64,000 nt of DNA, taken from the IMG/VR virus record IMGVR_UViG_3300025871_000494, one strand, 5' to 3'. The notes under the pieces are model-generated. The model had not been told where the DNA came from. It saw nothing but the letters and a program-made list of their open reading frames with translations, and made no database searches. Below, piece after piece: positions 1 through 64,000 of this stretch; position 1 is the stretch's first letter, and each line of letters begins with the position of its first letter. Source of the DNA: an uncultured virus (IMG/VR IMGVR_UViG_3300025871_000494). Its lineage: Duplodnaviria > Heunggongvirae > Uroviricota > Caudoviricetes. The position numbers and the translations under genes are program-made.

Positions 1-206
1 ATGGTGATTTAAAAGATAAAATACAGACACAATATCTTCAACAACAAGGCTTCATTGTTCTTAGATTCTGGGAAAGAGATATTCTTTCTAATTTGGATAA
101 TGTAATTAGAATCATTGAATCTTTTTATAAATTTAAAACCAACAAAAGATTTTTAGATACTTCTTATGATGAATATTTTTCTAATTTACATGGAAATGTT
201 ATATAG
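1..206 (+). CDS. C-terminal fragment of DUF559/Vsr-like endonuclease (probable homing endonuclease), truncated by window edge
   Basis: Frame 3 reads GDLKDKIQTQYLQQQGFIVLRFWERDILSNLDNV...*, matching the D..r...L...G..VLRFW..d signature; TAG at 204-206. Confidence 0.65.
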   Translation, partial: GDLKDKIQTQYLQQQGFIVLRFWERDILSNLDNVIRIIESFYKFKTNKRFLDTSYDEYFSNLHGNVI

Positions 207-209
207 ATC

Positions 210-545
210 ATGCAAAGAAGATTATCTAATGTACTTTATTCTGTTACTAGTTCTACTGGATCTTATGTTCAATTAAATTTTCCAGACGGATCTTTATCTT
301 ACTTTGATTCTACCATTAAACAAGAATTTGATAATGTTCTAATAGATAATATTGGAGACGGTGATATTTGAGTATCTTTTAGACCCGGATTAGTACTAAC
401 CTCCAGTATTACAGGAGCTAAAACTTTAGTTTCTAAAGATAGTTTATATATACAAGAAAGTATACTTCATATTACTATCTATTTTATACAAAGTTCAACA
501 GTAGAACTTATTTTACTTCTAGATCTGAATAATGAAGATTGTTAA
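210..545 (+). pseudogene. Small putative virion protein interrupted by one in-frame TGA (369-371)
   Basis: ATG 210; MQRRLSNVLYSVTSSTGSY...IDNIGDGDI*VSFRPGLVLTSSITGAKTL...NEDC*; frame stays open and protein-like on both sides of the TGA. Confidence 0.5.
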
Positions 546-663
546 GAAAGATAATATTAAAATTTCTCTTATTAGAAAAGAAGAACAAATAGATCTTCGT
601 ATTGTTTTATCCTCAAATAATAGTATTATTATTTGTAATCATGAAAATATAGTGTATGTATAA
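532..663 (+). CDS. Hypothetical 43-aa protein
   Basis: ATG 532 to TAA 661-663, fills the gap between neighbouring ORFs with tight spacing. Confidence 0.35.
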   Translation: MKIVKKDNIKISLIRKEEQIDLRIVLSSNNSIIICNHENIVYV

Positions 664-665
664 AT

Positions 666-3077
666 ATGGCACTTACAAGCATTTATCATGAAAGTCTAAC
701 TACTAGTTGTGGTATTCATATACCATATTCTTTTGAATATACTTCTAGAACTACTAGAGAAGCTGATATCAGTTTCGATTCTACTGATATTGGAAAACTA
801 GCACGACAAACTGATAACAATTCTTTGTGGATGCTTATTGCAATTTCACCTATAACTTGGTCTGCTATAACTGCAGAAACAGGTGCTCCGGGTGATATGT
901 TTAAGTATATTTACGATACCAACAACGATGGTATTGTAGATAATTCACATCAATTAGAAGGGCATAATTCTACTTTTTTTACTTCCACAGGACACTAGCA
1001 TTATAGAAATGCTGGACCAATAACAACCCCGGTATTGACAGATAATGGCGATGGTACAGCAACTATATCATCTACAGATGTAGTATTATTCAATAATACT
1101 GATTTTGTGGAACCTGCAGCAAAATATACTATTGCTGGCGATACTTTTACTTTTACAGAAGGATCGGAAGAATATGTAGTTGCAGACTATAATTCTGGTT
1201 CACCAATTATGAGAGTAGAAACAAATAAAGCTCTTATAAATGGAAGTTCTATTGTAACATTGCTTATTTGTTGGAGGCAAGACTCAGTAATACATTCTGT
1301 TGATGAAGATGCATATGGAATGGGTCTTGCAAATAAAATAAATAGAATGTTATATAATACTCAATCTTATAATAGAAGTATCGATGGTGGGTTAATTTTA
1401 TCTGAAAGTTCTTCTCCTATAGCTAGAACAATCTTGGTCAGTGCATCTATTGTATATGCAGCTGCTACACCTTATGTAGTTTCTACATTTAATTCAAGTA
1501 CAGATTTATTAACTCAAGTTAATCATGTTGGAGGAAATTGGACATATACTAATGTTTCTGTTTACGATAATCAATATTATGATAACGGTACAAATGCTGT
1601 TTTAATGACAGATAATAGATTTTCTAATAGATTCTTTTATAGAAGCATTGGCGATGTTAAACAGGTATTTTACACATTAGGACAGATTCAATATTATAAC
1701 ACAGATGAAACTTATCAAGAACTCCCACCAACTCCTCCTTTAGTACTAAGAGATCATTGTGTTTATATTGGAAGAATCGCAATTGGAAAAAATAGTAGTA
1801 CTGGCGTAGTACACCCTGCTTTTGATCATATAACAGAATTACCAGAATATATATTTTATGATAGCTCTGGGGTATTCACAGCACCAACTATAGTTGGTAG
1901 TAGCACAGGGATAATAACAGTCGGTCAAGGAGAATATCTATTATATTCAGATTCAACATATACAGAAAATACTTTAAATAAGTATACTATTTCTGGTGAT
2001 ACTTTTACAATACCAGATGATGGTATTAATCATTATATAGTAGCTAATTATAATTCTGGTTCACCACAATTAGAATTAATAGATGATATGGAGGCTATAA
2101 ATCAAAGTGATATAATACCGGTTCTTAGTGTATTTAATCTATTAGGAACAATTTTGTATATCTTTTGGGATGAAATGGCCAAGGGATTATCTAATAAATT
2201 ATGTGATAGATTAGTAAAAACAGAACAGTTTACTGTAGAAAAAGGTGGGTTAATACTATCTGAAGTTGCAACTAGACTAGTAAATATAACTGAGGGTAGA
2301 ATTTGGTATGGAGCAGCATATTTAGATTTACCAGAAGTGCAATCTAATGTAGCAGGTCAATATATAGCTCTTTGGTATCATAGTAGCGGTACGTGGACAA
2401 GAACAACGTCTACTACTTATAATAATACACAATACGATAATGGAACAAATTTAGTTACTCTTACAAATAATAGATATGCTGTTAACTGGATTTATAGGGG
2501 ATTTTCGGCAGATCCAGTAAATGTTGTTCAACGACCAGTATCAGTTTTAGGACAAGGTGATTATACATTAGAACAAGCAGTAGCAAGTCTAGAACCAGAT
2601 CCTTTACCACCAGCTATACAAAATTTTTGTGTTTTAGTCGGAAAAATAATTGTTAAAAAAGGTGATAGTACCGCGACAGTAATTATGCCATTAGCGCAAG
2701 AAACTACTCTAAGTAGTGTATTTCCACATAATGGTTTACCTGGATTACAAGGTGGGGCAATTGATGAATATTATTATTTAACAGCAGCAGAATATACAGC
2801 ATTAGGGCATTTATCGTTTAATATTACAACACAAACAACCACCTATACAATATTAAATACTGATGATGTAATTTTGTGTAATGGTACATTTACAGCTACA
2901 CTACCAGCAGCAACAGGAACAGGTAAAGTATTTCATATTAAAAACATAGGAACAGGAGTTATTACAGTAGCTGGTAATGGAACTGAAACTATAGATAATG
3001 AATTAACACAAACTGTGAATAGTTATGAAAATTTGCAGGTTATAGATGGTTCTTCCGGAAATTGGTATATATTATAA
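666..3077 (+). CDS. Tail-fibre-like virion protein, split by one in-frame TAG (996-998) into the track's 666..998 and 1035..3077 ORFs
   Basis: Both ORFs are in the same frame with no other stop between them; GDMFKYIYDTNNDGIVD...GH*H fibre-type motif; internal ~286-aa duplication; C-terminal TLPAATGTGKVFHIKN...GTETID domain common in phage fibres. Confidence 0.65.
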
Positions 3078-3086
3078 AGGTGCAAC

Positions 3087-4427
3087 ATGTCATACTTTAA
3101 AGCAATAGAACAAAATGTTAAGATATCATCTGGAAATAGTTCAACTGTAAATTTAACATCTAGTGGCATTTTTACTGGAGTTTCAGATTCTACTCTAGGT
3201 GTCAATGCAATACAGGTTTCTTTATATACAGATCAAAAATGTATCGTATATGTTGAACAATCACCAAATGGCACTAATTGGGATATTTGCGATGAATACG
3301 ATTACAATGAAAACGAAAATTTTGGTATTACTGTACAAGCAGTAAATTCGTATGTACGTGTTCGTGTAACAAATACTAATTCAAGTGCTGCTACATCATT
3401 TTTCAGATTACAAACAGCTCTTTGCCCGATTGTTGAAGCATTACCAAGAAGTTTAGATGATCATGGAAATTTAAAAGTAAGTATAAACTCTATAAAAGAT
3501 GAATATGGATTTGAAGCTGAATGCAGTCCTATGAATCAATTAAGAGTTACTCAAGTATATAAATTAATCGGTGGAGTTGGTTCTGGAAGTCAAGTAGATC
3601 CAAATTTTTGGTCTGCTACATTAGCAAATGGTGGTACTGTAGTAGAATCTAGTGGAGAAGTAAGAATTAGAACAAATACTACATTAAATGGCTCTGCTAT
3701 TATTAATTCAAATAGAAATGCAAGATATGTTGTTGGTGCAGCAAATTATTTTATAGGAGTGGGACACACAGATTCAGGTATTTCTGGAAACGTAAGACGA
3801 TGGGGGGTATTTTCATCAACAAATGGTGCATTCTATGAAATAAACGGAACATCTTTTAGATGTGTCACCAGAAATAATAGCACAGATATAATCACAAGTT
3901 CAGGATATTTTAATGGAGATTTGGGGTCTTCGTATTCTATTGGGACTTCGATTCATACTTATGAAATATATTATACAACTACTCAAGTATGGTTTTCTGT
4001 CGATGGTAATTTATTACATACTACATCAGCCTCAACAACACCATGGACAACAAATATTCATCTTCCTATTAGAGCAGAAAATACAAATACTGGTATAACA
4101 ACTGATATCAGTTTGTATATAAGAGGAGCTACAATTAATAGATTAGGACCTCTACAAACTGATTCATTATATAAGTATATTTCTGGAGCCAGTACTACTG
4201 TCTTAAAATACAGCCCCGGTCATTTATACAGATTAGTAGTGAATGATGGTGCTGCTGGAAGTAGTATTACGCTATACGATAATACTGCTGCATCTGGAGC
4301 AATAATAGGAATAGTTAATACTGCATCTATTGCTACACCAACAACTCTTGTATTTGATTGCGGATTTTATACAGGATTAACAGTAGTTATTGTTAATGCG
4401 GTTAATGTTACAGTTATTTATGAATAG
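3087..4427 (+). CDS. Virion structural protein with probable ConA/lectin-like beta-sandwich
   Basis: Ser/Thr/Gly-rich beta protein; HTYEIYYTTTQVWFSVDGNLLHT resembles the ConA-like fold strand pattern. Confidence 0.5.
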   Translation: MSYFKAIEQNVKISSGNSSTVNLTSSGIFTGVSDSTLGVNAIQVSLYTDQKCIVYVEQSPNGTNWDICDEYDYNENENFGITVQAVNSYVRVRVTNTNSSAATSFFRLQTALCPIVEALPRSLDDHGNLKVSINSIKDEYGFEAECSPMNQLRVTQVYKLIGGVGSGSQVDPNFWSATLANGGTVVESSGEVRIRTNTTLNGSAIINSNRNARYVVGAANYFIGVGHTDSGISGNVRRWGVFSSTNGAFYEINGTSFRCVTRNNSTDIITSSGYFNGDLGSSYSIGTSIHTYEIYYTTTQVWFSVDGNLLHTTSASTTPWTTNIHLPIRAENTNTGITTDISLYIRGATINRLGPLQTDSLYKYISGASTTVLKYSPGHLYRLVVNDGAAGSSITLYDNTAASGAIIGIVNTASIATPTTLVFDCGFYTGLTVVIVNAVNVTVIYE

Positions 4428-4534
4428 AAGTATTATTTCTTAATATTCTTACTAATTTTTACTTAAATAGATATTAAAAATTTTTAAATTTATGTAAAAT
4501 AGAAAAAATATTTTTACATGAATATTGGTATGTT

Positions 4535-5320
4535 ATGTTTTCTTGGTTAAGCACACTCCCATTATGGTTTCAACTTTCCTTTGCTATCATCTCCTTTTTG
4601 GGTATTATTTTTATGATCGGTGTAATAATTAAAATTATTTATCAAGCTATTAAATTAGGTATTAAATGGAAATCAGGAGATGATACCATAGAAATAGGAT
4701 CAACAGATAGCAGTACAAAAAAAGAATCAAAATTTAGAAAAAATCCACATAAGGAGTGTATGCATAATAAAGATATCATCTTATTAATACATGAAAGCAA
4801 TAAATTACAATATGAAAAATTATATGTGATACACATCGAACAGTTAAGAGATCAAATGAATTATGCAGAACAAAAATCTGATGAAATAAAGTATTATATG
4901 CTTTCTCTATATCTTGATTTACTGGAAACTAAAGGTATTAGTAGTGTTGTTGGCAGCATTAGTACAAACTGTTATAGGTTACTTTTAAAAGATATAACAA
5001 ATGAAATATTACGGGATGTTCGTCAAGCATTTAGAGAAAATCATTTTATAGACATGAATGAAATAAGTTTCAATAAATATATTAACGATAAATTTGAATA
5101 TATTAAAAGTAGAACTAGCGAATTACTGAATCAAAACTATTTCTATGAGGAAGTTATAACCAGAGAAGAACTATATACTTATAATATTAAAAATGTAGAA
5201 AGAATTAGAGAACTAATTTTTCAAGTTTTTATGCATGCAAAAGAAGTAGCAATTAATTATAGACAAAAAGAAAGAGAATTAGACGAAAAATTGCAGAAAT
5301 TACTAGAAAAATATTTTTAG
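4535..5320 (+). CDS. Membrane-anchored hypothetical protein (possible lysis-related)
   Basis: Hydrophobic N-terminal helix (LWFQLSFAIISFLGIIFMIGVIIKII) followed by a soluble helical domain. Confidence 0.45.
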   Translation: MFSWLSTLPLWFQLSFAIISFLGIIFMIGVIIKIIYQAIKLGIKWKSGDDTIEIGSTDSSTKKESKFRKNPHKECMHNKDIILLIHESNKLQYEKLYVIHIEQLRDQMNYAEQKSDEIKYYMLSLYLDLLETKGISSVVGSISTNCYRLLLKDITNEILRDVRQAFRENHFIDMNEISFNKYINDKFEYIKSRTSELLNQNYFYEEVITREELYTYNIKNVERIRELIFQVFMHAKEVAINYRQKERELDEKLQKLLEKYF

Positions 5321-5417
5321 AAACCTTAAAGAATAATTTCCTTTTTAATATTTTCTTGTAAACTTGCAATATTATATTTATTTTCTGCAATTGACATAAC
5401 CAAGGAGAATATACACA

Positions 5418-6032
5418 ATGTCAACTTATAAAGGCGTAATTAGATTCATATCAGAAACCAGCGAAATAGCTTTAGTAGAAGAAACACCACTTGTTCAAGA
5501 TCAAACAATTGCATCTACTGAATTAGCATCTACTGGTGCGGTAACATGGGAAGGTACACTTCAACCAATTATAAATGAAAATTCTCTTATTATTAAGATA
5601 GCTGGAACAGAAGCCCCTCATGCAGAGTATGCATTAACCACATCGACAGGTAGAAAAATTTATACAAGCACTGGTGCTGGGTATATTGCTGCAGACGGAT
5701 TACTATATACTGCATCTGGTTCTTATGATATGAATAACTGTACTGCATTATATGGAACTGCATTTGAATTAACATCAGAAAATATTCTAGATAAAGTAAC
5801 AGGAACGATAGTACTTAACTTTGCTGTTGCTAGTGCACCAACTGCTGGGCAAGAAGTTCGTGTTGATTATACAAGAGATTATTTCAACGAGACAATAGGA
5901 TATACAAGAACTAGAATGCTACGCGGTGATTTTTCAGATCTAAGCGTTGATGATATAATTTATTATGATTATTCTGAAGGCGCAAGCGAAGAAGAATTCA
6001 CAGTAGATGTCGAGCGTCCTGGCCAAGCTTAA
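5418..6032 (+). CDS. Putative virion structural protein
   Basis: AAGGAG RBS; Thr/Gly-rich; TGTIVLNF..AP..GQEVRVDY motif typical of phage structural Ig-like domains. Confidence 0.5.
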   Translation: MSTYKGVIRFISETSEIALVEETPLVQDQTIASTELASTGAVTWEGTLQPIINENSLIIKIAGTEAPHAEYALTTSTGRKIYTSTGAGYIAADGLLYTASGSYDMNNCTALYGTAFELTSENILDKVTGTIVLNFAVASAPTAGQEVRVDYTRDYFNETIGYTRTRMLRGDFSDLSVDDIIYYDYSEGASEEEFTVDVERPGQA

Positions 6033-6955
6033 TGAAAGATAAACTTCATCAAGAACAAGAAACAGATTATTTTGATATTTTGTTTCCAGAACTTCAAAAA
6101 AAGAAAGTAGCTGTTAAACTGCCTTCAATAAAAGATAGTACAAAAAAAGAGATGGAGAAAGATGAAACAACTCCATCTCCTGCTGCTTCTAAAAAAGAAG
6201 AACCAATAGAAGATACAGATAATATGGATCTTCTTAGAGAAGAAATTAACAAAGCTATTGAAGACGCCAAAATTACTGATGGAATTGAAAGAGAACTTCA
6301 AGATCTTAAAGACGTTGTACAAGATCTAGAAAGAGAAGAAAAATTTAAAGTTCTTAAAGAGGAATTAAAAACAGACGTTCTAAAACAAATGGAACCTCTT
6401 CAAAAAGAACTAGAAGAACTTAAAGAAAGAAAAATTCCAGAAAGAAGACAGTTTGAAACGGATGGAGCTTATAAAGAACAACTCTATCCTATAGCTACTA
6501 ATGTTCTTGATAAGATTATTATACCCTTAATTAATATTGTTCCAGATTATAATTTAATTTCTACTCAAATTTCAAGTACTTATGAAGATGGTACTATTAA
6601 GAATGGTATTGTTTCTATAAATATGATCATTCCTAATAATGATTATAGATATGATTTTAGAATAGATTTAGTAATTTTAAATGGATTAATTCAATCTCCT
6701 TCTTATTGTACAAGAGGTAGAAACTTAATACCATTAACTCAAAAAGACTTATATAATGAAATAAATACATTTTCCTATAGAAAATTAGAGCCTAATTATA
6801 ATTACAAAAAGAGTCCGTTTAGCAATACTGGAGAAAATCCTCTTAGAAGACCTGATAATCAAAAATTCTACGAAGTAGATAATAAAGAACCAACTCCAAG
6901 CGCAATTTCAGAGGACCATAAATGGAAAGCTCATCTAGAGCGCGGATTGATATAA
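6032..6955 (+). CDS. Hypothetical protein with coiled-coil N-terminal half
   Basis: 307-aa ORF, E/K-rich heptads, TAATG overlap with upstream gene. Confidence 0.5.
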   Translation: MKDKLHQEQETDYFDILFPELQKKKVAVKLPSIKDSTKKEMEKDETTPSPAASKKEEPIEDTDNMDLLREEINKAIEDAKITDGIERELQDLKDVVQDLEREEKFKVLKEELKTDVLKQMEPLQKELEELKERKIPERRQFETDGAYKEQLYPIATNVLDKIIIPLINIVPDYNLISTQISSTYEDGTIKNGIVSINMIIPNNDYRYDFRIDLVILNGLIQSPSYCTRGRNLIPLTQKDLYNEINTFSYRKLEPNYNYKKSPFSNTGENPLRRPDNQKFYEVDNKEPTPSAISEDHKWKAHLERGLI

Positions 6956-6965
6956 AGGTAGATAT

Positions 6966-7205
6966 ATGAATGGAAATGCCTTTCAAACTTGTGATTTGCC
7001 GCTTGCTACATTTCTTCGTTGCAACGGAATAGCACATTCTTCAGAATACAATAGTAGAACTAAAGAATGGAGTTTTAAAGATGAACTAAAGTGTAAAGAA
7101 CTTGCACAAAAGTTTATTAATGGAGAAGCCAAAGTAGATCCATTACAATATGAAATGCACAGAAGAGCATTACTAAGTACTGCTAAAAGAATTCGTGGTG
7201 AATAA
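6966..7205 (+). CDS. DUF5659-like small protein
   Basis: FQTCDLPLATFLRCNGI matches the f.t.Dl.lA.fL...G pattern recalled for DUF5659. Confidence 0.45.
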   Translation: MNGNAFQTCDLPLATFLRCNGIAHSSEYNSRTKEWSFKDELKCKELAQKFINGEAKVDPLQYEMHRRALLSTAKRIRGE

Positions 7206-7536
7206 GATTAACGAATATAATAAAATTCTTGATTTACTTGTTTGTACATCAGTTACAATATCAGATCTTCATGAAGAAAATAAGAAGATAATTGAATTAC
7301 TAGAAGAATCCTTAGGAAAAAAGGATTCTATTTTTTTGAGTGATAGTGAGAAAAAATTACAAATGTGGTTATCTACTACTAAAAACAAAATAGTAGGAAA
7401 TACTTATAGAATACCAGAATCTTTGCATGAAGACTTCAAAAAGAAATGTGCAGAAGAAGGTTATTCTGTTCAAGAAGGTATTGCTAGATTAATTCAGTCT
7501 TATGTTGATGAATCTTTTATAATAAAAACTAAATAG
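7195..7536 (+). CDS. Ribbon-helix-helix DNA-binding protein
   Basis: C-terminal NTYRIPESLHEDFKKKCAEEGYSVQEGIARLIQSYV is an Arc/CopG/ParG-like RHH pattern. Confidence 0.6.
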   Translation: MVNKINEYNKILDLLVCTSVTISDLHEENKKIIELLEESLGKKDSIFLSDSEKKLQMWLSTTKNKIVGNTYRIPESLHEDFKKKCAEEGYSVQEGIARLIQSYVDESFIIKTK

Positions 7537-7574
7537 CATAGCAAGAATTCGCTTTCTTGGGACCGTCATAGAAG

Positions 7575-7608
7575 ACCCTAGATAATTTAATTATTATCTA
7601 GGGTTTTT
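7575..7608 (+). terminator. Rho-independent terminator
   Basis: ACCCTAGATAAT-ttaatt-ATTATCTAGGGT 12-bp perfect stem followed by T run. Confidence 0.8.
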
Positions 7609-7674
7609 AATAACTTAAGAATTTGTTATAAGTTTTTATTTTTTATAGTTAGTTAATAAATTGGATAATTTAAT

Positions 7675-8382
7675 ATGGGTCTAAATTTAGCAACAAATCA
7701 ATGTTTAACAGCACCAGTTAGTATTTCTGCTCCACAACCTTTCACATTTATGTGTTGGGTAAAAAAAGCTTCTACATATTTTGAACCAATGTCTATGATT
7801 AGTTTAGGAGATGTATCAGAAGCTTTATCTTTTAATGCTATGCAAGCACAAAACGAATGGACAAGAGCAATTTCTTTTGCTGCTTTTGCAGCTGCTTCAG
7901 ATGCTACACACTTAATTGATGATGATGTTAATCACTTTCTTTGCGCTGTTTTTGGTGCTTCTTCCATAGTATTTTATTTTGATGATAACACCCCTACAAC
8001 ACAAGCTTGGAGTCCGTCTGGTTCTGTAGCTTTTGATCTTATGGCTGTAGGTCGAACAGCAAATTCAGGTGGGGCAGAATTTTTTACAGGAACAATAGAA
8101 CATGCAGCATGTTGGAATGTAGCACTTAATTCTACACAAGTTGGAAATTTATATGCATGCACTACAGCACCTTCTGAAATTAGTGGACTACAATTTTATT
8201 TTCCTTTTTCAGATTCTTTAACAGATAGTGTAGGAACACTATCTTGGTCAGCTTCAAACTTAGGCTCTCCTACATATACATCATTAGGTATAACTTATCC
8301 ATCAGGCGGTGAACCACCTGCAGGTGGTTCAAATATATCTTCTAAGGTAGTTTTATATTTAATGCAACAGGGATTCATTTAA
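7675..8382 (+). CDS. LamG/ConA-like lectin-domain virion protein
   Basis: FTFMCWVK...FFTGTIEHAACWNVALNSTQVGNLY, a Laminin_G_3-type signature. Confidence 0.7.
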   Translation: MGLNLATNQCLTAPVSISAPQPFTFMCWVKKASTYFEPMSMISLGDVSEALSFNAMQAQNEWTRAISFAAFAAASDATHLIDDDVNHFLCAVFGASSIVFYFDDNTPTTQAWSPSGSVAFDLMAVGRTANSGGAEFFTGTIEHAACWNVALNSTQVGNLYACTTAPSEISGLQFYFPFSDSLTDSVGTLSWSASNLGSPTYTSLGITYPSGGEPPAGGSNISSKVVLYLMQQGFI

Positions 8383-8385
8383 TAT

Positions 8386-10146
8386 ATGGCATTACGATTT
8401 ACTAGAGCTAGTGAACAATATTTATACTCTGCATTAAGTGTTAATAGAGTACCTATGACTATTTCGTTGTGGGTTAGACGTGCATCTTTAGCATATTGGT
8501 GTACATTAGCAGGTGTAGGAGATGTAGATCAAGAACGTCAATATCAATGTATACAAACTGCAGATGACCAGATACGATCTATTGGATGGGCTGGTGGATC
8601 TGGGTATACTTCTACACATTCTGGTAATCCTGGTACAACAAATTGGTACCATTGTGTAGTAGTTTTTGTAAGTGATAGCATAACTTTTTATTTAGATAAC
8701 GAAGCACAAACACCTGGGGCATGGACAGCAGGATCAATTAGTATAGATCAAATAAGAATAGGAGCTAATTGTTCTTCTACTTTTTACGACTATGCAGATG
8801 ATTATATAGAGCATGTTGCAGTGTGGGATGTTGCTTTATCAACTGATGAAATAGCTGATCTATATAATTGTGACGTAAATCCTCTTGATATACAATCTGA
8901 TCATCTTTTAACATATACTCCTTTAATAGATGATATGACAGATGAATCCGGTAATCTTACCTGGACGGCAGTTAATATGTCGTCTCCATCTTACTCTACT
9001 TCAGGAATAGAATATCCTGCAAGCAGTGGTAGTTCTTGTACACTTACTTATAATGGAAATGGTAATACTTCAGGATCAGTACCTACCGATGCAAATTCAC
9101 CTTATGAATCTGGAGCAACAGTAACAGTATTAGGAAATACTGGAAGCCTGGCAAAAACTAATTATACCTTTGGTGGTTGGCAAACAACCTCAACAGGTGG
9201 TACTCATTATGATGCTAATGATACATTTGTTATATCAAATAATACTACGCTATATGCAGATTGGACAGCCACCTATCAATATAGAACAATAAATCATACT
9301 AATTATGATCCTTCAAGTTACACTAATGCTGAAATTTTAAAAGCTGCAGCAAAGAAAGTATACTTTGAACATGCTTCTACTGGTCAAGATATTGTAGGAG
9401 ATTCAACCACAAATTCAACTACTGGTAATAACTATGACGATTCTGCAAATTGTGGTTTAGCTCTGTTATATGCAGAAAATAATAGATATCTTTGTGATAG
9501 AGATTCTGCAGAATCAGCCAATGATTACACTTGGTTTTCAACACATACAGGTTTACAGGATAATAACCGTGGAAATCCTACTCCTGCTACTAAAATAAGT
9601 GGATTCGTTGAGATGTCAGCTAATATGCGCGGTGCTATTGATATTGCAATGTGGAAATATTGCTGGATAGATGTTTGGCCTGAAACTTCTGGTTATATTT
9701 CTGATGGTGCAGCAGCGGCTGCATCCGATATTGAGGATATAGAAGCATTTGAAGCAGCAAATCCAAGTATAACTGTTGTTTGGTGGACAATGCCTCTTCA
9801 AGATGATGCAAGTTATGCTGCTAGAGAAGCATATAATTCTGCAATTAGAACTTACTGTTTAGATCATGCAAAATGGTTAATAGATATTGCTGATATAGAA
9901 TGTTATAATACTTCTAATGTTAAGCAAGTAGATGGAAATGGTAGAGAAATAGCAGAAACTTCATATATGAGAGCAGATGGTGGACATCTTGGTACAGATG
10001 GAAGACTGAGAATGGGAAAAGCATATTGGTCACTTTTAGCTGCTATTGCAAATGAAAATTTAAATCCTACTACATATAAGAAAGAAATAATATTTGAGAC
10101 TATCTCTTCTATGAAGAAATTTATATGTATAAAACGAGCAATTTAA
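8386..10146 (+). CDS. Multidomain virion protein: LamG + Listeria-Bacteroides (InlB B) repeat + SGNH-hydrolase-like domain
   Basis: TISLWVR...IEHVAVWDVALSTDEIADLY; TLTYNGNG...NYTFGGW...TTLYADW; VYFEHASTG...REAYNSAIR...DGGHL. Confidence 0.65.
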   Translation: MALRFTRASEQYLYSALSVNRVPMTISLWVRRASLAYWCTLAGVGDVDQERQYQCIQTADDQIRSIGWAGGSGYTSTHSGNPGTTNWYHCVVVFVSDSITFYLDNEAQTPGAWTAGSISIDQIRIGANCSSTFYDYADDYIEHVAVWDVALSTDEIADLYNCDVNPLDIQSDHLLTYTPLIDDMTDESGNLTWTAVNMSSPSYSTSGIEYPASSGSSCTLTYNGNGNTSGSVPTDANSPYESGATVTVLGNTGSLAKTNYTFGGWQTTSTGGTHYDANDTFVISNNTTLYADWTATYQYRTINHTNYDPSSYTNAEILKAAAKKVYFEHASTGQDIVGDSTTNSTTGNNYDDSANCGLALLYAENNRYLCDRDSAESANDYTWFSTHTGLQDNNRGNPTPATKISGFVEMSANMRGAIDIAMWKYCWIDVWPETSGYISDGAAAAASDIEDIEAFEAANPSITVVWWTMPLQDDASYAAREAYNSAIRTYCLDHAKWLIDIADIECYNTSNVKQVDGNGREIAETSYMRADGGHLGTDGRLRMGKAYWSLLAAIANENLNPTTYKKEIIFETISSMKKFICIKRAI

Positions 10147-10227
10147 ACGAAAAGATACTAAAATTATATAGAAAAATAATATATTTTACTTACACACTAT
10201 CTTATCTAAAGTAATAAGGGTAGCAGA

Positions 10228-11133
10228 ATGATATTCCCACTAAAATACAATACAGCCAGTCAAGAAGTTCCATTAGGATTCTTTTTAGACACATCTACTG
10301 GAAACATAGAACAAACAAGTTTAACTATAGCAAATACTGATATAAAGTTGTGGAAATCAGGTGCTACTACTTTAGCAAATAAAAATAGCGGTGGTGCAAC
10401 ACATATTTCAAATGGTATTTATTATTGTGTATTAGATGCAACAGATACTAATACGTATGGGCCATTAGAAATTTTTATACATGTTTCTGGTGCATTAGCA
10501 TTTCATAAGGTATGTACAGTTATAAACTCTGATGCATATGATGCATTAATGAGTGCTTCTTCTGGATCTATTAGATCTACAGTAACTGCAATGAGTGCAG
10601 GAGTAATAACTTCTACTGCAATAGCAGATGAGTTATTTTATACCTCAGATCAAATTTCTCAAGATGTTTGGGAATATACTAATAGAACTTTAACAAGTTC
10701 AGGAACAGCTGCTATTGATTATACCCAAGTAGCAAACGCCGTATGGGATGAATTATTATCTCTTCATACAGTAAGTGGTTCTGCAGGTAAACAACTCTCA
10801 TCTACAGTAACAAGTTCTGGTGCTGTATATGTAAATATTGCAGGAGCAGAAATAGCAGATGCGGTTTGGAATGCAGAAACAGCTACATATAATGTAGCTG
10901 GATCGATGGGTAGAGCTTTAACAAGTACCGGAACTGCAGTTATAGATGCTTCAGATGTATGGAATTATGGAACTAGAACATTAACATCAAGTACTGGAAA
11001 TGCTACTCTTGCTAATCAAGAAATTATTATAAATCATCTTACAGACATTAAAGGTGATGGATGGACAGATGAAGATTTAGTAGCAATTATGACTGCTATA
11101 GAAAACGGAACTTGGGGTGGATTTGGAGTATAA
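10228..11133 (+). CDS. Virion structural protein with repeated (A/D)VW motifs
   Basis: QDVWEYTNRTLT, NAVWDE, DAVWNA, SDVWNYGTRTLT repeats, common in phage structural proteins. Confidence 0.55.
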   Translation: MIFPLKYNTASQEVPLGFFLDTSTGNIEQTSLTIANTDIKLWKSGATTLANKNSGGATHISNGIYYCVLDATDTNTYGPLEIFIHVSGALAFHKVCTVINSDAYDALMSASSGSIRSTVTAMSAGVITSTAIADELFYTSDQISQDVWEYTNRTLTSSGTAAIDYTQVANAVWDELLSLHTVSGSAGKQLSSTVTSSGAVYVNIAGAEIADAVWNAETATYNVAGSMGRALTSTGTAVIDASDVWNYGTRTLTSSTGNATLANQEIIINHLTDIKGDGWTDEDLVAIMTAIENGTWGGFGV

Positions 11134-11136
11134 AAT

Positions 11137-11796
11137 ATGAGTGAAAGATATACAGCAAATGTTTCTGAATCTACTACACTTGAATTTCAGTTTTTACGGG
11201 CTGGAACAGCATATGATGCATACTCTGTTAATAAAGTTACAATTCATTCTTTATATGCTGATGCTGTTTCAAATTCTAATATAGTAGAAACAATTTCATC
11301 TGGGAGTATTACTAGAGTAACTACTGGATTATATCAGTATACTGCATCTATAATTACTACACCAGGAACATATTTTGATAAAATATTTTTAACACCAACA
11401 GATGGTGGAACAGAAATCTCTTTTATTAATACTTTTTATGTTTCAAGTGAATCTGTAAGCACAAATGAGTGTAATGTATATGGCACTATATTAGATTCAA
11501 CAGGTGAAGCATTTGAAGGTGTAAGAATTTATGCAATACCGACTACAGTACCTGCTTTTATATCAACTAGTACAGGATTAGTTGCGATAGGATATGAACC
11601 TAGATCTACAGTAACAGATTCAAATGGATATTTTACTCTAGCATTACTTAGAAATCTTTCTTTTAATATTACTATTAAAGAAATAGGATTAAGAGATACA
11701 ATTACTGTACCCGATGATTCAAGTGTAAATTTATTTTCATTATTAGGAGCAACAGTTCAAGCATCCACAACACCTGCGGATACGAATTGGACTTGA
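11137..11796 (+). CDS. Virion structural protein with prealbumin/carboxypeptidase-regulatory-like domain
   Basis: VYGTILDSTGEAFEGVRI...TVTDSNGYFTLAL pattern. Confidence 0.55.
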   Translation: MSERYTANVSESTTLEFQFLRAGTAYDAYSVNKVTIHSLYADAVSNSNIVETISSGSITRVTTGLYQYTASIITTPGTYFDKIFLTPTDGGTEISFINTFYVSSESVSTNECNVYGTILDSTGEAFEGVRIYAIPTTVPAFISTSTGLVAIGYEPRSTVTDSNGYFTLALLRNLSFNITIKEIGLRDTITVPDDSSVNLFSLLGATVQASTTPADTNWT

Positions 11797-11808
11797 TAGA
11801 TAACATAG

Positions 11809-12282
11809 ATGAAAAACTATAAAATCTTTGTAGATCTTGATGGAGTTCTCGTCGACTTTGACAAGAAATTTGAACAAGAATTAGGAGATAAACCAGAGGT
11901 TTTATTTAAAAAGTATGGTGATGATTTTGTCTGGGATATCTTGGATAAGATAGATAATTTCTGGTTTGATATGGATCCAAAACTAGATGCAGAAGAGTTA
12001 TGGAATTTCGTGTTACCATATAACCCATCGATATTAACTAAACCAGCTAAATCTGTATATAGTTGTAAAAAAGATAAAAGAAAATGGGTAGATAAATATC
12101 TAGGTGAGGATATAAAAGTTCTTTTTGAACAAGATAAAAGTAAGTATGCAACACCTAATAGTATTCTAATAGATGATCAGGAAAAAAATATCTCTAAGTG
12201 GGAAACTGCAGGCGGTATTGGCATATTGCATAAAAATTCACAAGATACTATTAAACAACTAAAAGAGATATTAAATGCTTGA
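11809..12282 (+). CDS. 5'(3')-deoxyribonucleotidase, HAD family (NT5C-like)
   Basis: IFVDLDGVLVDF, K..W, LIDD..KN...W...GG motifs typical of large-phage NT5C. Confidence 0.85.
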   Translation: MKNYKIFVDLDGVLVDFDKKFEQELGDKPEVLFKKYGDDFVWDILDKIDNFWFDMDPKLDAEELWNFVLPYNPSILTKPAKSVYSCKKDKRKWVDKYLGEDIKVLFEQDKSKYATPNSILIDDQEKNISKWETAGGIGILHKNSQDTIKQLKEILNA

Positions 12283-12589
12283 AGAAGTATATGAAATATT
12301 AGATTTAATAGAATCTTCTATTTTAGAAATAGATTCAGAAAAAGAGTCTTCTTCTATATTAGAAGATATTGGATATATGACAGAAAAAAGAAGAAAGGAA
12401 TTAAATCTAAGAAATGATGCTTATGAAGCATTGCAAGAAATAAAAAAATATTTTAATAATCAAAGAACTTTGTCTTCTGAAAAAACAGATCAATTAATGT
12501 CAGTAATAGATAAATTTTTTGTTGAAAATAATCAATCATTGTTTGTGATAAATACTATTTTACCATTTAGATTAGAATATCTTCCTTAA
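12275..12589 (+). CDS. Hypothetical protein
   Basis: 104-aa ORF overlapping upstream stop. Confidence 0.45.
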   Translation: MLEEVYEILDLIESSILEIDSEKESSSILEDIGYMTEKRRKELNLRNDAYEALQEIKKYFNNQRTLSSEKTDQLMSVIDKFFVENNQSLFVINTILPFRLEYLP

Positions 12590-12614
12590 GGAGAAATATA
12601 TATAAATACAAAAT

Positions 12615-14039
12615 ATGAAACCAAATTTAGAAAAAAGAAATCCTTCTTTAGAAGATATAAAAGAATTTTTTAATAAATATGATTTGATATTATTATCGGA
12701 TTCAATAAAAGATTGGAATTCAACTTTAAAGTACATCTGCAAGTGTGGAAAGGAATTTGAATCTACTTGGTATACTTTACAAAAGAGAATTTATCCTTAT
12801 TGCTATGAATGCACAAAAATAATACAAAATAGACCGAAAACAAAAAGTTTTGAAGAAATACAAGAATTTTTTACAAAACACAATGCCGTTATACTATCTA
12901 GTAAACAAGATTATTCTACAATGAGAACAAAACTTAAAGTTAAATGCACAATATGTGCTGATATTTTTACAACCACAGCAGAACGTGCTATGCGTATTAT
13001 AACTTATAATAATTTTAATATTATTTGTGATAGTTGCAGAAATACGGAAAAATTAAAAAAAATAAAAGAAGAAGAATTTTTAAAAGCAAAAGAATTATTT
13101 AAAGAACATGGATTTGAATTACTAGAAACAAGCTATAATATAAAATCCAAAAAAATGAAATGTAAATGTAAAAATGGACATATTATCTATAAAGGATTAG
13201 ATCAAATAAGCTATAGTTGTTCAATTTGTTCTCATAGTAAAACAGCAAAACAAAATTCTATAAGACATTTATTAAACTATCAGGAAGTAAAAGAATTTTT
13301 TGAGAAACGTAATTGCATATTGTTAACTGAGTATATCGAACAGCTAACTATACGTACACCCTTAGAATATATATGTAGTTGTGGAAGACATAATTATACT
13401 TCTTTCGAAGTTTTTAGATATAAACCAGTAGTCGATAACAGGGTAACCTGTAAATCGTGCGGTTATTTAAATAGAGAAATACGAGAAAAAGAATTATATA
13501 CTATTCAATGTAAAGAATACTTAAATAATATAGGTTATATATTACTAGATACAAATATAAAAGAATTATCTTCTACTGATACACTACAATTAATTTGTCC
13601 AGAAGGACACCATACTTCTTTATCTATAGCTTCTTTAAAAAATGGAAGAAAATGCAGAATATGTACTAAAATAGAACTTAGGAAGAAAAAATGTGGTGTA
13701 AATCATCCAAGATATAACCCAAACTTATCTTTACAAGATAGATTACTCAATAGAAGATATATTGAGTATGAAGATTGGAGAAAAGCAGTTTATTCTAGAG
13801 ATTTATACACTTGTCAAGTTTGTGGAAAAACAAATTGTAAATTACATGCACACCACAAAAATGGATTTGCAGAACATAAAGAATTACGAACAATTTTAGA
13901 AAATGGAATAACTCTTTGTGAAACATGCCACAGAGAATTTCATTCTTTATATAGTGTTTTAAATAATACAGAAGAACAGTTTAATGAATTTTATTTTAAT
14001 AAAGTTTACAAGGAGGTGGATTGTGAGGTGGCCAATTAG
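12615..14039 (+). CDS. HNH homing endonuclease with tandem Zn-ribbon repeats
   Basis: Repeated CxCG/CxxGH...CxxC units; C-terminal WRKAVYSRDLYTCQVCG...LHAHH...NGITLCETCHREFH. Confidence 0.85.
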   Translation: MKPNLEKRNPSLEDIKEFFNKYDLILLSDSIKDWNSTLKYICKCGKEFESTWYTLQKRIYPYCYECTKIIQNRPKTKSFEEIQEFFTKHNAVILSSKQDYSTMRTKLKVKCTICADIFTTTAERAMRIITYNNFNIICDSCRNTEKLKKIKEEEFLKAKELFKEHGFELLETSYNIKSKKMKCKCKNGHIIYKGLDQISYSCSICSHSKTAKQNSIRHLLNYQEVKEFFEKRNCILLTEYIEQLTIRTPLEYICSCGRHNYTSFEVFRYKPVVDNRVTCKSCGYLNREIREKELYTIQCKEYLNNIGYILLDTNIKELSSTDTLQLICPEGHHTSLSIASLKNGRKCRICTKIELRKKKCGVNHPRYNPNLSLQDRLLNRRYIEYEDWRKAVYSRDLYTCQVCGKTNCKLHAHHKNGFAEHKELRTILENGITLCETCHREFHSLYSVLNNTEEQFNEFYFNKVYKEVDCEVAN

Positions 14040-15036
14040 ATCTAGAACAGATGTACGCGCGGTTATTGATCGTCATCTCATATACGATTTTACTATCTCA
14101 CAACTTCGTGTAAAAATGCGTGGTTGTGGAACTCCTTGTACTCTTTATAAAAATGTAGCAAATACTTTATATGGAACTGCACCATCTGGTGAAACTAAAT
14201 GTTATTGTTGGGATGAAGAAAAAGCTCAACCAGATAGATCTCATTTCTTATGTTTAGGTACCGGCTATCTTGGCGGATACCAAAAATATGGATATGAAGA
14301 ATTTGTTGTATCCACTCCATCTACTGTTACAAAAGATGATTTTATTACAATAGCTGGTGATTCTGGAAGTCTATTTACTATATCTTCAAATACTAATCGA
14401 GAAGGTATAATTACTACTGAAAGATTTACATTAACTAGATGTGAAGCTTTTGATAGATTTCTAATTAACGATAGAACAGATCCAACTTTAAATAGAATAA
14501 CTTATTATTATTCTACAGACGATATTAATTGGAATGAAATTTCAACATCTACTTATTCTACTAATAACTTAGCAAATAAACAAGGTACTTTTACTTTAAC
14601 TAAAGGTACACAATATATTAGATTTAGAATTGTTATGTTAAAAAGAACGGTAACAAGTCCTTCACCTGAATTTAATTCTATCAGATTTAGATATAGAAAT
14701 CAAAAGAATTTAATAGATATAGATCCAACTTATTCAGCAATTGATTATCCTGCTTTCTTGGCTGCAAGAGATCAAGAAAGAACAGAAATTACAGAAGGTC
14801 CATATGGTTGGGCTACTGTCCGTCCTTTAAGATGGTGGGTTCTTCCAGAAGTAGTAATTGAAAATTTTGATATTATTCAATTTCTACAAGGAACATTTGA
14901 AAATCAATTTTATGAAGTACAACAATCTACTTTTCATATGCATGGACCACAATTAAAAATGATCCATACAGATTTTATCACTGCTTATTTGAGAGATAAG
15001 CAGGATGTTGTTAAAATAATACAGTATTTGTCTTAA
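14023..15036 (+). CDS. Putative neck/head-completion protein
   Basis: AGGAGG at 14011 then GTG 14023 (track start 13984 is probably too early); CYCW...PD..H.LC.GTG..GGY motif like large-myovirus neck proteins; lies upstream of the tail module. Confidence 0.5.
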   Translation: MRWPIRSRTDVRAVIDRHLIYDFTISQLRVKMRGCGTPCTLYKNVANTLYGTAPSGETKCYCWDEEKAQPDRSHFLCLGTGYLGGYQKYGYEEFVVSTPSTVTKDDFITIAGDSGSLFTISSNTNREGIITTERFTLTRCEAFDRFLINDRTDPTLNRITYYYSTDDINWNEISTSTYSTNNLANKQGTFTLTKGTQYIRFRIVMLKRTVTSPSPEFNSIRFRYRNQKNLIDIDPTYSAIDYPAFLAARDQERTEITEGPYGWATVRPLRWWVLPEVVIENFDIIQFLQGTFENQFYEVQQSTFHMHGPQLKMIHTDFITAYLRDKQDVVKIIQYLS

Positions 15037-15084
15037 ATAAGTAAATTTATTCTTTATTTTTCTTAAAAGTATAGGAGCACTAAA

Positions 15085-15378
15085 ATGAGTAAAGAACGAG
15101 ATAATAGCATTTTTTCATCTTTATATGGTGATTCTTTTCTTGAAACTGAAAAGAGAAAAGAAATACAAAGGAGACTTGCGTCCTCCAGATTAGTTAAATT
15201 AACACCTGATGTAAAAAAAGAAGTGGAAAAAATAGGACAAAATACTTACAGAACCAAAACAGGTTCTGTAGAATGGTCTATTATTTTAGTAGATGGACAA
15301 CCACATCTAGCTAGAAGAGAAGTAGATGAAGAAGGAAGAGAAGAAAAGATAGCTAATCCCGATGCACCCATAAAGTAA
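15085..15378 (+). CDS. Hypothetical protein
   Basis: AGGAG RBS, 97 aa. Confidence 0.5.
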   Translation: MSKERDNSIFSSLYGDSFLETEKRKEIQRRLASSRLVKLTPDVKKEVEKIGQNTYRTKTGSVEWSIILVDGQPHLARREVDEEGREEKIANPDAPIK

Positions 15379-15383
15379 AGAAT

Positions 15384-15623
15384 ATGCGAGAAATACTAAT
15401 AGAATCTATTATAATAAATCCTTCTGTTGTAAAAGTAGTACCTACACATTGCCCAGGTAGCGATAGAGAAGATATTTTAAAAGATCAAGATGGTATTCCT
15501 TCTTGTGTAGTAAATACTTCTATTTGTAAATATCTAAATATGGTATATTTTAATATAGATGAACACAAAGAAACTTTATTGTGCGAATTACCAGAAGAAG
15601 AAACTACTACTGAAGAATCATAA
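15384..15623 (+). CDS. Hypothetical Cys-containing protein
   Basis: 79-aa ORF with four Cys, tightly packed. Confidence 0.4.
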   Translation: MREILIESIIINPSVVKVVPTHCPGSDREDILKDQDGIPSCVVNTSICKYLNMVYFNIDEHKETLLCELPEEETTTEES

Positions 15624-15626
15624 CGA

Positions 15627-16505
15627 ATGAGTATAGAATCTAATCAACACCCAGAATCGTTTAGCGGAGATTTAACACAATTTAGCTTTCATAAAATAGA
15701 AAGACAAACTAAAAGTGTGTTAAAAGATATTCTTAATCAATTCTTTTCTAGTTCAGTTACTAGTTATAAGATAGCTGTTCCTGAAATTATTATTTTACAA
15801 AATACAGATTCTGAAACAAAGCTAAATATAGAAAGAGATTTTCCTTTTTATGAAAGGAAGATGCCATTAATTGCTATTTCATCTAGAAATAAAAGAGAAA
15901 GAAAACCTTTTTTAGGTGCAGATGATTTTATATATCAAGATGCATTAGAAAGTACAGATGGTAGTATACAATCTTTTTATAATATGTATGCTAATATGTA
16001 TGATGTTCCAGTAGATTTGATAATTGCTGCTATGTCACCTGATATAAGATCTCAAATTAGTGAGTTAGTAGCATTATGTTTTTCTCATTATTACCGCTGG
16101 CCTTATTTATATAAAGGCGATAGCGAAGAAATGTTTAATATTATACCTACTACTACACCAGTAGAAATAACAGGAGAAAATGAAGTAACTGATATTAGTA
16201 CACAGACTCTTATATATACGTGTACAGTAAGATTAAATTCTTTTGTAGAATATATATTTCCTGATATAGGAGATAATTGGAATATATTAGTTACAGAAGG
16301 ATTTAATTATATGGATAGAAGAACTTCTACAGGTAATGAAACCTTATATGTTCCTATCTATGTCTATGGAAGCATGGGAGAAATAACCAGTACTGGATAT
16401 TATACAAGTACGGGGTATAATGGAAATGATATAAGATGGTGGGCAGATTATTATACAGTTGAAGAAGAAGAGGATGTAAGAAATCCTTTAGAATCTTATG
16501 ATTAA
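15627..16505 (+). CDS. Putative tail terminator/tail completion protein
   Basis: Directly upstream of sheath; IERDFP....P.IAIS and V.L.I.A.S...R..I.E pattern. Confidence 0.5.
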   Translation: MSIESNQHPESFSGDLTQFSFHKIERQTKSVLKDILNQFFSSSVTSYKIAVPEIIILQNTDSETKLNIERDFPFYERKMPLIAISSRNKRERKPFLGADDFIYQDALESTDGSIQSFYNMYANMYDVPVDLIIAAMSPDIRSQISELVALCFSHYYRWPYLYKGDSEEMFNIIPTTTPVEITGENEVTDISTQTLIYTCTVRLNSFVEYIFPDIGDNWNILVTEGFNYMDRRTSTGNETLYVPIYVYGSMGEITSTGYYTSTGYNGNDIRWWADYYTVEEEEDVRNPLESYD

Positions 16506-16545
16506 TCTGTAAAACATATAATTTAGGTAATTTTAAATAAAGAAC

Positions 16546-16574
16546 CTTAAAACTAAAAAGACAAACTTAATATT
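16546..16574 (+). promoter_or_regulatory. Candidate late-promoter motif CTTAAA-N16..19-TATTT upstream of sheath (one of about 9 similar sites)
   Basis: A similar bipartite pattern occurs in most intergenic gaps (see findings). Confidence 0.35.
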
Positions 16575-16606
16575 TCAAGTAATCATAATTTGAAGGAGCA
16601 TCTCCG

Positions 16607-18922
16607 ATGGCAGATTCAGGATATACACTTCCGGGTGTAACTATAACAGAAATAACACAAACAGCCACTCCAAATGCGTCAAGCTCACAAAGAAAGCCTT
16701 GCTTTATTGGTGCAGCTAGCCCATATAAACGAGAAAAAAATGAGGCTATTACTAGAACATCTAGTGGTCTTGTTGATCAGTTAACATATTATACTACAGG
16801 TATTTATGAAATTGAATCAGCAGGTACACAAATAGGATTAAATGACCTAGTAGAAGATACGGATTTTACAGTAGATACTACTACTGGTGAAATTACTTGG
16901 ATTATTAATACAGAAACCAAAACAATTTCAGGCGGAACCTATGGTGCTGATCTACTAACCTCATTAACACATTTTAGTGCAGTAGGTACTCCTGTTGCTG
17001 GCGTAGATGCAACTGGTGGTTATCAAGAAGTTGGTTTAGATGTAGTTCATACTTCTATCTGTGGTTTGGTAGGAGATACCTATTATTTTACAGTAAACGG
17101 AACAGAATATTACTTTAGTCTAACAAGTACAGGCGCATCTACTATGGATTACGACGATGTAGTAGACAGCATGAATGCTGCTCTTGTAGGTGCAGGTGTA
17201 ACAGCAAGTTTTGTTACTAACGATATTCGTGTAACACATGATACTGCAGGTGCTGGAAATAATATTGCATTAGCTGCCGGATCCAGCGGAACGGACCTAT
17301 TCTCTTCCTTAACAGGTTGGGATTCTTTTGATACAGCAGTTCCTGGTGCAGATGCTACAAGCGGTTATGGTGGATTTGGAATGACTATTACTGCTGGTGG
17401 TGGACAAGCCTCAGGTCTTTCTGCTGCTTCTAGATATTATTTTACTTTAAATGGCACTGAATATACAATATTAACAGCAAGTACATTAACATATGCTGCT
17501 ATAGCTGCATTAATAAATACAGCAATTACAGCAGATGGTTTTACATGCTCTGCTGCGACTACAGATATTGTAATTACTAATACAGATACTGGATCAGATT
17601 CTACTGTTACTATAGAAAGCGGTACTGCTAAAGCTGCTTCTAATGGACAAATGGAGTTTACACTTTCTAGCCAACTTATTATAGCTAGAACAGCAGGATA
17701 CGCAGAAATAACAGCTACTGTAGGTGCAAATACTTATACTTTCGGTATATCTGATGATATAACTCCTACTGATACTACTATTAATCTTTCTGGAACAGAA
17801 GCAGAATTAAACGCACTATTAGTAGGAACTGTTCTTACCATTACTACTACTCCTAAAGTAGCAGATAGTGGAACATACTATGTAACATATACATACAATA
17901 GACCAACTACAGATTATAAATATAAAGAATTTAGTTCTTATCAAGATGTATTGGATGATCTAGGTGATTGTATACCTGCTAATCCTTTAGTAATGCTTTG
18001 TGATTTAGCACTTAATTGGTATGGTGTACCTACTATTGCAGTTATTCAAGTTCCACCTTCAGATCAAAATAGTGATTATGTAGCTGCTTTACAGAAATGT
18101 AAGCATAGAGACGTACAAACACTTGGTGTTTTAAATACCAGTGGTACGGTTAGGAATGCTGTTATAGCACATGTTAACGATAGAAATTTACCACAAAACG
18201 GTAGATATAGAATGTATTATACAGGAGCAGCAGCACTAACAGATTTAGGTGATACAGATGAAGCTAATTCAGTTTGTGGTATAGCTTATAGTATACGAAA
18301 TGAATCTGTAGTTTATATTAATGCTACAAGAGCTACTTATTATTATAAAGATCCTACTACTAAATTAGATACAGCTACAACAGTAAATGGAGCTTTTATA
18401 GCAGCAGCAATTGGCGCATATAGAGATTCATTCTCTTATGCAGCACAAACAATTTTAAGACATACTATTCCGGGTCTAGAGTTATTTGAAGAAGATTTTG
18501 ATGATTATTATACAGATGATATGCTTAAATTAGCAGGTGGCGCAAGTGCTCTAGTATGCGGATTAGGTTCAGATAGTTCTTTAATTATTAAGGATGATTT
18601 AACTACTGATAATACTAGTGTTGAGAAAAATAATATTAATATTATTACTGCTAAGCATTATATTGCTAAAGATGTTGCTATTCAACTCGATAGAACATTT
18701 ATTGGTAGATTAATTACAAATAGACCTGTATATAAACAAACAGTAGAAAAATTCTTAAACGACGTATTTAAGGATTATCTATCCAAGTTAATTATAGAAG
18801 AAATAGATCAGATATCTGTTACGTTACCAACTACAAGACGTGACACAGTAAACTTCAGATATTCATATTACTCAGTATATACCAATAAATACATGGAAGG
18901 AGAATACAGTATATCAGTGTAA
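16607..18922 (+). CDS. Contractile tail sheath protein
   Basis: N-terminal YTLPGVTITE; C-terminal IKDDLTTD...INII...YI...L...FIG sheath motifs; AAGGAG RBS. Confidence 0.85.
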   Translation: MADSGYTLPGVTITEITQTATPNASSSQRKPCFIGAASPYKREKNEAITRTSSGLVDQLTYYTTGIYEIESAGTQIGLNDLVEDTDFTVDTTTGEITWIINTETKTISGGTYGADLLTSLTHFSAVGTPVAGVDATGGYQEVGLDVVHTSICGLVGDTYYFTVNGTEYYFSLTSTGASTMDYDDVVDSMNAALVGAGVTASFVTNDIRVTHDTAGAGNNIALAAGSSGTDLFSSLTGWDSFDTAVPGADATSGYGGFGMTITAGGGQASGLSAASRYYFTLNGTEYTILTASTLTYAAIAALINTAITADGFTCSAATTDIVITNTDTGSDSTVTIESGTAKAASNGQMEFTLSSQLIIARTAGYAEITATVGANTYTFGISDDITPTDTTINLSGTEAELNALLVGTVLTITTTPKVADSGTYYVTYTYNRPTTDYKYKEFSSYQDVLDDLGDCIPANPLVMLCDLALNWYGVPTIAVIQVPPSDQNSDYVAALQKCKHRDVQTLGVLNTSGTVRNAVIAHVNDRNLPQNGRYRMYYTGAAALTDLGDTDEANSVCGIAYSIRNESVVYINATRATYYYKDPTTKLDTATTVNGAFIAAAIGAYRDSFSYAAQTILRHTIPGLELFEEDFDDYYTDDMLKLAGGASALVCGLGSDSSLIIKDDLTTDNTSVEKNNINIITAKHYIAKDVAIQLDRTFIGRLITNRPVYKQTVEKFLNDVFKDYLSKLIIEEIDQISVTLPTTRRDTVNFRYSYYSVYTNKYMEGEYSISV

Positions 18923-18950
18923 TTTACCTTTTTCCTGAGCTAGAAAAGTC

Positions 18951-18982
18951 AAACCCTGAAATTCATTATTTCAGGGTTTTTT
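18951..18982 (+). terminator. Rho-independent terminator after sheath
   Basis: AAACCCTGAAAT-tcatt-ATTTCAGGGTTT followed by T run. Confidence 0.8.
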
Positions 18983-19086
18983 ATTGAATTACCAGAAAAA
19001 TAATAGAAAAATAATCTAAGATACTATTATTATATTTTATACTTATTACAGGATTTAAGTTTATTTAATAATTAAGGAAAATATAT

Positions 19087-20913
19087 ATGATAGAAAAAAA
19101 ATGTAAACACTGTGGAACTACTAAAGATCTTAGAACAAATAAAAATGGTGTTATCTATAATTGCTGTATTACTTGTTATAAAACAATAGAAGTTCCTGAT
19201 CAAATTTATAAAACTAATGAAGCACTGCAAAAGAAATACGGTTCTTCTAGTTTTGGTATGCTAAGATCTGATCGTTGTAAACAAATGCCTAAAAAAGAAC
19301 CAACAATTACCAAAAAAACTTGTAAATATTGTGGATCAGAAAATATTGTTAAGAAAGGAAAATATACTTATAGATCATGCGAATTACATTGGAAGCAATT
19401 TCAAAAAGATGCAGATATCAAAAGAAAAAAAACTAATTTAGAAGTAAATGGTAATTCTAATTTAATGAAATTACCTGAAAAAATAGAAAAATTTAAAAAC
19501 ACTATGTTGAAAAAATATGGTTGTGAGTATCCTATGCAGAATCCTGAATCTCTTGAAAAAAGAGGAAAGAATAACATACCAAAATTTGGCAGCAAAGGAC
19601 CAATGAGTAGTCCTGAAGTACAAGAAAAAAGTAGAAATACAGTTCTAAAAGAATATGGTGTAACAAGCGTGTTAAAATCGCCACTGATACAAGAAAAAAT
19701 AAAAAATACGCTACTCGAAAGTTTAGGTGTAGATAATCCGTTGAAATCCTCTATTATACGAGATAAACTTAAACAAACTAATCTTTTAAAAAGAGGCGTT
19801 GAGTGGCCAACACAATCTGCAGAAGTAATAGATAAAAGAAGAACAAACGATAGGTTTAAATATTGGGATACTTTTATAGAAATATTAAAACTAAAAAAAT
19901 TAGAACCTTTATTTACACAAGAAGAATACAGTACTGGAAGAGATTTATTTGCATTTAAGTGTTTAAAATGTGAAAAGATCTTTACTACAGATAGATTTTA
20001 TGCACAAGGTATTGGATGTTCCTGTTCTGCCTACAGATCTAGATATGAAGAAGAAATAGTAGATTGGTTAAAATCTATAAATATTATAAATATAGAAACA
20101 AATAAAAAATATGGAAGAAAAGGAAAATCTTCTTCATACGAACTTGATATATATCTTCCAGATTTTAATTTAGGAATAGATTTTCACGGTCTTTTCTGGC
20201 ATTCTGATCAAGTACAAACTAGAAAATATCACCAGGATAAATATGTTTTTTTTAAAAATATTGGTATTTATTATATACAAATTTTTGAAAACGAATGGTT
20301 AAGTAAATGTAATATTGTTAAATCCATTATTTTATCTAAATTACATAAAACTACAGCTATATACGCTAGAAAATGCAATATTAAAGAAATTTCTTCTATA
20401 CAATACCGAGAATTTTTAGAAGCAAATCATTTGCAAGGTTATGTATCAGCAAATATACGATTAGGGTTATTTTATGAAGATAAACTTGTTAGTATTTGTT
20501 CTTTCTCTAAATCTAGATATGATAAAAGTACAAATTGTTATGAATTAATACGATCTTGTACATTATTAAATTACTCTATTATAGGTGGTTTTCAAAAATT
20601 GTTAAAATATTTTGAAGATACTGTTAAACCAGAAAAATTAATTAGTTACATCAATGTAAGATACTTTGACGGTTCTAGTTATTTATCGTCTAACTTTAAT
20701 ATTGATATACTAACAGCACCTAATTATTTCTATTTTCATTTAAATAATATGTATATTCTCTATTCTAGAGAAAAATTTCAAAAACACAAACTGGAAAAAA
20801 TATTAACTACTTATGATAAAAATTTATCTGAAAGTGAAAATATGTTTAAAAACAAATATCTAAGAATTTACGATGCTGGAAATCTTAAAGCTATTAAAGA
20901 ATATACTTATTAA
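19087..20913 (+). CDS. Hef-like homing endonuclease (KYG repeats + PD-(D/E)xK-type domain + C-terminal domain)
   Basis: KYGCEYPMQN/EYGVTSV/LGVDNPLK repeats; YELDIYLPDFNLGIDFHGLFWHS; IYARKC.IKEI...FLEANHLQG; RIYDAGN. Confidence 0.75.
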   Translation: MIEKKCKHCGTTKDLRTNKNGVIYNCCITCYKTIEVPDQIYKTNEALQKKYGSSSFGMLRSDRCKQMPKKEPTITKKTCKYCGSENIVKKGKYTYRSCELHWKQFQKDADIKRKKTNLEVNGNSNLMKLPEKIEKFKNTMLKKYGCEYPMQNPESLEKRGKNNIPKFGSKGPMSSPEVQEKSRNTVLKEYGVTSVLKSPLIQEKIKNTLLESLGVDNPLKSSIIRDKLKQTNLLKRGVEWPTQSAEVIDKRRTNDRFKYWDTFIEILKLKKLEPLFTQEEYSTGRDLFAFKCLKCEKIFTTDRFYAQGIGCSCSAYRSRYEEEIVDWLKSINIINIETNKKYGRKGKSSSYELDIYLPDFNLGIDFHGLFWHSDQVQTRKYHQDKYVFFKNIGIYYIQIFENEWLSKCNIVKSIILSKLHKTTAIYARKCNIKEISSIQYREFLEANHLQGYVSANIRLGLFYEDKLVSICSFSKSRYDKSTNCYELIRSCTLLNYSIIGGFQKLLKYFEDTVKPEKLISYINVRYFDGSSYLSSNFNIDILTAPNYFYFHLNNMYILYSREKFQKHKLEKILTTYDKNLSESENMFKNKYLRIYDAGNLKAIKEYTY

Positions 20914-21031
20914 TAGTTTCCATTTAATTTTTTTCAGAAAACCTTAAAAATCAGTAATAAAAATCATATTTTAATTCAAATGAATGATAACTAGGTAATC
21001 TTTGTAATATAATCTGTAAGGAGATCATAAT

Positions 21032-21706
21032 ATGGCTACATCACGAATCTTCCCAATGAACTGGGCAACCGGTGGGGGTGGAAGAGTTTCAGATACTGAT
21101 ACTGTACCAAAAGCAGCAATGCAATCTATTACCATGGCGGTTCGCTTTGGTGATGGTAAACAATTTGCTATAGGATATGTGCAACAATTTAAATGGACTA
21201 TGACTAGAGATAAAGAAATTCTTCATCAAATAGAAGCTTATCCTAATGGTACATTTGAATCTGCTACTAATCTAGCAACTGCTAGATTTGGTCAGACCTT
21301 TTATTGGCCAGGTGAACCGATTGAAGTTATACCTGGAAAAGTAAATGGCGTGGACATTACCTTAAGTAGATATGCTTTATATAGTTCCAATCTTCTTAGA
21401 TCTCTTATGAGAATAGACGGAGCAGGTACAGAAGATACCGAGCAAATACAAAATAATAATGAGATTCAATATACCGGTGCATTACAAAATCCTTATGTAT
21501 CTCTTATTCAACAGGTTAGACCAGTGTATATTTATCAACAATTCTTATCTCCTACAGTAGGAACTATTGTATTTGGTAGGGTATTTGAAGAATGCTGGTT
21601 TACAGATATAGGTGAGGATATACCAACAGCAGAAAAGAATGGTCCTATTCTAGAAAACGGTACTTTAACTGCTACTAGAATTCGTCCTATTCTAGCTGGT
21701 GCATAA
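21032..21706 (+). CDS. Tail tube protein
   Basis: Follows sheath (HEG between); IGYVQQF...IEVIPG...ITLSRYALY...VFEECWF pattern; AAGGAG RBS. Confidence 0.7.
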   Translation: MATSRIFPMNWATGGGGRVSDTDTVPKAAMQSITMAVRFGDGKQFAIGYVQQFKWTMTRDKEILHQIEAYPNGTFESATNLATARFGQTFYWPGEPIEVIPGKVNGVDITLSRYALYSSNLLRSLMRIDGAGTEDTEQIQNNNEIQYTGALQNPYVSLIQQVRPVYIYQQFLSPTVGTIVFGRVFEECWFTDIGEDIPTAEKNGPILENGTLTATRIRPILAGA

Positions 21707-21708
21707 TT

Positions 21709-21918
21709 ATGCAATCTAGAGATTTAGAAGTGTTCTATAGAAAACTAGCTGCAGATAATAACAGATTTGCAGCAGATTTATTTAGACACACCATATATCC
21801 TGCTTTTTTTGAAGATGCCGTATGGACAGATGTGAAAGAATTTGAAAATCAAAAACAGGAATTAATATCTCTAATAAGCAGGTTACAAATTATAAACGGT
21901 ATTGTTGAATTTAATTAA
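21709..21918 (+). CDS. Hypothetical protein
   Basis: 69-aa ORF between tube and chaperone. Confidence 0.4.
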   Translation: MQSRDLEVFYRKLAADNNRFAADLFRHTIYPAFFEDAVWTDVKEFENQKQELISLISRLQIINGIVEFN

Positions 21919-21947
21919 AAACCAGTAAAGGAGAAAATGAAATACAA

Positions 21948-22661
21948 ATGAAACAAGAATTAGAAGATTTTAATCAGAGTGAATTTTTAACAGGTCCTCA
22001 AGCTCCTTCTAAAATGAGAGGTATTCCAATGCCCCCAGGAGTTATGATGCATCCTGATGCAGAAATTGAAAAAGAATTAGATTCATTTGCGGATACAAAA
22101 TTGCATCAAGAACCTCAGTTTATAACAAAAGAAAGAAAAAATGAGATAGATGCAGAGATAGAGAAATATCTATCTAAAAATACTTTAGCAGAAGAACGGC
22201 TTTTAAAAGAAGTCGAAGCTGTTAAAAAGAAAAACGAAGCTGCTCCTGAGCATCCAAGAAATATTTTAGCTGATTTATTAGCTAAAGGTGAATTAAAAAA
22301 GACTTTCGATGTAGCAGGTCATACTTGGACACTAAGAGCGCTAGATCAAGGGGACATCCTTTTAGCAATGGATGATCTTAAGGATAGTATAGAAACCGAA
22401 GCTGGAAGAATTACATCGGTTGTCTTTTCAAAAGTAGTATATTCAATAGAAGCCATTGATGGCATCCCTATTTATCAATTCTTTCCAGAAATACAACCTC
22501 AAGATCACCCCTCTAAAATTGACTACATTATTACAGTCAAAAAATCTTTAAGAGCTTATCTAGTTGGTATGGCTCCTAGAATTATAGATCTTCTTTATTC
22601 AAAATATCTTGAATTAGAAGATGAAAGAGACAAAGCGCTAGATAAACTAAAAAACTCATAA
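21948..22661 (+). CDS. Tail assembly chaperone (gpG-like)
   Basis: Position between tube and tape measure; WTLRAL...SIEAIDGIP...LY.KY.EL; ends in slippery CTA AAA AAC TCA TAA. Confidence 0.7.
   Translation: MKQELEDFNQSEFLTGPQAPSKMRGIPMPPGVMMHPDAEIEKELDSFADTKLHQEPQFITKERKNEIDAEIEKYLSKNTLAEERLLKEVEAVKKKNEAAPEHPRNILADLLAKGELKKTFDVAGHTWTLRALDQGDILLAMDDLKDSIETEAGRITSVVFSKVVYSIEAIDGIPIYQFFPEIQPQDHPSKIDYIITVKKSLRAYLVGMAPRIIDLLYSKYLELEDERDKALDKLKNS
22649..22655 (+). other. -1 programmed ribosomal frameshift site A AAA AAC
   Basis: XXXYYYZ heptamer ending one codon before the stop; the -1 frame is open and joins the 22700 ORF. Confidence 0.75.
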
Positions 22662-23113
22662 GTCGTCCATTTGAAGAATGGGAAGACGCAGATGAATTAA
22701 TGGGCGACTTCAATTTCATGAAACTTTTCATCTGCGCAATGAATGGATGGAATCCTTACTCTGAAGAAGTTAAGTCAATACCTATTAGTTATTGGCTTAT
22801 TGCTATTCGCTGTAGACGATACAAACTATATGAAGAATGGACTGATATGATGAGACCTCACGGTGAATTCATATCCAGCATAGTAGCACCAGAAAACTAT
22901 GGTGAATGGAAAAAGTATCATGATCAAAAAGAAAAGAATAAAAAACAGGGTCTTCCTGATACAGTAAATATGGGTGATTCTCATTATGCTTCTGCAGATA
23001 CATATTATGATCCTACTAAAGGATTGGTTAGCATGAAAACTGGAGAAGTTCTTATATCAGATAAGGATATGAAAGATAGATTAAATATAGATGGAATCGC
23101 AGTAAGTATATAG
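22655..23113 (+). CDS. Tail assembly chaperone T part (gpGT fusion C-terminus; track ORF 22700..23113)
   Basis: -1 frame reads LISRPFEEWEDADELMGDFNF... without a stop. Confidence 0.65.
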   Translation, partial: LISRPFEEWEDADELMGDFNFMKLFICAMNGWNPYSEEVKSIPISYWLIAIRCRRYKLYEEWTDMMRPHGEFISSIVAPENYGEWKKYHDQKEKNKKQGLPDTVNMGDSHYASADTYYDPTKGLVSMKTGEVLISDKDMKDRLNIDGIAVSI

Positions 23114-23122
23114 GATATTATT

Positions 23123-25255
23123 ATGCCAGATCCAAAATTAGATCAAGTAATGCTGGATGTAAAAAAAGCTGCTGAGGTATCTAAAGGTGCTACTGCAGAT
23201 TTAACTGAACAACTAAAAAACGCAGAAGCTTTAAAAGATATATTTTCCAGCATTGATTCCACCCAGAGAAAAATGTTAGCAACAGAATTAGAAATGGATG
23301 AAGCTTTATCTAGATCTAAAAAATCTGTTAGTGAAACAAAGGATGCATTAGATAAAGTACCTTCTGTCCTTAAAGCAGCACAAGCAATACAAGAAAAAAC
23401 AGGAAAATCATATCAAGACGCTTTAGAAACTTTAAAAAAAGCAGCTGAGGAAACTAAAAAACATACTGCTGCTAATAAGGCATTACTATCAGCAATTAAA
23501 TCTGTAGAAGGTTCGTATAAGAAAGTTTCAGAAGAAATAGGAAAACAAGTTAAAACTTCTAAAGAAATAAATAAAGAACTCCAAATAAAAAGAAAAAATT
23601 TACAGGATATAAAAAAATTAGCATCTGAGGTAGGGGCACAGTTTAAATTAGTTTTTGGTGCAGCAGGTGCAGCAGGTCCTGAAGGTGCATTGAAAAGTAT
23701 GGTAGGTACTGCTTCTGCTTTTGGTAGATTTGGTACGGAAAAACTTAAAGGATATACTGAAAGAAGAAGAGAACGAGAACTAGAAAAAACAGGTGAAATT
23801 TCTAAAGTTACAGGGGCACTAACTGGTATATTAAAAGGTATACCAGCAGTAGGTGGATTTATAGGAGGAACTGCCAATGCTTTAATAGAATCTATGATGT
23901 ATGATTACAAAAGAAGATTACAGCAAAGAGTTTTTTCTGCAAGAGCCGGAGCATTAGGCGCACCTGGTGGTATTAGTGTAATGGCAAGTAGTCAATTAAC
24001 TAGAGAGGAATTTACCCAGTATGGTGAAACAGCTTTTAGAAAAGGTATTATTGGGAGAACTAAAGAAGAAGCGGAAGAAGAAATTAAAGGATATGCTCTA
24101 ATAAGCAAAACTTACGGTGAGGATATTGCTTCTGCATTTACCTCCAGTATAATTCAATCTTCTAATTCAGTAAGAGATACGTGGAAGATTGTAGAACAGA
24201 CTATGAGTCAATTTAGAGAAACTGCAAAACAAGCAGGTATTCCTTTACAAGATATAGCTAAATGGATAGGTGATAGTGCGGTACAAGCTAGATACCTAGG
24301 TGTAGATATGGAAACCGTAGCCAGAGTAACTCAAGGATTACTAAAAAATCAGGAATTACTTTTTAGAGCTGGCATTACTAAACAAAATATTGGAAAGGTA
24401 TCTGCAGACATTATTGGTGGAAGAGCACAACAAGGAATGGCTGTTAGTGCATTCTGGGCCAACCAAATAGGATTAAAAGGCTCATTAACTCAACAAATGG
24501 AACAATATATGTTGGGAGGAAAATACTTCAAAGAAAGAGAAGGTGGCGGGTATTCTCTAGAAGAGTCCGGGATAACAGGCAGAGATATAACCTTAAGAAC
24601 AATAAGAGAATTTCAAAAACTAATTCTAAGTGGACCTGCAGGGTTTCAAAAAGGTATGGCTGCAATGCAAGCTGGAATTGCACCTATTAAAGATATGGAA
24701 ACGCTAAGAACATTAATGCTAACACCTGCAGAAAAATTAGATGAACTAGTACCAGCAATACAGCAAGAAATGAAACCACCAGATGAAAAGCTAGGACAGT
24801 TGGTTAAATTTGAATTAATTACACAAAAATGGCAAGATAGAGTTGCAACACTTTTGGTACAACTTGCAAAAGGAGAAGCAACACCTGCAAAAGCTCTGCA
24901 AGCGTATAGAGAAAGTAAAAACGTATTAAAAGATATTATAGGAATGGAAGAAGGTGGAAAGAAGCATATTGGTGGCGTTATAAAACGAGGAACAGTAAGC
25001 GAAGTTCTTACAAGTGAATCTATGAAATCTCTTGGACGTGATAGTTTTTATGCTTTTAATCCTTCGCATGATATACAAATTGGTTCTCCGCAAACTACTA
25101 AAAATGCTATGAATAGAGTTAGTGGCGGAATGGGAACTTCAGACAAAAAAATAGAAATTACTTTAAATATAAATGGATCAATATTAACAGATAATACCTT
25201 TCTTAATAAAATAGAAGAAGTATTTGCTAGAAGAATGGGTTTAATAGGTGGATAA
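23123..25255 (+). CDS. Tape measure protein
   Basis: Helical Ala/Lys/Glu-rich N-terminus, Gly/Ala-rich middle, follows G/GT chaperones, C-terminal HIGGVI motif. Confidence 0.75.
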   Translation: MPDPKLDQVMLDVKKAAEVSKGATADLTEQLKNAEALKDIFSSIDSTQRKMLATELEMDEALSRSKKSVSETKDALDKVPSVLKAAQAIQEKTGKSYQDALETLKKAAEETKKHTAANKALLSAIKSVEGSYKKVSEEIGKQVKTSKEINKELQIKRKNLQDIKKLASEVGAQFKLVFGAAGAAGPEGALKSMVGTASAFGRFGTEKLKGYTERRRERELEKTGEISKVTGALTGILKGIPAVGGFIGGTANALIESMMYDYKRRLQQRVFSARAGALGAPGGISVMASSQLTREEFTQYGETAFRKGIIGRTKEEAEEEIKGYALISKTYGEDIASAFTSSIIQSSNSVRDTWKIVEQTMSQFRETAKQAGIPLQDIAKWIGDSAVQARYLGVDMETVARVTQGLLKNQELLFRAGITKQNIGKVSADIIGGRAQQGMAVSAFWANQIGLKGSLTQQMEQYMLGGKYFKEREGGGYSLEESGITGRDITLRTIREFQKLILSGPAGFQKGMAAMQAGIAPIKDMETLRTLMLTPAEKLDELVPAIQQEMKPPDEKLGQLVKFELITQKWQDRVATLLVQLAKGEATPAKALQAYRESKNVLKDIIGMEEGGKKHIGGVIKRGTVSEVLTSESMKSLGRDSFYAFNPSHDIQIGSPQTTKNAMNRVSGGMGTSDKKIEITLNINGSILTDNTFLNKIEEVFARRMGLIGG

Positions 25256-25258
25256 TAT

Positions 25259-26080
25259 ATGGCAGGCTTAACTCCTTTTTTATTTTCTTCAAATATGCTA
25301 CAGCAAATGGCTTTACAAAAAAGATCATATCTTAGCACTAATCTAACTAGTTTATTAACTAAGGGTGTTGTATCTGATTCTACACAAATAAAAAATTCTT
25401 GGTATGAAATGTGGATAAATCCTTCTTCTATTACTATACAAGATAAATATATTCAAAATAGACAGCATACAGCAGGTTCTATTGTTACTTTTCATTACAG
25501 ACAAGATGTAAAAGTAATCACTGTGGAAGGTGCAGTTGGTTGGGTTCAAATTGAATCTGCTTCGCAAAATGCTGAAACTGGTGCTTTTAACCTTCTAAAA
25601 GGAAATACTAATTATATTAAACAAGGATTAAGAAATACATATAATTCGTATACAAGAAATGGTCAAATAGATCCCAATAAATTAAAAGCTCAATTAAATA
25701 AATGGAATCCAAGTCTTTCAGAAAGTAATAGAATTAAAGCTGGAAGACACGCAGATAATACAGATAATTCACCCAGATTATTCTTACAAAGATTAAAAGA
25801 TTTAGCAGATCAACCTGCATATTATTATGATAATGATGGACAAGAACATTATAATGTAAAATATATAAAGATGTATACAAAACAATTTCCTACTGGTGTA
25901 ATAGCAGAAGGATATTTCACGTCTTTTCAAGTACCAGAAACTAAAGATGATGCACAAACAGTTCATTATAGCTTTGAATATATTGTAGAAAATCTAAGAA
26001 AAATTACTATTTCACAAAGAGTTCCTGGTATGTATACATCTACTACTAATCTACAGAATGGAATGGTTAAAATACTATAA
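25259..26080 (+). CDS. Baseplate/tube-initiator protein
   Basis: MWINPSSI.I...ITVEG...EGYFTSF.V.E......YSFEY.V pattern right after TMP. Confidence 0.6.
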   Translation: MAGLTPFLFSSNMLQQMALQKRSYLSTNLTSLLTKGVVSDSTQIKNSWYEMWINPSSITIQDKYIQNRQHTAGSIVTFHYRQDVKVITVEGAVGWVQIESASQNAETGAFNLLKGNTNYIKQGLRNTYNSYTRNGQIDPNKLKAQLNKWNPSLSESNRIKAGRHADNTDNSPRLFLQRLKDLADQPAYYYDNDGQEHYNVKYIKMYTKQFPTGVIAEGYFTSFQVPETKDDAQTVHYSFEYIVENLRKITISQRVPGMYTSTTNLQNGMVKIL

Positions 26081-29000
26081 TGCCTACTCCTATTGAACGC
26101 TTTAGAGATAAATTAAAAGCTGAAGGAAAAAAGCTAGTAGTAAATACTACAGATTCTTCTGCAAATGCACAAGGTATAGTATTTGGTACATTTGATAAAA
26201 CATATCCTGTCTCTGCTATAGAAAGAGAAAGAGAAGATGGTGTAACTTTAGTTAATTTAAGTCCTGAATGCAGAGTTTTTTTATGTGGTGCAGAAGTAAC
26301 TAAAGATGTTATAGGAGTAGATACCAGTTATGATGATGCTGCAAATGGTGGTTGTACCATAACTTTATCTAACCCCAGAGGAAAGTATAATGTAGATATT
26401 ACAGATCTAATAGGAGAAGCCAATCAAGGAAGATGGAGAGAAGATAAAGATATTTTGCAAGCATATGAATATCCTTGGTTAAATAAACAAGGATCGCCTT
26501 ATGATAATGTATCTACTAAAGTAGAAAGATCATTAAAAACAGATTTAAACCCATCTGATTTTTCTGCGGCATTTGATAAAATAGGTAGAAATACTGTAGA
26601 ATCAGATATAATTAATAGTATAAATTCTCTTACTAATTTAAAGATAAATGATAGTATGGGTATTACTAGAATGTTATATGAAATAAAATTTCATAGTAAT
26701 TGCCCAAAGAAAGCAGGTGAGATTATTTTTGATTTTAGAGATCCCATATATGTATTTTTTAAAGGAAGATTTTCTTCTTACTGGTATTTTGGATTTAGTG
26801 GTGTAATAAGTGGACTAGACCAAAGTAGATCATATGGATCTGACGATATAATAACTATACAAGGATCTGATCCTTTATATATTTACAAAAGAAAGAAATA
26901 TACTGATAAAGGTTCTTTAATTCGTGCTGCTTCTCATGAAAGTGGTATCAAAGGACTTGCCAATAGAGGACAAAAAATTGAGTCTGGGCAACCAGGTGCA
27001 TTTAATACTTTAGTTAAAGTAATGTTTTTCTCACAAGATGAAAGACAGTATAAAGCTATAGAAAATAGTCATTTTTACTATACCTCTGCTAATACTTTAG
27101 CTAAATCTAATAGCAATCCACCACCATATAATACTTCTAGTAGCAGTACAAATTTAGAAAGGTATATGAATGTGTTTCGTGAAGCCCACGAGTTTAAAAC
27201 AGGAGTAAATTCTAATCAAAATTATATTGATGGAATGATGTGTAGAGAATTTACTTTAAGAAGCGTTACTTCTGGTTTATTATCTTCTCTTACGAGTATA
27301 ACAGGTGCAGGATTAAATCTTGTTAATGCAGGATTAAATCTTGTTGATACCGGATTAAATACAGTAATGAATCCTGGCACTATGATACCTATAGGTAATA
27401 CCGGAACGATTCAAAATCTAAGACCGTTTACTGCACTGACTGGTTTTGATTCAAATAGTTTACAAAATCAAATAGATAAAGGGCTTACAAAGTTTCAGGG
27501 TAAAGTTATAAATACACTTGATAGTAAAGTACAAAGTGTTTATAAAACAACGGAATTAGGTGGTAAAATAACAGAAGCTGTAGCACAGCAAATAGGAATT
27601 GAATCTGGAAGACAAACCAATTTTGAATCTTGGTTTAAACAAGATAAACCTTATTTAGCTGATCCAGATTGTTTTAATCTGGGTCCTTGGAATGATATCT
27701 ATTTACAATATAACGAAATAACTATAGAAGATTTTAAAGAAGAGAATATCAAACCCTTTTATGATACTTCTGTAAGATATTGGACAAAAGATTATTCTCT
27801 AAAAGACGAAGCCAATCTTGTATCTAAGGTTGGTAGTGCTTTAATAAATGAAGCAGTTTCTGGTGTAGATAAGCTTACTGGAAAAGCTAAAGTAGGTACT
27901 GCAGCCAGTCAAGCTATCAATGCAGTTTCCAAAGGTTATCCCTTTAACAATTCAATTGATACTACTAAGACTGGATGGCAAAGTAATAGTGGATTCGGTG
28001 TATGTGGTATTCATCCTGCCCTTACATATGATTTTATTAACAACTTTCATAGAGTAGAAGATGTATATAATGCAGCCATAAATCCAAAAACCGGAAGACC
28101 TGATTTACTTGATAGTATAGTAGTAACACCCTATGAAAGATTAAAAGAAATGGTGTTAGGTAGTCCTACAGAACTCAGTGCAATAGATAGTCCGGCACAA
28201 ATGGGAACTCAGAAAAATTATTTTAGACCTAGATTATTTTTCTTATGGCCCAAGAAGTTTAGAAAACGTGATAAGGATCGTTGGACTATAAGTGAATTAC
28301 TTTTAACAGAAGAAAACATAACATCATCCTATGATGCAATAGAAAAACTTACAAATGATGAAGAATATTGTGTATATTGTTCTCCTATGGGTGATATCTT
28401 TATAGAACCTATTATGTATGATTTTCATCCTTCTAAGTTTATGTCTAAAATAGAAGAAAGAGATCCTGTTTATGATAAAAAACCAGTTTACTTTAGAAAT
28501 TTTAACAATACCACAGATGGAGAAAAGGTAGTATATAGAAAAGATTATGCTTACTTTTTTAATACTAAAGCTAATCATCCATTGTTTATAACTCAAAAAG
28601 ATACAATGCGTGTTAGTGAAACAATTAAACCCGAAATGATTAGAACTAGTGTTATTGTTGAAGGAAGTAGCTCCGGTGGGCAAGGAATGATAGATGCTAC
28701 TCTAGCTGGTTTCATGCGTGTTGGTAGATATTTTACTATTCATAAAAATATAACAGATGATACTAAAAATAAAGAAGCAATGAATTTTCAACCTGGCATA
28801 TATATTGCAGATGGTTTTCCTAACGTATTCCGTGGCGACGATTCTCTAGAAAATTGGACAAAAAAGATTAAATTAGGAAATAGAGTAGATGAGCTTACCA
28901 GTAGTTACAATTCTATACTTTTAGATACGCTATTAGCAGATAGAGGTGATAATACATTATACTCCTTAATTGAAGAATCTGGTACTTCAGCAGTAAATTT

Positions 29001-31311
29001 CTCTAAACAAAATATTAAATCTTTTGCACATTCTGATATTGCTGCTGTTCATCAAAAATTGCAAGTTGAGTATAGTGCTACAACTATTCAACAATTTATT
29101 ATTGATAATGCAGGTAGTCCTTTCAAAGATTTAACAGTATATTCTTGGATTGTACTAAATCAGGTATGCCCCAATATATATAAACTTATTCAGTATTTAT
29201 CAAATAAGGATATCCAGAGTACTACAGTTGGATCAAGTTCTAATACATCTGGTACTAAAGCTATTTCAGATAATTTATTATTATTTTTAGGAAAATATAA
29301 TATTAAATCTACTAAAGGTCTTGCTAATTTATCTATTTCTGATATTGCAGAAGTTTTTAAAATAGAAAGTAGAGCTGGATCTTCACAACCAGTTAAAACT
29401 TCTTCATTAGAAACTAGAAGCGTTGGCTCTGTAGAAGCACTATTAACTACTGAATTATCTCGTGCGTATGAAATTTGTCTATTATCTGGCAATGGTCTAA
29501 AAAGCATGATAATACAAGGAATGCATGATAACATAAAAGATTTATTACCAGATACTGCAGCTTTTCCTATATTAACCAGAGGAGATTTAAAAGTATTAGA
29601 AAGAAGCGGTTTATATAATCCTAATACAGATTTTGTATCTAAATATGGTTATAATCCGGGACCTACAATTATTAACACTGCAATAGATAATGGACAAGAA
29701 GCAGTAAGATTTGCTAAAACACTTTTTAATAGAATGACATCGCAAGCAACTATATTTAGTATAGATCTTGTAGGAAGGCCAGAATTTTGGCTAAATCGTC
29801 CTTACTATCTAGAAGATAAGTACTCTATTGGCTTGCTTACCACCTTTTCTATAAAATATGGTATAGAACAACCATTTACTAGTTCTGCTACTCTTTCTTA
29901 TATAAGAAGAAATTCTATTACATACTCATATTCTTTAAATGAATTGGATACTGTTGCTAGCCCAGTTTTAGGTGTAATGCCTTTTGCTAGACCTGATACT
30001 GGTATAAATTTAAATATAGGAAATATGCAAAGTACGCTTTCATTACCGGATACTACCGAAACAGTTAACTTACTAAATAAAACAGCATTTGATAGTGCAT
30101 CTTTAACCGCATTATCGCCTACTTCTAGAGGTGTATCGAAAGTTACTTCTCTTTCTAAAAATAAATTAGCAAATAATGCTTCTACTCTATTAGAAGATGC
30201 ATTAGGTTCCAATTCACATTCTAATAGTTATTTTAATCAAAAAGCTTTGAAATATTATAAAACATTAGGAACTTTAACTTCCTCTAAAATACCAGCAACT
30301 GACGAATTTTATAACACCGGAAGTTGGGTAGGACAGGGCGTTGGCATATTGGGTCAAACTATAGCAAATTCTGTTGCAACTTTTCTACCTACAATTACTG
30401 GTAATCCAGTTAATGGTGGCTTATATGTAGCACATGATTGCATAGGGCACTTAAATTATAATGACAGTGTATATGCAGCTGCTACAGATAATAAGATAGT
30501 TACAGAAAGAAGTACAGCAGAAAATCAAAATCTTCCAACTATAGGAAGAAAGTTAGGTGATGATATTCTAACAGAATCTCAAAGTAGTGCTCTTGAACTT
30601 AAAATGATAGAAGTTAATAATGCTTTTATTACATTACAAAATAAAGAAAAAAGCTTAAAAGAACAAATAGATATAATAGATAAACTACAGCAAAATATTA
30701 ATAAAGATGAAGAGGATCGAGATATAGCATATCAGAATCTTAAAACTTCTAGAAATAACTATAATTCATATCCAGAAGGTAGCAGCGAAAAGTTACAAGC
30801 AGGAAAAGACAAAAATAAATATTATAAAGAATGGAAAACTTTAGTAGAAAAAGTTACTAAAGAAACAAATACTAAAAATGATTATGATAAAAAATTAACT
30901 TCTGCCTTAGAAGACTATTCTACTTTTGGTCAAACTATTTATAATGGTAGTGTGTCTTTCGATAAAACTACTAAAACTAGGAAGAAACCTTCTAAACCCT
31001 ATGCTACAGATACAACTAGTGATGAAAACGAAAAAGAACAACAAGCTAAGTTAAGCAGTTTACCATTATTGCAGCAACTTTATTTAACAATACCAAAGTA
31101 TTCTTATTATAATGATACTACTAAAATAAGGATAAAATGGACAATACGAGATGATACAGAATTACCACAAAGCACAAGTAAGAAAAAAGCAGAATTAACA
31201 GCTGCTAGCGGAAGTAATTTAGCAGGCGTAGGTGCTGTTTCTAGTGGATTAGGTTCCAGTAGCTTGGAAGAACAAAACGGTTCTTGCCCTAGCTATATTA
31301 TTAAGAAATAA
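26080..31311 (+). CDS. Large baseplate hub protein (gp27/Mu gp44-like core with long insertions and coiled-coil extension)
   Basis: CTITLSNP, DPIYVFFKGRF...FGFSG...ITIQGSD, YCSPMGDIFIEP, GRPE...NRPYY motifs; position before spike. Confidence 0.65.
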   Translation: MPTPIERFRDKLKAEGKKLVVNTTDSSANAQGIVFGTFDKTYPVSAIEREREDGVTLVNLSPECRVFLCGAEVTKDVIGVDTSYDDAANGGCTITLSNPRGKYNVDITDLIGEANQGRWREDKDILQAYEYPWLNKQGSPYDNVSTKVERSLKTDLNPSDFSAAFDKIGRNTVESDIINSINSLTNLKINDSMGITRMLYEIKFHSNCPKKAGEIIFDFRDPIYVFFKGRFSSYWYFGFSGVISGLDQSRSYGSDDIITIQGSDPLYIYKRKKYTDKGSLIRAASHESGIKGLANRGQKIESGQPGAFNTLVKVMFFSQDERQYKAIENSHFYYTSANTLAKSNSNPPPYNTSSSSTNLERYMNVFREAHEFKTGVNSNQNYIDGMMCREFTLRSVTSGLLSSLTSITGAGLNLVNAGLNLVDTGLNTVMNPGTMIPIGNTGTIQNLRPFTALTGFDSNSLQNQIDKGLTKFQGKVINTLDSKVQSVYKTTELGGKITEAVAQQIGIESGRQTNFESWFKQDKPYLADPDCFNLGPWNDIYLQYNEITIEDFKEENIKPFYDTSVRYWTKDYSLKDEANLVSKVGSALINEAVSGVDKLTGKAKVGTAASQAINAVSKGYPFNNSIDTTKTGWQSNSGFGVCGIHPALTYDFINNFHRVEDVYNAAINPKTGRPDLLDSIVVTPYERLKEMVLGSPTELSAIDSPAQMGTQKNYFRPRLFFLWPKKFRKRDKDRWTISELLLTEENITSSYDAIEKLTNDEEYCVYCSPMGDIFIEPIMYDFHPSKFMSKIEERDPVYDKKPVYFRNFNNTTDGEKVVYRKDYAYFFNTKANHPLFITQKDTMRVSETIKPEMIRTSVIVEGSSSGGQGMIDATLAGFMRVGRYFTIHKNITDDTKNKEAMNFQPGIYIADGFPNVFRGDDSLENWTKKIKLGNRVDELTSSYNSILLDTLLADRGDNTLYSLIEESGTSAVNFSKQNIKSFAHSDIAAVHQKLQVEYSATTIQQFIIDNAGSPFKDLTVYSWIVLNQVCPNIYKLIQYLSNKDIQSTTVGSSSNTSGTKAISDNLLLFLGKYNIKSTKGLANLSISDIAEVFKIESRAGSSQPVKTSSLETRSVGSVEALLTTELSRAYEICLLSGNGLKSMIIQGMHDNIKDLLPDTAAFPILTRGDLKVLERSGLYNPNTDFVSKYGYNPGPTIINTAIDNGQEAVRFAKTLFNRMTSQATIFSIDLVGRPEFWLNRPYYLEDKYSIGLLTTFSIKYGIEQPFTSSATLSYIRRNSITYSYSLNELDTVASPVLGVMPFARPDTGINLNIGNMQSTLSLPDTTETVNLLNKTAFDSASLTALSPTSRGVSKVTSLSKNKLANNASTLLEDALGSNSHSNSYFNQKALKYYKTLGTLTSSKIPATDEFYNTGSWVGQGVGILGQTIANSVATFLPTITGNPVNGGLYVAHDCIGHLNYNDSVYAAATDNKIVTERSTAENQNLPTIGRKLGDDILTESQSSALELKMIEVNNAFITLQNKEKSLKEQIDIIDKLQQNINKDEEDRDIAYQNLKTSRNNYNSYPEGSSEKLQAGKDKNKYYKEWKTLVEKVTKETNTKNDYDKKLTSALEDYSTFGQTIYNGSVSFDKTTKTRKKPSKPYATDTTSDENEKEQQAKLSSLPLLQQLYLTIPKYSYYNDTTKIRIKWTIRDDTELPQSTSKKKAELTAASGSNLAGVGAVSSGLGSSSLEEQNGSCPSYIIKK
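27307..27360 (+). repeat. In-frame 21-bp tandem repeat (about 2.5 copies; AGLNLVN/AGLNLVD/TGLN)
   Basis: gcaggattaaatcttgttaat gcaggattaaatcttgttgat accggattaaat. Confidence 0.8.
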
Positions 31312-31329
31312 ATGAATAAGGAGTAATAG

Positions 31330-32856
31330 ATGGCAATATCGTTTCCAGGTAAACCCCATAATAATGCTTTATATGTAAGTCAAAGCATTCAAGGACCTAT
31401 TTATTATGCAGATATTACAAAAGTAGATTCTATGCGACAAACTATGTCTGTATATGTTCGAGGATTACACGATGTAGACGAGGTTGCAATTAATCAAGTA
31501 TTGACACTAGCAGGATCTGGAATACGATCTCTTCCTATTCCTGGTACTGTTCTAGCATTACTATATAAAGATAGTTCTGGTAAAAATAAATTTGGGTATC
31601 ATCATATAGGATACTTTCTTCCAGAGGATGTAGTAGAAACATCTTCTTCAAACAAACAAGAAACAAAAACAGGTGCAATTACATTATTAAGATATCTAGA
31701 TCCAGGAGAAGTACAAATCATTAGTGCAGGACAGGCAGAAGTATATTTAACTAATGATGGGAGTGTTAAAATAAATGGGGGATCTGGAAATTTTATAGAA
31801 TTAAGCGAATACTCACAATCTATAAATATGTTAGCAAATGATTTAGATATAGAAGTTTTGGATGTGAGTATTAAAGCAGGAAGAGTAAAAAGAGTTTTAG
31901 AAGACGATGCTTCACAAACTAATATCCCCCAAATTATGAGAGATATTACTAATGAAGGAGAAGAAAACGAAACAGTTACTACACACACAGAATTTAGAGT
32001 AGATATTGGAACTAAATATAATAATGAGACTGGAAATCCTTCTTTAGAAACAGATGAAGATACAGGATTAGATACGGCGCCTACAACAGGTACTTTAGCT
32101 TTTGCAAGTAAAGTATTTAATCAGGTAGGAGATCCAGAAAAACTATTGAGAGATTTGGATACCGTAGTAAATTTTCTTTTAAAGCTACCTTCAAAAATAA
32201 AAATGGGTGTAGATGAAAATGGCAACTTTTACATTGTAAATGAACAAACGGAATCTTATTTTAAATTTAGAACAAATTTTTCAACTTCTGATGTTGATAC
32301 AACACAATTAGACTTTGTTACCTCTGAAATGGCTTTTTCATGTAACAGTGAAAAATTTAGTATTATTAATAAAGATAATAATGATCAAATGATGTTTGGA
32401 AAGGATGAAAACGGTAAGACTGAATTTAGCGTAAGATGTAACAATAATATAACATCATTCAGCGATAAAGAAGGACCCAGTTTAGTGCATTCCAGCGGAT
32501 CTGGTATTTCTTTTACAGATAATGGGGATATCATAATTCAACATAAATCTGGTGGGTCACTTATGTTAAAAAATACTGGATTTGATATAAGTATGTCAGG
32601 AGGAGTTGTTACCATAGCTTCTAAAGATGTAATTGTAGCAGGAACAGATACTATTACATTAGGTGTACCTTCAAGTTCTGCCTCCTCGGAAGTACTGTTA
32701 TTGGGAGAAGCTACTGCGGACTTTCTAGATCAAGCTTTCGATAATCATTTACATAAAGGTCCTATGGGTCCACCTATGCTTCCATTACTTATGAAAGTAA
32801 CAGCTACTGTAGCAGGACAGTTACAAGTAGCTAAAATAGGTGTTAGCGCAAATTAA
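31330..32856 (+). CDS. Baseplate central spike (gp5/gpV-like)
   Basis: N-terminal OB-like region, beta-helix repeats (HSSGSGISFTDNGDIII), apex H-x-H (FDNHLH). Confidence 0.7.
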   Translation: MAISFPGKPHNNALYVSQSIQGPIYYADITKVDSMRQTMSVYVRGLHDVDEVAINQVLTLAGSGIRSLPIPGTVLALLYKDSSGKNKFGYHHIGYFLPEDVVETSSSNKQETKTGAITLLRYLDPGEVQIISAGQAEVYLTNDGSVKINGGSGNFIELSEYSQSINMLANDLDIEVLDVSIKAGRVKRVLEDDASQTNIPQIMRDITNEGEENETVTTHTEFRVDIGTKYNNETGNPSLETDEDTGLDTAPTTGTLAFASKVFNQVGDPEKLLRDLDTVVNFLLKLPSKIKMGVDENGNFYIVNEQTESYFKFRTNFSTSDVDTTQLDFVTSEMAFSCNSEKFSIINKDNNDQMMFGKDENGKTEFSVRCNNNITSFSDKEGPSLVHSSGSGISFTDNGDIIIQHKSGGSLMLKNTGFDISMSGGVVTIASKDVIVAGTDTITLGVPSSSASSEVLLLGEATADFLDQAFDNHLHKGPMGPPMLPLLMKVTATVAGQLQVAKIGVSAN

Positions 32857-32867
32857 GGTTAATTTAA

Positions 32868-33509
32868 ATGGTACCTCCTTTTTTAACATCCTCAGGTGTT
32901 GTTTATAAATATGATACTTCAACTGGTGTATATGAAGTAACAACAGAAACGCCTGCACCTATAGTTACTATAGATGAATCTGGTGCAATTACTATTATTA
33001 CTTCTACTGGATTAGAATTAACTAGTGGTCAATTACCTGATCAACCAGATCCTACACCACCGGATTTACCTGCTGGAATAATAGTAGATATAGATTCTTC
33101 TGCACCTTTTTTTCCAAAAGTAACAGTTAGTATGACTGGTGTAGATATTGGATTACCCATTTCTTTTACATTTCCGGGAGTAGATTTTAATCAAATTTTA
33201 GGTTTTCCAGGTTCTCCTGAAATTCCTATATCTATAGGTACAGGTCCTTTTGATTTTGGTCTTCAAATTACCTTCAAATGCCCAGGATTTCCAACTTGTG
33301 GTGCAAAAACACAATGTACTTATACTAAAAAAACACCTGGGTGGCAGGTGGATCCTTCAAAATGGTTTCCTTTTAAGATTCCAGGTATACCTGCAATGCC
33401 TAAATTACCTAATATACCAGCTTTTAATATTTCTGTGCCACCAAAATGGATGCTTCCACAAGGATGCCCTAATTATGTAAGATCACAACAAAATGAAGTA
33501 GGTGGATAA
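32868..33509 (+). CDS. Pro-rich baseplate-associated protein
   Basis: Follows spike; Pro-rich with a Cys cluster. Confidence 0.45.
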   Translation: MVPPFLTSSGVVYKYDTSTGVYEVTTETPAPIVTIDESGAITIITSTGLELTSGQLPDQPDPTPPDLPAGIIVDIDSSAPFFPKVTVSMTGVDIGLPISFTFPGVDFNQILGFPGSPEIPISIGTGPFDFGLQITFKCPGFPTCGAKTQCTYTKKTPGWQVDPSKWFPFKIPGIPAMPKLPNIPAFNISVPPKWMLPQGCPNYVRSQQNEVGG

Positions 33510-33983
33510 ATGAACGAAACTAAAATAGATAAATTAATATTAGATAACTTGAAAAGATATAAAGGTAAAGAGAACTCTTTAGATAACCTATCTCATTTAT
33601 TCGCAACGTATTATATAGGTTGTTTACATTCATTAACTGTGAGATTTAGCTTCGGTGGTATAGTAGTATTGCGTACACCTTTAGAATTACGGCAAGCTTT
33701 TATAGATAAAATGTCTGATATAATTAAAAAGAATGAATACGATTATTTAGATAATGTTGCTTTAGAAATAATTAATAGTTTACATTTCATGACTAGATTT
33801 GGTAATATCAATATAGACATTAATGATCGAGAAAAACAAAAGTTTATAAATATATGCAATTCTTTTAAAGGAAAAAACTGGAATGATATTATTCATTCAT
33901 TTGTAGATGCTACATACGATTTATTGTGTGGTTGTACTATACAAGGCGGACAATTATTACTAGGCGCAAGAATGTGGCTATAA
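33510..33983 (+). CDS. Hypothetical protein
   Basis: 157-aa ORF abutting upstream stop. Confidence 0.45.
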   Translation: MNETKIDKLILDNLKRYKGKENSLDNLSHLFATYYIGCLHSLTVRFSFGGIVVLRTPLELRQAFIDKMSDIIKKNEYDYLDNVALEIINSLHFMTRFGNINIDINDREKQKFINICNSFKGKNWNDIIHSFVDATYDLLCGCTIQGGQLLLGARMWL

Positions 33984-34014
33984 TTAATTTATTATAGAAA
34001 GTGATATATTTACA

Positions 34015-34515
34015 ATGCAATATTCAGTAAACGATCAAGATGTTCAAGATTATCTAGAACAATTAGCAGCACAATCTATTACTGTAGATACAGATACAGA
34101 TACCGGTGCTCAGAATCTTAAAATTATATTGGATACACTTGAAGACAATTTAATAGAAATTAAATATACAGATACAGAAAAATTAAATCATTTAATTCAA
34201 AGAAAACTTATTATAGATAAAAGAATTGAATCGTTAAATGATAACTATTTTAATACTAACGCATTAGATCAACGATATATAAAATATAAACAGGATATAC
34301 GTACAGTAAATGAAGTGCTAGATTCTGCATATATGACAATGATTCAAAGAACAATAGATACTAGTGTAGATTCCGGTATGCGTGAACTTTATAACTGTAG
34401 AAGAGAGCAGGCATATCTAGGGTATCTTATTAATAGCTTACAAGAAGAAATAAGCTATATGACTGATTTAGAGGATTCTATTACAACTTTAAAATCTAAG
34501 ATTGACGCGTTATAA
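34015..34515 (+). CDS. Hypothetical coiled-coil protein
   Basis: 166-aa helical ORF. Confidence 0.45.
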   Translation: MQYSVNDQDVQDYLEQLAAQSITVDTDTDTGAQNLKIILDTLEDNLIEIKYTDTEKLNHLIQRKLIIDKRIESLNDNYFNTNALDQRYIKYKQDIRTVNEVLDSAYMTMIQRTIDTSVDSGMRELYNCRREQAYLGYLINSLQEEISYMTDLEDSITTLKSKIDAL

Positions 34516-34561
34516 CTTAAAATTCTTATAGCATTCTTATTTTTATAACAAAAGGTCTACT

Positions 34562-34996
34562 ATGGCAATAGGTTTACAGTTTGTGAATGGTGATTTTGTT
34601 CTAAGCAACAAAAGACTAGTTTTCGTACAGAATATAGATAAGGTAAAAAGAGATTTTGTAAAATTCTTAGTTACAGATAAAGAGACATCTTCCAATAAAA
34701 CTACCTATACGAGATATAATCCAAGCTATGGGACTAATATAAATAATGTAGAATTATATAAAAATCTTACACAAAAAGCTACATTAGATATGTTAGAATT
34801 ACAATTAAGTGATTCTATTAAATATTACGTTACGTTACAAGAGACTAGAAATAATTTATCCATGTCTGAAGTAATTACAGATCTAGTTTTTAGTGTTTAT
34901 CAAGATTTAAATAATGCACAAAAGATTAGATTTAATATTCAATTAAAGGTAGCTACTGGACAAACGACTACATTGAATCTTTCTCAAGAGGTATAG
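34562..34996 (+). CDS. Baseplate wedge gp25/gpW-like protein
   Basis: LQFVNGDFVL...K.LVT......YNPSYGT; directly before the J-like gene. Confidence 0.7.
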   Translation: MAIGLQFVNGDFVLSNKRLVFVQNIDKVKRDFVKFLVTDKETSSNKTTYTRYNPSYGTNINNVELYKNLTQKATLDMLELQLSDSIKYYVTLQETRNNLSMSEVITDLVFSVYQDLNNAQKIRFNIQLKVATGQTTTLNLSQEV

Positions 34997-34998
34997 AA

Positions 34999-36462
34999 GT
35001 GGATTTTAAAACTGCTACTGATCTTAGAACATCATTAATAACTAGTTATAATAGATTAATAGATATCGATCTAACGGATGGTACACCAGAAAAAGATACC
35101 TTTGTAGAAGCACCTATAGAAGGTCAATTATTAGATATTTGGACAGCATTAGAATATTTATATAAGTTGCAAGCACCTTTTATTTATGCAGATCAACTAC
35201 TAACAGAGGATTTAGATGTTATATGCAGAAACTATGATGTAGGCATTATACCTGCTACATATTCTACTGGTGAATTAACTTTCTACACACATAACATACC
35301 AGCTGCGGATATAATTATAGATTCTAGCAAAGGTGGAAAAAATGCTGATGGTACCAAAACTTATACTGTTTCTGGTTACTACGTAATACCTGTATCGGAT
35401 ATTTCTTCTTATTATAATGCTACAAATTCTAGATACGAAATAACGGTAAATATTATTGCGGATATGGCTGGTCCTGATGGGTCTATTGGTGCCCAAACCA
35501 TTACACAACTTACTTCTTCAATTAATGGAATAGAGGGGTGTATTAATAATGATGCTATAACTGGCGGCGATGCAGAAGGATCTTTAACAGATAGATTAAA
35601 TCAAGTTAGAACTAAATTTAAAGGTAGAAGTCTTAGCACAACAGCTGGATTATTATTATATGTTCAAAGCTATTCACCCACAGCCACAGTAGTAGGATCT
35701 AATGATGCATTAATGCTTAGAAGCGAAGGATTAGGCGGTGCTATAGATATTTATATTAAAGATCAAATTTTAGAAGGTGTAACAGATACTATAACCATTA
35801 CATCCACAGGATTAGAAGGCTATATAGAAGATTGTGCATATACTAGCACAGGTATAATACTAACATATCAACCAGTAGATAGTATTACTATGGTTATCAA
35901 AAATGGTACCACTGTAGATAGCGATTATTATACTCTAACTAAAGATACAGGAACTTTAGCAAAATCCACCAGGAGTAGTGATAAAGTTGAACTTAATAGT
36001 GATGGTATTGCCGCATTAGGCTATTTTCAAGCAAATGATGAAATAGAAATACGATATAACTATAATAAGCTTTTAACTACTGTTGAAAGTGATTTAAATT
36101 CCGATGTAAATGCCTATGATAATAGAGATTATTTAGTTAGAGAACAATCTGAAATTGGAATAGATGTATACGCTTTAGTTAAAGTAAATACGGGTGTAAA
36201 TATTAATACTGTAATATCAGCAGCAAGTCTAGATATCGGCAGTTATTTAGATTCTTTTGATAGTTCTGAATCTTCTAGGATAGAACTAATCGAGATACTT
36301 GATATTATTAAGAATACCTCAGGTGTAGATAACATTAATGCACTTACTGCTACATTAACTGCATCTGATGGAAGAACGGCCACAGCTAGTGGTGATATAC
36401 CGATGTATTCAAATGAGTATCCTAAAGTCGGAACAGTAACCTTAGTAGAATGGACTTATTAA
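34999..36462 (+). CDS. Baseplate J-like (gp6-like) wedge protein
   Basis: ATYSTGELTF, AGPDGSIGAQTIT...INNDAITGGDAEGS, GGAIDIYIK. Confidence 0.85.
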   Translation: MDFKTATDLRTSLITSYNRLIDIDLTDGTPEKDTFVEAPIEGQLLDIWTALEYLYKLQAPFIYADQLLTEDLDVICRNYDVGIIPATYSTGELTFYTHNIPAADIIIDSSKGGKNADGTKTYTVSGYYVIPVSDISSYYNATNSRYEITVNIIADMAGPDGSIGAQTITQLTSSINGIEGCINNDAITGGDAEGSLTDRLNQVRTKFKGRSLSTTAGLLLYVQSYSPTATVVGSNDALMLRSEGLGGAIDIYIKDQILEGVTDTITITSTGLEGYIEDCAYTSTGIILTYQPVDSITMVIKNGTTVDSDYYTLTKDTGTLAKSTRSSDKVELNSDGIAALGYFQANDEIEIRYNYNKLLTTVESDLNSDVNAYDNRDYLVREQSEIGIDVYALVKVNTGVNINTVISAASLDIGSYLDSFDSSESSRIELIEILDIIKNTSGVDNINALTATLTASDGRTATASGDIPMYSNEYPKVGTVTLVEWTY

Positions 36463-36500
36463 CTATAAATTAATTTAAATATAAATGAAGGAAAAATTAA

Positions 36501-37739
36501 ATGAAAACGATTGTTATAATCGCATCAGACGTTGTACCATTACCTATTAAAAAAGAATATTTAGATTCTTTATCTGTACAAGAAAGAAAAGAATTTAAAA
36601 GTAAATATACTTACGCAGAACCCGCAGGAATTAGATCTTGGAAATTTGCTTCAGTTCTTGCAGAAAAATATGAAGTACTTTTGTTAGTTCCAGATATAGC
36701 ATTACCTGATAAATTAAAAGAAATTGTAGATTTTAGTAATATAAAATTTGAAATAGGATCTTATAATTATCGAGTTTCTTCTTGGAACTGGACACAAGAA
36801 TTAGACAGAAAACTTAAGAAAGCTAATTTTGTTATTGTACAATGTAATTCTGGATCTGGAATACAAAATTGTTCTGTATTACCAAGTACAGTAAATTTAA
36901 TCGTAGATGGATATAACATACTACCACAGGAATTATCAGGAAAGCTATTAACACATTCTATGATTTCTAGAAAAGTTTTTTGGCAAAAAGCAATGATGTT
37001 ATATAATGATCTAATTACTAGATCTAATTGTCTTCTGGTAGCTAATGAAAGACAAACATTTTTTTATGAAGGGTTTTTTTATGGAATAGGAAAACTAAAT
37101 TATAGTACCTTTCAATTTTCACCTTTACTGAAAGTTCCATATGGTATAGAAAAAAAGGAATTTACAGAAACAAATTTTAATATATCAAGCAATAACTTAA
37201 AATTATTATGGTATGGAACAGTGTATCCTTGGGAATGTCCTGAAGTTCTTATTAAGGAATTAGCAGATTTTGATAAAATTAGTATAGATTTTATCAATAT
37301 TAAGCACACTAGGCAGCCCAAAGTTTTTAATACCTACTTTAAATCATTTTTTGATAATGTACCCAATATTTCAAACATACAAATAATAGATGATATAGAT
37401 TTTGATCTCGGTACTGCACATGAAGAATATGATTTTGGTATTTGTCTTAACAGAAATTGGATATATGAATCTTATGTACATAAAACTAGAGCATTAGAAA
37501 TGCTTGCAAATCAACTCCCTATTATTATTAATGATCTAGATAATTTAAATACAGAATTAGACTTTTTAAAAGATAATATTAGAAATGTAAATATACCCAG
37601 TATAAAAGAAAATTTGATAACAATATGCGAAAACAAAAAATCTAGTAAGATATCTAAAGATTCTTATGAAACCTTTACAAATATTTTTAATTGGAATAAC
37701 ACACTTTTACCGGTAATAGATTATATTGAAAATTTTTAG
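36501..37739 (+). CDS. GT-B fold (GT4-like) glycosyltransferase
   Basis: AGIRSW..A..LA, LLVANERQ..FY.G, VPYGI, LLWYG.VYPW, KTRALEML..LPII. Confidence 0.7.
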   Translation: MKTIVIIASDVVPLPIKKEYLDSLSVQERKEFKSKYTYAEPAGIRSWKFASVLAEKYEVLLLVPDIALPDKLKEIVDFSNIKFEIGSYNYRVSSWNWTQELDRKLKKANFVIVQCNSGSGIQNCSVLPSTVNLIVDGYNILPQELSGKLLTHSMISRKVFWQKAMMLYNDLITRSNCLLVANERQTFFYEGFFYGIGKLNYSTFQFSPLLKVPYGIEKKEFTETNFNISSNNLKLLWYGTVYPWECPEVLIKELADFDKISIDFINIKHTRQPKVFNTYFKSFFDNVPNISNIQIIDDIDFDLGTAHEEYDFGICLNRNWIYESYVHKTRALEMLANQLPIIINDLDNLNTELDFLKDNIRNVNIPSIKENLITICENKKSSKISKDSYETFTNIFNWNNTLLPVIDYIENF

Positions 37740-37748
37740 GACATATAA

Positions 37749-39911
37749 GTGATAGCGAGCATAACTAACTTTGCGGTTTCTTCTATTACAGTAGAAGATA
37801 ATGTACAAACTATTATTTTTGAATTTGATATTCATACTGATCCAAATATTGGTGGTTATGAATTATTTAAATCTACAGATACTAGTGGGCATTCTATTAG
37901 CTGCGATATTAAAGTAGACGAAAGTGCTAATCAAAGTTCTACAATAAGCACATATAATGACTTAATCACAAATAAAACTTATTTTTCGTATACAGTACCA
38001 GAAGAAGATTTTGGTAGAAAAATCTTTTATTCTGTTGAAGCGATTGCAGCTAATCAAGAACATTCCGCCAGAACAGCAGATTTAGTTGTATATACGTTAT
38101 TATCTACACCAGAAAATTTAGTTGTAGGATATGACAATTATGATACAAGCTTATCCTGGGATGCATTAGATACTACAGATTCTAAAAATAGTCAATTAAG
38201 TAATTATGCGGTATATAGAACAGAAATGAGTGTACCTACAGATGCATATTTAGATGCAGCTACAGGTGCTTTGGTATCCGATGCTTTTACTTATAAAAGC
38301 TATGTATATGTAATAGATATATTAAAGAAAAGTATTTGGTATGGTCAGGTATCTATTGAAGGAGTATTTTTTGCTACAGATTCTAATAGAAGTAGCTTTG
38401 TATTTGATCAAAGTCAGGATTATTCTGCAAGATTTAGAAATTTAGCTATTTATGTAGTAGATTATTCTACTACACCTTCATTACTTGGATACACAAAAAA
38501 TACATCATATACAGATATCACAGCAAAAAGAAATTGTAATTATCTATATTATGTTGCTGCGGTTAATCCAAATAGACTACTAAGCAATTATGCTACTTAT
38601 CCAATAATTACACAAGCCTTACAAGATAAATCTCCCTATCTCAGATCGGTGGATAATTCTCCTATTGATTATCTGCAGCAACCTTATTGGAAGTATCTTA
38701 AAAATGTTTTAATAGATCATAATTATTATAATAAGAATAAATTTGATATACCTGCTTTGAAAGGTAAATACCTTTTTAAAGGGTATTTAGGTATTAGTAA
38801 TGCTAAAGTAGATGTTTATTTGAATGGTAATCATAATCAGTTTGTAATTACAGATTCTTATGGTAATTTTGAATTCGGTGTTTCTTTATCAAAAGGAACT
38901 TCTCATTTACAATTGCATGCCAGAGATTATAAAAATATAGGGTTTTCTAGAAAATCTACAAAACAAACAATAAATATAGTAAATTTATATTCTTTCTTTG
39001 CAGCATTAGGTAAGGAATATACAGATATATGGACTGAAATTAATTTACAAAAAGATGATCTATCCTTAACAGAAAGTAGATTTGAGGCTTTCGAAGAAAG
39101 AATATCTTCCTTAATAGAATATTATAGGGATATTTCAGAAGAAGCAGAACCTTACAGAAATATTGCTATAGCTATCTATTTAGCATATGAATACGGTGGA
39201 TATCGAGAGGCTTTAAATATCATATTAGATGCTTTTCAAGAAAATATTGATGAATTTGATCATTATGAAATTTACTATAATAATTCATTATATGATCCTA
39301 AAAAAACTAGTAGGAGTTTTGTAATTAATAGTTCTACAGGAGAATGGGGATTAGAAAGAGATAACTATTATTATGGTGTTACATCAGTAAATGGTGACCA
39401 AGAAAGTTCCGCAACAACACTACGTATAGATAATCGCTGGTGGCCAACAAGTACGGGATTAGAAAGCAGTACAGGATATCAAGGTTTTAATGTTATCATG
39501 TGGCCAGAAGTAAATGGAATTGAAACTTATAATGTATACAAGTATAAAGGATCTAATTCTGTATATGACTATAGTAATTTAACCTTTGTTAGCCAATTGC
39601 ATGCAAATTTATTTGTAGATATCAGCAATAATAACCTATCAACATCTACGAGAACACCTCCTTTATATACCTTTACTTCATTTGATCATCCAACAGAAGT
39701 TATAAATCTACCTAATACTAAGGTATCTAGTGAGTATCTTGCACAAAGAAAAGCTACTTATATTACTATAATAATATATGCTGTAGATAATGAGGATATA
39801 CCAGATTTTCAGTTGGATAGATTATTAAGTGTATTTTCAGAGGTAATACCACCAGAATTAATTTATAGAGTTGTATATTGTAATGATTCAACTTCTGAAT
39901 TTTTAGTTTAG
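37749..39911 (+). CDS. Baseplate wedge protein (gpI/gp7-like) with Fn3/Ig-like domains
   Basis: Fn3-like LSWDA...YAVYR...Y.YYVAAVN; YR..A.A...GG...AL; C-terminal EVIPP like tail protein I; follows J. Confidence 0.6.
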   Translation: MIASITNFAVSSITVEDNVQTIIFEFDIHTDPNIGGYELFKSTDTSGHSISCDIKVDESANQSSTISTYNDLITNKTYFSYTVPEEDFGRKIFYSVEAIAANQEHSARTADLVVYTLLSTPENLVVGYDNYDTSLSWDALDTTDSKNSQLSNYAVYRTEMSVPTDAYLDAATGALVSDAFTYKSYVYVIDILKKSIWYGQVSIEGVFFATDSNRSSFVFDQSQDYSARFRNLAIYVVDYSTTPSLLGYTKNTSYTDITAKRNCNYLYYVAAVNPNRLLSNYATYPIITQALQDKSPYLRSVDNSPIDYLQQPYWKYLKNVLIDHNYYNKNKFDIPALKGKYLFKGYLGISNAKVDVYLNGNHNQFVITDSYGNFEFGVSLSKGTSHLQLHARDYKNIGFSRKSTKQTINIVNLYSFFAALGKEYTDIWTEINLQKDDLSLTESRFEAFEERISSLIEYYRDISEEAEPYRNIAIAIYLAYEYGGYREALNIILDAFQENIDEFDHYEIYYNNSLYDPKKTSRSFVINSSTGEWGLERDNYYYGVTSVNGDQESSATTLRIDNRWWPTSTGLESSTGYQGFNVIMWPEVNGIETYNVYKYKGSNSVYDYSNLTFVSQLHANLFVDISNNNLSTSTRTPPLYTFTSFDHPTEVINLPNTKVSSEYLAQRKATYITIIIYAVDNEDIPDFQLDRLLSVFSEVIPPELIYRVVYCNDSTSEFLV

Positions 39912-39945
39912 AAAAAATTAACTAAGTTATATTATAAAAAATGAA

Positions 39946-41187
39946 ATGAAAAAGCTATGTATCCTATCACCGGATGCTGTAAATTTACCCCTTGCATCAA
40001 ACTGCCCAGATTCCATTTATATTAATGGAATTCTTTATTCAACGAAATCTAAATGCTGCAACGCAGCAGCTACTGGTATTCGTGCACAAAAGTTTGCAGA
40101 ATATCTATCAACTGATTTTGATGTAACTTTATTAATACCTGATTTAAATCATCCGGGTAAAAATAATATTGATTATAGTAAACTTTCTTATTCTATAGAA
40201 TCTTATAACTATAAAAAGTGTTCTTGGGAGTATTCCAAAGAATTAAAAAATATTCTTTCTAAATTTGATATTGTTATTTTACAGTGTACAGGTGGTATAG
40301 GGTTTAAGAATATTGTAAAATTAAGACCACACATTCGAGTTATTTTAGATGGTTATATACCACTATTAGCTGAATTTCCAGCAGCAGTTAGCTATCATAC
40401 AGATGAAAAACTAAAAAAATATCAATGGTTGACATTACTACGTCAATATTCTGAACTTTTAAAAAGAGCAGATCTTATATTATATGCAAATGATAGACAA
40501 AAAAGATATTATGAAGGCCAATTATTCTTATTAAATAAACTTAATGTAGATAATTATAAGAATTCACCTTTACTTAAGATTCCTTATGGTATAACTTGGC
40601 ATAAACCTGTAACTAGAGAGCATTCTGATAAATTAAAATTATTATGGTATGGACCATTTTATCCATGGTATGATTTCGAGAATTTAATTACAAATCTTTA
40701 TAATCATTCATCTATAAAAATAGACTTTTATGGAATACAGCATCCAAGATTTACTAGATTTCTACAAAAATCGGTAAACTTGGATTATATAAATACATCT
40801 TCTAATATGAAAATAATAGGTGAATATAATTCATTAGATCCTAGAAAATTATTTGAAAAATACGATGCTTGTATCTGTCTATCTCAACATTGGCTAGAAA
40901 ATAGATATTCTCATCGAGCAAGAATTTTTGAAGTGATGTCATACGGAATGCCAGTAATTATTACTAATAATTCACCTATTTTAGAAGAATCTAAATATTT
41001 AGATGATAGACTTATTTATGAAATTGTAGGTGGTGATTTTATTCGTGAAGAATTGGAAGATATAAAAGCTTTTTCTAATCTATTACATATAGATATTTCC
41101 GCAGAACATGAACTATTATATTCTCAATATAATTGGGATTCTATATTAAAGCCTCTTAAACTAACGCTATTAGAAGAGATGAAATGA
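39946..41187 (+). CDS. GT-B fold glycosyltransferase, paralog of 36501
   Basis: TGIRAQKFA, ANDRQ..YYEG, SPLLKIPYGI, LKLLWYG.FYPW, HRARIFEVM..G.PVI. Confidence 0.7.
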   Translation: MKKLCILSPDAVNLPLASNCPDSIYINGILYSTKSKCCNAAATGIRAQKFAEYLSTDFDVTLLIPDLNHPGKNNIDYSKLSYSIESYNYKKCSWEYSKELKNILSKFDIVILQCTGGIGFKNIVKLRPHIRVILDGYIPLLAEFPAAVSYHTDEKLKKYQWLTLLRQYSELLKRADLILYANDRQKRYYEGQLFLLNKLNVDNYKNSPLLKIPYGITWHKPVTREHSDKLKLLWYGPFYPWYDFENLITNLYNHSSIKIDFYGIQHPRFTRFLQKSVNLDYINTSSNMKIIGEYNSLDPRKLFEKYDACICLSQHWLENRYSHRARIFEVMSYGMPVIITNNSPILEESKYLDDRLIYEIVGGDFIREELEDIKAFSNLLHIDISAEHELLYSQYNWDSILKPLKLTLLEEMK

Positions 41188-44087
41188 AATCTAGACCATT
41201 GCAACTCCATCTTCTTGCACAAGAAGACAAGTATACCTCTTGGCTCCAAGTTAATAAATGGAATTCAAGAAAAGAACAGCAGTTAATACACACTCTTAAA
41301 TCTTTATCATATCAACCTTTAATTAGTATTATAATGCCTGTATACAATGTAAATGTTTCTATTTTTAAACAGACATTACAAAGTATTTATGAACAGGTGT
41401 ATGATAATTGGGAACTATGCATTTGTGACGATTGCAGCACAAATACAGATTTAATAGAATTCCTTAATGAATTACAATTTAATGTAAAAATAAAAATAAC
41501 TAAGACTTCAAAGAATTCAGGAATTTCAGAATGTACTAATACCGCAATTACGCTAGCTAGCGGTGAATTTATTGCTTTTGTTGATAATGATGATATCTTA
41601 TCACCAGACGCTTTAGCAGAAAATATAATAGAATTAAACACACATAATACTGCAGATATTATATATTCTGATGATGATAAAATATCTGTTTCAGGTGTTA
41701 GATATGAACCGCAATTTAAACCCGATTGGAACCCAGAATTACTTCTTAGTTACATGTATATAGGGCATCTTCTAGTAATAAGAACTTCTTTTTTTAGACA
41801 ATTTACAGGTTTTAGAAAAGAATTTGATGGATCACAGGATTTCGATTTACTATTAAGATTATCAGAAGTAACAAAAAATATTTATCATATTCCAAAAATT
41901 CTATATCATTGGAAAGCAGTAGATGGATCGACTGCAAAAACTGCGCAAGCAAAACCAGAAAGTTTTATTGCAGGACAAAATGCTATAATAGAAGCATTAC
42001 AAAGAAGAAATATTCAAGCAAGTGTTTCTAGACCAAAATGGGCGGTAGAATGGAACTGCGGTTACTATGAGTTGCATTTTCCTTCTTCTGGACCTGCTGT
42101 TACTATTGTAATACCAACTTTTAATCAACATACCATTTTGGATAGATGCATTAAATCCATTATCGAAAAAACTCAATATTCTAATTATGAGATATTAGTT
42201 ATAGATAATGATAGCAATGACCCAAAAAGTTTAGATTATTTAGATAACTTGCCTTGCAGAGTTATTAAAATTTCGAACGGTGAAGAAAAATTTAATTTTT
42301 CTAAAATAAATAATGAAGCTATTAAACACGTTAAAACACCTTATGTATTATTTTTAAACAATGATACAGAAATTCTTGCACCACAATGGCTTAATCAAAT
42401 GGTAGGTTATCTTAATGTACAAGATGTAGGAGCAGTGGGTGCAAGATTAATTTTTCCTAATGGTTTAATTCAACATGCTGGATTAGTTCATGGGTATAAT
42501 AATGGTAGAGTAGAACCAGCATTTAAAATGATGAAATCAAATCATGGGACGTATATGGCATTTGAAAGATTATCTAGAGAATGTTCAGCGGTAACTGCTG
42601 CTTGTATGCTAACTAAAACGGATTTATTTAAGCAAGTATGTGGATTTGATGAAAAAAACTTTAGTGTAGGGTATAATGATCCAGATTACTGCCATAGAAT
42701 AGAAAAACTTGGATATAGAATCGTCTATAGTGCTAATTCTATCTTATTTCATCATGAAAATTTTACACGAAGAGTAGAAAAGTATAGTCGAGATGATATA
42801 CGAAATGAATTTACATATCGTCTTTTATATAAAGATTATAAAGATAAACATTATAATGCAAATCTATCGTTTAAAGATACAACATTTAGCATAGAATCTT
42901 CTATTGTAAATACTTCTAAAATACCTTATGCAATTAAAACATTAGGATTTGCATATAATCTTAATTTAGAAGGATCTAGCTATAGTAACTTTGAAATGAT
43001 TTCTGGTTTAAAAAGAAAACAAATACTGGATCCTGTAATATATTGCTTTCAAGATGGACCTCTTAGAAAAGAATACGAACGAGAAGGTATAGAAGTAGTT
43101 ATTAAACCTTCTCCGCTATCAAGAGGATTTTTTATAAAAGAGTATTTAGAAGGACTTGAGAATCTTAAGAGTTTAATTAAACAAATAAATCCAGAAATTA
43201 TTTATGCAAATACGCTGCAGATGTTTTATGGTATAGATGTAGCAAAACAATTAAATATACCTTCTATTTGGAATGTTAGAGAAAGCGAACCAATCTTTAC
43301 ATATTATACACATTTTGGTGAAGATATTCAACAACGAGCCTTAAATTGTTTTTACTATCCTTACAAAGTTGTTTTTGTTGCAAATTCTACTAAACACAGA
43401 TGTCTTCAGCTAGAAGCAAAAAATAATTTTACTGTAATACATAATGGTATTAATACCTCTAGATTTTCCGAATCGAATAATAGACAAAAAACTAGAGAAA
43501 AATATAATATAACAGACGATCAAGTAGTATTTTTATCTGTTGGTACAGTCTGCGATAGAAAAAATCAACTAGATCTACTGTTAGCAATAAGTGAACTACC
43601 AAATATCTATTCTAATAAATATAAAATTATTATTGCAGGAGATAGACCTTCTGGGTATAGTTCTATGCTGCATGATCTCATTTCAAAGTTTCCAAAAGAA
43701 AAAAGAGATAATATAATTATGTTACAAGAAACTTCTTGTGTTCAAGAATTATATGAAGCAGCAGATTGCTTTATTTTAACAAGTAAACTAGAAAGTTTCC
43801 CTAGGGTTATATTAGAAGCTATGCATTTCGATCTTCCTGTAATAACTGTTCCAACAATGGGTGTACAAGAACAGATATTCAATAAAGTAAATGGAAAGTA
43901 TTATCCATTATCAAATTCTAATGCACTTATGATTGAAATGGTTTCTATGATACTTAATCCAGAATTAAGAAGATATTATTCTACTAATACCCAAATAATT
44001 AAAAAAGGAATGACAACACATCAAGAGATGCTAGATAAGTATGCTGAAGTTTTTCAAGAAGCTTGGTTAGCTGGGGAATCTAGATAA
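41184..44087 (+). CDS. Tri-domain glycosyltransferase GT2-GT2-GT4
   Basis: ISIIMPVYN..DDCS..FVDNDD..GSQDFDL; VTIVIPTFN..FLNNDT..YNDPD; ESFPRVILEAM (EX7E). Confidence 0.9.
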   Translation: MKSRPLQLHLLAQEDKYTSWLQVNKWNSRKEQQLIHTLKSLSYQPLISIIMPVYNVNVSIFKQTLQSIYEQVYDNWELCICDDCSTNTDLIEFLNELQFNVKIKITKTSKNSGISECTNTAITLASGEFIAFVDNDDILSPDALAENIIELNTHNTADIIYSDDDKISVSGVRYEPQFKPDWNPELLLSYMYIGHLLVIRTSFFRQFTGFRKEFDGSQDFDLLLRLSEVTKNIYHIPKILYHWKAVDGSTAKTAQAKPESFIAGQNAIIEALQRRNIQASVSRPKWAVEWNCGYYELHFPSSGPAVTIVIPTFNQHTILDRCIKSIIEKTQYSNYEILVIDNDSNDPKSLDYLDNLPCRVIKISNGEEKFNFSKINNEAIKHVKTPYVLFLNNDTEILAPQWLNQMVGYLNVQDVGAVGARLIFPNGLIQHAGLVHGYNNGRVEPAFKMMKSNHGTYMAFERLSRECSAVTAACMLTKTDLFKQVCGFDEKNFSVGYNDPDYCHRIEKLGYRIVYSANSILFHHENFTRRVEKYSRDDIRNEFTYRLLYKDYKDKHYNANLSFKDTTFSIESSIVNTSKIPYAIKTLGFAYNLNLEGSSYSNFEMISGLKRKQILDPVIYCFQDGPLRKEYEREGIEVVIKPSPLSRGFFIKEYLEGLENLKSLIKQINPEIIYANTLQMFYGIDVAKQLNIPSIWNVRESEPIFTYYTHFGEDIQQRALNCFYYPYKVVFVANSTKHRCLQLEAKNNFTVIHNGINTSRFSESNNRQKTREKYNITDDQVVFLSVGTVCDRKNQLDLLLAISELPNIYSNKYKIIIAGDRPSGYSSMLHDLISKFPKEKRDNIIMLQETSCVQELYEAADCFILTSKLESFPRVILEAMHFDLPVITVPTMGVQEQIFNKVNGKYYPLSNSNALMIEMVSMILNPELRRYYSTNTQIIKKGMTTHQEMLDKYAEVFQEAWLAGESR

Positions 44088-45844
44088 TGTGTGGTATTGC
44101 TGGTATTATAGATTCTTCATTAACTAGTACTATCTCTTCTGACTTGATAGAAAAGATAAGTACTGCAATGAAACACAGAGGACCAGATTCTACAGGATCT
44201 TTCTATAAAGAAAATATTCTTCAAGTAATGACAAGATTATCTATTATAGATTTAGATCAAGGAGATCAACCTTTTCTTTCGCCTAACAAAAAATATGTTA
44301 TATTTCAAAACGGTGAGATTTATAATTATAAAAAGCTTAGGAAAGAATTAGAAGCACAGAATTATACTTTTGATACACATTGTGATACAGAAGTAATTTC
44401 TATTGGATACGAAGCTTGGGGTATTACAAAACTACTTGAAAAATTAGATGGAATGTATGCTATTTCAATTTTCGATACAGAATCTAATACTTTATATCTA
44501 ATTAGAGATAGATTCGGTGAAAAACCCTTATTTTATTGTATCAAAGAAAATAAATTTGCGTATTCTTCTTATTTAAAAACATTTAAGTATTTGAATTGGA
44601 TAGATTTTACATTATCTAAAATATCTTTAGTATATTATATATGTCTGCATTATATACCTGGGCAGTATACTATATTCAATTTTATCAAAAAGGTATTACC
44701 AGGTCATTATCTAGAAATTAAATTAGAAAATCTTTCTATTAAAAATATTTGCTATTATAAACCTAAGCTAGAAGTAGGAACTGTTAAAAAAGAAGAATTA
44801 TTACTAGATTTATTGCAAGACGCTGTCTCTTCAAGATTAGAAGCAGACGTACCAGTAGGTATTTTCTTATCTGGTGGTATAGATTCTAGCATAATTACAG
44901 CGTTGGCATCCAATATAAAATCTAATATCTCTACATTTTCAATGGGTTTTTACAGTAAGAATTATGATGAAAGTACTTATTCTAATCTAATTGCAGAAAG
45001 ATTTAAAACAAATCATACAAATTTGATGTTTAACGAAGATTCTTTTTTAAGTTTGCTATCAAAAGTAATTAAATACCTAGATGAACCAGTAGGTGATCAA
45101 GCAATTTTACCGGTATATTGGTTGGCGGAACAATGTAAGGGTAAACTAAAAGTTGTTTTATCAGGTGAAGGTGGTGATGAAATTTTTGGTGGTTATTCAT
45201 ATTATCCAAGATTTACAGTTGATTCTAATCTAAAAGATATATCTAATAGATTTATTTCTAAAAATTTTAATTACACTCCTTCTGGTTTTCCTCTTGTCGC
45301 ATCTATGCAACACGCATTTTCCTTATTAAATGAAGAATATATGTTCGATAAGGATTACTGGGAATCTTCTTGGATAGAATGGTTAAATTCCGCAAATGAT
45401 TCTATACAATATGTTACTTCTGCCGATTTAACAACATGGTTACCAGACGATTTATTAGTAAAATTTGATAGAATGACTATGGCAAATAGTATAGAAGGAA
45501 GAGCTCCTTTTTTAGATCCAAAAGTAGTAGAATTTGGTTTAAATCTTCATGCTGATCAAAAAATCTTCGGTACAGAAAAAGTAATTTTAAAAAATATCGC
45601 AGAAAAATTATTACCAGAAGATATAATTAAGAGAAAGAAGCAAGGATTTGTTCTTCCTATGGAAGATTGGATTACTTCTTTTTTTAAAACTATACCTATA
45701 CGAGAATTTGTAGAAGATATTAACTTTCCTTTTTTTAATACAATCAAGCTAGGTATGACAATAGGAACAAATCTTAATAATCCAAGATTTGTTTTTTCTC
45801 TTATTGTACTACTTTTATGGTATAAAAACTTTTTTCAAGAGTAA
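44087..45844 (+). CDS. asnB: Asparagine synthetase B-family glutamine amidotransferase (likely glycan amidation)
   Basis: MCGIAG, HRGPD, NGEIYN, RDRFGEKPL, LSGGIDSS, SGEGGDEIFGGY, R.PFLD. Confidence 0.9.
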   Translation: MCGIAGIIDSSLTSTISSDLIEKISTAMKHRGPDSTGSFYKENILQVMTRLSIIDLDQGDQPFLSPNKKYVIFQNGEIYNYKKLRKELEAQNYTFDTHCDTEVISIGYEAWGITKLLEKLDGMYAISIFDTESNTLYLIRDRFGEKPLFYCIKENKFAYSSYLKTFKYLNWIDFTLSKISLVYYICLHYIPGQYTIFNFIKKVLPGHYLEIKLENLSIKNICYYKPKLEVGTVKKEELLLDLLQDAVSSRLEADVPVGIFLSGGIDSSIITALASNIKSNISTFSMGFYSKNYDESTYSNLIAERFKTNHTNLMFNEDSFLSLLSKVIKYLDEPVGDQAILPVYWLAEQCKGKLKVVLSGEGGDEIFGGYSYYPRFTVDSNLKDISNRFISKNFNYTPSGFPLVASMQHAFSLLNEEYMFDKDYWESSWIEWLNSANDSIQYVTSADLTTWLPDDLLVKFDRMTMANSIEGRAPFLDPKVVEFGLNLHADQKIFGTEKVILKNIAEKLLPEDIIKRKKQGFVLPMEDWITSFFKTIPIREFVEDINFPFFNTIKLGMTIGTNLNNPRFVFSLIVLLLWYKNFFQE

Positions 45845-45848
45845 ATAT

Positions 45849-46652
45849 ATGAGTAATAAACCCGTTCATATTTGTATGACAACTTTCAATCGAATAGATT
45901 TCACTAAATTAACATTAGATTCTTTGGTAGAAAGTAGAAAAGTAGGATACCCATTTATTCTTACAGTTGTAGATAATAATAGTAAAGATGAAACTGCAGA
46001 GTATCTAAAAAATAAATGGAAAGAAGGAATTATACAAAATTTAGTATTATTAGAAGAAAATCTAGGTGTTGCTAAAGCAGCTAATCTAGGTTGGCAATTA
46101 GAAGATGATACTTATTATATTAAATTTGATAATGATATTACATTTAAAAATCCTAATTGGTTGCAACCTATGGTAGAAATTGTAGATAATGTTCCGCAAA
46201 TAGGTATTCTAGCATATAAATTTGAACAACAATCTTTTCCATTAAAAACTTTTGGTAATTATACAGTTCAACAAAAAGTTAATGGCGCTATCGGTGGTGC
46301 TTGTGTTTTAATACCTAAACGAACTCATGATACACTTGGGTATTGGAGAGAAGATTATCAAAAATATGGGGAAGAAGATGCAGATTTTTCTTTTAGGGCA
46401 TATTATGATGGTTTTATTCTAGCATATATGAAAGATAATCTAGGTATACATTTACCAGAAAATTTTGGATATGAAGCAGAAGTAGAAAATAAGCAGCAAA
46501 ATTATCGCGCATGGAAGGATATATGTAATACCACAAATAGACGTATATATCATGAAAATGTTATGGTATATTATAAAGATCCTAAAACTAGATATATTTC
46601 TTCTGCAATGCGTATAGAAGATTTTAAAGATAGAATTTATAAGGGTGAGTAA
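45849..46652 (+). CDS. GT2 glycosyltransferase
   Basis: TFNR...VVDNNSKD...KFDND...YGEEDAD; likely start ATG 45849. Confidence 0.85.
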   Translation: MSNKPVHICMTTFNRIDFTKLTLDSLVESRKVGYPFILTVVDNNSKDETAEYLKNKWKEGIIQNLVLLEENLGVAKAANLGWQLEDDTYYIKFDNDITFKNPNWLQPMVEIVDNVPQIGILAYKFEQQSFPLKTFGNYTVQQKVNGAIGGACVLIPKRTHDTLGYWREDYQKYGEEDADFSFRAYYDGFILAYMKDNLGIHLPENFGYEAEVENKQQNYRAWKDICNTTNRRIYHENVMVYYKDPKTRYISSAMRIEDFKDRIYKGE

Positions 46653-46654
46653 TA

Positions 46655-47614
46655 ATGAATAGTTCGTTTATATCCGCCAGCGCATTTCCTACTAAAATTT
46701 TACAGAATCCCATAATGCATGGGGATAAAATTATACCCTATCATGTACAACTATACCCAACAAATGTTTGTAATCTAAATTGTTCTTTTTGTAGCTGTGC
46801 AAATAGAAATAGAAAAGAAACTTTATCTTTAGAAGATATTAAAAGAGTTATGTCAGATGCTATATCATTGGGGTGTAAAGCTGTTACAATATCTGGTGGT
46901 GGTGAACCTACACTTCATCCTCAAATTAATAAGATATTAGAATTTTTAATTATCAATAAAATTTCTGTAGGTATGGCAACTAACGGTATTAGTTTAAGTA
47001 ATGTGGACAAAAATTTATTAGATTCCATGACATGGTGCAGGATTAGTCACAGTGATGATAGAACTTTTAATCCTCCATATAGAAATGTATTGTTAAATAT
47101 TATAGAACAATGTAAATATGTAGATTGGGGATTTAGCTACGTAGTTACTGCAAATCTCAATAAAGATACACTAATAAATATTATTAAAACAGCTAATGAT
47201 TATAATTTCACACATGTAAGGCTTGTATCTGATCTACTCGATTTAGATAGTACTCAAAGTATGAAAAATATTAAAGAATTATTACAAAAAGAACATATAA
47301 ACGATTCGCTTGTTATATATCAAGGAAGAAAAGAATTTACAAAAGGGACGAAAAAATGCTTGATTAGTTTATTAAAACCAGTTATAAATGCAGATGGAAA
47401 CATTTACCCGTGTTGTGGTGCTCAATATGCATACGATCCACCATCATTAGAATGTAGTAAGGTAATGTCTATGGGAAAATTAAGCGATCTAAAATTTATC
47501 TATGAAGAACAAAGATATTTTAATGGTTCAATTTGTTCCAGATGCTATTATAATGAATATAATACAATACTTGAAAAAATGACGGAACCTCTAAAACACA
47601 AGGAATTTGTATAA
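46655..47614 (+). CDS. Radical SAM enzyme with SPASM/Twitch-like C-terminus
   Basis: CNLNCSFC, SGGGEP, DGNIYPCC...CSRC. Confidence 0.9.
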   Translation: MNSSFISASAFPTKILQNPIMHGDKIIPYHVQLYPTNVCNLNCSFCSCANRNRKETLSLEDIKRVMSDAISLGCKAVTISGGGEPTLHPQINKILEFLIINKISVGMATNGISLSNVDKNLLDSMTWCRISHSDDRTFNPPYRNVLLNIIEQCKYVDWGFSYVVTANLNKDTLINIIKTANDYNFTHVRLVSDLLDLDSTQSMKNIKELLQKEHINDSLVIYQGRKEFTKGTKKCLISLLKPVINADGNIYPCCGAQYAYDPPSLECSKVMSMGKLSDLKFIYEEQRYFNGSICSRCYYNEYNTILEKMTEPLKHKEFV

Positions 47615-48333
47615 TGATTAATATTTCTGTTGTTACTCCTGTATATAATACTAAAGCTGAATATCTGCAAGAATGTTTTGATAGCATTTGGAATCAAACA
47701 TATAAACCTATTGAAAGTATTTTTGTAAATGATGGGTCTACTAGAGAAGAAACACTTAAATTTCTAGATTCTATTAGAAATAAAGAAAATGTAATTGTTA
47801 TTGATCAAGAAAATAAAAAAACAGCGGCAGCTTTAAATGCTGGTATAAGAATTATGAAGGGTAATTGGTGGGCCGGATTAGCTTCTGATGATATTTGGAA
47901 ACCATACAAACTTCAATTACAAACTACTTTAATTAACAGAAATGCCGAAGCTAAGATAATTCATGGTGATTTTGAGTTAATAGATGTAAATAAAAAAGTT
48001 TTAAGTATACATAGAGATCCAGTATTCCCTGATTTACGCCAACAGCAGAAATTTCTTATTGCCTCTTATTTTGGAATGTGGAGTAACTTACTTATAGCAA
48101 AAGAAGTTATAGATGATGTTGGTATGTTTAATGAAGAAGTTTTAGGTGTAGAAGATTATGATTTTGCTATAAGACTTTCTACTAAATATAGATATTATAA
48201 AGTTCCTGAGATATTAACTTCTTATAGAACACACCCAGAACAAAATACACATACAGATTTTGGCTATCAAGGAAAAATTGGTAGACAATACGATTTAAAA
48301 TGCCATCAATTAGCACAGAAACTCTTTGGTTAG
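47614..48333 (+). CDS. GT2 glycosyltransferase
   Basis: ISVVTPVYN, VNDGS, ASDD, VEDYDF. Confidence 0.9.
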   Translation: MINISVVTPVYNTKAEYLQECFDSIWNQTYKPIESIFVNDGSTREETLKFLDSIRNKENVIVIDQENKKTAAALNAGIRIMKGNWWAGLASDDIWKPYKLQLQTTLINRNAEAKIIHGDFELIDVNKKVLSIHRDPVFPDLRQQQKFLIASYFGMWSNLLIAKEVIDDVGMFNEEVLGVEDYDFAIRLSTKYRYYKVPEILTSYRTHPEQNTHTDFGYQGKIGRQYDLKCHQLAQKLFG

Positions 48334-48342
48334 GAGAATATA

Positions 48343-48912
48343 ATGATAAAGTTTTCAATTTTAGTTCCAACAGTTCCGAGTAGATTAACAACATTTTATC
48401 CAAGATTAATCAATAGTTTACAGGAACAAATCAAGAATAGAGATGATATTGAAATTCTTGGATTTTATGATAATAAAAAAAGATCTGTAGGTTTAAAAAG
48501 AAATGCACTGCTTAACTTAGCACAAGGTGAATTCTTAACATTTATCGACGATGATGATAGAATAGCAGAAGATTATATTCAATCTATTATGGATACTATT
48601 TATGCGAATCCAACCGCAGATTGCATAGTATTTGATTGTATTACAACAATCAATGTTACAGAAAAAACAACCTATTCAAAATATAGTAAAGATTTTGCTT
48701 ATAGTGAAGTAGGTGATCAATGGCGTGGTAAACCAGCACATACCATGGTATGGAGATCTTCTATTGCTAAAAGACATATGTTTCCTAATATTAATAACGG
48801 AGAAGATGTTAATTGGGTTGTTCGTGCATGTAAAGAGATTAAAAATGAAGTTAGAATAGATAAAGTACTTTACTATTATGATTTTAATTCACAATCCACG
48901 GAAACAAGATAG
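48343..48912 (+). CDS. GT2 (GT-A) glycosyltransferase
   Basis: SILVPT, KRN.L...AQGE...FIDDDD, GED..W. Confidence 0.85.
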   Translation: MIKFSILVPTVPSRLTTFYPRLINSLQEQIKNRDDIEILGFYDNKKRSVGLKRNALLNLAQGEFLTFIDDDDRIAEDYIQSIMDTIYANPTADCIVFDCITTINVTEKTTYSKYSKDFAYSEVGDQWRGKPAHTMVWRSSIAKRHMFPNINNGEDVNWVVRACKEIKNEVRIDKVLYYYDFNSQSTETR

Positions 48913-48914
48913 TT

Positions 48915-49814
48915 ATGAAAGTACATATCGTAACTGAAGGTAATTGGATTAAGAAGTTTTGGTCTGATAAGATATTAGAATATAATCAAACAGATATGAA
49001 TTATTCAGTATCTTATGGACAGAGATTTGATGTAGATATAAATTTTTATATTTGCTATAATGTATTTCTAAATTTTTCTCAAAAAACTAAAAGAGATATT
49101 GCATATGTAACACATATCCATGCAAATGACCCAAAAGAGCACAGCAAAGATTTGGGTGGTGCAGATTTTAATAGATTTAAACTGATGAATGCTTGGGTGC
49201 ATCAATCGCAAAGAAGCCTTCAACAGTTTCTAAATCTTGGATTTCCTCAAGAACGTAATTACAACCTCACTTCTCCTATAGAAATACATAAATTTAAACC
49301 TACTATTAAAATAGGTATTTTTCAGAATGGCGAAGTGGTGGGAAAAGGATTATATTTCATGCTGGATCTTGTAAATAGATTTAACTTGAGTAATTTTAAA
49401 TTTATCTTTTGCGGTAGAGGATGGGAAGTAGTTACAAATAGAATGAATCAACTTGGTATAAGAAATGAAGTTTATAGATACACACCAGATGAGTATAAAA
49501 ATGTAAAACAAAGTGAATTATACGAAAAGATAGATTTTCTTCTTATACCTTCGTTATGGGAAGGTGGTCCAGTAGCACCAGAGGAAGCTATGGCTTGCGG
49601 AATCCCTATAATAAGTTCAGATGTAGGATTCATTCCAGAATTCAATGTAGAATATATGTTTCCAGCAGGTAATATAACTAAATTAATTGATATTCTGGTA
49701 TCAATTGAAGATAAAGTACTTAAAAGAAGACAAAAAGTAGAACAACTTACTTATATTAATTTTAATAATAAATTAAAAGAAATTTTTAGTGAAATAATTG
49801 AAAAAGGATATTAA
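48915..49814 (+). CDS. GT4 glycosyltransferase
   Basis: [29 protein letters not shown]. Confidence 0.85.
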
Positions 49815-49815
49815 A

Positions 49816-50772
49816 ATGAATTCTGATAAGACAGCACTTGTAACAGGAGGAGCAGGATTTATCGGTTCTCATTTATGTGAATATCTGATAAGTCAAGGAT
49901 ATTATGTGATTTGTCTAGATAATTTTTTTACAGGTTCTAAGCAGAATTTATATAAACTTTCTGAACACTCTAAATTTGAAATTATTAGACATGATGTAAC
50001 AGAACCTATCTATTTGGAAGTAAATGAAATATATAATTTAGCATCACCTGCATCACCGATTCATTATCAATATAATCCTGTTAAAACAATAAAAACAAAT
50101 GTAATGGGTTCTATTAATATGCTAGGTCTCGCAAAGCGAGTAAAAGCAAGAATTCTTCAAGCATCAACAAGTGAAGTATATGGTGATCCGGAAATACATC
50201 CACAAAAAGAAGAGTATTGGGGTAATGTAAATCCAGTCGGACTCAGAGCATGTTACGATGAAGGTAAAAGATGTGCAGAAGCATTATTTTGTGATTATCA
50301 TAGACAAAATAATGTAGATATAAGAATAGCTAGAATATTTAACACATATGGACCTCGTTTCAACTTAGAAGATGGTAGAGTAATTAGTAATTTTATAGTT
50401 AATGCATTAAAAGGCACTCCTTTAGAAGTTTACGGAGATGGAAGTCAAACACGATCTTTTTGCTATATCAGTGATCTTGTTGAAGGATTATATAAACTTA
50501 TGCAATACCCAGAATTTCCAGGACCAGTAAATTTAGGAAATCCAAATGAGATGACAATACTCCAAGTAGCAGAAAAAATTATAAGATATACCGGGTCTAA
50601 ATCTCAAATTATTTTTAAAGAATTACCTAAAGATGATCCTTGTAGAAGAAAACCAGATATCTCTTTAGCACAAAATATATTAAATTGGTCACCAACAAAA
50701 TCTTTTGAAATAGGATTAAGCAGCACTATTTCATATTTTGAAAAACAATTAATATTAAAAGGTGATTTGTAA
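49816..50772 (+). CDS. uxs: UDP-glucuronate decarboxylase (UDP-xylose synthase)
   Basis: [50 protein letters not shown]; start ATG 49816. Confidence 0.9.
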
Positions 50773-51356
50773 TGAATGATAGTTTTATTTTTAATAATAA
50801 ACAATATCAATATCATACTCAGAGTAAAGTAGAAAGAATAGTAGAACTACCTATTATCTTTGACTACGTCCAACAGTTTAAAGATAAAAAAATACTGGAA
50901 ATTGGTAATGTTTTATCTAACTATTATACAATAACGCATGACGTACTCGATAAATATGATATCTCATCTCGTTGCATTAAACATGATATTGTTAGCTATT
51001 TAACTTCTATAAAATATGATTTAATTGTAAGTATCTCCACATTAGAACATGTAGGCTATGAAGCTCCGGAGATAAAAGATCCTTCTAAAATTAAAAGATC
51101 AATAGAAAATATAAAAGATAATTTACTTGCAAACAGTGGTATGTGTGTTATTACAATACCTTTGGGATGGAATAAGATTCTTGATGCACAGATAGATAAG
51201 AAAGAAATTATTTTTGATGAAATATACTTTATGAAAAGAATTGAAGAATATAAATGGATTCAAGATAATGATACCACAATTCTTGGAGATTTCTATGATA
51301 ATCCTTGGGGTTGTGGTAATAAACTACTTATTGGAATATTAAAAAAGGAGATCTAA
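50772..51356 (+). CDS. Class I SAM-dependent methyltransferase-like protein
   Basis: ILEIGN, YDLIVSISTLEHVG. Confidence 0.65.
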   Translation: MNDSFIFNNKQYQYHTQSKVERIVELPIIFDYVQQFKDKKILEIGNVLSNYYTITHDVLDKYDISSRCIKHDIVSYLTSIKYDLIVSISTLEHVGYEAPEIKDPSKIKRSIENIKDNLLANSGMCVITIPLGWNKILDAQIDKKEIIFDEIYFMKRIEEYKWIQDNDTTILGDFYDNPWGCGNKLLIGILKKEI

Positions 51357-52328
51357 TTGAAAACGTTATTTATTAACATGGCATGGGATGCAGCTGGATG
51401 TTCTTTTAAACAAGCTGAAGCTATTAACCTACATACTAATTGGAAAGCCAGACATTTCAGAGCAGTAAAAACTTTTTATAATACATTAGATCTCGGACCA
51501 GAGAATTATAATAAAGAAGAATTTATGCAACTAATACGAGAAGCAGATATTCTTCATTTTTGCTCAGCTACACACACGTATAATAGCCCACATAATTTTG
51601 GATTCGATTGGAATGATCTTGTAAAAGATAAAGTTAAGATTTTTCATGATTATAATAGTTTTATGGGAAGATGGAGCGAAAGAGCAGAAGCAAAAGATAT
51701 TTGGAATAAAAAAGAAGAGATAGGTTATAATGCAATCTTTTCATCTATCCCACAAGCTCTCCAAATTTATAAAGACTGTGTGTATATACCAGATGTAGTA
51801 AATTGTGACTCTGATGAATACTCATATACTAACATAAATAGAAAAGAAGTAATAATAGGTCATTTCCCTACGGGTGATCCTAATAATAAAAATACTAACG
51901 AATTACTCGCAGCTATTAATCAAGTGAAATCACAAAATAAAAATATTAAGGTAAATATTCATAGAGATTTAGCTAATAAAAGAATCATTGAAATCAAGAA
52001 AACATGTACTTTAGGATTTGATGCAATTTGGAGAGGTTTTCACGGCATGACTACTGTAGAAAATCTTGCGTTAGGAATACCTACAATGGTAAGTGCAGAT
52101 GGAAATTTTGAAGAAACTTTTAAAGAATTTCATAAAACTGATATTTTTCCTTTTGATCGTGTAAATAATATAGAAGAGATTAAAAATCAGATATTATATT
52201 ATTGTAATAATCCAGAACAATTAGAATATCGATCTAAAGAAGTTAGAAGTTTTATGGAAACTACTTGGTCTTATAAAAATATTGCAAATAGAATTGTTCA
52301 AGAATACGAAAAACTTTTGGAGAAGTAA
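51357..52328 (+). CDS. Putative GT-B glycosyltransferase
   Basis: IGHFPT....K.T...L, G..G...VE.LALGIPT; TTG start. Confidence 0.6.
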   Translation: MKTLFINMAWDAAGCSFKQAEAINLHTNWKARHFRAVKTFYNTLDLGPENYNKEEFMQLIREADILHFCSATHTYNSPHNFGFDWNDLVKDKVKIFHDYNSFMGRWSERAEAKDIWNKKEEIGYNAIFSSIPQALQIYKDCVYIPDVVNCDSDEYSYTNINRKEVIIGHFPTGDPNNKNTNELLAAINQVKSQNKNIKVNIHRDLANKRIIEIKKTCTLGFDAIWRGFHGMTTVENLALGIPTMVSADGNFEETFKEFHKTDIFPFDRVNNIEEIKNQILYYCNNPEQLEYRSKEVRSFMETTWSYKNIANRIVQEYEKLLEK

Positions 52329-52331
52329 TAA

Positions 52332-53396
52332 ATGAAAAAAATTCTAATTTTAGGTGGCTGTGGATTCGTGGGTGCTAACTTATCTCTTTACTTTGCGGAA
52401 AAAGGATATAAAGTGACTGCTTTTGATAATTTAGCAAGAAGAGGTTCAGAATATAATTTAGATGACTTCAAGAACAAAGGCGTAAAGTTTGTTCACGGTG
52501 ATATCCGGTGTAAAGAAGATTTTGATAATCTTGGAACTTTTGACGCTATTTGTGAATGTAGTGCACAACCTTCTGCTATTGATGGATATAATAACCCATA
52601 TTATGATTTTTCTAATAATACCCTTGGATTATTTAATGTTCTAGAATTTGCTAGAAAACAAGAGAATAAACCTGCTGTCATCTTTTGGTCAACAAATAAA
52701 GTATATAGTGGAGATAAAATCAATTCTTTTGAATTGTATGAATCTGATACACGATACAGATGGATCCTACAAGAAAGTTCTACTAAAGGATGGGATTCTA
52801 GATATGGTTTTTCGAATGAATTCAGCATCGATGGTGGACAACATTCTATTTATGGAATGAGTAAAGTAATGTCTGATCTTGCCTGTCAAGAATATTTCGA
52901 TGCCTTTGGTGTTAAAACAGTTGTAAATAGATTTTCTTGTTTGGCAGGACCGCGACAATGGGGTAAAAGTGCACAAGGTTGGGTTGCCTGGTGGGCTATT
53001 GCAGCTATGTTTAATCTACCATTAGTGTATATTGGATGGAAAGGAAAACAAGTAAGAGATGCTCTTTTCATTGACGATATTTGTAAGTTAGTTGAAATGG
53101 AAATTGATAGTATAGATAAAGTTAAAGGACAGGTTTTTAATATTGGTGGTGGAAAAGATATTAGTCTATCACTTATTGAAGCAACTTCTTTAGTAGAAAG
53201 AGAATTTAACAGAAAAATGAAGATTTCTATTATAGAAGAACCAAGGAAAGCTGATCATGTTATTTATATTTCTGATATCAGAAAAATAAAAGAAGCAATT
53301 GGTTGGGAACCTAAAATTGGTGTAGAAGAAGGTTATCAGCAAATTATTCGATGGGTAACAAATAATGTAGAACTTCTTACTAAATTATATCTATAA
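52332..53396 (+). CDS. rfbE: CDP-paratose/tyvelose 2-epimerase-like NAD-dependent epimerase
   Basis: GGCGFVG, DNLARRG, STNKVY, SIYGMSK, QGWVAWW, GKQVRD. Confidence 0.75.
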   Translation: MKKILILGGCGFVGANLSLYFAEKGYKVTAFDNLARRGSEYNLDDFKNKGVKFVHGDIRCKEDFDNLGTFDAICECSAQPSAIDGYNNPYYDFSNNTLGLFNVLEFARKQENKPAVIFWSTNKVYSGDKINSFELYESDTRYRWILQESSTKGWDSRYGFSNEFSIDGGQHSIYGMSKVMSDLACQEYFDAFGVKTVVNRFSCLAGPRQWGKSAQGWVAWWAIAAMFNLPLVYIGWKGKQVRDALFIDDICKLVEMEIDSIDKVKGQVFNIGGGKDISLSLIEATSLVEREFNRKMKISIIEEPRKADHVIYISDIRKIKEAIGWEPKIGVEEGYQQIIRWVTNNVELLTKLYL

Positions 53397-53405
53397 GGTA
53401 TTGTA

Positions 53406-54065
53406 ATGACAAATGTAGTTTTTTGTATAACTATGTATAATGAAGTTAATACTGTTCAGTTTAATATTAATACTATTAAAAAACAATTCTTCGGATCTAA
53501 AATAATAGTAATTCAATCAGAATCTGATCGGAAGATAGAAGGTGCCGATATCTATGAAGTATTGCCTAACTTAGCTGGGGCAGTTCCTATTCATGAATTA
53601 CCTGCTGTAGCAGTAACGAGAAATTATAATTTAGCTTTTTCTAAATTATATAGTACTTATTTTAGTGCTCCTTATATAGTCGCTATAACTGGAGATACAT
53701 TGATTAGCGATATTAAAGGATTAGATAGAATTTACAGACAAATGTTAGATAATAAAAAAGTATTAGCTGTATCACAAGCTATAGGACAAGATTTTCATAG
53801 CTCAACTTCTAACCCACCGGTCATTTGCGGTGGAAGGTATCAATTTGATGGAATTTCAGATTTTATGCCGCAATTTTTTATTGTAGAAGGAAATTTTGCA
53901 TATAAAACTAAAGTATTTTCAAATACGCAAATAACTAATAAATATACTACAGAACAATGTTTAGGTGATGAATTTTGTAAACACGGTTCTTTTAAAGATC
54001 AAGTATTGGTTTTGTCTAAAACAGCATATGGTTTTTCTGATGGTATTAAATACCAAACTAAATGA
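53406..54065 (+). CDS. Hypothetical protein, possible GT-A-like
   Basis: VVFCITMYNE start, ITGD, PQFF...EQCLG; lies inside the glycan operon. Confidence 0.4.
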   Translation: MTNVVFCITMYNEVNTVQFNINTIKKQFFGSKIIVIQSESDRKIEGADIYEVLPNLAGAVPIHELPAVAVTRNYNLAFSKLYSTYFSAPYIVAITGDTLISDIKGLDRIYRQMLDNKKVLAVSQAIGQDFHSSTSNPPVICGGRYQFDGISDFMPQFFIVEGNFAYKTKVFSNTQITNKYTTEQCLGDEFCKHGSFKDQVLVLSKTAYGFSDGIKYQTK

Positions 54066-54688
54066 TTAAATGTATAATATTTGATTTAGATGGAGTCTTA
54101 TGTGATCTAGTACAAGTACATAGACACGCATTGGATTCTGCATTACTAGAAATTTGTGGGTATACTATTTCGGAATATGAATTTTGGAGATATTATAATG
54201 GTATTCCTTCAAATGTTAAACTACAAATGCTTGTTAATAGGGGAATTCTAGATCCAAAAGATAAGGAAAAAGTATGGAAATTAAAACAAGATAATACCAT
54301 AAATGCAATTAAATCTTGTTTATCCTTAGATACACAAAAAATAGAATTACATACATATCTAAGAAGTAAAAACTATAAATTAATTTGTGTTTCTAACTCT
54401 ATTAGAAACACCATAGAATTAGCTTTAAGGCAAACAGGTCAGTTGGAATTTATGGAGTTTTTTCTGGGGAATGAAGATTTTGGTATAAAACCTAAACCAG
54501 ATCCTTATTGTTATTGTCTGGCTATAGAAAAAATAAAATTAAATACGCAAGAATGCTTGATAATAGAAGATTCTGAAAAAGGAATAACTGCGGCTATTAA
54601 ATCTGGTGCGCATGTTTTAGAAGTTAAGAATCCAAAGTATGTTACAATAGAAAACATTGAACGGAAGGTTAAGAATGCAAACATCTGA
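54062..54688 (+). CDS. HAD-family phosphatase
   Basis: FDLDGVL, VSNS, KPKPDP, IIEDS..G..AA..SG. Confidence 0.9.
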   Translation: MIKCIIFDLDGVLCDLVQVHRHALDSALLEICGYTISEYEFWRYYNGIPSNVKLQMLVNRGILDPKDKEKVWKLKQDNTINAIKSCLSLDTQKIELHTYLRSKNYKLICVSNSIRNTIELALRQTGQLEFMEFFLGNEDFGIKPKPDPYCYCLAIEKIKLNTQECLIIEDSEKGITAAIKSGAHVLEVKNPKYVTIENIERKVKNANI

Positions 54689-55388
54689 AGAATTTAAGTA
54701 TACACAAATGCAAAAAAACTGGTATGAAACTAATGCTAGAGCAAGTTATTATACAGATGGAAAATGCTTAGAAGATCATATCGTAGGAAATTTTCCAAAT
54801 CAAGAAAAATTTCCATATGAACAATGGCTATTTAAATATTATATACCTTCTAAAGAGCATATCTGCTACGAATATGGATGTGGACCAGGAAGACAGATTA
54901 GAAGAATTTTTAATTTATTTAAGCGGGTAGATGGCGTTGATATTTCACAAAAGAATCTGGATAATGCAAAACAATATATAGGATCTTCATATAATGGAAT
55001 TTTAAAAGTAACAGATGGGACACAAGTTCCTTTAGAAGATAAATATGATTTTTGTTATTCTGTCATTTGCTTACAACATATTCCTTGCTATTCTATTAGA
55101 AGAAAAATACTAGAAAATATGCTAGAAAGTTTAAAACCTGGTGGAAGAATAGCAATTCAACTTGCTTTTGGCCCATCTATGAATGGAACACCTACCTTTG
55201 GTTATACAGAAAATTTTTATGAAGCTACTACTACTAATGGGAGACTAGATTGTAGAGTGGATACAAGACAAGAAGTTATTCTAGATTTTTTAGATATAGG
55301 TTTTAAAGATGTTACTACAGAATTAAGTAACACAGTAGATGATCATCATCCTTGTTGGATATGGATTTATGGACAGAAACAGATTTGA
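54675..55388 (+). CDS. Class I SAM-dependent methyltransferase
   Basis: YEYGCGPGR, VDGVDIS, YDFCYSVICLQHI, LKPGG; start ATG 54675. Confidence 0.85.
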   Translation: MQTSEEFKYTQMQKNWYETNARASYYTDGKCLEDHIVGNFPNQEKFPYEQWLFKYYIPSKEHICYEYGCGPGRQIRRIFNLFKRVDGVDISQKNLDNAKQYIGSSYNGILKVTDGTQVPLEDKYDFCYSVICLQHIPCYSIRRKILENMLESLKPGGRIAIQLAFGPSMNGTPTFGYTENFYEATTTNGRLDCRVDTRQEVILDFLDIGFKDVTTELSNTVDDHHPCWIWIYGQKQI

Positions 55389-56010
55389 CGACCATTATAC
55401 AGAATGGCGTTCTAAAAGAATAGCTGCTATTGAGAAATATTTTACTAAAGAATTTTTCCAAGGTAAAACATTAGTAGAATTAGGTGCAGGATTTGGTGAT
55501 ATTGGATATCATTTTTCTACCTTAGGTTCAGCTGTAACATGTATAGAAGGTAGAAAAGATAATCTTGAGTATATACAATCTACTTATCAAAATATTACTG
55601 CACTACAAAAAGATTTAGACATCGAAAAATTTGAAATAGAACCAGTAGACATTATTATAAATATGGGGTTGTTATACCATTTAAAAGATCCTATTTATCT
55701 TTTACACACTTCTTGTAAGTTTTGTAAATATATGATTCTAGAAACAGAAGTAGTGGATAGTTACGATCCTTCTAAAATTATATATTGGAAAGATGTAAAA
55801 GAAGATTATGATCAATCGTTGCATGACGTAGGTTGTAGAATTTCTGTTGGTATGATAGAGCATATTTTAAAAGAATATAAATTTAAGTTTGAAAGGTTGG
55901 AAGATTCTTCCTGTAATTCTGGCCCGCATAAATATGATTGGATTATTAGAAATACAGGTACTTGGGAATCCGGTCAAAGAAAATTATGGTTTTGTACTAA
56001 GGAGGAGTAA
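55369..56010 (+). CDS. Class I SAM-dependent methyltransferase
   Basis: VELGAGFG, IEGR..N, MGLLYHL.DP; start ATG 55369. Confidence 0.85.
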   Translation: MDRNRFDDHYTEWRSKRIAAIEKYFTKEFFQGKTLVELGAGFGDIGYHFSTLGSAVTCIEGRKDNLEYIQSTYQNITALQKDLDIEKFEIEPVDIIINMGLLYHLKDPIYLLHTSCKFCKYMILETEVVDSYDPSKIIYWKDVKEDYDQSLHDVGCRISVGMIEHILKEYKFKFERLEDSSCNSGPHKYDWIIRNTGTWESGQRKLWFCTKEE

Positions 56011-56011
56011 A

Positions 56012-56797
56012 ATGCATATAGTTATACCTATGGCGGGACGTGGGCAACGATTTATAGATGCAGGATATAAAGATCCAAAACCTTTTATTCCTATTAAAAG
56101 TAAACCTATGATCGAATGGGTTATTAAAAACTTGGATTTTACCACAATATGGACTACTAAAGGATATGATTTTCATAAACCTACTTTTACTTTTATAGTT
56201 CAAGAAGATCATTGCAAGAAATTTCAGTTTGATCTCAGAATTAAAGAAGCTATTACAGCAGCATGTGGTAGAGATATAGCAGATAAAACAAATATTATAC
56301 AAATAAATTATATTACTGAAGGTGCTGCTTGTACTGTTCTGAAAGCAAGGGATATAATTAATACAGAAGAATCTCTATTAATTGCAAATAGTGATCAATA
56401 TATAGACTGGACTGTGTATTTATTTATGCAAGCAATAGCAGATACAAAAGCAGATGGATGTATTCCTGTTTTTCATGGAACACATCCTAAATGGTCGTAT
56501 GCAGAATTAGATAATAAAGGATTTGTTACCAGAGTAAGAGAAAAAGAACCTATTTCTACTTATGCTACTGTAGGTATTTATTGGTTTAAACATGGTTCAG
56601 ATTTTGTTTGGGCTGCTGACGAAATGATTAATAAAAATTTAAGAGTAAATAATGAATTTTATGTTTGTCCTGTATATAATGAATTGATAGTACCAAAAAA
56701 TCAAAAAGTAGTTGCATTTCCTATTCCGACATGCGCAATGCACGGATTAGGTACACCAGAGGATTTGGAGGAGTTTAAGAAATTATATGAAAACTAG
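56012..56797 (+). CDS. Sugar-phosphate nucleotidyltransferase (GT-A/NTP_transferase)
   Basis: IPMAGRGQRF...PKP, TEGAACTVL, IANSDQ, EK..IS..ATVGIY, EFYV.PVYN, GLGTPEDL; GGAGG RBS before ATG 56012. Confidence 0.85.
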   Translation: MHIVIPMAGRGQRFIDAGYKDPKPFIPIKSKPMIEWVIKNLDFTTIWTTKGYDFHKPTFTFIVQEDHCKKFQFDLRIKEAITAACGRDIADKTNIIQINYITEGAACTVLKARDIINTEESLLIANSDQYIDWTVYLFMQAIADTKADGCIPVFHGTHPKWSYAELDNKGFVTRVREKEPISTYATVGIYWFKHGSDFVWAADEMINKNLRVNNEFYVCPVYNELIVPKNQKVVAFPIPTCAMHGLGTPEDLEEFKKLYEN

Positions 56798-57107
56798 TAA
56801 AATTCAGGAAATGATTCGAGGTTGGTTTATTGGAAACTTTTCTCCTACTGTTTGGAAAACTGAGGATTTTGAAGTAGCAATTCAACGATATAAAGCTGGT
56901 GATACAGAAACACCACATATCCATCGAGTAGCTACTGAAATTAATGTAGTAACAGAAGGTGCTATAGAAATGAATGGAAAAGCTTTTATGGTAGACGATA
57001 TAGTAATCATAGAACCAGGCGAAAAAGCACATTTTAAAGCACTTACAGATGCAGCTGTTGTAGTAGTAAAAGTCCCATCTTTGATAGGAGATAAATATAC
57101 AGACTAA
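56787..57107 (+). CDS. Cupin-domain protein
   Basis: GWFIGNFSP, H.H...TEIN, I.PGE, VVVKVPS. Confidence 0.75.
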   Translation: MKTSKIQEMIRGWFIGNFSPTVWKTEDFEVAIQRYKAGDTETPHIHRVATEINVVTEGAIEMNGKAFMVDDIVIIEPGEKAHFKALTDAAVVVVKVPSLIGDKYTD

Positions 57108-57682
57108 TGGGAGAATTATACCTTCATAATTTAGATAGATATAAATGTAATATTTTTATTGAAACTGGTACTGGTAAAGGTACTGGTCTAAAACATGCAT
57201 TACAATTTCCTTTTAAAACTTTTTATTCAATAGAAATCAATAAAGAATTGTATGAGTACTGTAAAACTAGATATATTTCAACTAAATTAACTTTATTAAA
57301 TATGACTTCTTTGGAAGGTTTAGAACAAATATTACCTGCTATATCTAAAGAAGATAAGATACTATTTTGGTTAGATGCACACTTTCCTGGAGCTGATTTT
57401 CAACTGGGATCGTATGATGATGAAATAGAAGAAACTATTAAGCTACCCTTACAAACAGAAATTGAATTAATTTATAAATATAGAAAAGATTGTAAAGATA
57501 CTTTTATTATAGATGATCTTCAGTTGTTTGAAGAAGGATTATACGAATTGAAAATGCCAGATAACCTTACAAGTAAGTATAGAAAAAGTAATAAATTTAT
57601 ATATGATTTATTTCAAACTACTCATAATATAACTAAAGATTATAGACATCAAGGATTTTTAATTTTGAGGCCAAAAGAATGA
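57107..57682 (+). CDS. Methyltransferase-fold hypothetical protein
   Basis: FIETGT..G, SIEI, FWLDAH, IIDD. Confidence 0.55.
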   Translation: MGELYLHNLDRYKCNIFIETGTGKGTGLKHALQFPFKTFYSIEINKELYEYCKTRYISTKLTLLNMTSLEGLEQILPAISKEDKILFWLDAHFPGADFQLGSYDDEIEETIKLPLQTEIELIYKYRKDCKDTFIIDDLQLFEEGLYELKMPDNLTSKYRKSNKFIYDLFQTTHNITKDYRHQGFLILRPKE

Positions 57683-58113
57683 TACTTATTGCTCATAGAG
57701 GTAATCTTACAAGTCCAGATAAGTATAATGAAAATCATCCAGACTATATTTTAAAGGCATTAGATTCTGGATATGCCGTAGAAATTGATGTATGGTATGA
57801 AAATGGTAAGTTTTATCTGGGCCACGATGGACCTTGGCTGACTATTGACGAAAAGTTTTTATTAACCAAAGGCTTATGGTGTCATGCAAAAACACCTAAA
57901 ACTCTAGATATGCTTCTTGTACTGAGAACCACCTGTTTTTTTCATAATACAGATGCCTGTACATTAACTTCGAATAAATACATTTGGACATTTCCAAATA
58001 AGGAACTAACACCTAATTCAATTATAGTTATACAAGGGTATCCAAAAGATATTAATATTAATTCATATTCTTGTGCAGGAATATGCAGTGATTATATTAA
58101 AGAATTCAAATAA
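57679..58113 (+). CDS. Short GDPD/PLC-like phosphodiesterase
   Basis: IAHRGN, EN, VEIDVW, LGHD, GICSD. Confidence 0.75.
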   Translation: MILIAHRGNLTSPDKYNENHPDYILKALDSGYAVEIDVWYENGKFYLGHDGPWLTIDEKFLLTKGLWCHAKTPKTLDMLLVLRTTCFFHNTDACTLTSNKYIWTFPNKELTPNSIIVIQGYPKDININSYSCAGICSDYIKEFK

Positions 58114-58115
58114 AT

Positions 58116-58829
58116 ATGAATAATATTAGCTTACTAATAATAAATAGAAATTATAGTAATTTTATTAAAGAAACATTTGATTCAATACTTAAACAAAGTA
58201 AATTACCAAAAGAAATAATTATTATAGATGATTATTCCACCGATTCTTCTTTTTCTAAGTATATAGAATTACAAAACTATATTTATGATAATAAACTTAA
58301 TATAGATCTTACTATTACGTATAACTCAAGTAAAAAAGGTGTAATTGTCTGTAGAAATATTGCTGTTAATCACTCTTCTTGTAATTATTTATGTTTTATA
58401 GATGCAGACGATTATGTATCGTCTACCTATCTAGAAGATACCTCTAGAATATTAGATAATAATCAAGACGTAGGTATTGTTTATACAGACTTCATATTAT
58501 TCGATAAATTTGCTCCTCCAAGATATTATGATGTACCACAGGAAGAAAAAGGAGGAGAAATAGAAAAAGGATACTTTAAAAGAATGTTTCCTGAATTTAA
58601 TGAAGAATCTAAAAAATTACTACAAAATAGAAATTTTATTCATGGAGGTTCTCTTTTTAGAAGAAAATGCTTCGAAGATATTTCTGGATATATAAAATCT
58701 GATATACCGGAAGATTATAGTTTGTATAAAAGAATAGTAAACTTTGGATGGAATGCAAAAAAATGTAATACTTGTCTTTTATTTTATAGGCAACATTCTA
58801 ATAAACAATTTAATATTACTGGTGAATAA
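58116..58829 (+). CDS. GT2 glycosyltransferase
   Basis: IIIDDYSTD, FIDADD, PEDY, YRQH. Confidence 0.85.
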   Translation: MNNISLLIINRNYSNFIKETFDSILKQSKLPKEIIIIDDYSTDSSFSKYIELQNYIYDNKLNIDLTITYNSSKKGVIVCRNIAVNHSSCNYLCFIDADDYVSSTYLEDTSRILDNNQDVGIVYTDFILFDKFAPPRYYDVPQEEKGGEIEKGYFKRMFPEFNEESKKLLQNRNFIHGGSLFRRKCFEDISGYIKSDIPEDYSLYKRIVNFGWNAKKCNTCLLFYRQHSNKQFNITGE

Positions 58830-59708
58830 ATGATTTTACTTATAGGAAATAAAGGATTACTAGGAACAGAACTAGAATTGTATCTTAGATCACATTCTAT
58901 TGCGTATGTTCCATATGATAAGGAAAGCGATATAGGTATACTAGACAATTTACATAATATTTGTAGAAATAAAGAAATAGATTGGATTATTAATTGTTCT
59001 GGTATCTCTAATGCAGATTTAGCAGAGAATAATCCTTCTTTAGCTTACAAAGTAAATGTAGAAGGGATAAAAAATATATGTGAAATAGCGAAACAGTATA
59101 ATAGCAAACTTATTCATATTTCAGATGTTCAAATATTTAATGGTAAAAAAGATACGGAATATTCTGAATTTGATATACCAGATCCTATTAATATATATGG
59201 AAAAACTAAACTAGAAGGAGAAAATATTATAAAAAGCTCCTTAGAAAAATATTTTATTATAAGATCCTCTTGGTTATATGGAAAATATGGTATTACTTTT
59301 ATATCTACCCTATTTAAACTTATAAGTAAACAAACACCAAAAATTCAAATCGTTGATGATGAAACAGGGAGTCCTACTTATACAAAAGATTTAGTACAAG
59401 GTATTTTTAGAATTATAGAATCTAATTCTACTAGATATGGTATATATAACTTTAGTAATAGAAACAAGACAGATTGGTTTGAGTTTGCTAAAGAAGTTTA
59501 TAGATTAATAATGATTTATGAAGTTTTACCTAGAACATTACAAAGATTTGTGACTATTGAACCTATTACTAGCAGTGAATATAAAACATCTGCAAAAAGA
59601 TTAGTAAATTCTTATCTAAATAGTAGAAATTTTGAGAATACCTTCGGAGTTCAGATAAGGCCTTGGAAAATAGCATTAGAAGATTTCATATCAACCTTAA
59701 AGAAGTGA
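58830..59708 (+). CDS. rmlD: dTDP-4-dehydrorhamnose reductase family protein (divergent active-site segment)
   Basis: GNKGLLG, P.P.NIYGKTKLEGE, RSSWLYG, D..GSPTYT.DL, A.R..NS.L. Confidence 0.8.
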   Translation: MILLIGNKGLLGTELELYLRSHSIAYVPYDKESDIGILDNLHNICRNKEIDWIINCSGISNADLAENNPSLAYKVNVEGIKNICEIAKQYNSKLIHISDVQIFNGKKDTEYSEFDIPDPINIYGKTKLEGENIIKSSLEKYFIIRSSWLYGKYGITFISTLFKLISKQTPKIQIVDDETGSPTYTKDLVQGIFRIIESNSTRYGIYNFSNRNKTDWFEFAKEVYRLIMIYEVLPRTLQRFVTIEPITSSEYKTSAKRLVNSYLNSRNFENTFGVQIRPWKIALEDFISTLKK

Positions 59709-59712
59709 AAGC

Positions 59713-60639
59713 ATGAATGAACAAAACAAAATAATCGATCCTATCGTTGAAAAGTGGAAAGAAAATTACAAAAGAAATCTAGAAGAAGGTATTTTTACTA
59801 GACCAAATTCTAAATATCTTAAGTTTTTGATTAATAATAGTTTTTATAATAAGATACCTTGCGTTTTAGTAGCAGCAGGGCCATCTCTAGAAAAAAATAT
59901 ACATATACTAAAACAGTATTCTGAAAATTATTTAATTATATGTGCAGATGTGGTTTTGTATAGATTAATGGAAGAAGGAATTCATCCAGATTTTGTTTGT
60001 ACAATAGATCCTAGTGATTCTTTCTCTAGATTTTGGAAGGGGGTGGATACCTCTAATTGTAATTTTATTTGCCCAACTACTGTAAGTTCTATTGCATTAA
60101 ATGAATGGAAAGGTAATGTATTCTTTTTTAATCAAACAGATAAACCTGGATCTGAAAAACAAAAAGTTCTATCTGAAATAACCACATATACGAGCGGTGC
60201 TGGTGATTTAGAAAATAATTACTTTGTAGGTGCTACAATGTTTTTATTTTCTAAAATATTTAATCCTAGTTCTGTTATTTTTGTTGGATATGATTTTGGA
60301 TTTACAGATAATAAACCGTATTGTAATGGATTTCTAGAAAGAAAACTTTATGATACTACGGGTGTTGGAATGGATGTTCTTATTAAAAGAGAACTCAATC
60401 ACGATACAATTATAGATATTGATACATATTATATAAAAACAACTAAATTATTACTTCTTTATAGAAATACTTTATTAGATCTTATCTTTCAAAACAAGAT
60501 AAAATGTATAAATTCTACAGAAGGTGGTATTTTAACTGAAATTCTAAGAATGCCGTTAGAAGATTCAGTTAAAGAATTTTGTGTTAAACCCATTAAAAAA
60601 GTTCCAGTTAATGAAATACCAAAAAGAAATCGCAGATAA
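59713..60639 (+). CDS. Maf/DUF115 (MptE-like) family protein, candidate protein O-glycosyltransferase
   Basis: VAAGPSLEKNI, ICAD..L..L...GI.PDFVCT.D, IFVGYDF, INSTEGG. Confidence 0.8.
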   Translation: MNEQNKIIDPIVEKWKENYKRNLEEGIFTRPNSKYLKFLINNSFYNKIPCVLVAAGPSLEKNIHILKQYSENYLIICADVVLYRLMEEGIHPDFVCTIDPSDSFSRFWKGVDTSNCNFICPTTVSSIALNEWKGNVFFFNQTDKPGSEKQKVLSEITTYTSGAGDLENNYFVGATMFLFSKIFNPSSVIFVGYDFGFTDNKPYCNGFLERKLYDTTGVGMDVLIKRELNHDTIIDIDTYYIKTTKLLLLYRNTLLDLIFQNKIKCINSTEGGILTEILRMPLEDSVKEFCVKPIKKVPVNEIPKRNRR

Positions 60640-60708
60640 TAATTACTTAAAATCTCTATTTGTTTCTTATTATTTTAACAAAATACGAATATATGGAGAT
60701 TTTGTCTA

Positions 60709-61938
60709 ATGAACCAATTATACTTCCCAGGAAGAGTAGTAGATTTATATAGTGAAGATTACCAGTATCTTCAAGATAATGTTTCTACAGAGGTATTAAA
60801 AATACTAAAAAGTATAGTATCTGGTGAACTTTCTTCTTCTATTATTAAAAACTTTGTTTTACGTGTAGATCCTTCCAATAATCTATATTTAGAAGTAACG
60901 CAAAATAGTGGTACTGGGTTAGTAATAACCAATAGTGGTCTTTTAATAGAATATAATTCAGATATTTCGAGTATTGCAGTATCAGATGCTACCTATGGAA
61001 CTGTTAATAATGTATATGCAAAGTGTTCATATGTATATGGATCATATAATAGAAAAACAGAAACTATTGTAGAAGGCGAGAAAAAAGCAGTAGATTTATA
61101 TGACGGAACGCTTATTTACAATAGAAAGATAGAAGATTTAGAAATTGTAGTATATACTGTTGCAGAATATAATGCTTTGACTGCCGCACAAAAAGCAGAG
61201 TTAGTATTTTTAGGTTCTACTATTGCACAAGGATCTGGTAATCCATTATTATCTGTTGATTTGAGTTCTGTAACGTATTTTGCTATAGATGTAGTAGAAT
61301 CAGAAATACCTGCAGGGGCAGAAGACGACGAATTTTATGGAACAGCAGATAACCTAGAAGAAGAACTTAATAGAATAAGAACAGAAATTAGAAATATTAA
61401 ACAATCACCTGATTGGGATACTTATCAGATAGGTATATCTGCATCAGACCCAGATATGAATAAACTGCATTTATCCGGTGTAGCACCTAATGTTTATGAA
61501 CAATTTGATTATGAATTAACAAGTAGCGGAACAGCTATTAGAATTAAGACGGGAAAAGCAATTGTAAATGGTGCTACTGTTATAACCTATTCTAATACAG
61601 ATTTTAATATTGTTGAACAAGGTCAAGTTTATATTGGTAATTATACAGCTAGAACTAATCCAGAAACACACATAGTAGGAAATACACAACCAGTAACATT
61701 TACTCTAGCTTATTCACCTGTAAGTAATGTACACTTAATAGAACAATCAAGCGGTAACGCTTTTATTGAGGGTGTAGACTATACTATAAATACCAGCACA
61801 GGCGAAGTTACAACTATCGTTGGCGGAAATATAATGAACGAAACGGTAGATTGTTATTATAGCTATCCTGGAAATAGATGTGATTTAATAGGAGTAAATA
61901 ATTCTGAATTTGAACGAAACGGTAGATTGTTATTATAG
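60709..61938 (+). CDS. Long tail fibre, N-terminal (baseplate-attachment) part; apparent stop is caused by a 76-bp duplication
   Basis: GGAG RBS; F.G.V......Q.LQ start; FIEGVDYTINTSTGEVT Ig-like motif; frame breaks at the duplicated segment. Confidence 0.65.
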   Translation: MNQLYFPGRVVDLYSEDYQYLQDNVSTEVLKILKSIVSGELSSSIIKNFVLRVDPSNNLYLEVTQNSGTGLVITNSGLLIEYNSDISSIAVSDATYGTVNNVYAKCSYVYGSYNRKTETIVEGEKKAVDLYDGTLIYNRKIEDLEIVVYTVAEYNALTAAQKAELVFLGSTIAQGSGNPLLSVDLSSVTYFAIDVVESEIPAGAEDDEFYGTADNLEEELNRIRTEIRNIKQSPDWDTYQIGISASDPDMNKLHLSGVAPNVYEQFDYELTSSGTAIRIKTGKAIVNGATVITYSNTDFNIVEQGQVYIGNYTARTNPETHIVGNTQPVTFTLAYSPVSNVHLIEQSSGNAFIEGVDYTINTSTGEVTTIVGGNIMNETVDCYYSYPGNRCDLIGVNNSEFERNGRLLL

Positions 61939-61986
61939 CTATCCTGGAAATAGATGTGATTTAATAGGAGTAAATAATTCTGAATT
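61835..61986 (+). repeat. Perfect 76-bp tandem duplication causing a frameshift
   Basis: 61835-61910 is identical to 61911-61986 (tgaacgaaacggtag...aattctgaatt). Confidence 0.95.
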
Positions 61987-64000
61987 AGTATATGAAATAG
62001 GAACAGGAGATCCTGCAGAAACTTCTAGTGTTCTAAGAGTAACAAGTACAGGTATTCTTCCTTTATGGATCCTTTACCTACAATCAGGAGAAACCAGCTT
62101 AGTAGATGCTAGGGTTATTGATGCTAGAACATATTTACAACCAGTAAAAGAAACTCGTCAGTTAGATTATTCAACTATTTCTCTATATCCTACCGATGGT
62201 AAAATATCCTTTACAGATTCGACCACAGGAGCAATATCCAGTACAGGTTATACTATAACTAGTACAGGTATTACAAGTACGGGGGTTTATTCTTATCTAA
62301 CAGTAACTAATAGCGTAGATATAACTTCATACATGTTTACTAGAGAAAACGATTTTGTGTGGATACTTTGTCGACCAGTAGTTACTACGTATTACCCAGT
62401 AATAGATGACACTGTATATTTAAGACTATCCTATGAGACCTCACCCGGTAGTGGTACTTTAGATGGTATTTCTACTATTAAACTACCAACAACTACTTTT
62501 GCTAGCAATATTTTCATACCATTACTTTTTAAAGATACTGAAATAGCAGAAGGTATTACTAGATTTAAAATCTCTATTTCTAGAGGATCTCAATTCGATT
62601 TTTCGTGTATTCTTATAGGAAATAGCGATTTATTCTATCAATCTTCTTTAATAGAAGGATTATTAAGTAACTTAGAGGCATACGTAAACCGTGGAGATAT
62701 TTCCACAAGTATATTTAGTAATATTTTTATTGGGCCAATGTCTTTTATTTCTAATATATCTAGCATTCATAATATTGCAATAGGACCTGCGTCTCTAACG
62801 GCTAATACCTTTGGTAACAAAAATATAGGTCTAGGTGCCAGTACTTTAATGGCAAACACCTTTGGAAGCAATAATATTGCAATGGGATTTCAAGCTTTGG
62901 GTGCAAACATTTCAGGGGATTCTAATATAGCTATTGGTCCTTCTACAATATCTCTAGGTGAGAATGCATCTTATAATATTGCTATGGGTGACGAAGCCTT
63001 AAGAAACTGCGGTGGTGATGCCACCCAAAACATTGCTTTGGGTTATCGAGCAATGCGTAGTAATTATTCAGGCAGATTTAATGTTGCAATTGGGAATTCT
63101 GCATTGTATTACAACACATATGGTTCGCATAATGTAGCAATAGGATCTAATGCCCTAGAACGCTTAGCATATAATGGTAGTACAGATAGATATAATGTAG
63201 CAATAGGATCTAGTGCACTAGGATTGCATAATGAGGGTGATTTAAATACTGCTGTAGGGTATGTATCTCTATATTCACACACAACTGGTAATTATAATAC
63301 TGCGATAGGATCTTATTCTCTTTATAGTAGTCAAAGCACACAAGGAAGTATTGGAATTGGATATTATGCTGGGTACTATAATACAAGTTCAAATAAATTA
63401 TTTGTTCATAATCAAGATACTGGTTCTTTAAGTGGTGATCTTTCTAGATCGCTTATAGTAGGTACCTTTGATAGTGTTTCTGCAAATCAAAATGTTACTA
63501 TTAATGGTTCTTTAAATGTTGGTCATAATGTTTCTATTGCTGGCGGTTTGGAAGTTGATAGAATTAATTGGACTTTTTTCTCACTTATTGCCAGGGAACT
63601 AACTATTTCGGGTAATGTCGCTTATCCAGGTTTATGTGCTTTAAATGGGACAGATGTTGCTCTTATAGATAGTAATATGGATAGATTACGCCGTTTTCGT
63701 TTTGATGGTCTTACTTGGACATCTATTGGTAGTGAATTAAATATTGCTCCTTCTGCTGAAGCTTATATATGTTCTTTAAATGAAACAGATGTTGCAGCAT
63801 GTGATTATACTTTTGGTATAAGAACATATAGATTCACCGGGACTACCTGGACAACAGTTGGTACTACATTATCAATATCTGGTGGTCTGGGACATTCTGC
63901 AATATGTTCTTTAAATGCAACAGACATTGCTATTACAGATGCTGTTTCCAATAGTTTAAGAACTTTTCGTTTTAATGGAACAACTTGGACATCTGTTGGT
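61910..64000 (+). CDS. Long tail fibre, C-terminal part (NxAIG beta-roll repeats then propeller-like repeats); runs off window; not in ORF track
   Basis: Frame open from 61910 to 64000: ...HNIAIG, NIAMG, FNVAIG, YNTAIG repeats; then C(A/S)LN.TD(V/I)A...R.(F/Y)RF.G.TWT.(I/V)G x3. Confidence 0.75.
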   Translation, partial: MNETVDCYYSYPGNRCDLIGVNNSELVYEIGTGDPAETSSVLRVTSTGILPLWILYLQSGETSLVDARVIDARTYLQPVKETRQLDYSTISLYPTDGKISFTDSTTGAISSTGYTITSTGITSTGVYSYLTVTNSVDITSYMFTRENDFVWILCRPVVTTYYPVIDDTVYLRLSYETSPGSGTLDGISTIKLPTTTFASNIFIPLLFKDTEIAEGITRFKISISRGSQFDFSCILIGNSDLFYQSSLIEGLLSNLEAYVNRGDISTSIFSNIFIGPMSFISNISSIHNIAIGPASLTANTFGNKNIGLGASTLMANTFGSNNIAMGFQALGANISGDSNIAIGPSTISLGENASYNIAMGDEALRNCGGDATQNIALGYRAMRSNYSGRFNVAIGNSALYYNTYGSHNVAIGSNALERLAYNGSTDRYNVAIGSSALGLHNEGDLNTAVGYVSLYSHTTGNYNTAIGSYSLYSSQSTQGSIGIGYYAGYYNTSSNKLFVHNQDTGSLSGDLSRSLIVGTFDSVSANQNVTINGSLNVGHNVSIAGGLEVDRINWTFFSLIARELTISGNVAYPGLCALNGTDVALIDSNMDRLRRFRFDGLTWTSIGSELNIAPSAEAYICSLNETDVAACDYTFGIRTYRFTGTTWTTVGTTLSISGGLGHSAICSLNATDIAITDAVSNSLRTFRFNGTTWTSVG

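Follow-up and report, generated by a model that had tools for sequence, protein, structure and literature searches.

Repeated TSTG tetrapeptides on outer virion proteins of a jumbo phage: a candidate acceptor tag for phage-encoded O-glycosylation

Twenty copies of the tetrapeptide TSTG and seven of SSTG were found in the plus-strand ORFs of a 64,000-nucleotide DNA window (the whole stretch that was analysed), which is part of a jumbo phage of about 236 kb. TSTG, which probably but by a narrow balance serves as an acceptor tag for phage-encoded O-glycosylation of the virion, a function that is unproven, was the most over-represented tetrapeptide of the window. The counts agreed exactly with those of the initial annotation. 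The minus-strand frames contained no TSTG and two SSTG. The motif-bearing ORFs are listed below, with the motifs given by residue and nucleotide (nt).

210..371, + strand: 53-aa ORF without a family match, which may not be a real gene; SSTG at nt 249-260
666..998, + strand: 110-aa protein; TSTG at residue 106 (nt 981-992)
1035..3077, + strand: 680-aa tail-fibre-like protein (phrog_5668 tail fiber protein, 5.7e-18); SSTG at residues 254 and 289 (nt 1794, 1899)
5418..6032, + strand: 204-aa protein of the virion block; TSTG at residues 75 and 83 (nt 5640, 5664)
8386..10146, + strand: 586-aa lectin-fold protein (Laminin_G_3 and Flg_new repeat); TSTG at residue 268 (nt 9187)
10228..11133, + strand: 301-aa protein, with a 977-aa counterpart in the near-identical record G001; TSTG at residues 22 and 232, SSTG at 254 (nt 10291, 10921, 10987)
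11137..11796, + strand: 219-aa protein with a CarboxypepD_reg-like beta-sandwich; TSTG at residue 144 (nt 11566)
15627..16505, + strand: 292-aa protein, labelled tail terminator in the initial annotation (unsupported); TSTG at residues 233, 254 and 260 (nt 16323, 16386, 16404)
16607..18922, + strand: 771-aa tail sheath (Atlas structure match PF04984, TM 0.88); TSTG at residue 173 (nt 17123)
32868..33509, + strand: 213-aa protein of the baseplate region; TSTG at residues 17 and 45 (nt 32916, 33000)
34999..36462, + strand: 487-aa baseplate wedge J-like protein; TSTG at residues 268 and 282 (nt 35800, 35842)
37749..39911, + strand: 720-aa baseplate or fibre-adaptor protein; SSTG at residue 528, TSTG at 567, SSTG at 573 (nt 39330, 39447, 39465)
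60709..61938, + strand: front part of the long fibre, 409 aa; TSTG at residue 362 (nt 61792)
61910..64000, + strand: continuation of the long fibre, open at the window end (phrog_4636 tail spike protein, 1.1e-37); TSTG at residue 45, SSTG at 110, TSTG at 117 and 122 (nt 62042, 62237, 62258, 62273)

The family searches gave no support to the earlier labels 'terminator', 'tube' and 'spike', and the label 'sheath' stood solely through the Atlas structure matches. Searches of PDB sequences with the 771-aa, 224-aa and 292-aa proteins yielded no usable match.

T, S and G are abundant in the motif-bearing proteins, and the sites in ORFs 15627 and 37749 have 5-7 of 20 flank residues in common. Both observations would fit an origin of the motif by chance, by composition or by a DNA or protein module copied between genes. 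Per-protein shuffling was carried out 2000 times with 62 ORFs (20,798 aa), four short nested ORFs having been dropped beforehand. The shuffles gave a mean of 0.79 and a maximum of 7 for TSTG against 20 observed, a mean of 0.78 and a maximum of 5 for SSTG against 7, and a mean of 1.57 and a maximum of 7 for [TS]STG against 27. None of the three observed values was reached in any of the 2000 shuffles. As a look-elsewhere control, every tetrapeptide with at least four occurrences was ranked by Poisson probability. TSTG ranked first with 5.2e-21, about 15 orders of magnitude ahead of LTSS (4.5e-6) and of SSTG and TSSG (1.8e-5 each). The over-representation of TSTG in the window is thus confirmed as real and beyond composition.

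The copies are not a DNA repeat. Codons differ between them, as had been noticed, with both serine codon families in use, and the site codons follow background usage (AGY 38%, TCN 62%). Therefore, selection acts on the protein and not on the DNA. The surroundings of the sites are also unrelated to each other, with 1.38 identities in 20 flank residues compared to 1.34 for random positions of the same proteins. Taken with the shuffles, which never exceeded 7 TSTG, and the minus-strand frames devoid of it, the codon and flank results leave chance, composition or a copied module with a practically negligible probability.

The distribution among proteins was uneven. STG is missing from the presumed tube, the tape measure, the 1743-aa hub and the 508-aa protein, and the presumed inner proteins, with a composition share of 0.207, hold none of the 27 sites (P = 0.002). 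The ORF motif count likewise bore out that glycan enzymes and nucleases lack [TS]STG; the expectation for the glycan enzymes is only 0.14, so that the absence there is uninformative.

The whole genome was assessed with G001, a complete record used as the reference. All of its 24 TSTG are located in the virion-gene block (150-236 kb), and the first 150 kb has no copy. A search with the sheath protein retrieved the same phage only, while that with the capsid protein did yield relatives; among cultured-phage records, none exceeded 37% capsid identity. Four of five related records likewise had TSTG ranked first among tetrapeptides, with 22-34 copies where about 1.4 were expected, namely G006 (27 against 1.33), G005 (34 against 1.37), G003 (22 against 1.50) and G007 (28 against 1.53). 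G006 is a complete record, and G003, G004 and G007 are fragments. Membership of the phage in the 'moraphage' lineage (PMC12619734) was considered and dropped, as no HSP70 was found in five records.

When the records were pooled, TSTG was seen 141 times against 7.9 expected, SSTG 36 times against 7.6 and TSSG 42 times against 7.6, so that TSTG exceeds chance about 18- to 20-fold in the virion proteins of the phage and its relatives. The remaining single substitutions reached about 2.7-fold at most. Position 2 is Ser only, and positions 1 and 3 are Thr or Ser only. Alignment of orthologues showed TSTG retained in 95 of 244 cases (39%), about five times the background of 8.0% that control tetrapeptides gave. 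Elsewhere it was replaced by SSTG, TSSG, TENG, NSDG or ETDG. The orthologues of the 204-aa protein carry TSTG also at other, differing columns, and G007 has none or one of its 28 sites in common with the other records. The sites are conserved above background yet turn over between relatives. The convergence of unrelated proteins proposed in the initial annotation is supported by the unrelated flanks and by gains and losses at different turns in the relatives.

When the J-like protein was modelled with AlphaFold (pLDDT 94.1), both of its motifs came to lie at tight beta-turns. TSTG 268-271 joins strands 258-268 and 271-273, and TSTG 282-285 runs into strand 285-287. These are the sole two sites from a confident model. 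All three TSTG of the 292-aa protein lie within a C-terminal extension, which its 237-238-aa orthologues do not have, and the sheath TSTG is inside an insertion of about 280 aa (about residues 99-380), which is missing from 453-458-aa orthologues; both locations are lineage-specific. The exposure of the motif sites on the surface is indicated only indirectly. A second model, of a 309-aa capsid-neighbour protein (seven sequences), was too poor for use (pLDDT 44.6). In its first 100 residues or so (block means 59-82), motif positions stand directly after strands.

The modelled turns also bear on an explanation without any sugar, in which TSTG is the clade's favoured type I turn with a glycine bulge in virion beta-hairpins and acts unmodified in folding or assembly. 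The glycan enzymes of the phage would then serve another purpose, such as modification of DNA or of the host surface. The flanks of the motif are enriched in beta-branched and hydrophobic residues, and the aligned alternatives NSDG, TENG and ETDG are classical Gly-ending turn sequences, both in keeping with such a role. However, other xxxG tetrapeptides that resemble turns show no enrichment (1362 seen, 1211 expected, pooled), and turn physics alone does not predict the restriction to Ser at position 2 and to Thr or Ser at positions 1 and 3. In distant J-like homologues, these loops are mostly aligned with gaps or different residues. Moreover, the outgroup virus Rctr197k, which is distant and GC-rich with a capsid protein 37% identical, has no TSTG in the homologous virion block against 0.77 expected. 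Considering these results, the purely structural explanation is unlikely. The xxxG counts reject a generic turn preference, just as the codons and minus strand reject a DNA repeat, the shuffles composition and the flanks a shared module.

The acceptor tag for O-glycosylation gains weight from the genes that lie among the virion genes. A soluble cluster of glycan enzymes is situated within the baseplate module and ends directly before the fibre gene.

41184..60639, + strand: soluble glycan-enzyme cluster of 22 ORFs
59713..60639, + strand: Maf-like (MptE-like, PF01973) protein of 308 aa, the last gene of the cluster

The cluster encodes GT2 and GT4 glycosyltransferases (about ten glycosyltransferase domains), RmlA/B/D-like sugar-nucleotide enzymes, an AsnB-like amidotransferase, radical SAM proteins, methyltransferases, a HAD hydrolase and a cupin. 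None of the 22 ORFs has a predicted transmembrane segment or [TS]STG. The 413-aa ORF at 39946-41187 was ruled out as a cluster gene, being a paralogue of the baseplate ORF at 36501-37739. In G005 and G006 the clusters stand between the same two baseplate genes, and in G001 the cluster follows the 720-aa protein, two genes beyond that place. Of the 22 cluster ORFs in G001, 21 are common to G005 and only 7 to G006; the sugar genes vary between relatives, and the Maf-like gene is kept. It is present in G001, G005, G006, G009 and the L086 contig (G003, G004 and G007 being fragments), with 44-48% identity among G001, G005 and G006. In Rctr197k, neither PF00535 nor PF01973 was found, and TSTG was seen once against 1.72 expected. 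This one distant outgroup, without the enzymes and without the enrichment, is the sole contrast genome that lacks the enzymes.

The 308-aa protein matched PF01973 with 1.2e-33 (116.7 bits, cut-off 34.6), and its G006 orthologue with 5.1e-34. Its match to the PseD model NF050051 (5.9e-18) covers positions 202-466 of 640 and, with 64.8 bits, is far under the 670-bit cut-off. The match to PDB 5mu5 (3.1e-7) covers residues 260-368 of a 666-aa chain. It therefore corresponds to the central Maf domain only, 308 aa compared to 640-666 aa at full length, and does not match the complete architecture of about 600-670 aa with N- and C-terminal accessory domains. There are 56 metagenomic homologues, the nearest named one being a Maf-family glycosyltransferase (7.4e-19). 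Relatives were found in none of the cultured phages and, within IMG/VR, in clade members only. Judged by these matches, the 308-aa protein is a candidate TSTG-reading protein O-glycosyltransferase.

The statistics reveal recognition and not its chemistry, and the tag could in principle be read by another partner, such as a Ser/Thr kinase, a nucleotidyl- or phospho-transferase, or an assembly or decoration factor. The PF01973/MptE fold includes archaeal pterin pyrophosphokinases, and the 308-aa protein has a match to PDB 8sd5 (E = 0.0011). It is nevertheless nearer to Maf in the 5mu5, PseD and named-homologue matches, and its gene lies amid the glycosyltransferase domains and sugar-nucleotide enzymes. 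A reader of this other kind is quite improbable.

For virion O-glycosylation, the following route is proposed. TSTG, with Ser tolerated at positions 1 and 3, would be a short recognition tag on tight beta-turns, placed repeatedly by selection on the outer virion proteins of a jumbo-phage clade: decoration and lectin-fold proteins, the sheath insertion, baseplate wedge proteins and fibres. The likeliest reader would be the phage's own cytoplasmic glycosylation machinery. The first sugar may be placed on one hydroxyl residue of the folded protein by the 308-aa Maf-like enzyme or by the adjacent conserved multi-domain GT2, and variable soluble glycosyltransferases of the same late operon may extend it. 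The more specific version, a portable O-glycosylation sequon on beta-hairpin turns that a minimal Maf-like transferase reads in the cytoplasm and that primes a strain-variable glycan on a dozen folded virion proteins, is a tentative proposal with somewhat less than an even chance. The initial annotation's acceptor motif is partly supported, through selection at the protein level, unrelated flanks, gain and loss, confinement to virion proteins and enzymes in the same operon. Its 'sequon-directed glycocalyx' goes further; here we infer the glycosylation of the tag, the reading enzyme, the modified residue and the role of the glycan. Some findings count against these readings. The major capsid protein and the presumed tube lack the motif, which speaks against glycosylation. 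Against a Maf-type reader are the central domain standing alone, the low PseD score and the absence of a NeuB-type nonulosonate synthase (PF03102) in all five records. A CMP-sugar cytidylyltransferase (CTP_transf_3) was found in G001 and G005 and not in G006 (complete), G003 or G009; nonulosonate donors may be made by the host.

To our knowledge, very few systems of phage virion glycosylation are known. In the literature searched, no paper on TSTG in phage and no defined phage sequon for virion glycosylation were found. The Maf flagellin O-glycosyltransferases of Magnetospirillum (5mu5) and Clostridium botulinum (excerpts of PMC11339370) have the MptE-like catalytic domain in common with the phage protein. 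They also resemble the putative phage system in cytoplasmic O-glycosylation of Ser/Thr on exposed parts of a later extracellular polymer. On the other hand, the phage has a 308-aa central domain, no flagellin and no nonulosonate synthase that was found. Excerpts of PMC11339370 further report Maf enzymes without a conserved sequon and without a known acceptor rule, which counts against a Maf-type reader, whereas the phage has a strict four-residue motif enriched across many unrelated candidate substrates. Phage glycosyltransferases have been proposed or shown to modify the phages' own virion proteins in mycobacteriophages (Freeman et al. 2023, as cited in excerpts of PMC12619734), where the glycans are reported at the C-termini of capsid and tail-tube subunits. 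Here, in contrast, [TS]STG is absent both from the major capsid protein (G001:166184-167374) and from the presumed tube (window 21032-21706). The candidate sites are beta-turns within a dozen other proteins, and the phage has a far larger set of enzymes. The capsid protein Vp54 of chlorovirus PBCV-1 undergoes virus-encoded glycosylation at atypical sequons, NTXT, according to excerpts of PMC9614988. It is similar in having a virus-specific short motif on its own structural protein for non-canonical glycosylation, putative in our case, but it is N-linked on a single capsid protein of a eukaryotic virus, while the phage modification would be O-linked on many virion proteins.

Even without a sugar, an excess of about 18-fold for one tetrapeptide across unrelated proteins, together with its convergent gains, points strongly to an unknown system of recognition. 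If the more specific version with the minimal Maf-like transferase holds, TSTG would be the first strict sequon of a Maf-type enzyme, and the phage would have the first glycan coat of a bacteriophage that is programmed by a sequon. If TSTG is the acceptor tag, the four-residue rule would allow glycosites to be predicted directly from the sequence throughout a clade of uncultured jumbo phages, and a small soluble enzyme with a short tag acting on folded cytoplasmic proteins would be useful for glycoengineering. It would also follow that phages are able to acquire a glycan coat over the whole particle by scattering a tag over exposed turns, with the variability of the sugar cassette suggesting an arms race about the chemistry of the coat.

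All of the sizeable ORFs of the window, whose GC content is about 30%, lie on the plus strand. Six-frame translation of the window gave 20 TSTG and 7 SSTG tetrapeptides on this strand, against no TSTG and two SSTG on the minus strand. The 27 plus-strand sites all fall inside the ORFs starting at 210, 666, 1035, 5418, 8386, 10228, 11137, 15627, 16607, 32868, 34999, 37749, 60709, and 61910. The counts were compared with 2000 shuffles preserving the composition of each protein, using the 62 ORFs (20,798 residues) left once four short ORFs contained within longer ones had been removed. The shuffle mean was 0.79 for TSTG (sd 0.90, maximum 7; 20 observed), 0.78 for SSTG (maximum 5; 7 observed), and 1.57 for [TS]STG (maximum 7; 27 observed). 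As a control against post-hoc motif choice, every tetrapeptide with at least four occurrences in the window was scored. TSTG ranked first with a Poisson value of 5.2e-21, followed by LTSS (4.5e-6) and by SSTG and TSSG (1.8e-5). The hand counts of the initial annotation, their location in virion proteins, and its estimate of about one TSTG by chance were thus right. Chance, composition, and DNA repeats were ruled out as the cause of the TSTG excess, and the TSTG case is statistically very sharp. The related TSSG occurs 7 times (0.79 expected), always in virion-block proteins (ORFs 3087, 10228, 16607, 32868, and 60709); ORF 3087-4427 has two TSSG without any [TS]STG.

Few proteins of the window were recognised by Pfam and PHROGs.

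Features of the window (start or range, strand, identity)
1035, plus strand, tail-fibre-like protein (Pfam/PHROGs)
7675 and 8386, plus strand, lectin-fold proteins (Pfam/PHROGs)
12615-14039 and 19087-20913, plus strand, two HNH or homing endonucleases within the virion module
23123, plus strand, tape-measure (weak Pfam/PHROGs match)
25259, plus strand, tube-initiator (weak Pfam/PHROGs match)
34562, plus strand, sheath-initiator (weak Pfam/PHROGs match)
34999, plus strand, baseplate J-like protein (Pfam/PHROGs)
41184-60639, plus strand, dense glycan-enzyme block (Pfam/PHROGs)
61910, plus strand, tail-spike-like fibre (Pfam/PHROGs)

The names terminator, tube, and spike are labels from the initial annotation, made by reading the sequence. 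The 771-aa protein presumed to be the sheath (ORF 16607-18922) matches tail-sheath clusters in an Atlas structure comparison. The second endonuclease (phrog_3339, 4.5e-104) lies between the sheath and presumed tube genes, and a 5'-3' deoxyribonucleotidase (NT5C) gene is located at 11809-12282. None of the 27 sites lies in the five proteins presumed, on weak labels, to be inner or core components (224 aa, tape-measure-like, tube-initiator-like, 1743 aa, and 508 aa), against a composition-weighted share of 0.207 (P = 0.002).

Except for two indels, the window is contained at 99.6-99.9% identity in a near-identical IMG/VR record, G001, which has terminal repeats and is rated complete (236,368 bp). 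All 24 TSTG of G001 lie within 150-236 kb, the block where the genes for the portal, protease, major capsid, and tail are located. The preceding 150 kb, with about 45,000 residues, contain no TSTG, and the estimated expectation there is also well under one. As for the indels, about 2 kb of G001 (G001:181054-183037) is missing at window 10667-10710, and the protein of ORF 10228-11133 therefore has 301 aa in the window and 977 aa in G001. The VGSV, NVSG, and GSVG enrichment of G001 probably stems from a repeat in this extra segment. At window 61835-61986, a 76-bp unit is perfectly duplicated in tandem (2.0 copies, 100% match), which may reflect either real variation or an assembly artefact. The resulting frameshift divides the long fibre between ORFs 60709-61938 and 61910-64000+. 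G001 has one copy of the unit, and there one ORF (at least 1097 aa), reaching the record end, encodes the whole fibre. Identity to G001 drops to 92% downstream of the duplication.

A capsid-protein search identified relatives at 50-84% identity in IMG/VR, and five large records were taken whole.

TSTG in the related records
G006 (complete): 27 observed, 1.33 expected; top tetrapeptide
G005: 34 observed, 1.37 expected; top tetrapeptide
G003: 22 observed, 1.50 expected; top tetrapeptide
G007: 28 observed, 1.53 expected; top tetrapeptide
G004 (65%-complete fragment): 6 observed; outside its top six

In G001, TSTG ranks second after VGSV, which is probably repeat-derived. Other strongly enriched tetrapeptides, namely CRLN, QTFN, DQTF, and TFNY in G007 (13-15 copies each) and MSKI (17 copies) and CPAW (5 copies) in G004, point to repeat families. 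Virus Rctr197k, the nearest record in a collection of named phages (37% capsid identity), has no TSTG excess, with 1 against 1.72 expected in its whole 197 kb and 0 against 0.77 in its virion block. Neither PF00535 nor PF01973 was found in it. TSTG were also counted in 150 representative homologues of the J-like protein, with 14 in the 16 closest (0.79 expected) and 13 in the 134 more distant ones (3.90 expected). Six of the latter 13 are in three proteins of about 30% identity (P0022, P0024, and P0025), at two turn positions shared with clade members (query residues 268 and 333). Therefore, the TSTG habit may reach somewhat beyond the sampled clade, to a sister group.

The specificity of the motif was evaluated by pooling the six records, in which orthologous sites are counted repeatedly. 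TSTG was seen 141 times against 7.9 expected. Only SSTG (36 against 7.6) and TSSG (42 against 7.6) were also raised, and each remaining single substitution stayed at or below about 2.7-fold. Position 2 is serine only and position 4 glycine only. Other turn-like tetrapeptides ending in glycine amount in total to 1362 against 1211 expected. In the flanks at -2, -1, +1, and +2, beta-branched and hydrophobic residues are only mildly over-represented, and proline and lysine are scarce. Flanks of window sites share 1.38 identities in 20, compared with 1.34 for random positions of the same proteins, the exception being a small module common to ORFs 15627 and 37749. Codons at the sites correspond to usage elsewhere in the same proteins, with both serine codon families present. 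Therefore, selection acts on the peptide. In a 309-aa capsid-neighbour protein, both TSTG are kept in 7 of 7 sequences, and some sites are invariant despite variable flanks. At other sites, the TSTG of some phages aligns with NSDG, TENG, TSSG, ETDG, or a gap in orthologues from other phages. No aligned counterpart exists for 461 of 705 pairwise site-pairs. Among the aligned pairs, 95 of 244 (39%) keep TSTG; control tetrapeptides taken from these alignments are kept in 8.0% (7173/89,325). G007 shares at most one of its 28 sites with any other record. From these alignments, the pattern is one of conservation together with repeated independent gain.

The J-like protein was modelled with AlphaFold2 from 91 sequences (mean pLDDT 94.1), and matches to this model include baseplate wedge chains from several contractile systems, e.g. 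8kea_d (2e-17). In the model, TSTG 268-271 closes a hairpin (strands 258-268 and 271-273) and TSTG 282-285 leads into the strand 285-287. These columns are gapped, variable loops in distant homologues. The sheath site lies inside an insertion of about 280 aa missing from 453-458-aa orthologues, and the three sites of the 292-aa presumed terminator lie in a C-terminal extension missing from two orthologues. Modelling of the 309-aa protein gave a poor result (pLDDT 44.6), which was excluded from the evidence. The setting of the two modelled J-like sites would be consistent with a type I turn carrying a glycine bulge. As an explanation, a turn habit of purely structural origin is unlikely, since it leaves the specificity for T-S-T-G unexplained.

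The glycan-enzyme cluster lies within the baseplate and fibre module. Its GT2 and GT4 glycosyltransferases include a 967-aa protein in which two GT2 domains are fused with one GT4 domain. The cluster further encodes RmlA-, RmlB-, and RmlD-like enzymes, two methyltransferases, an AsnB-like amidotransferase, a radical SAM protein, a HAD hydrolase, and a cupin. The final gene encodes a 308-aa MptE-like protein. No cluster protein has more than one hydrophobic stretch, and the cluster thus lacks a flippase, polymerase, lipid-carrier transferase, or oligosaccharyltransferase. As predicted from these sequences, the cluster product must be built on a soluble acceptor in the cytoplasm. G005 carries 21 of the 22 cluster ORFs. 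In the complete G006, the matching place is occupied by a smaller and different set (epimerase, TylF-like methyltransferase, GT2, GT2-GT9 fusion, methyltransferase, and Maf-like gene). The 413-aa ORF 39946-41187 at the cluster head and the 412-aa baseplate ORF 36501-37739 are paralogues. Both match one single orthologue in G003, G005, and G006, where the glycan cluster, if present, directly follows this lone copy. NeuB was not found in a profile search of five records, and a lone CMP-sugar cytidylyltransferase was found in G001 and G005 only. The G001 gene (G001:74906-75610; CTP_transf_3, 1.3e-30) stands alone and lies a long way from the glycan cluster, in the early region, and a TnpB/IS605 OrfB-like gene lies near it (G001:77958-79217, minus strand).

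The 308-aa Maf-like protein matches PF01973 (1.2e-33) and a PseD flagellin-modification model (5.9e-18, far under the model cut-off). Its best solved relative is chain 5mu5 (3.1e-7), the Magnetospirillum Maf. Among named homologues, the nearest is a Maf-family glycosyltransferase from Clostridium (31% identity, 7.4e-19). Closer to it are 56 unnamed proteins from metagenomes, of which 53 have 291-357 aa and some lie on contigs up to 252 kb. The gene is kept at 44-48% identity in G001, G005, and G006, and it is also present in the related record G009 and on the contig of another locus, L086. G003 ends right at the expected cluster position, and the lack of an enzyme match in G004 and G007 is uninformative because both are fragments. 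Maf is the one bacterial family known for cytoplasmic O-glycosylation of folded, later-extracellular proteins.

Known analogues are Maf flagellin glycosylation, mycobacteriophage virion glycosylation (as cited in PMC12619734), and chlorovirus Vp54 with atypical N-sequons (PMC9614988). In literature covering few subscription journals, neither TSTG together with phage nor a defined phage sequon in work on virion glycosylation was found. Points against an acceptor tag for glycosylation are that the Maf-like protein is truncated in comparison with Maf, that the capsid and the presumed tube are without the motif, and that no sequon is known for Maf enzymes (PMC11339370). The statistics demand a reader of T-S-T-G, a motif of three hydroxyls followed by a glycine, on the turns of virion proteins. 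Another modification or partner is an unlikely alternative, somewhat less likely than the structural habit. The soluble glycosyltransferases of the same late operon are the only candidate readers visible. Because a reader is needed, candidates lie in the same operon, and the conserved Maf-like member belongs to the Maf family, the acceptor tag is favoured. Phage-encoded soluble glycosyltransferases would read T-S-T-G, with the Maf-like enzyme as their conserved member. We therefore regard T-S-T-G, with moderate confidence, as a putative acceptor tag for phage-encoded O-glycosylation.
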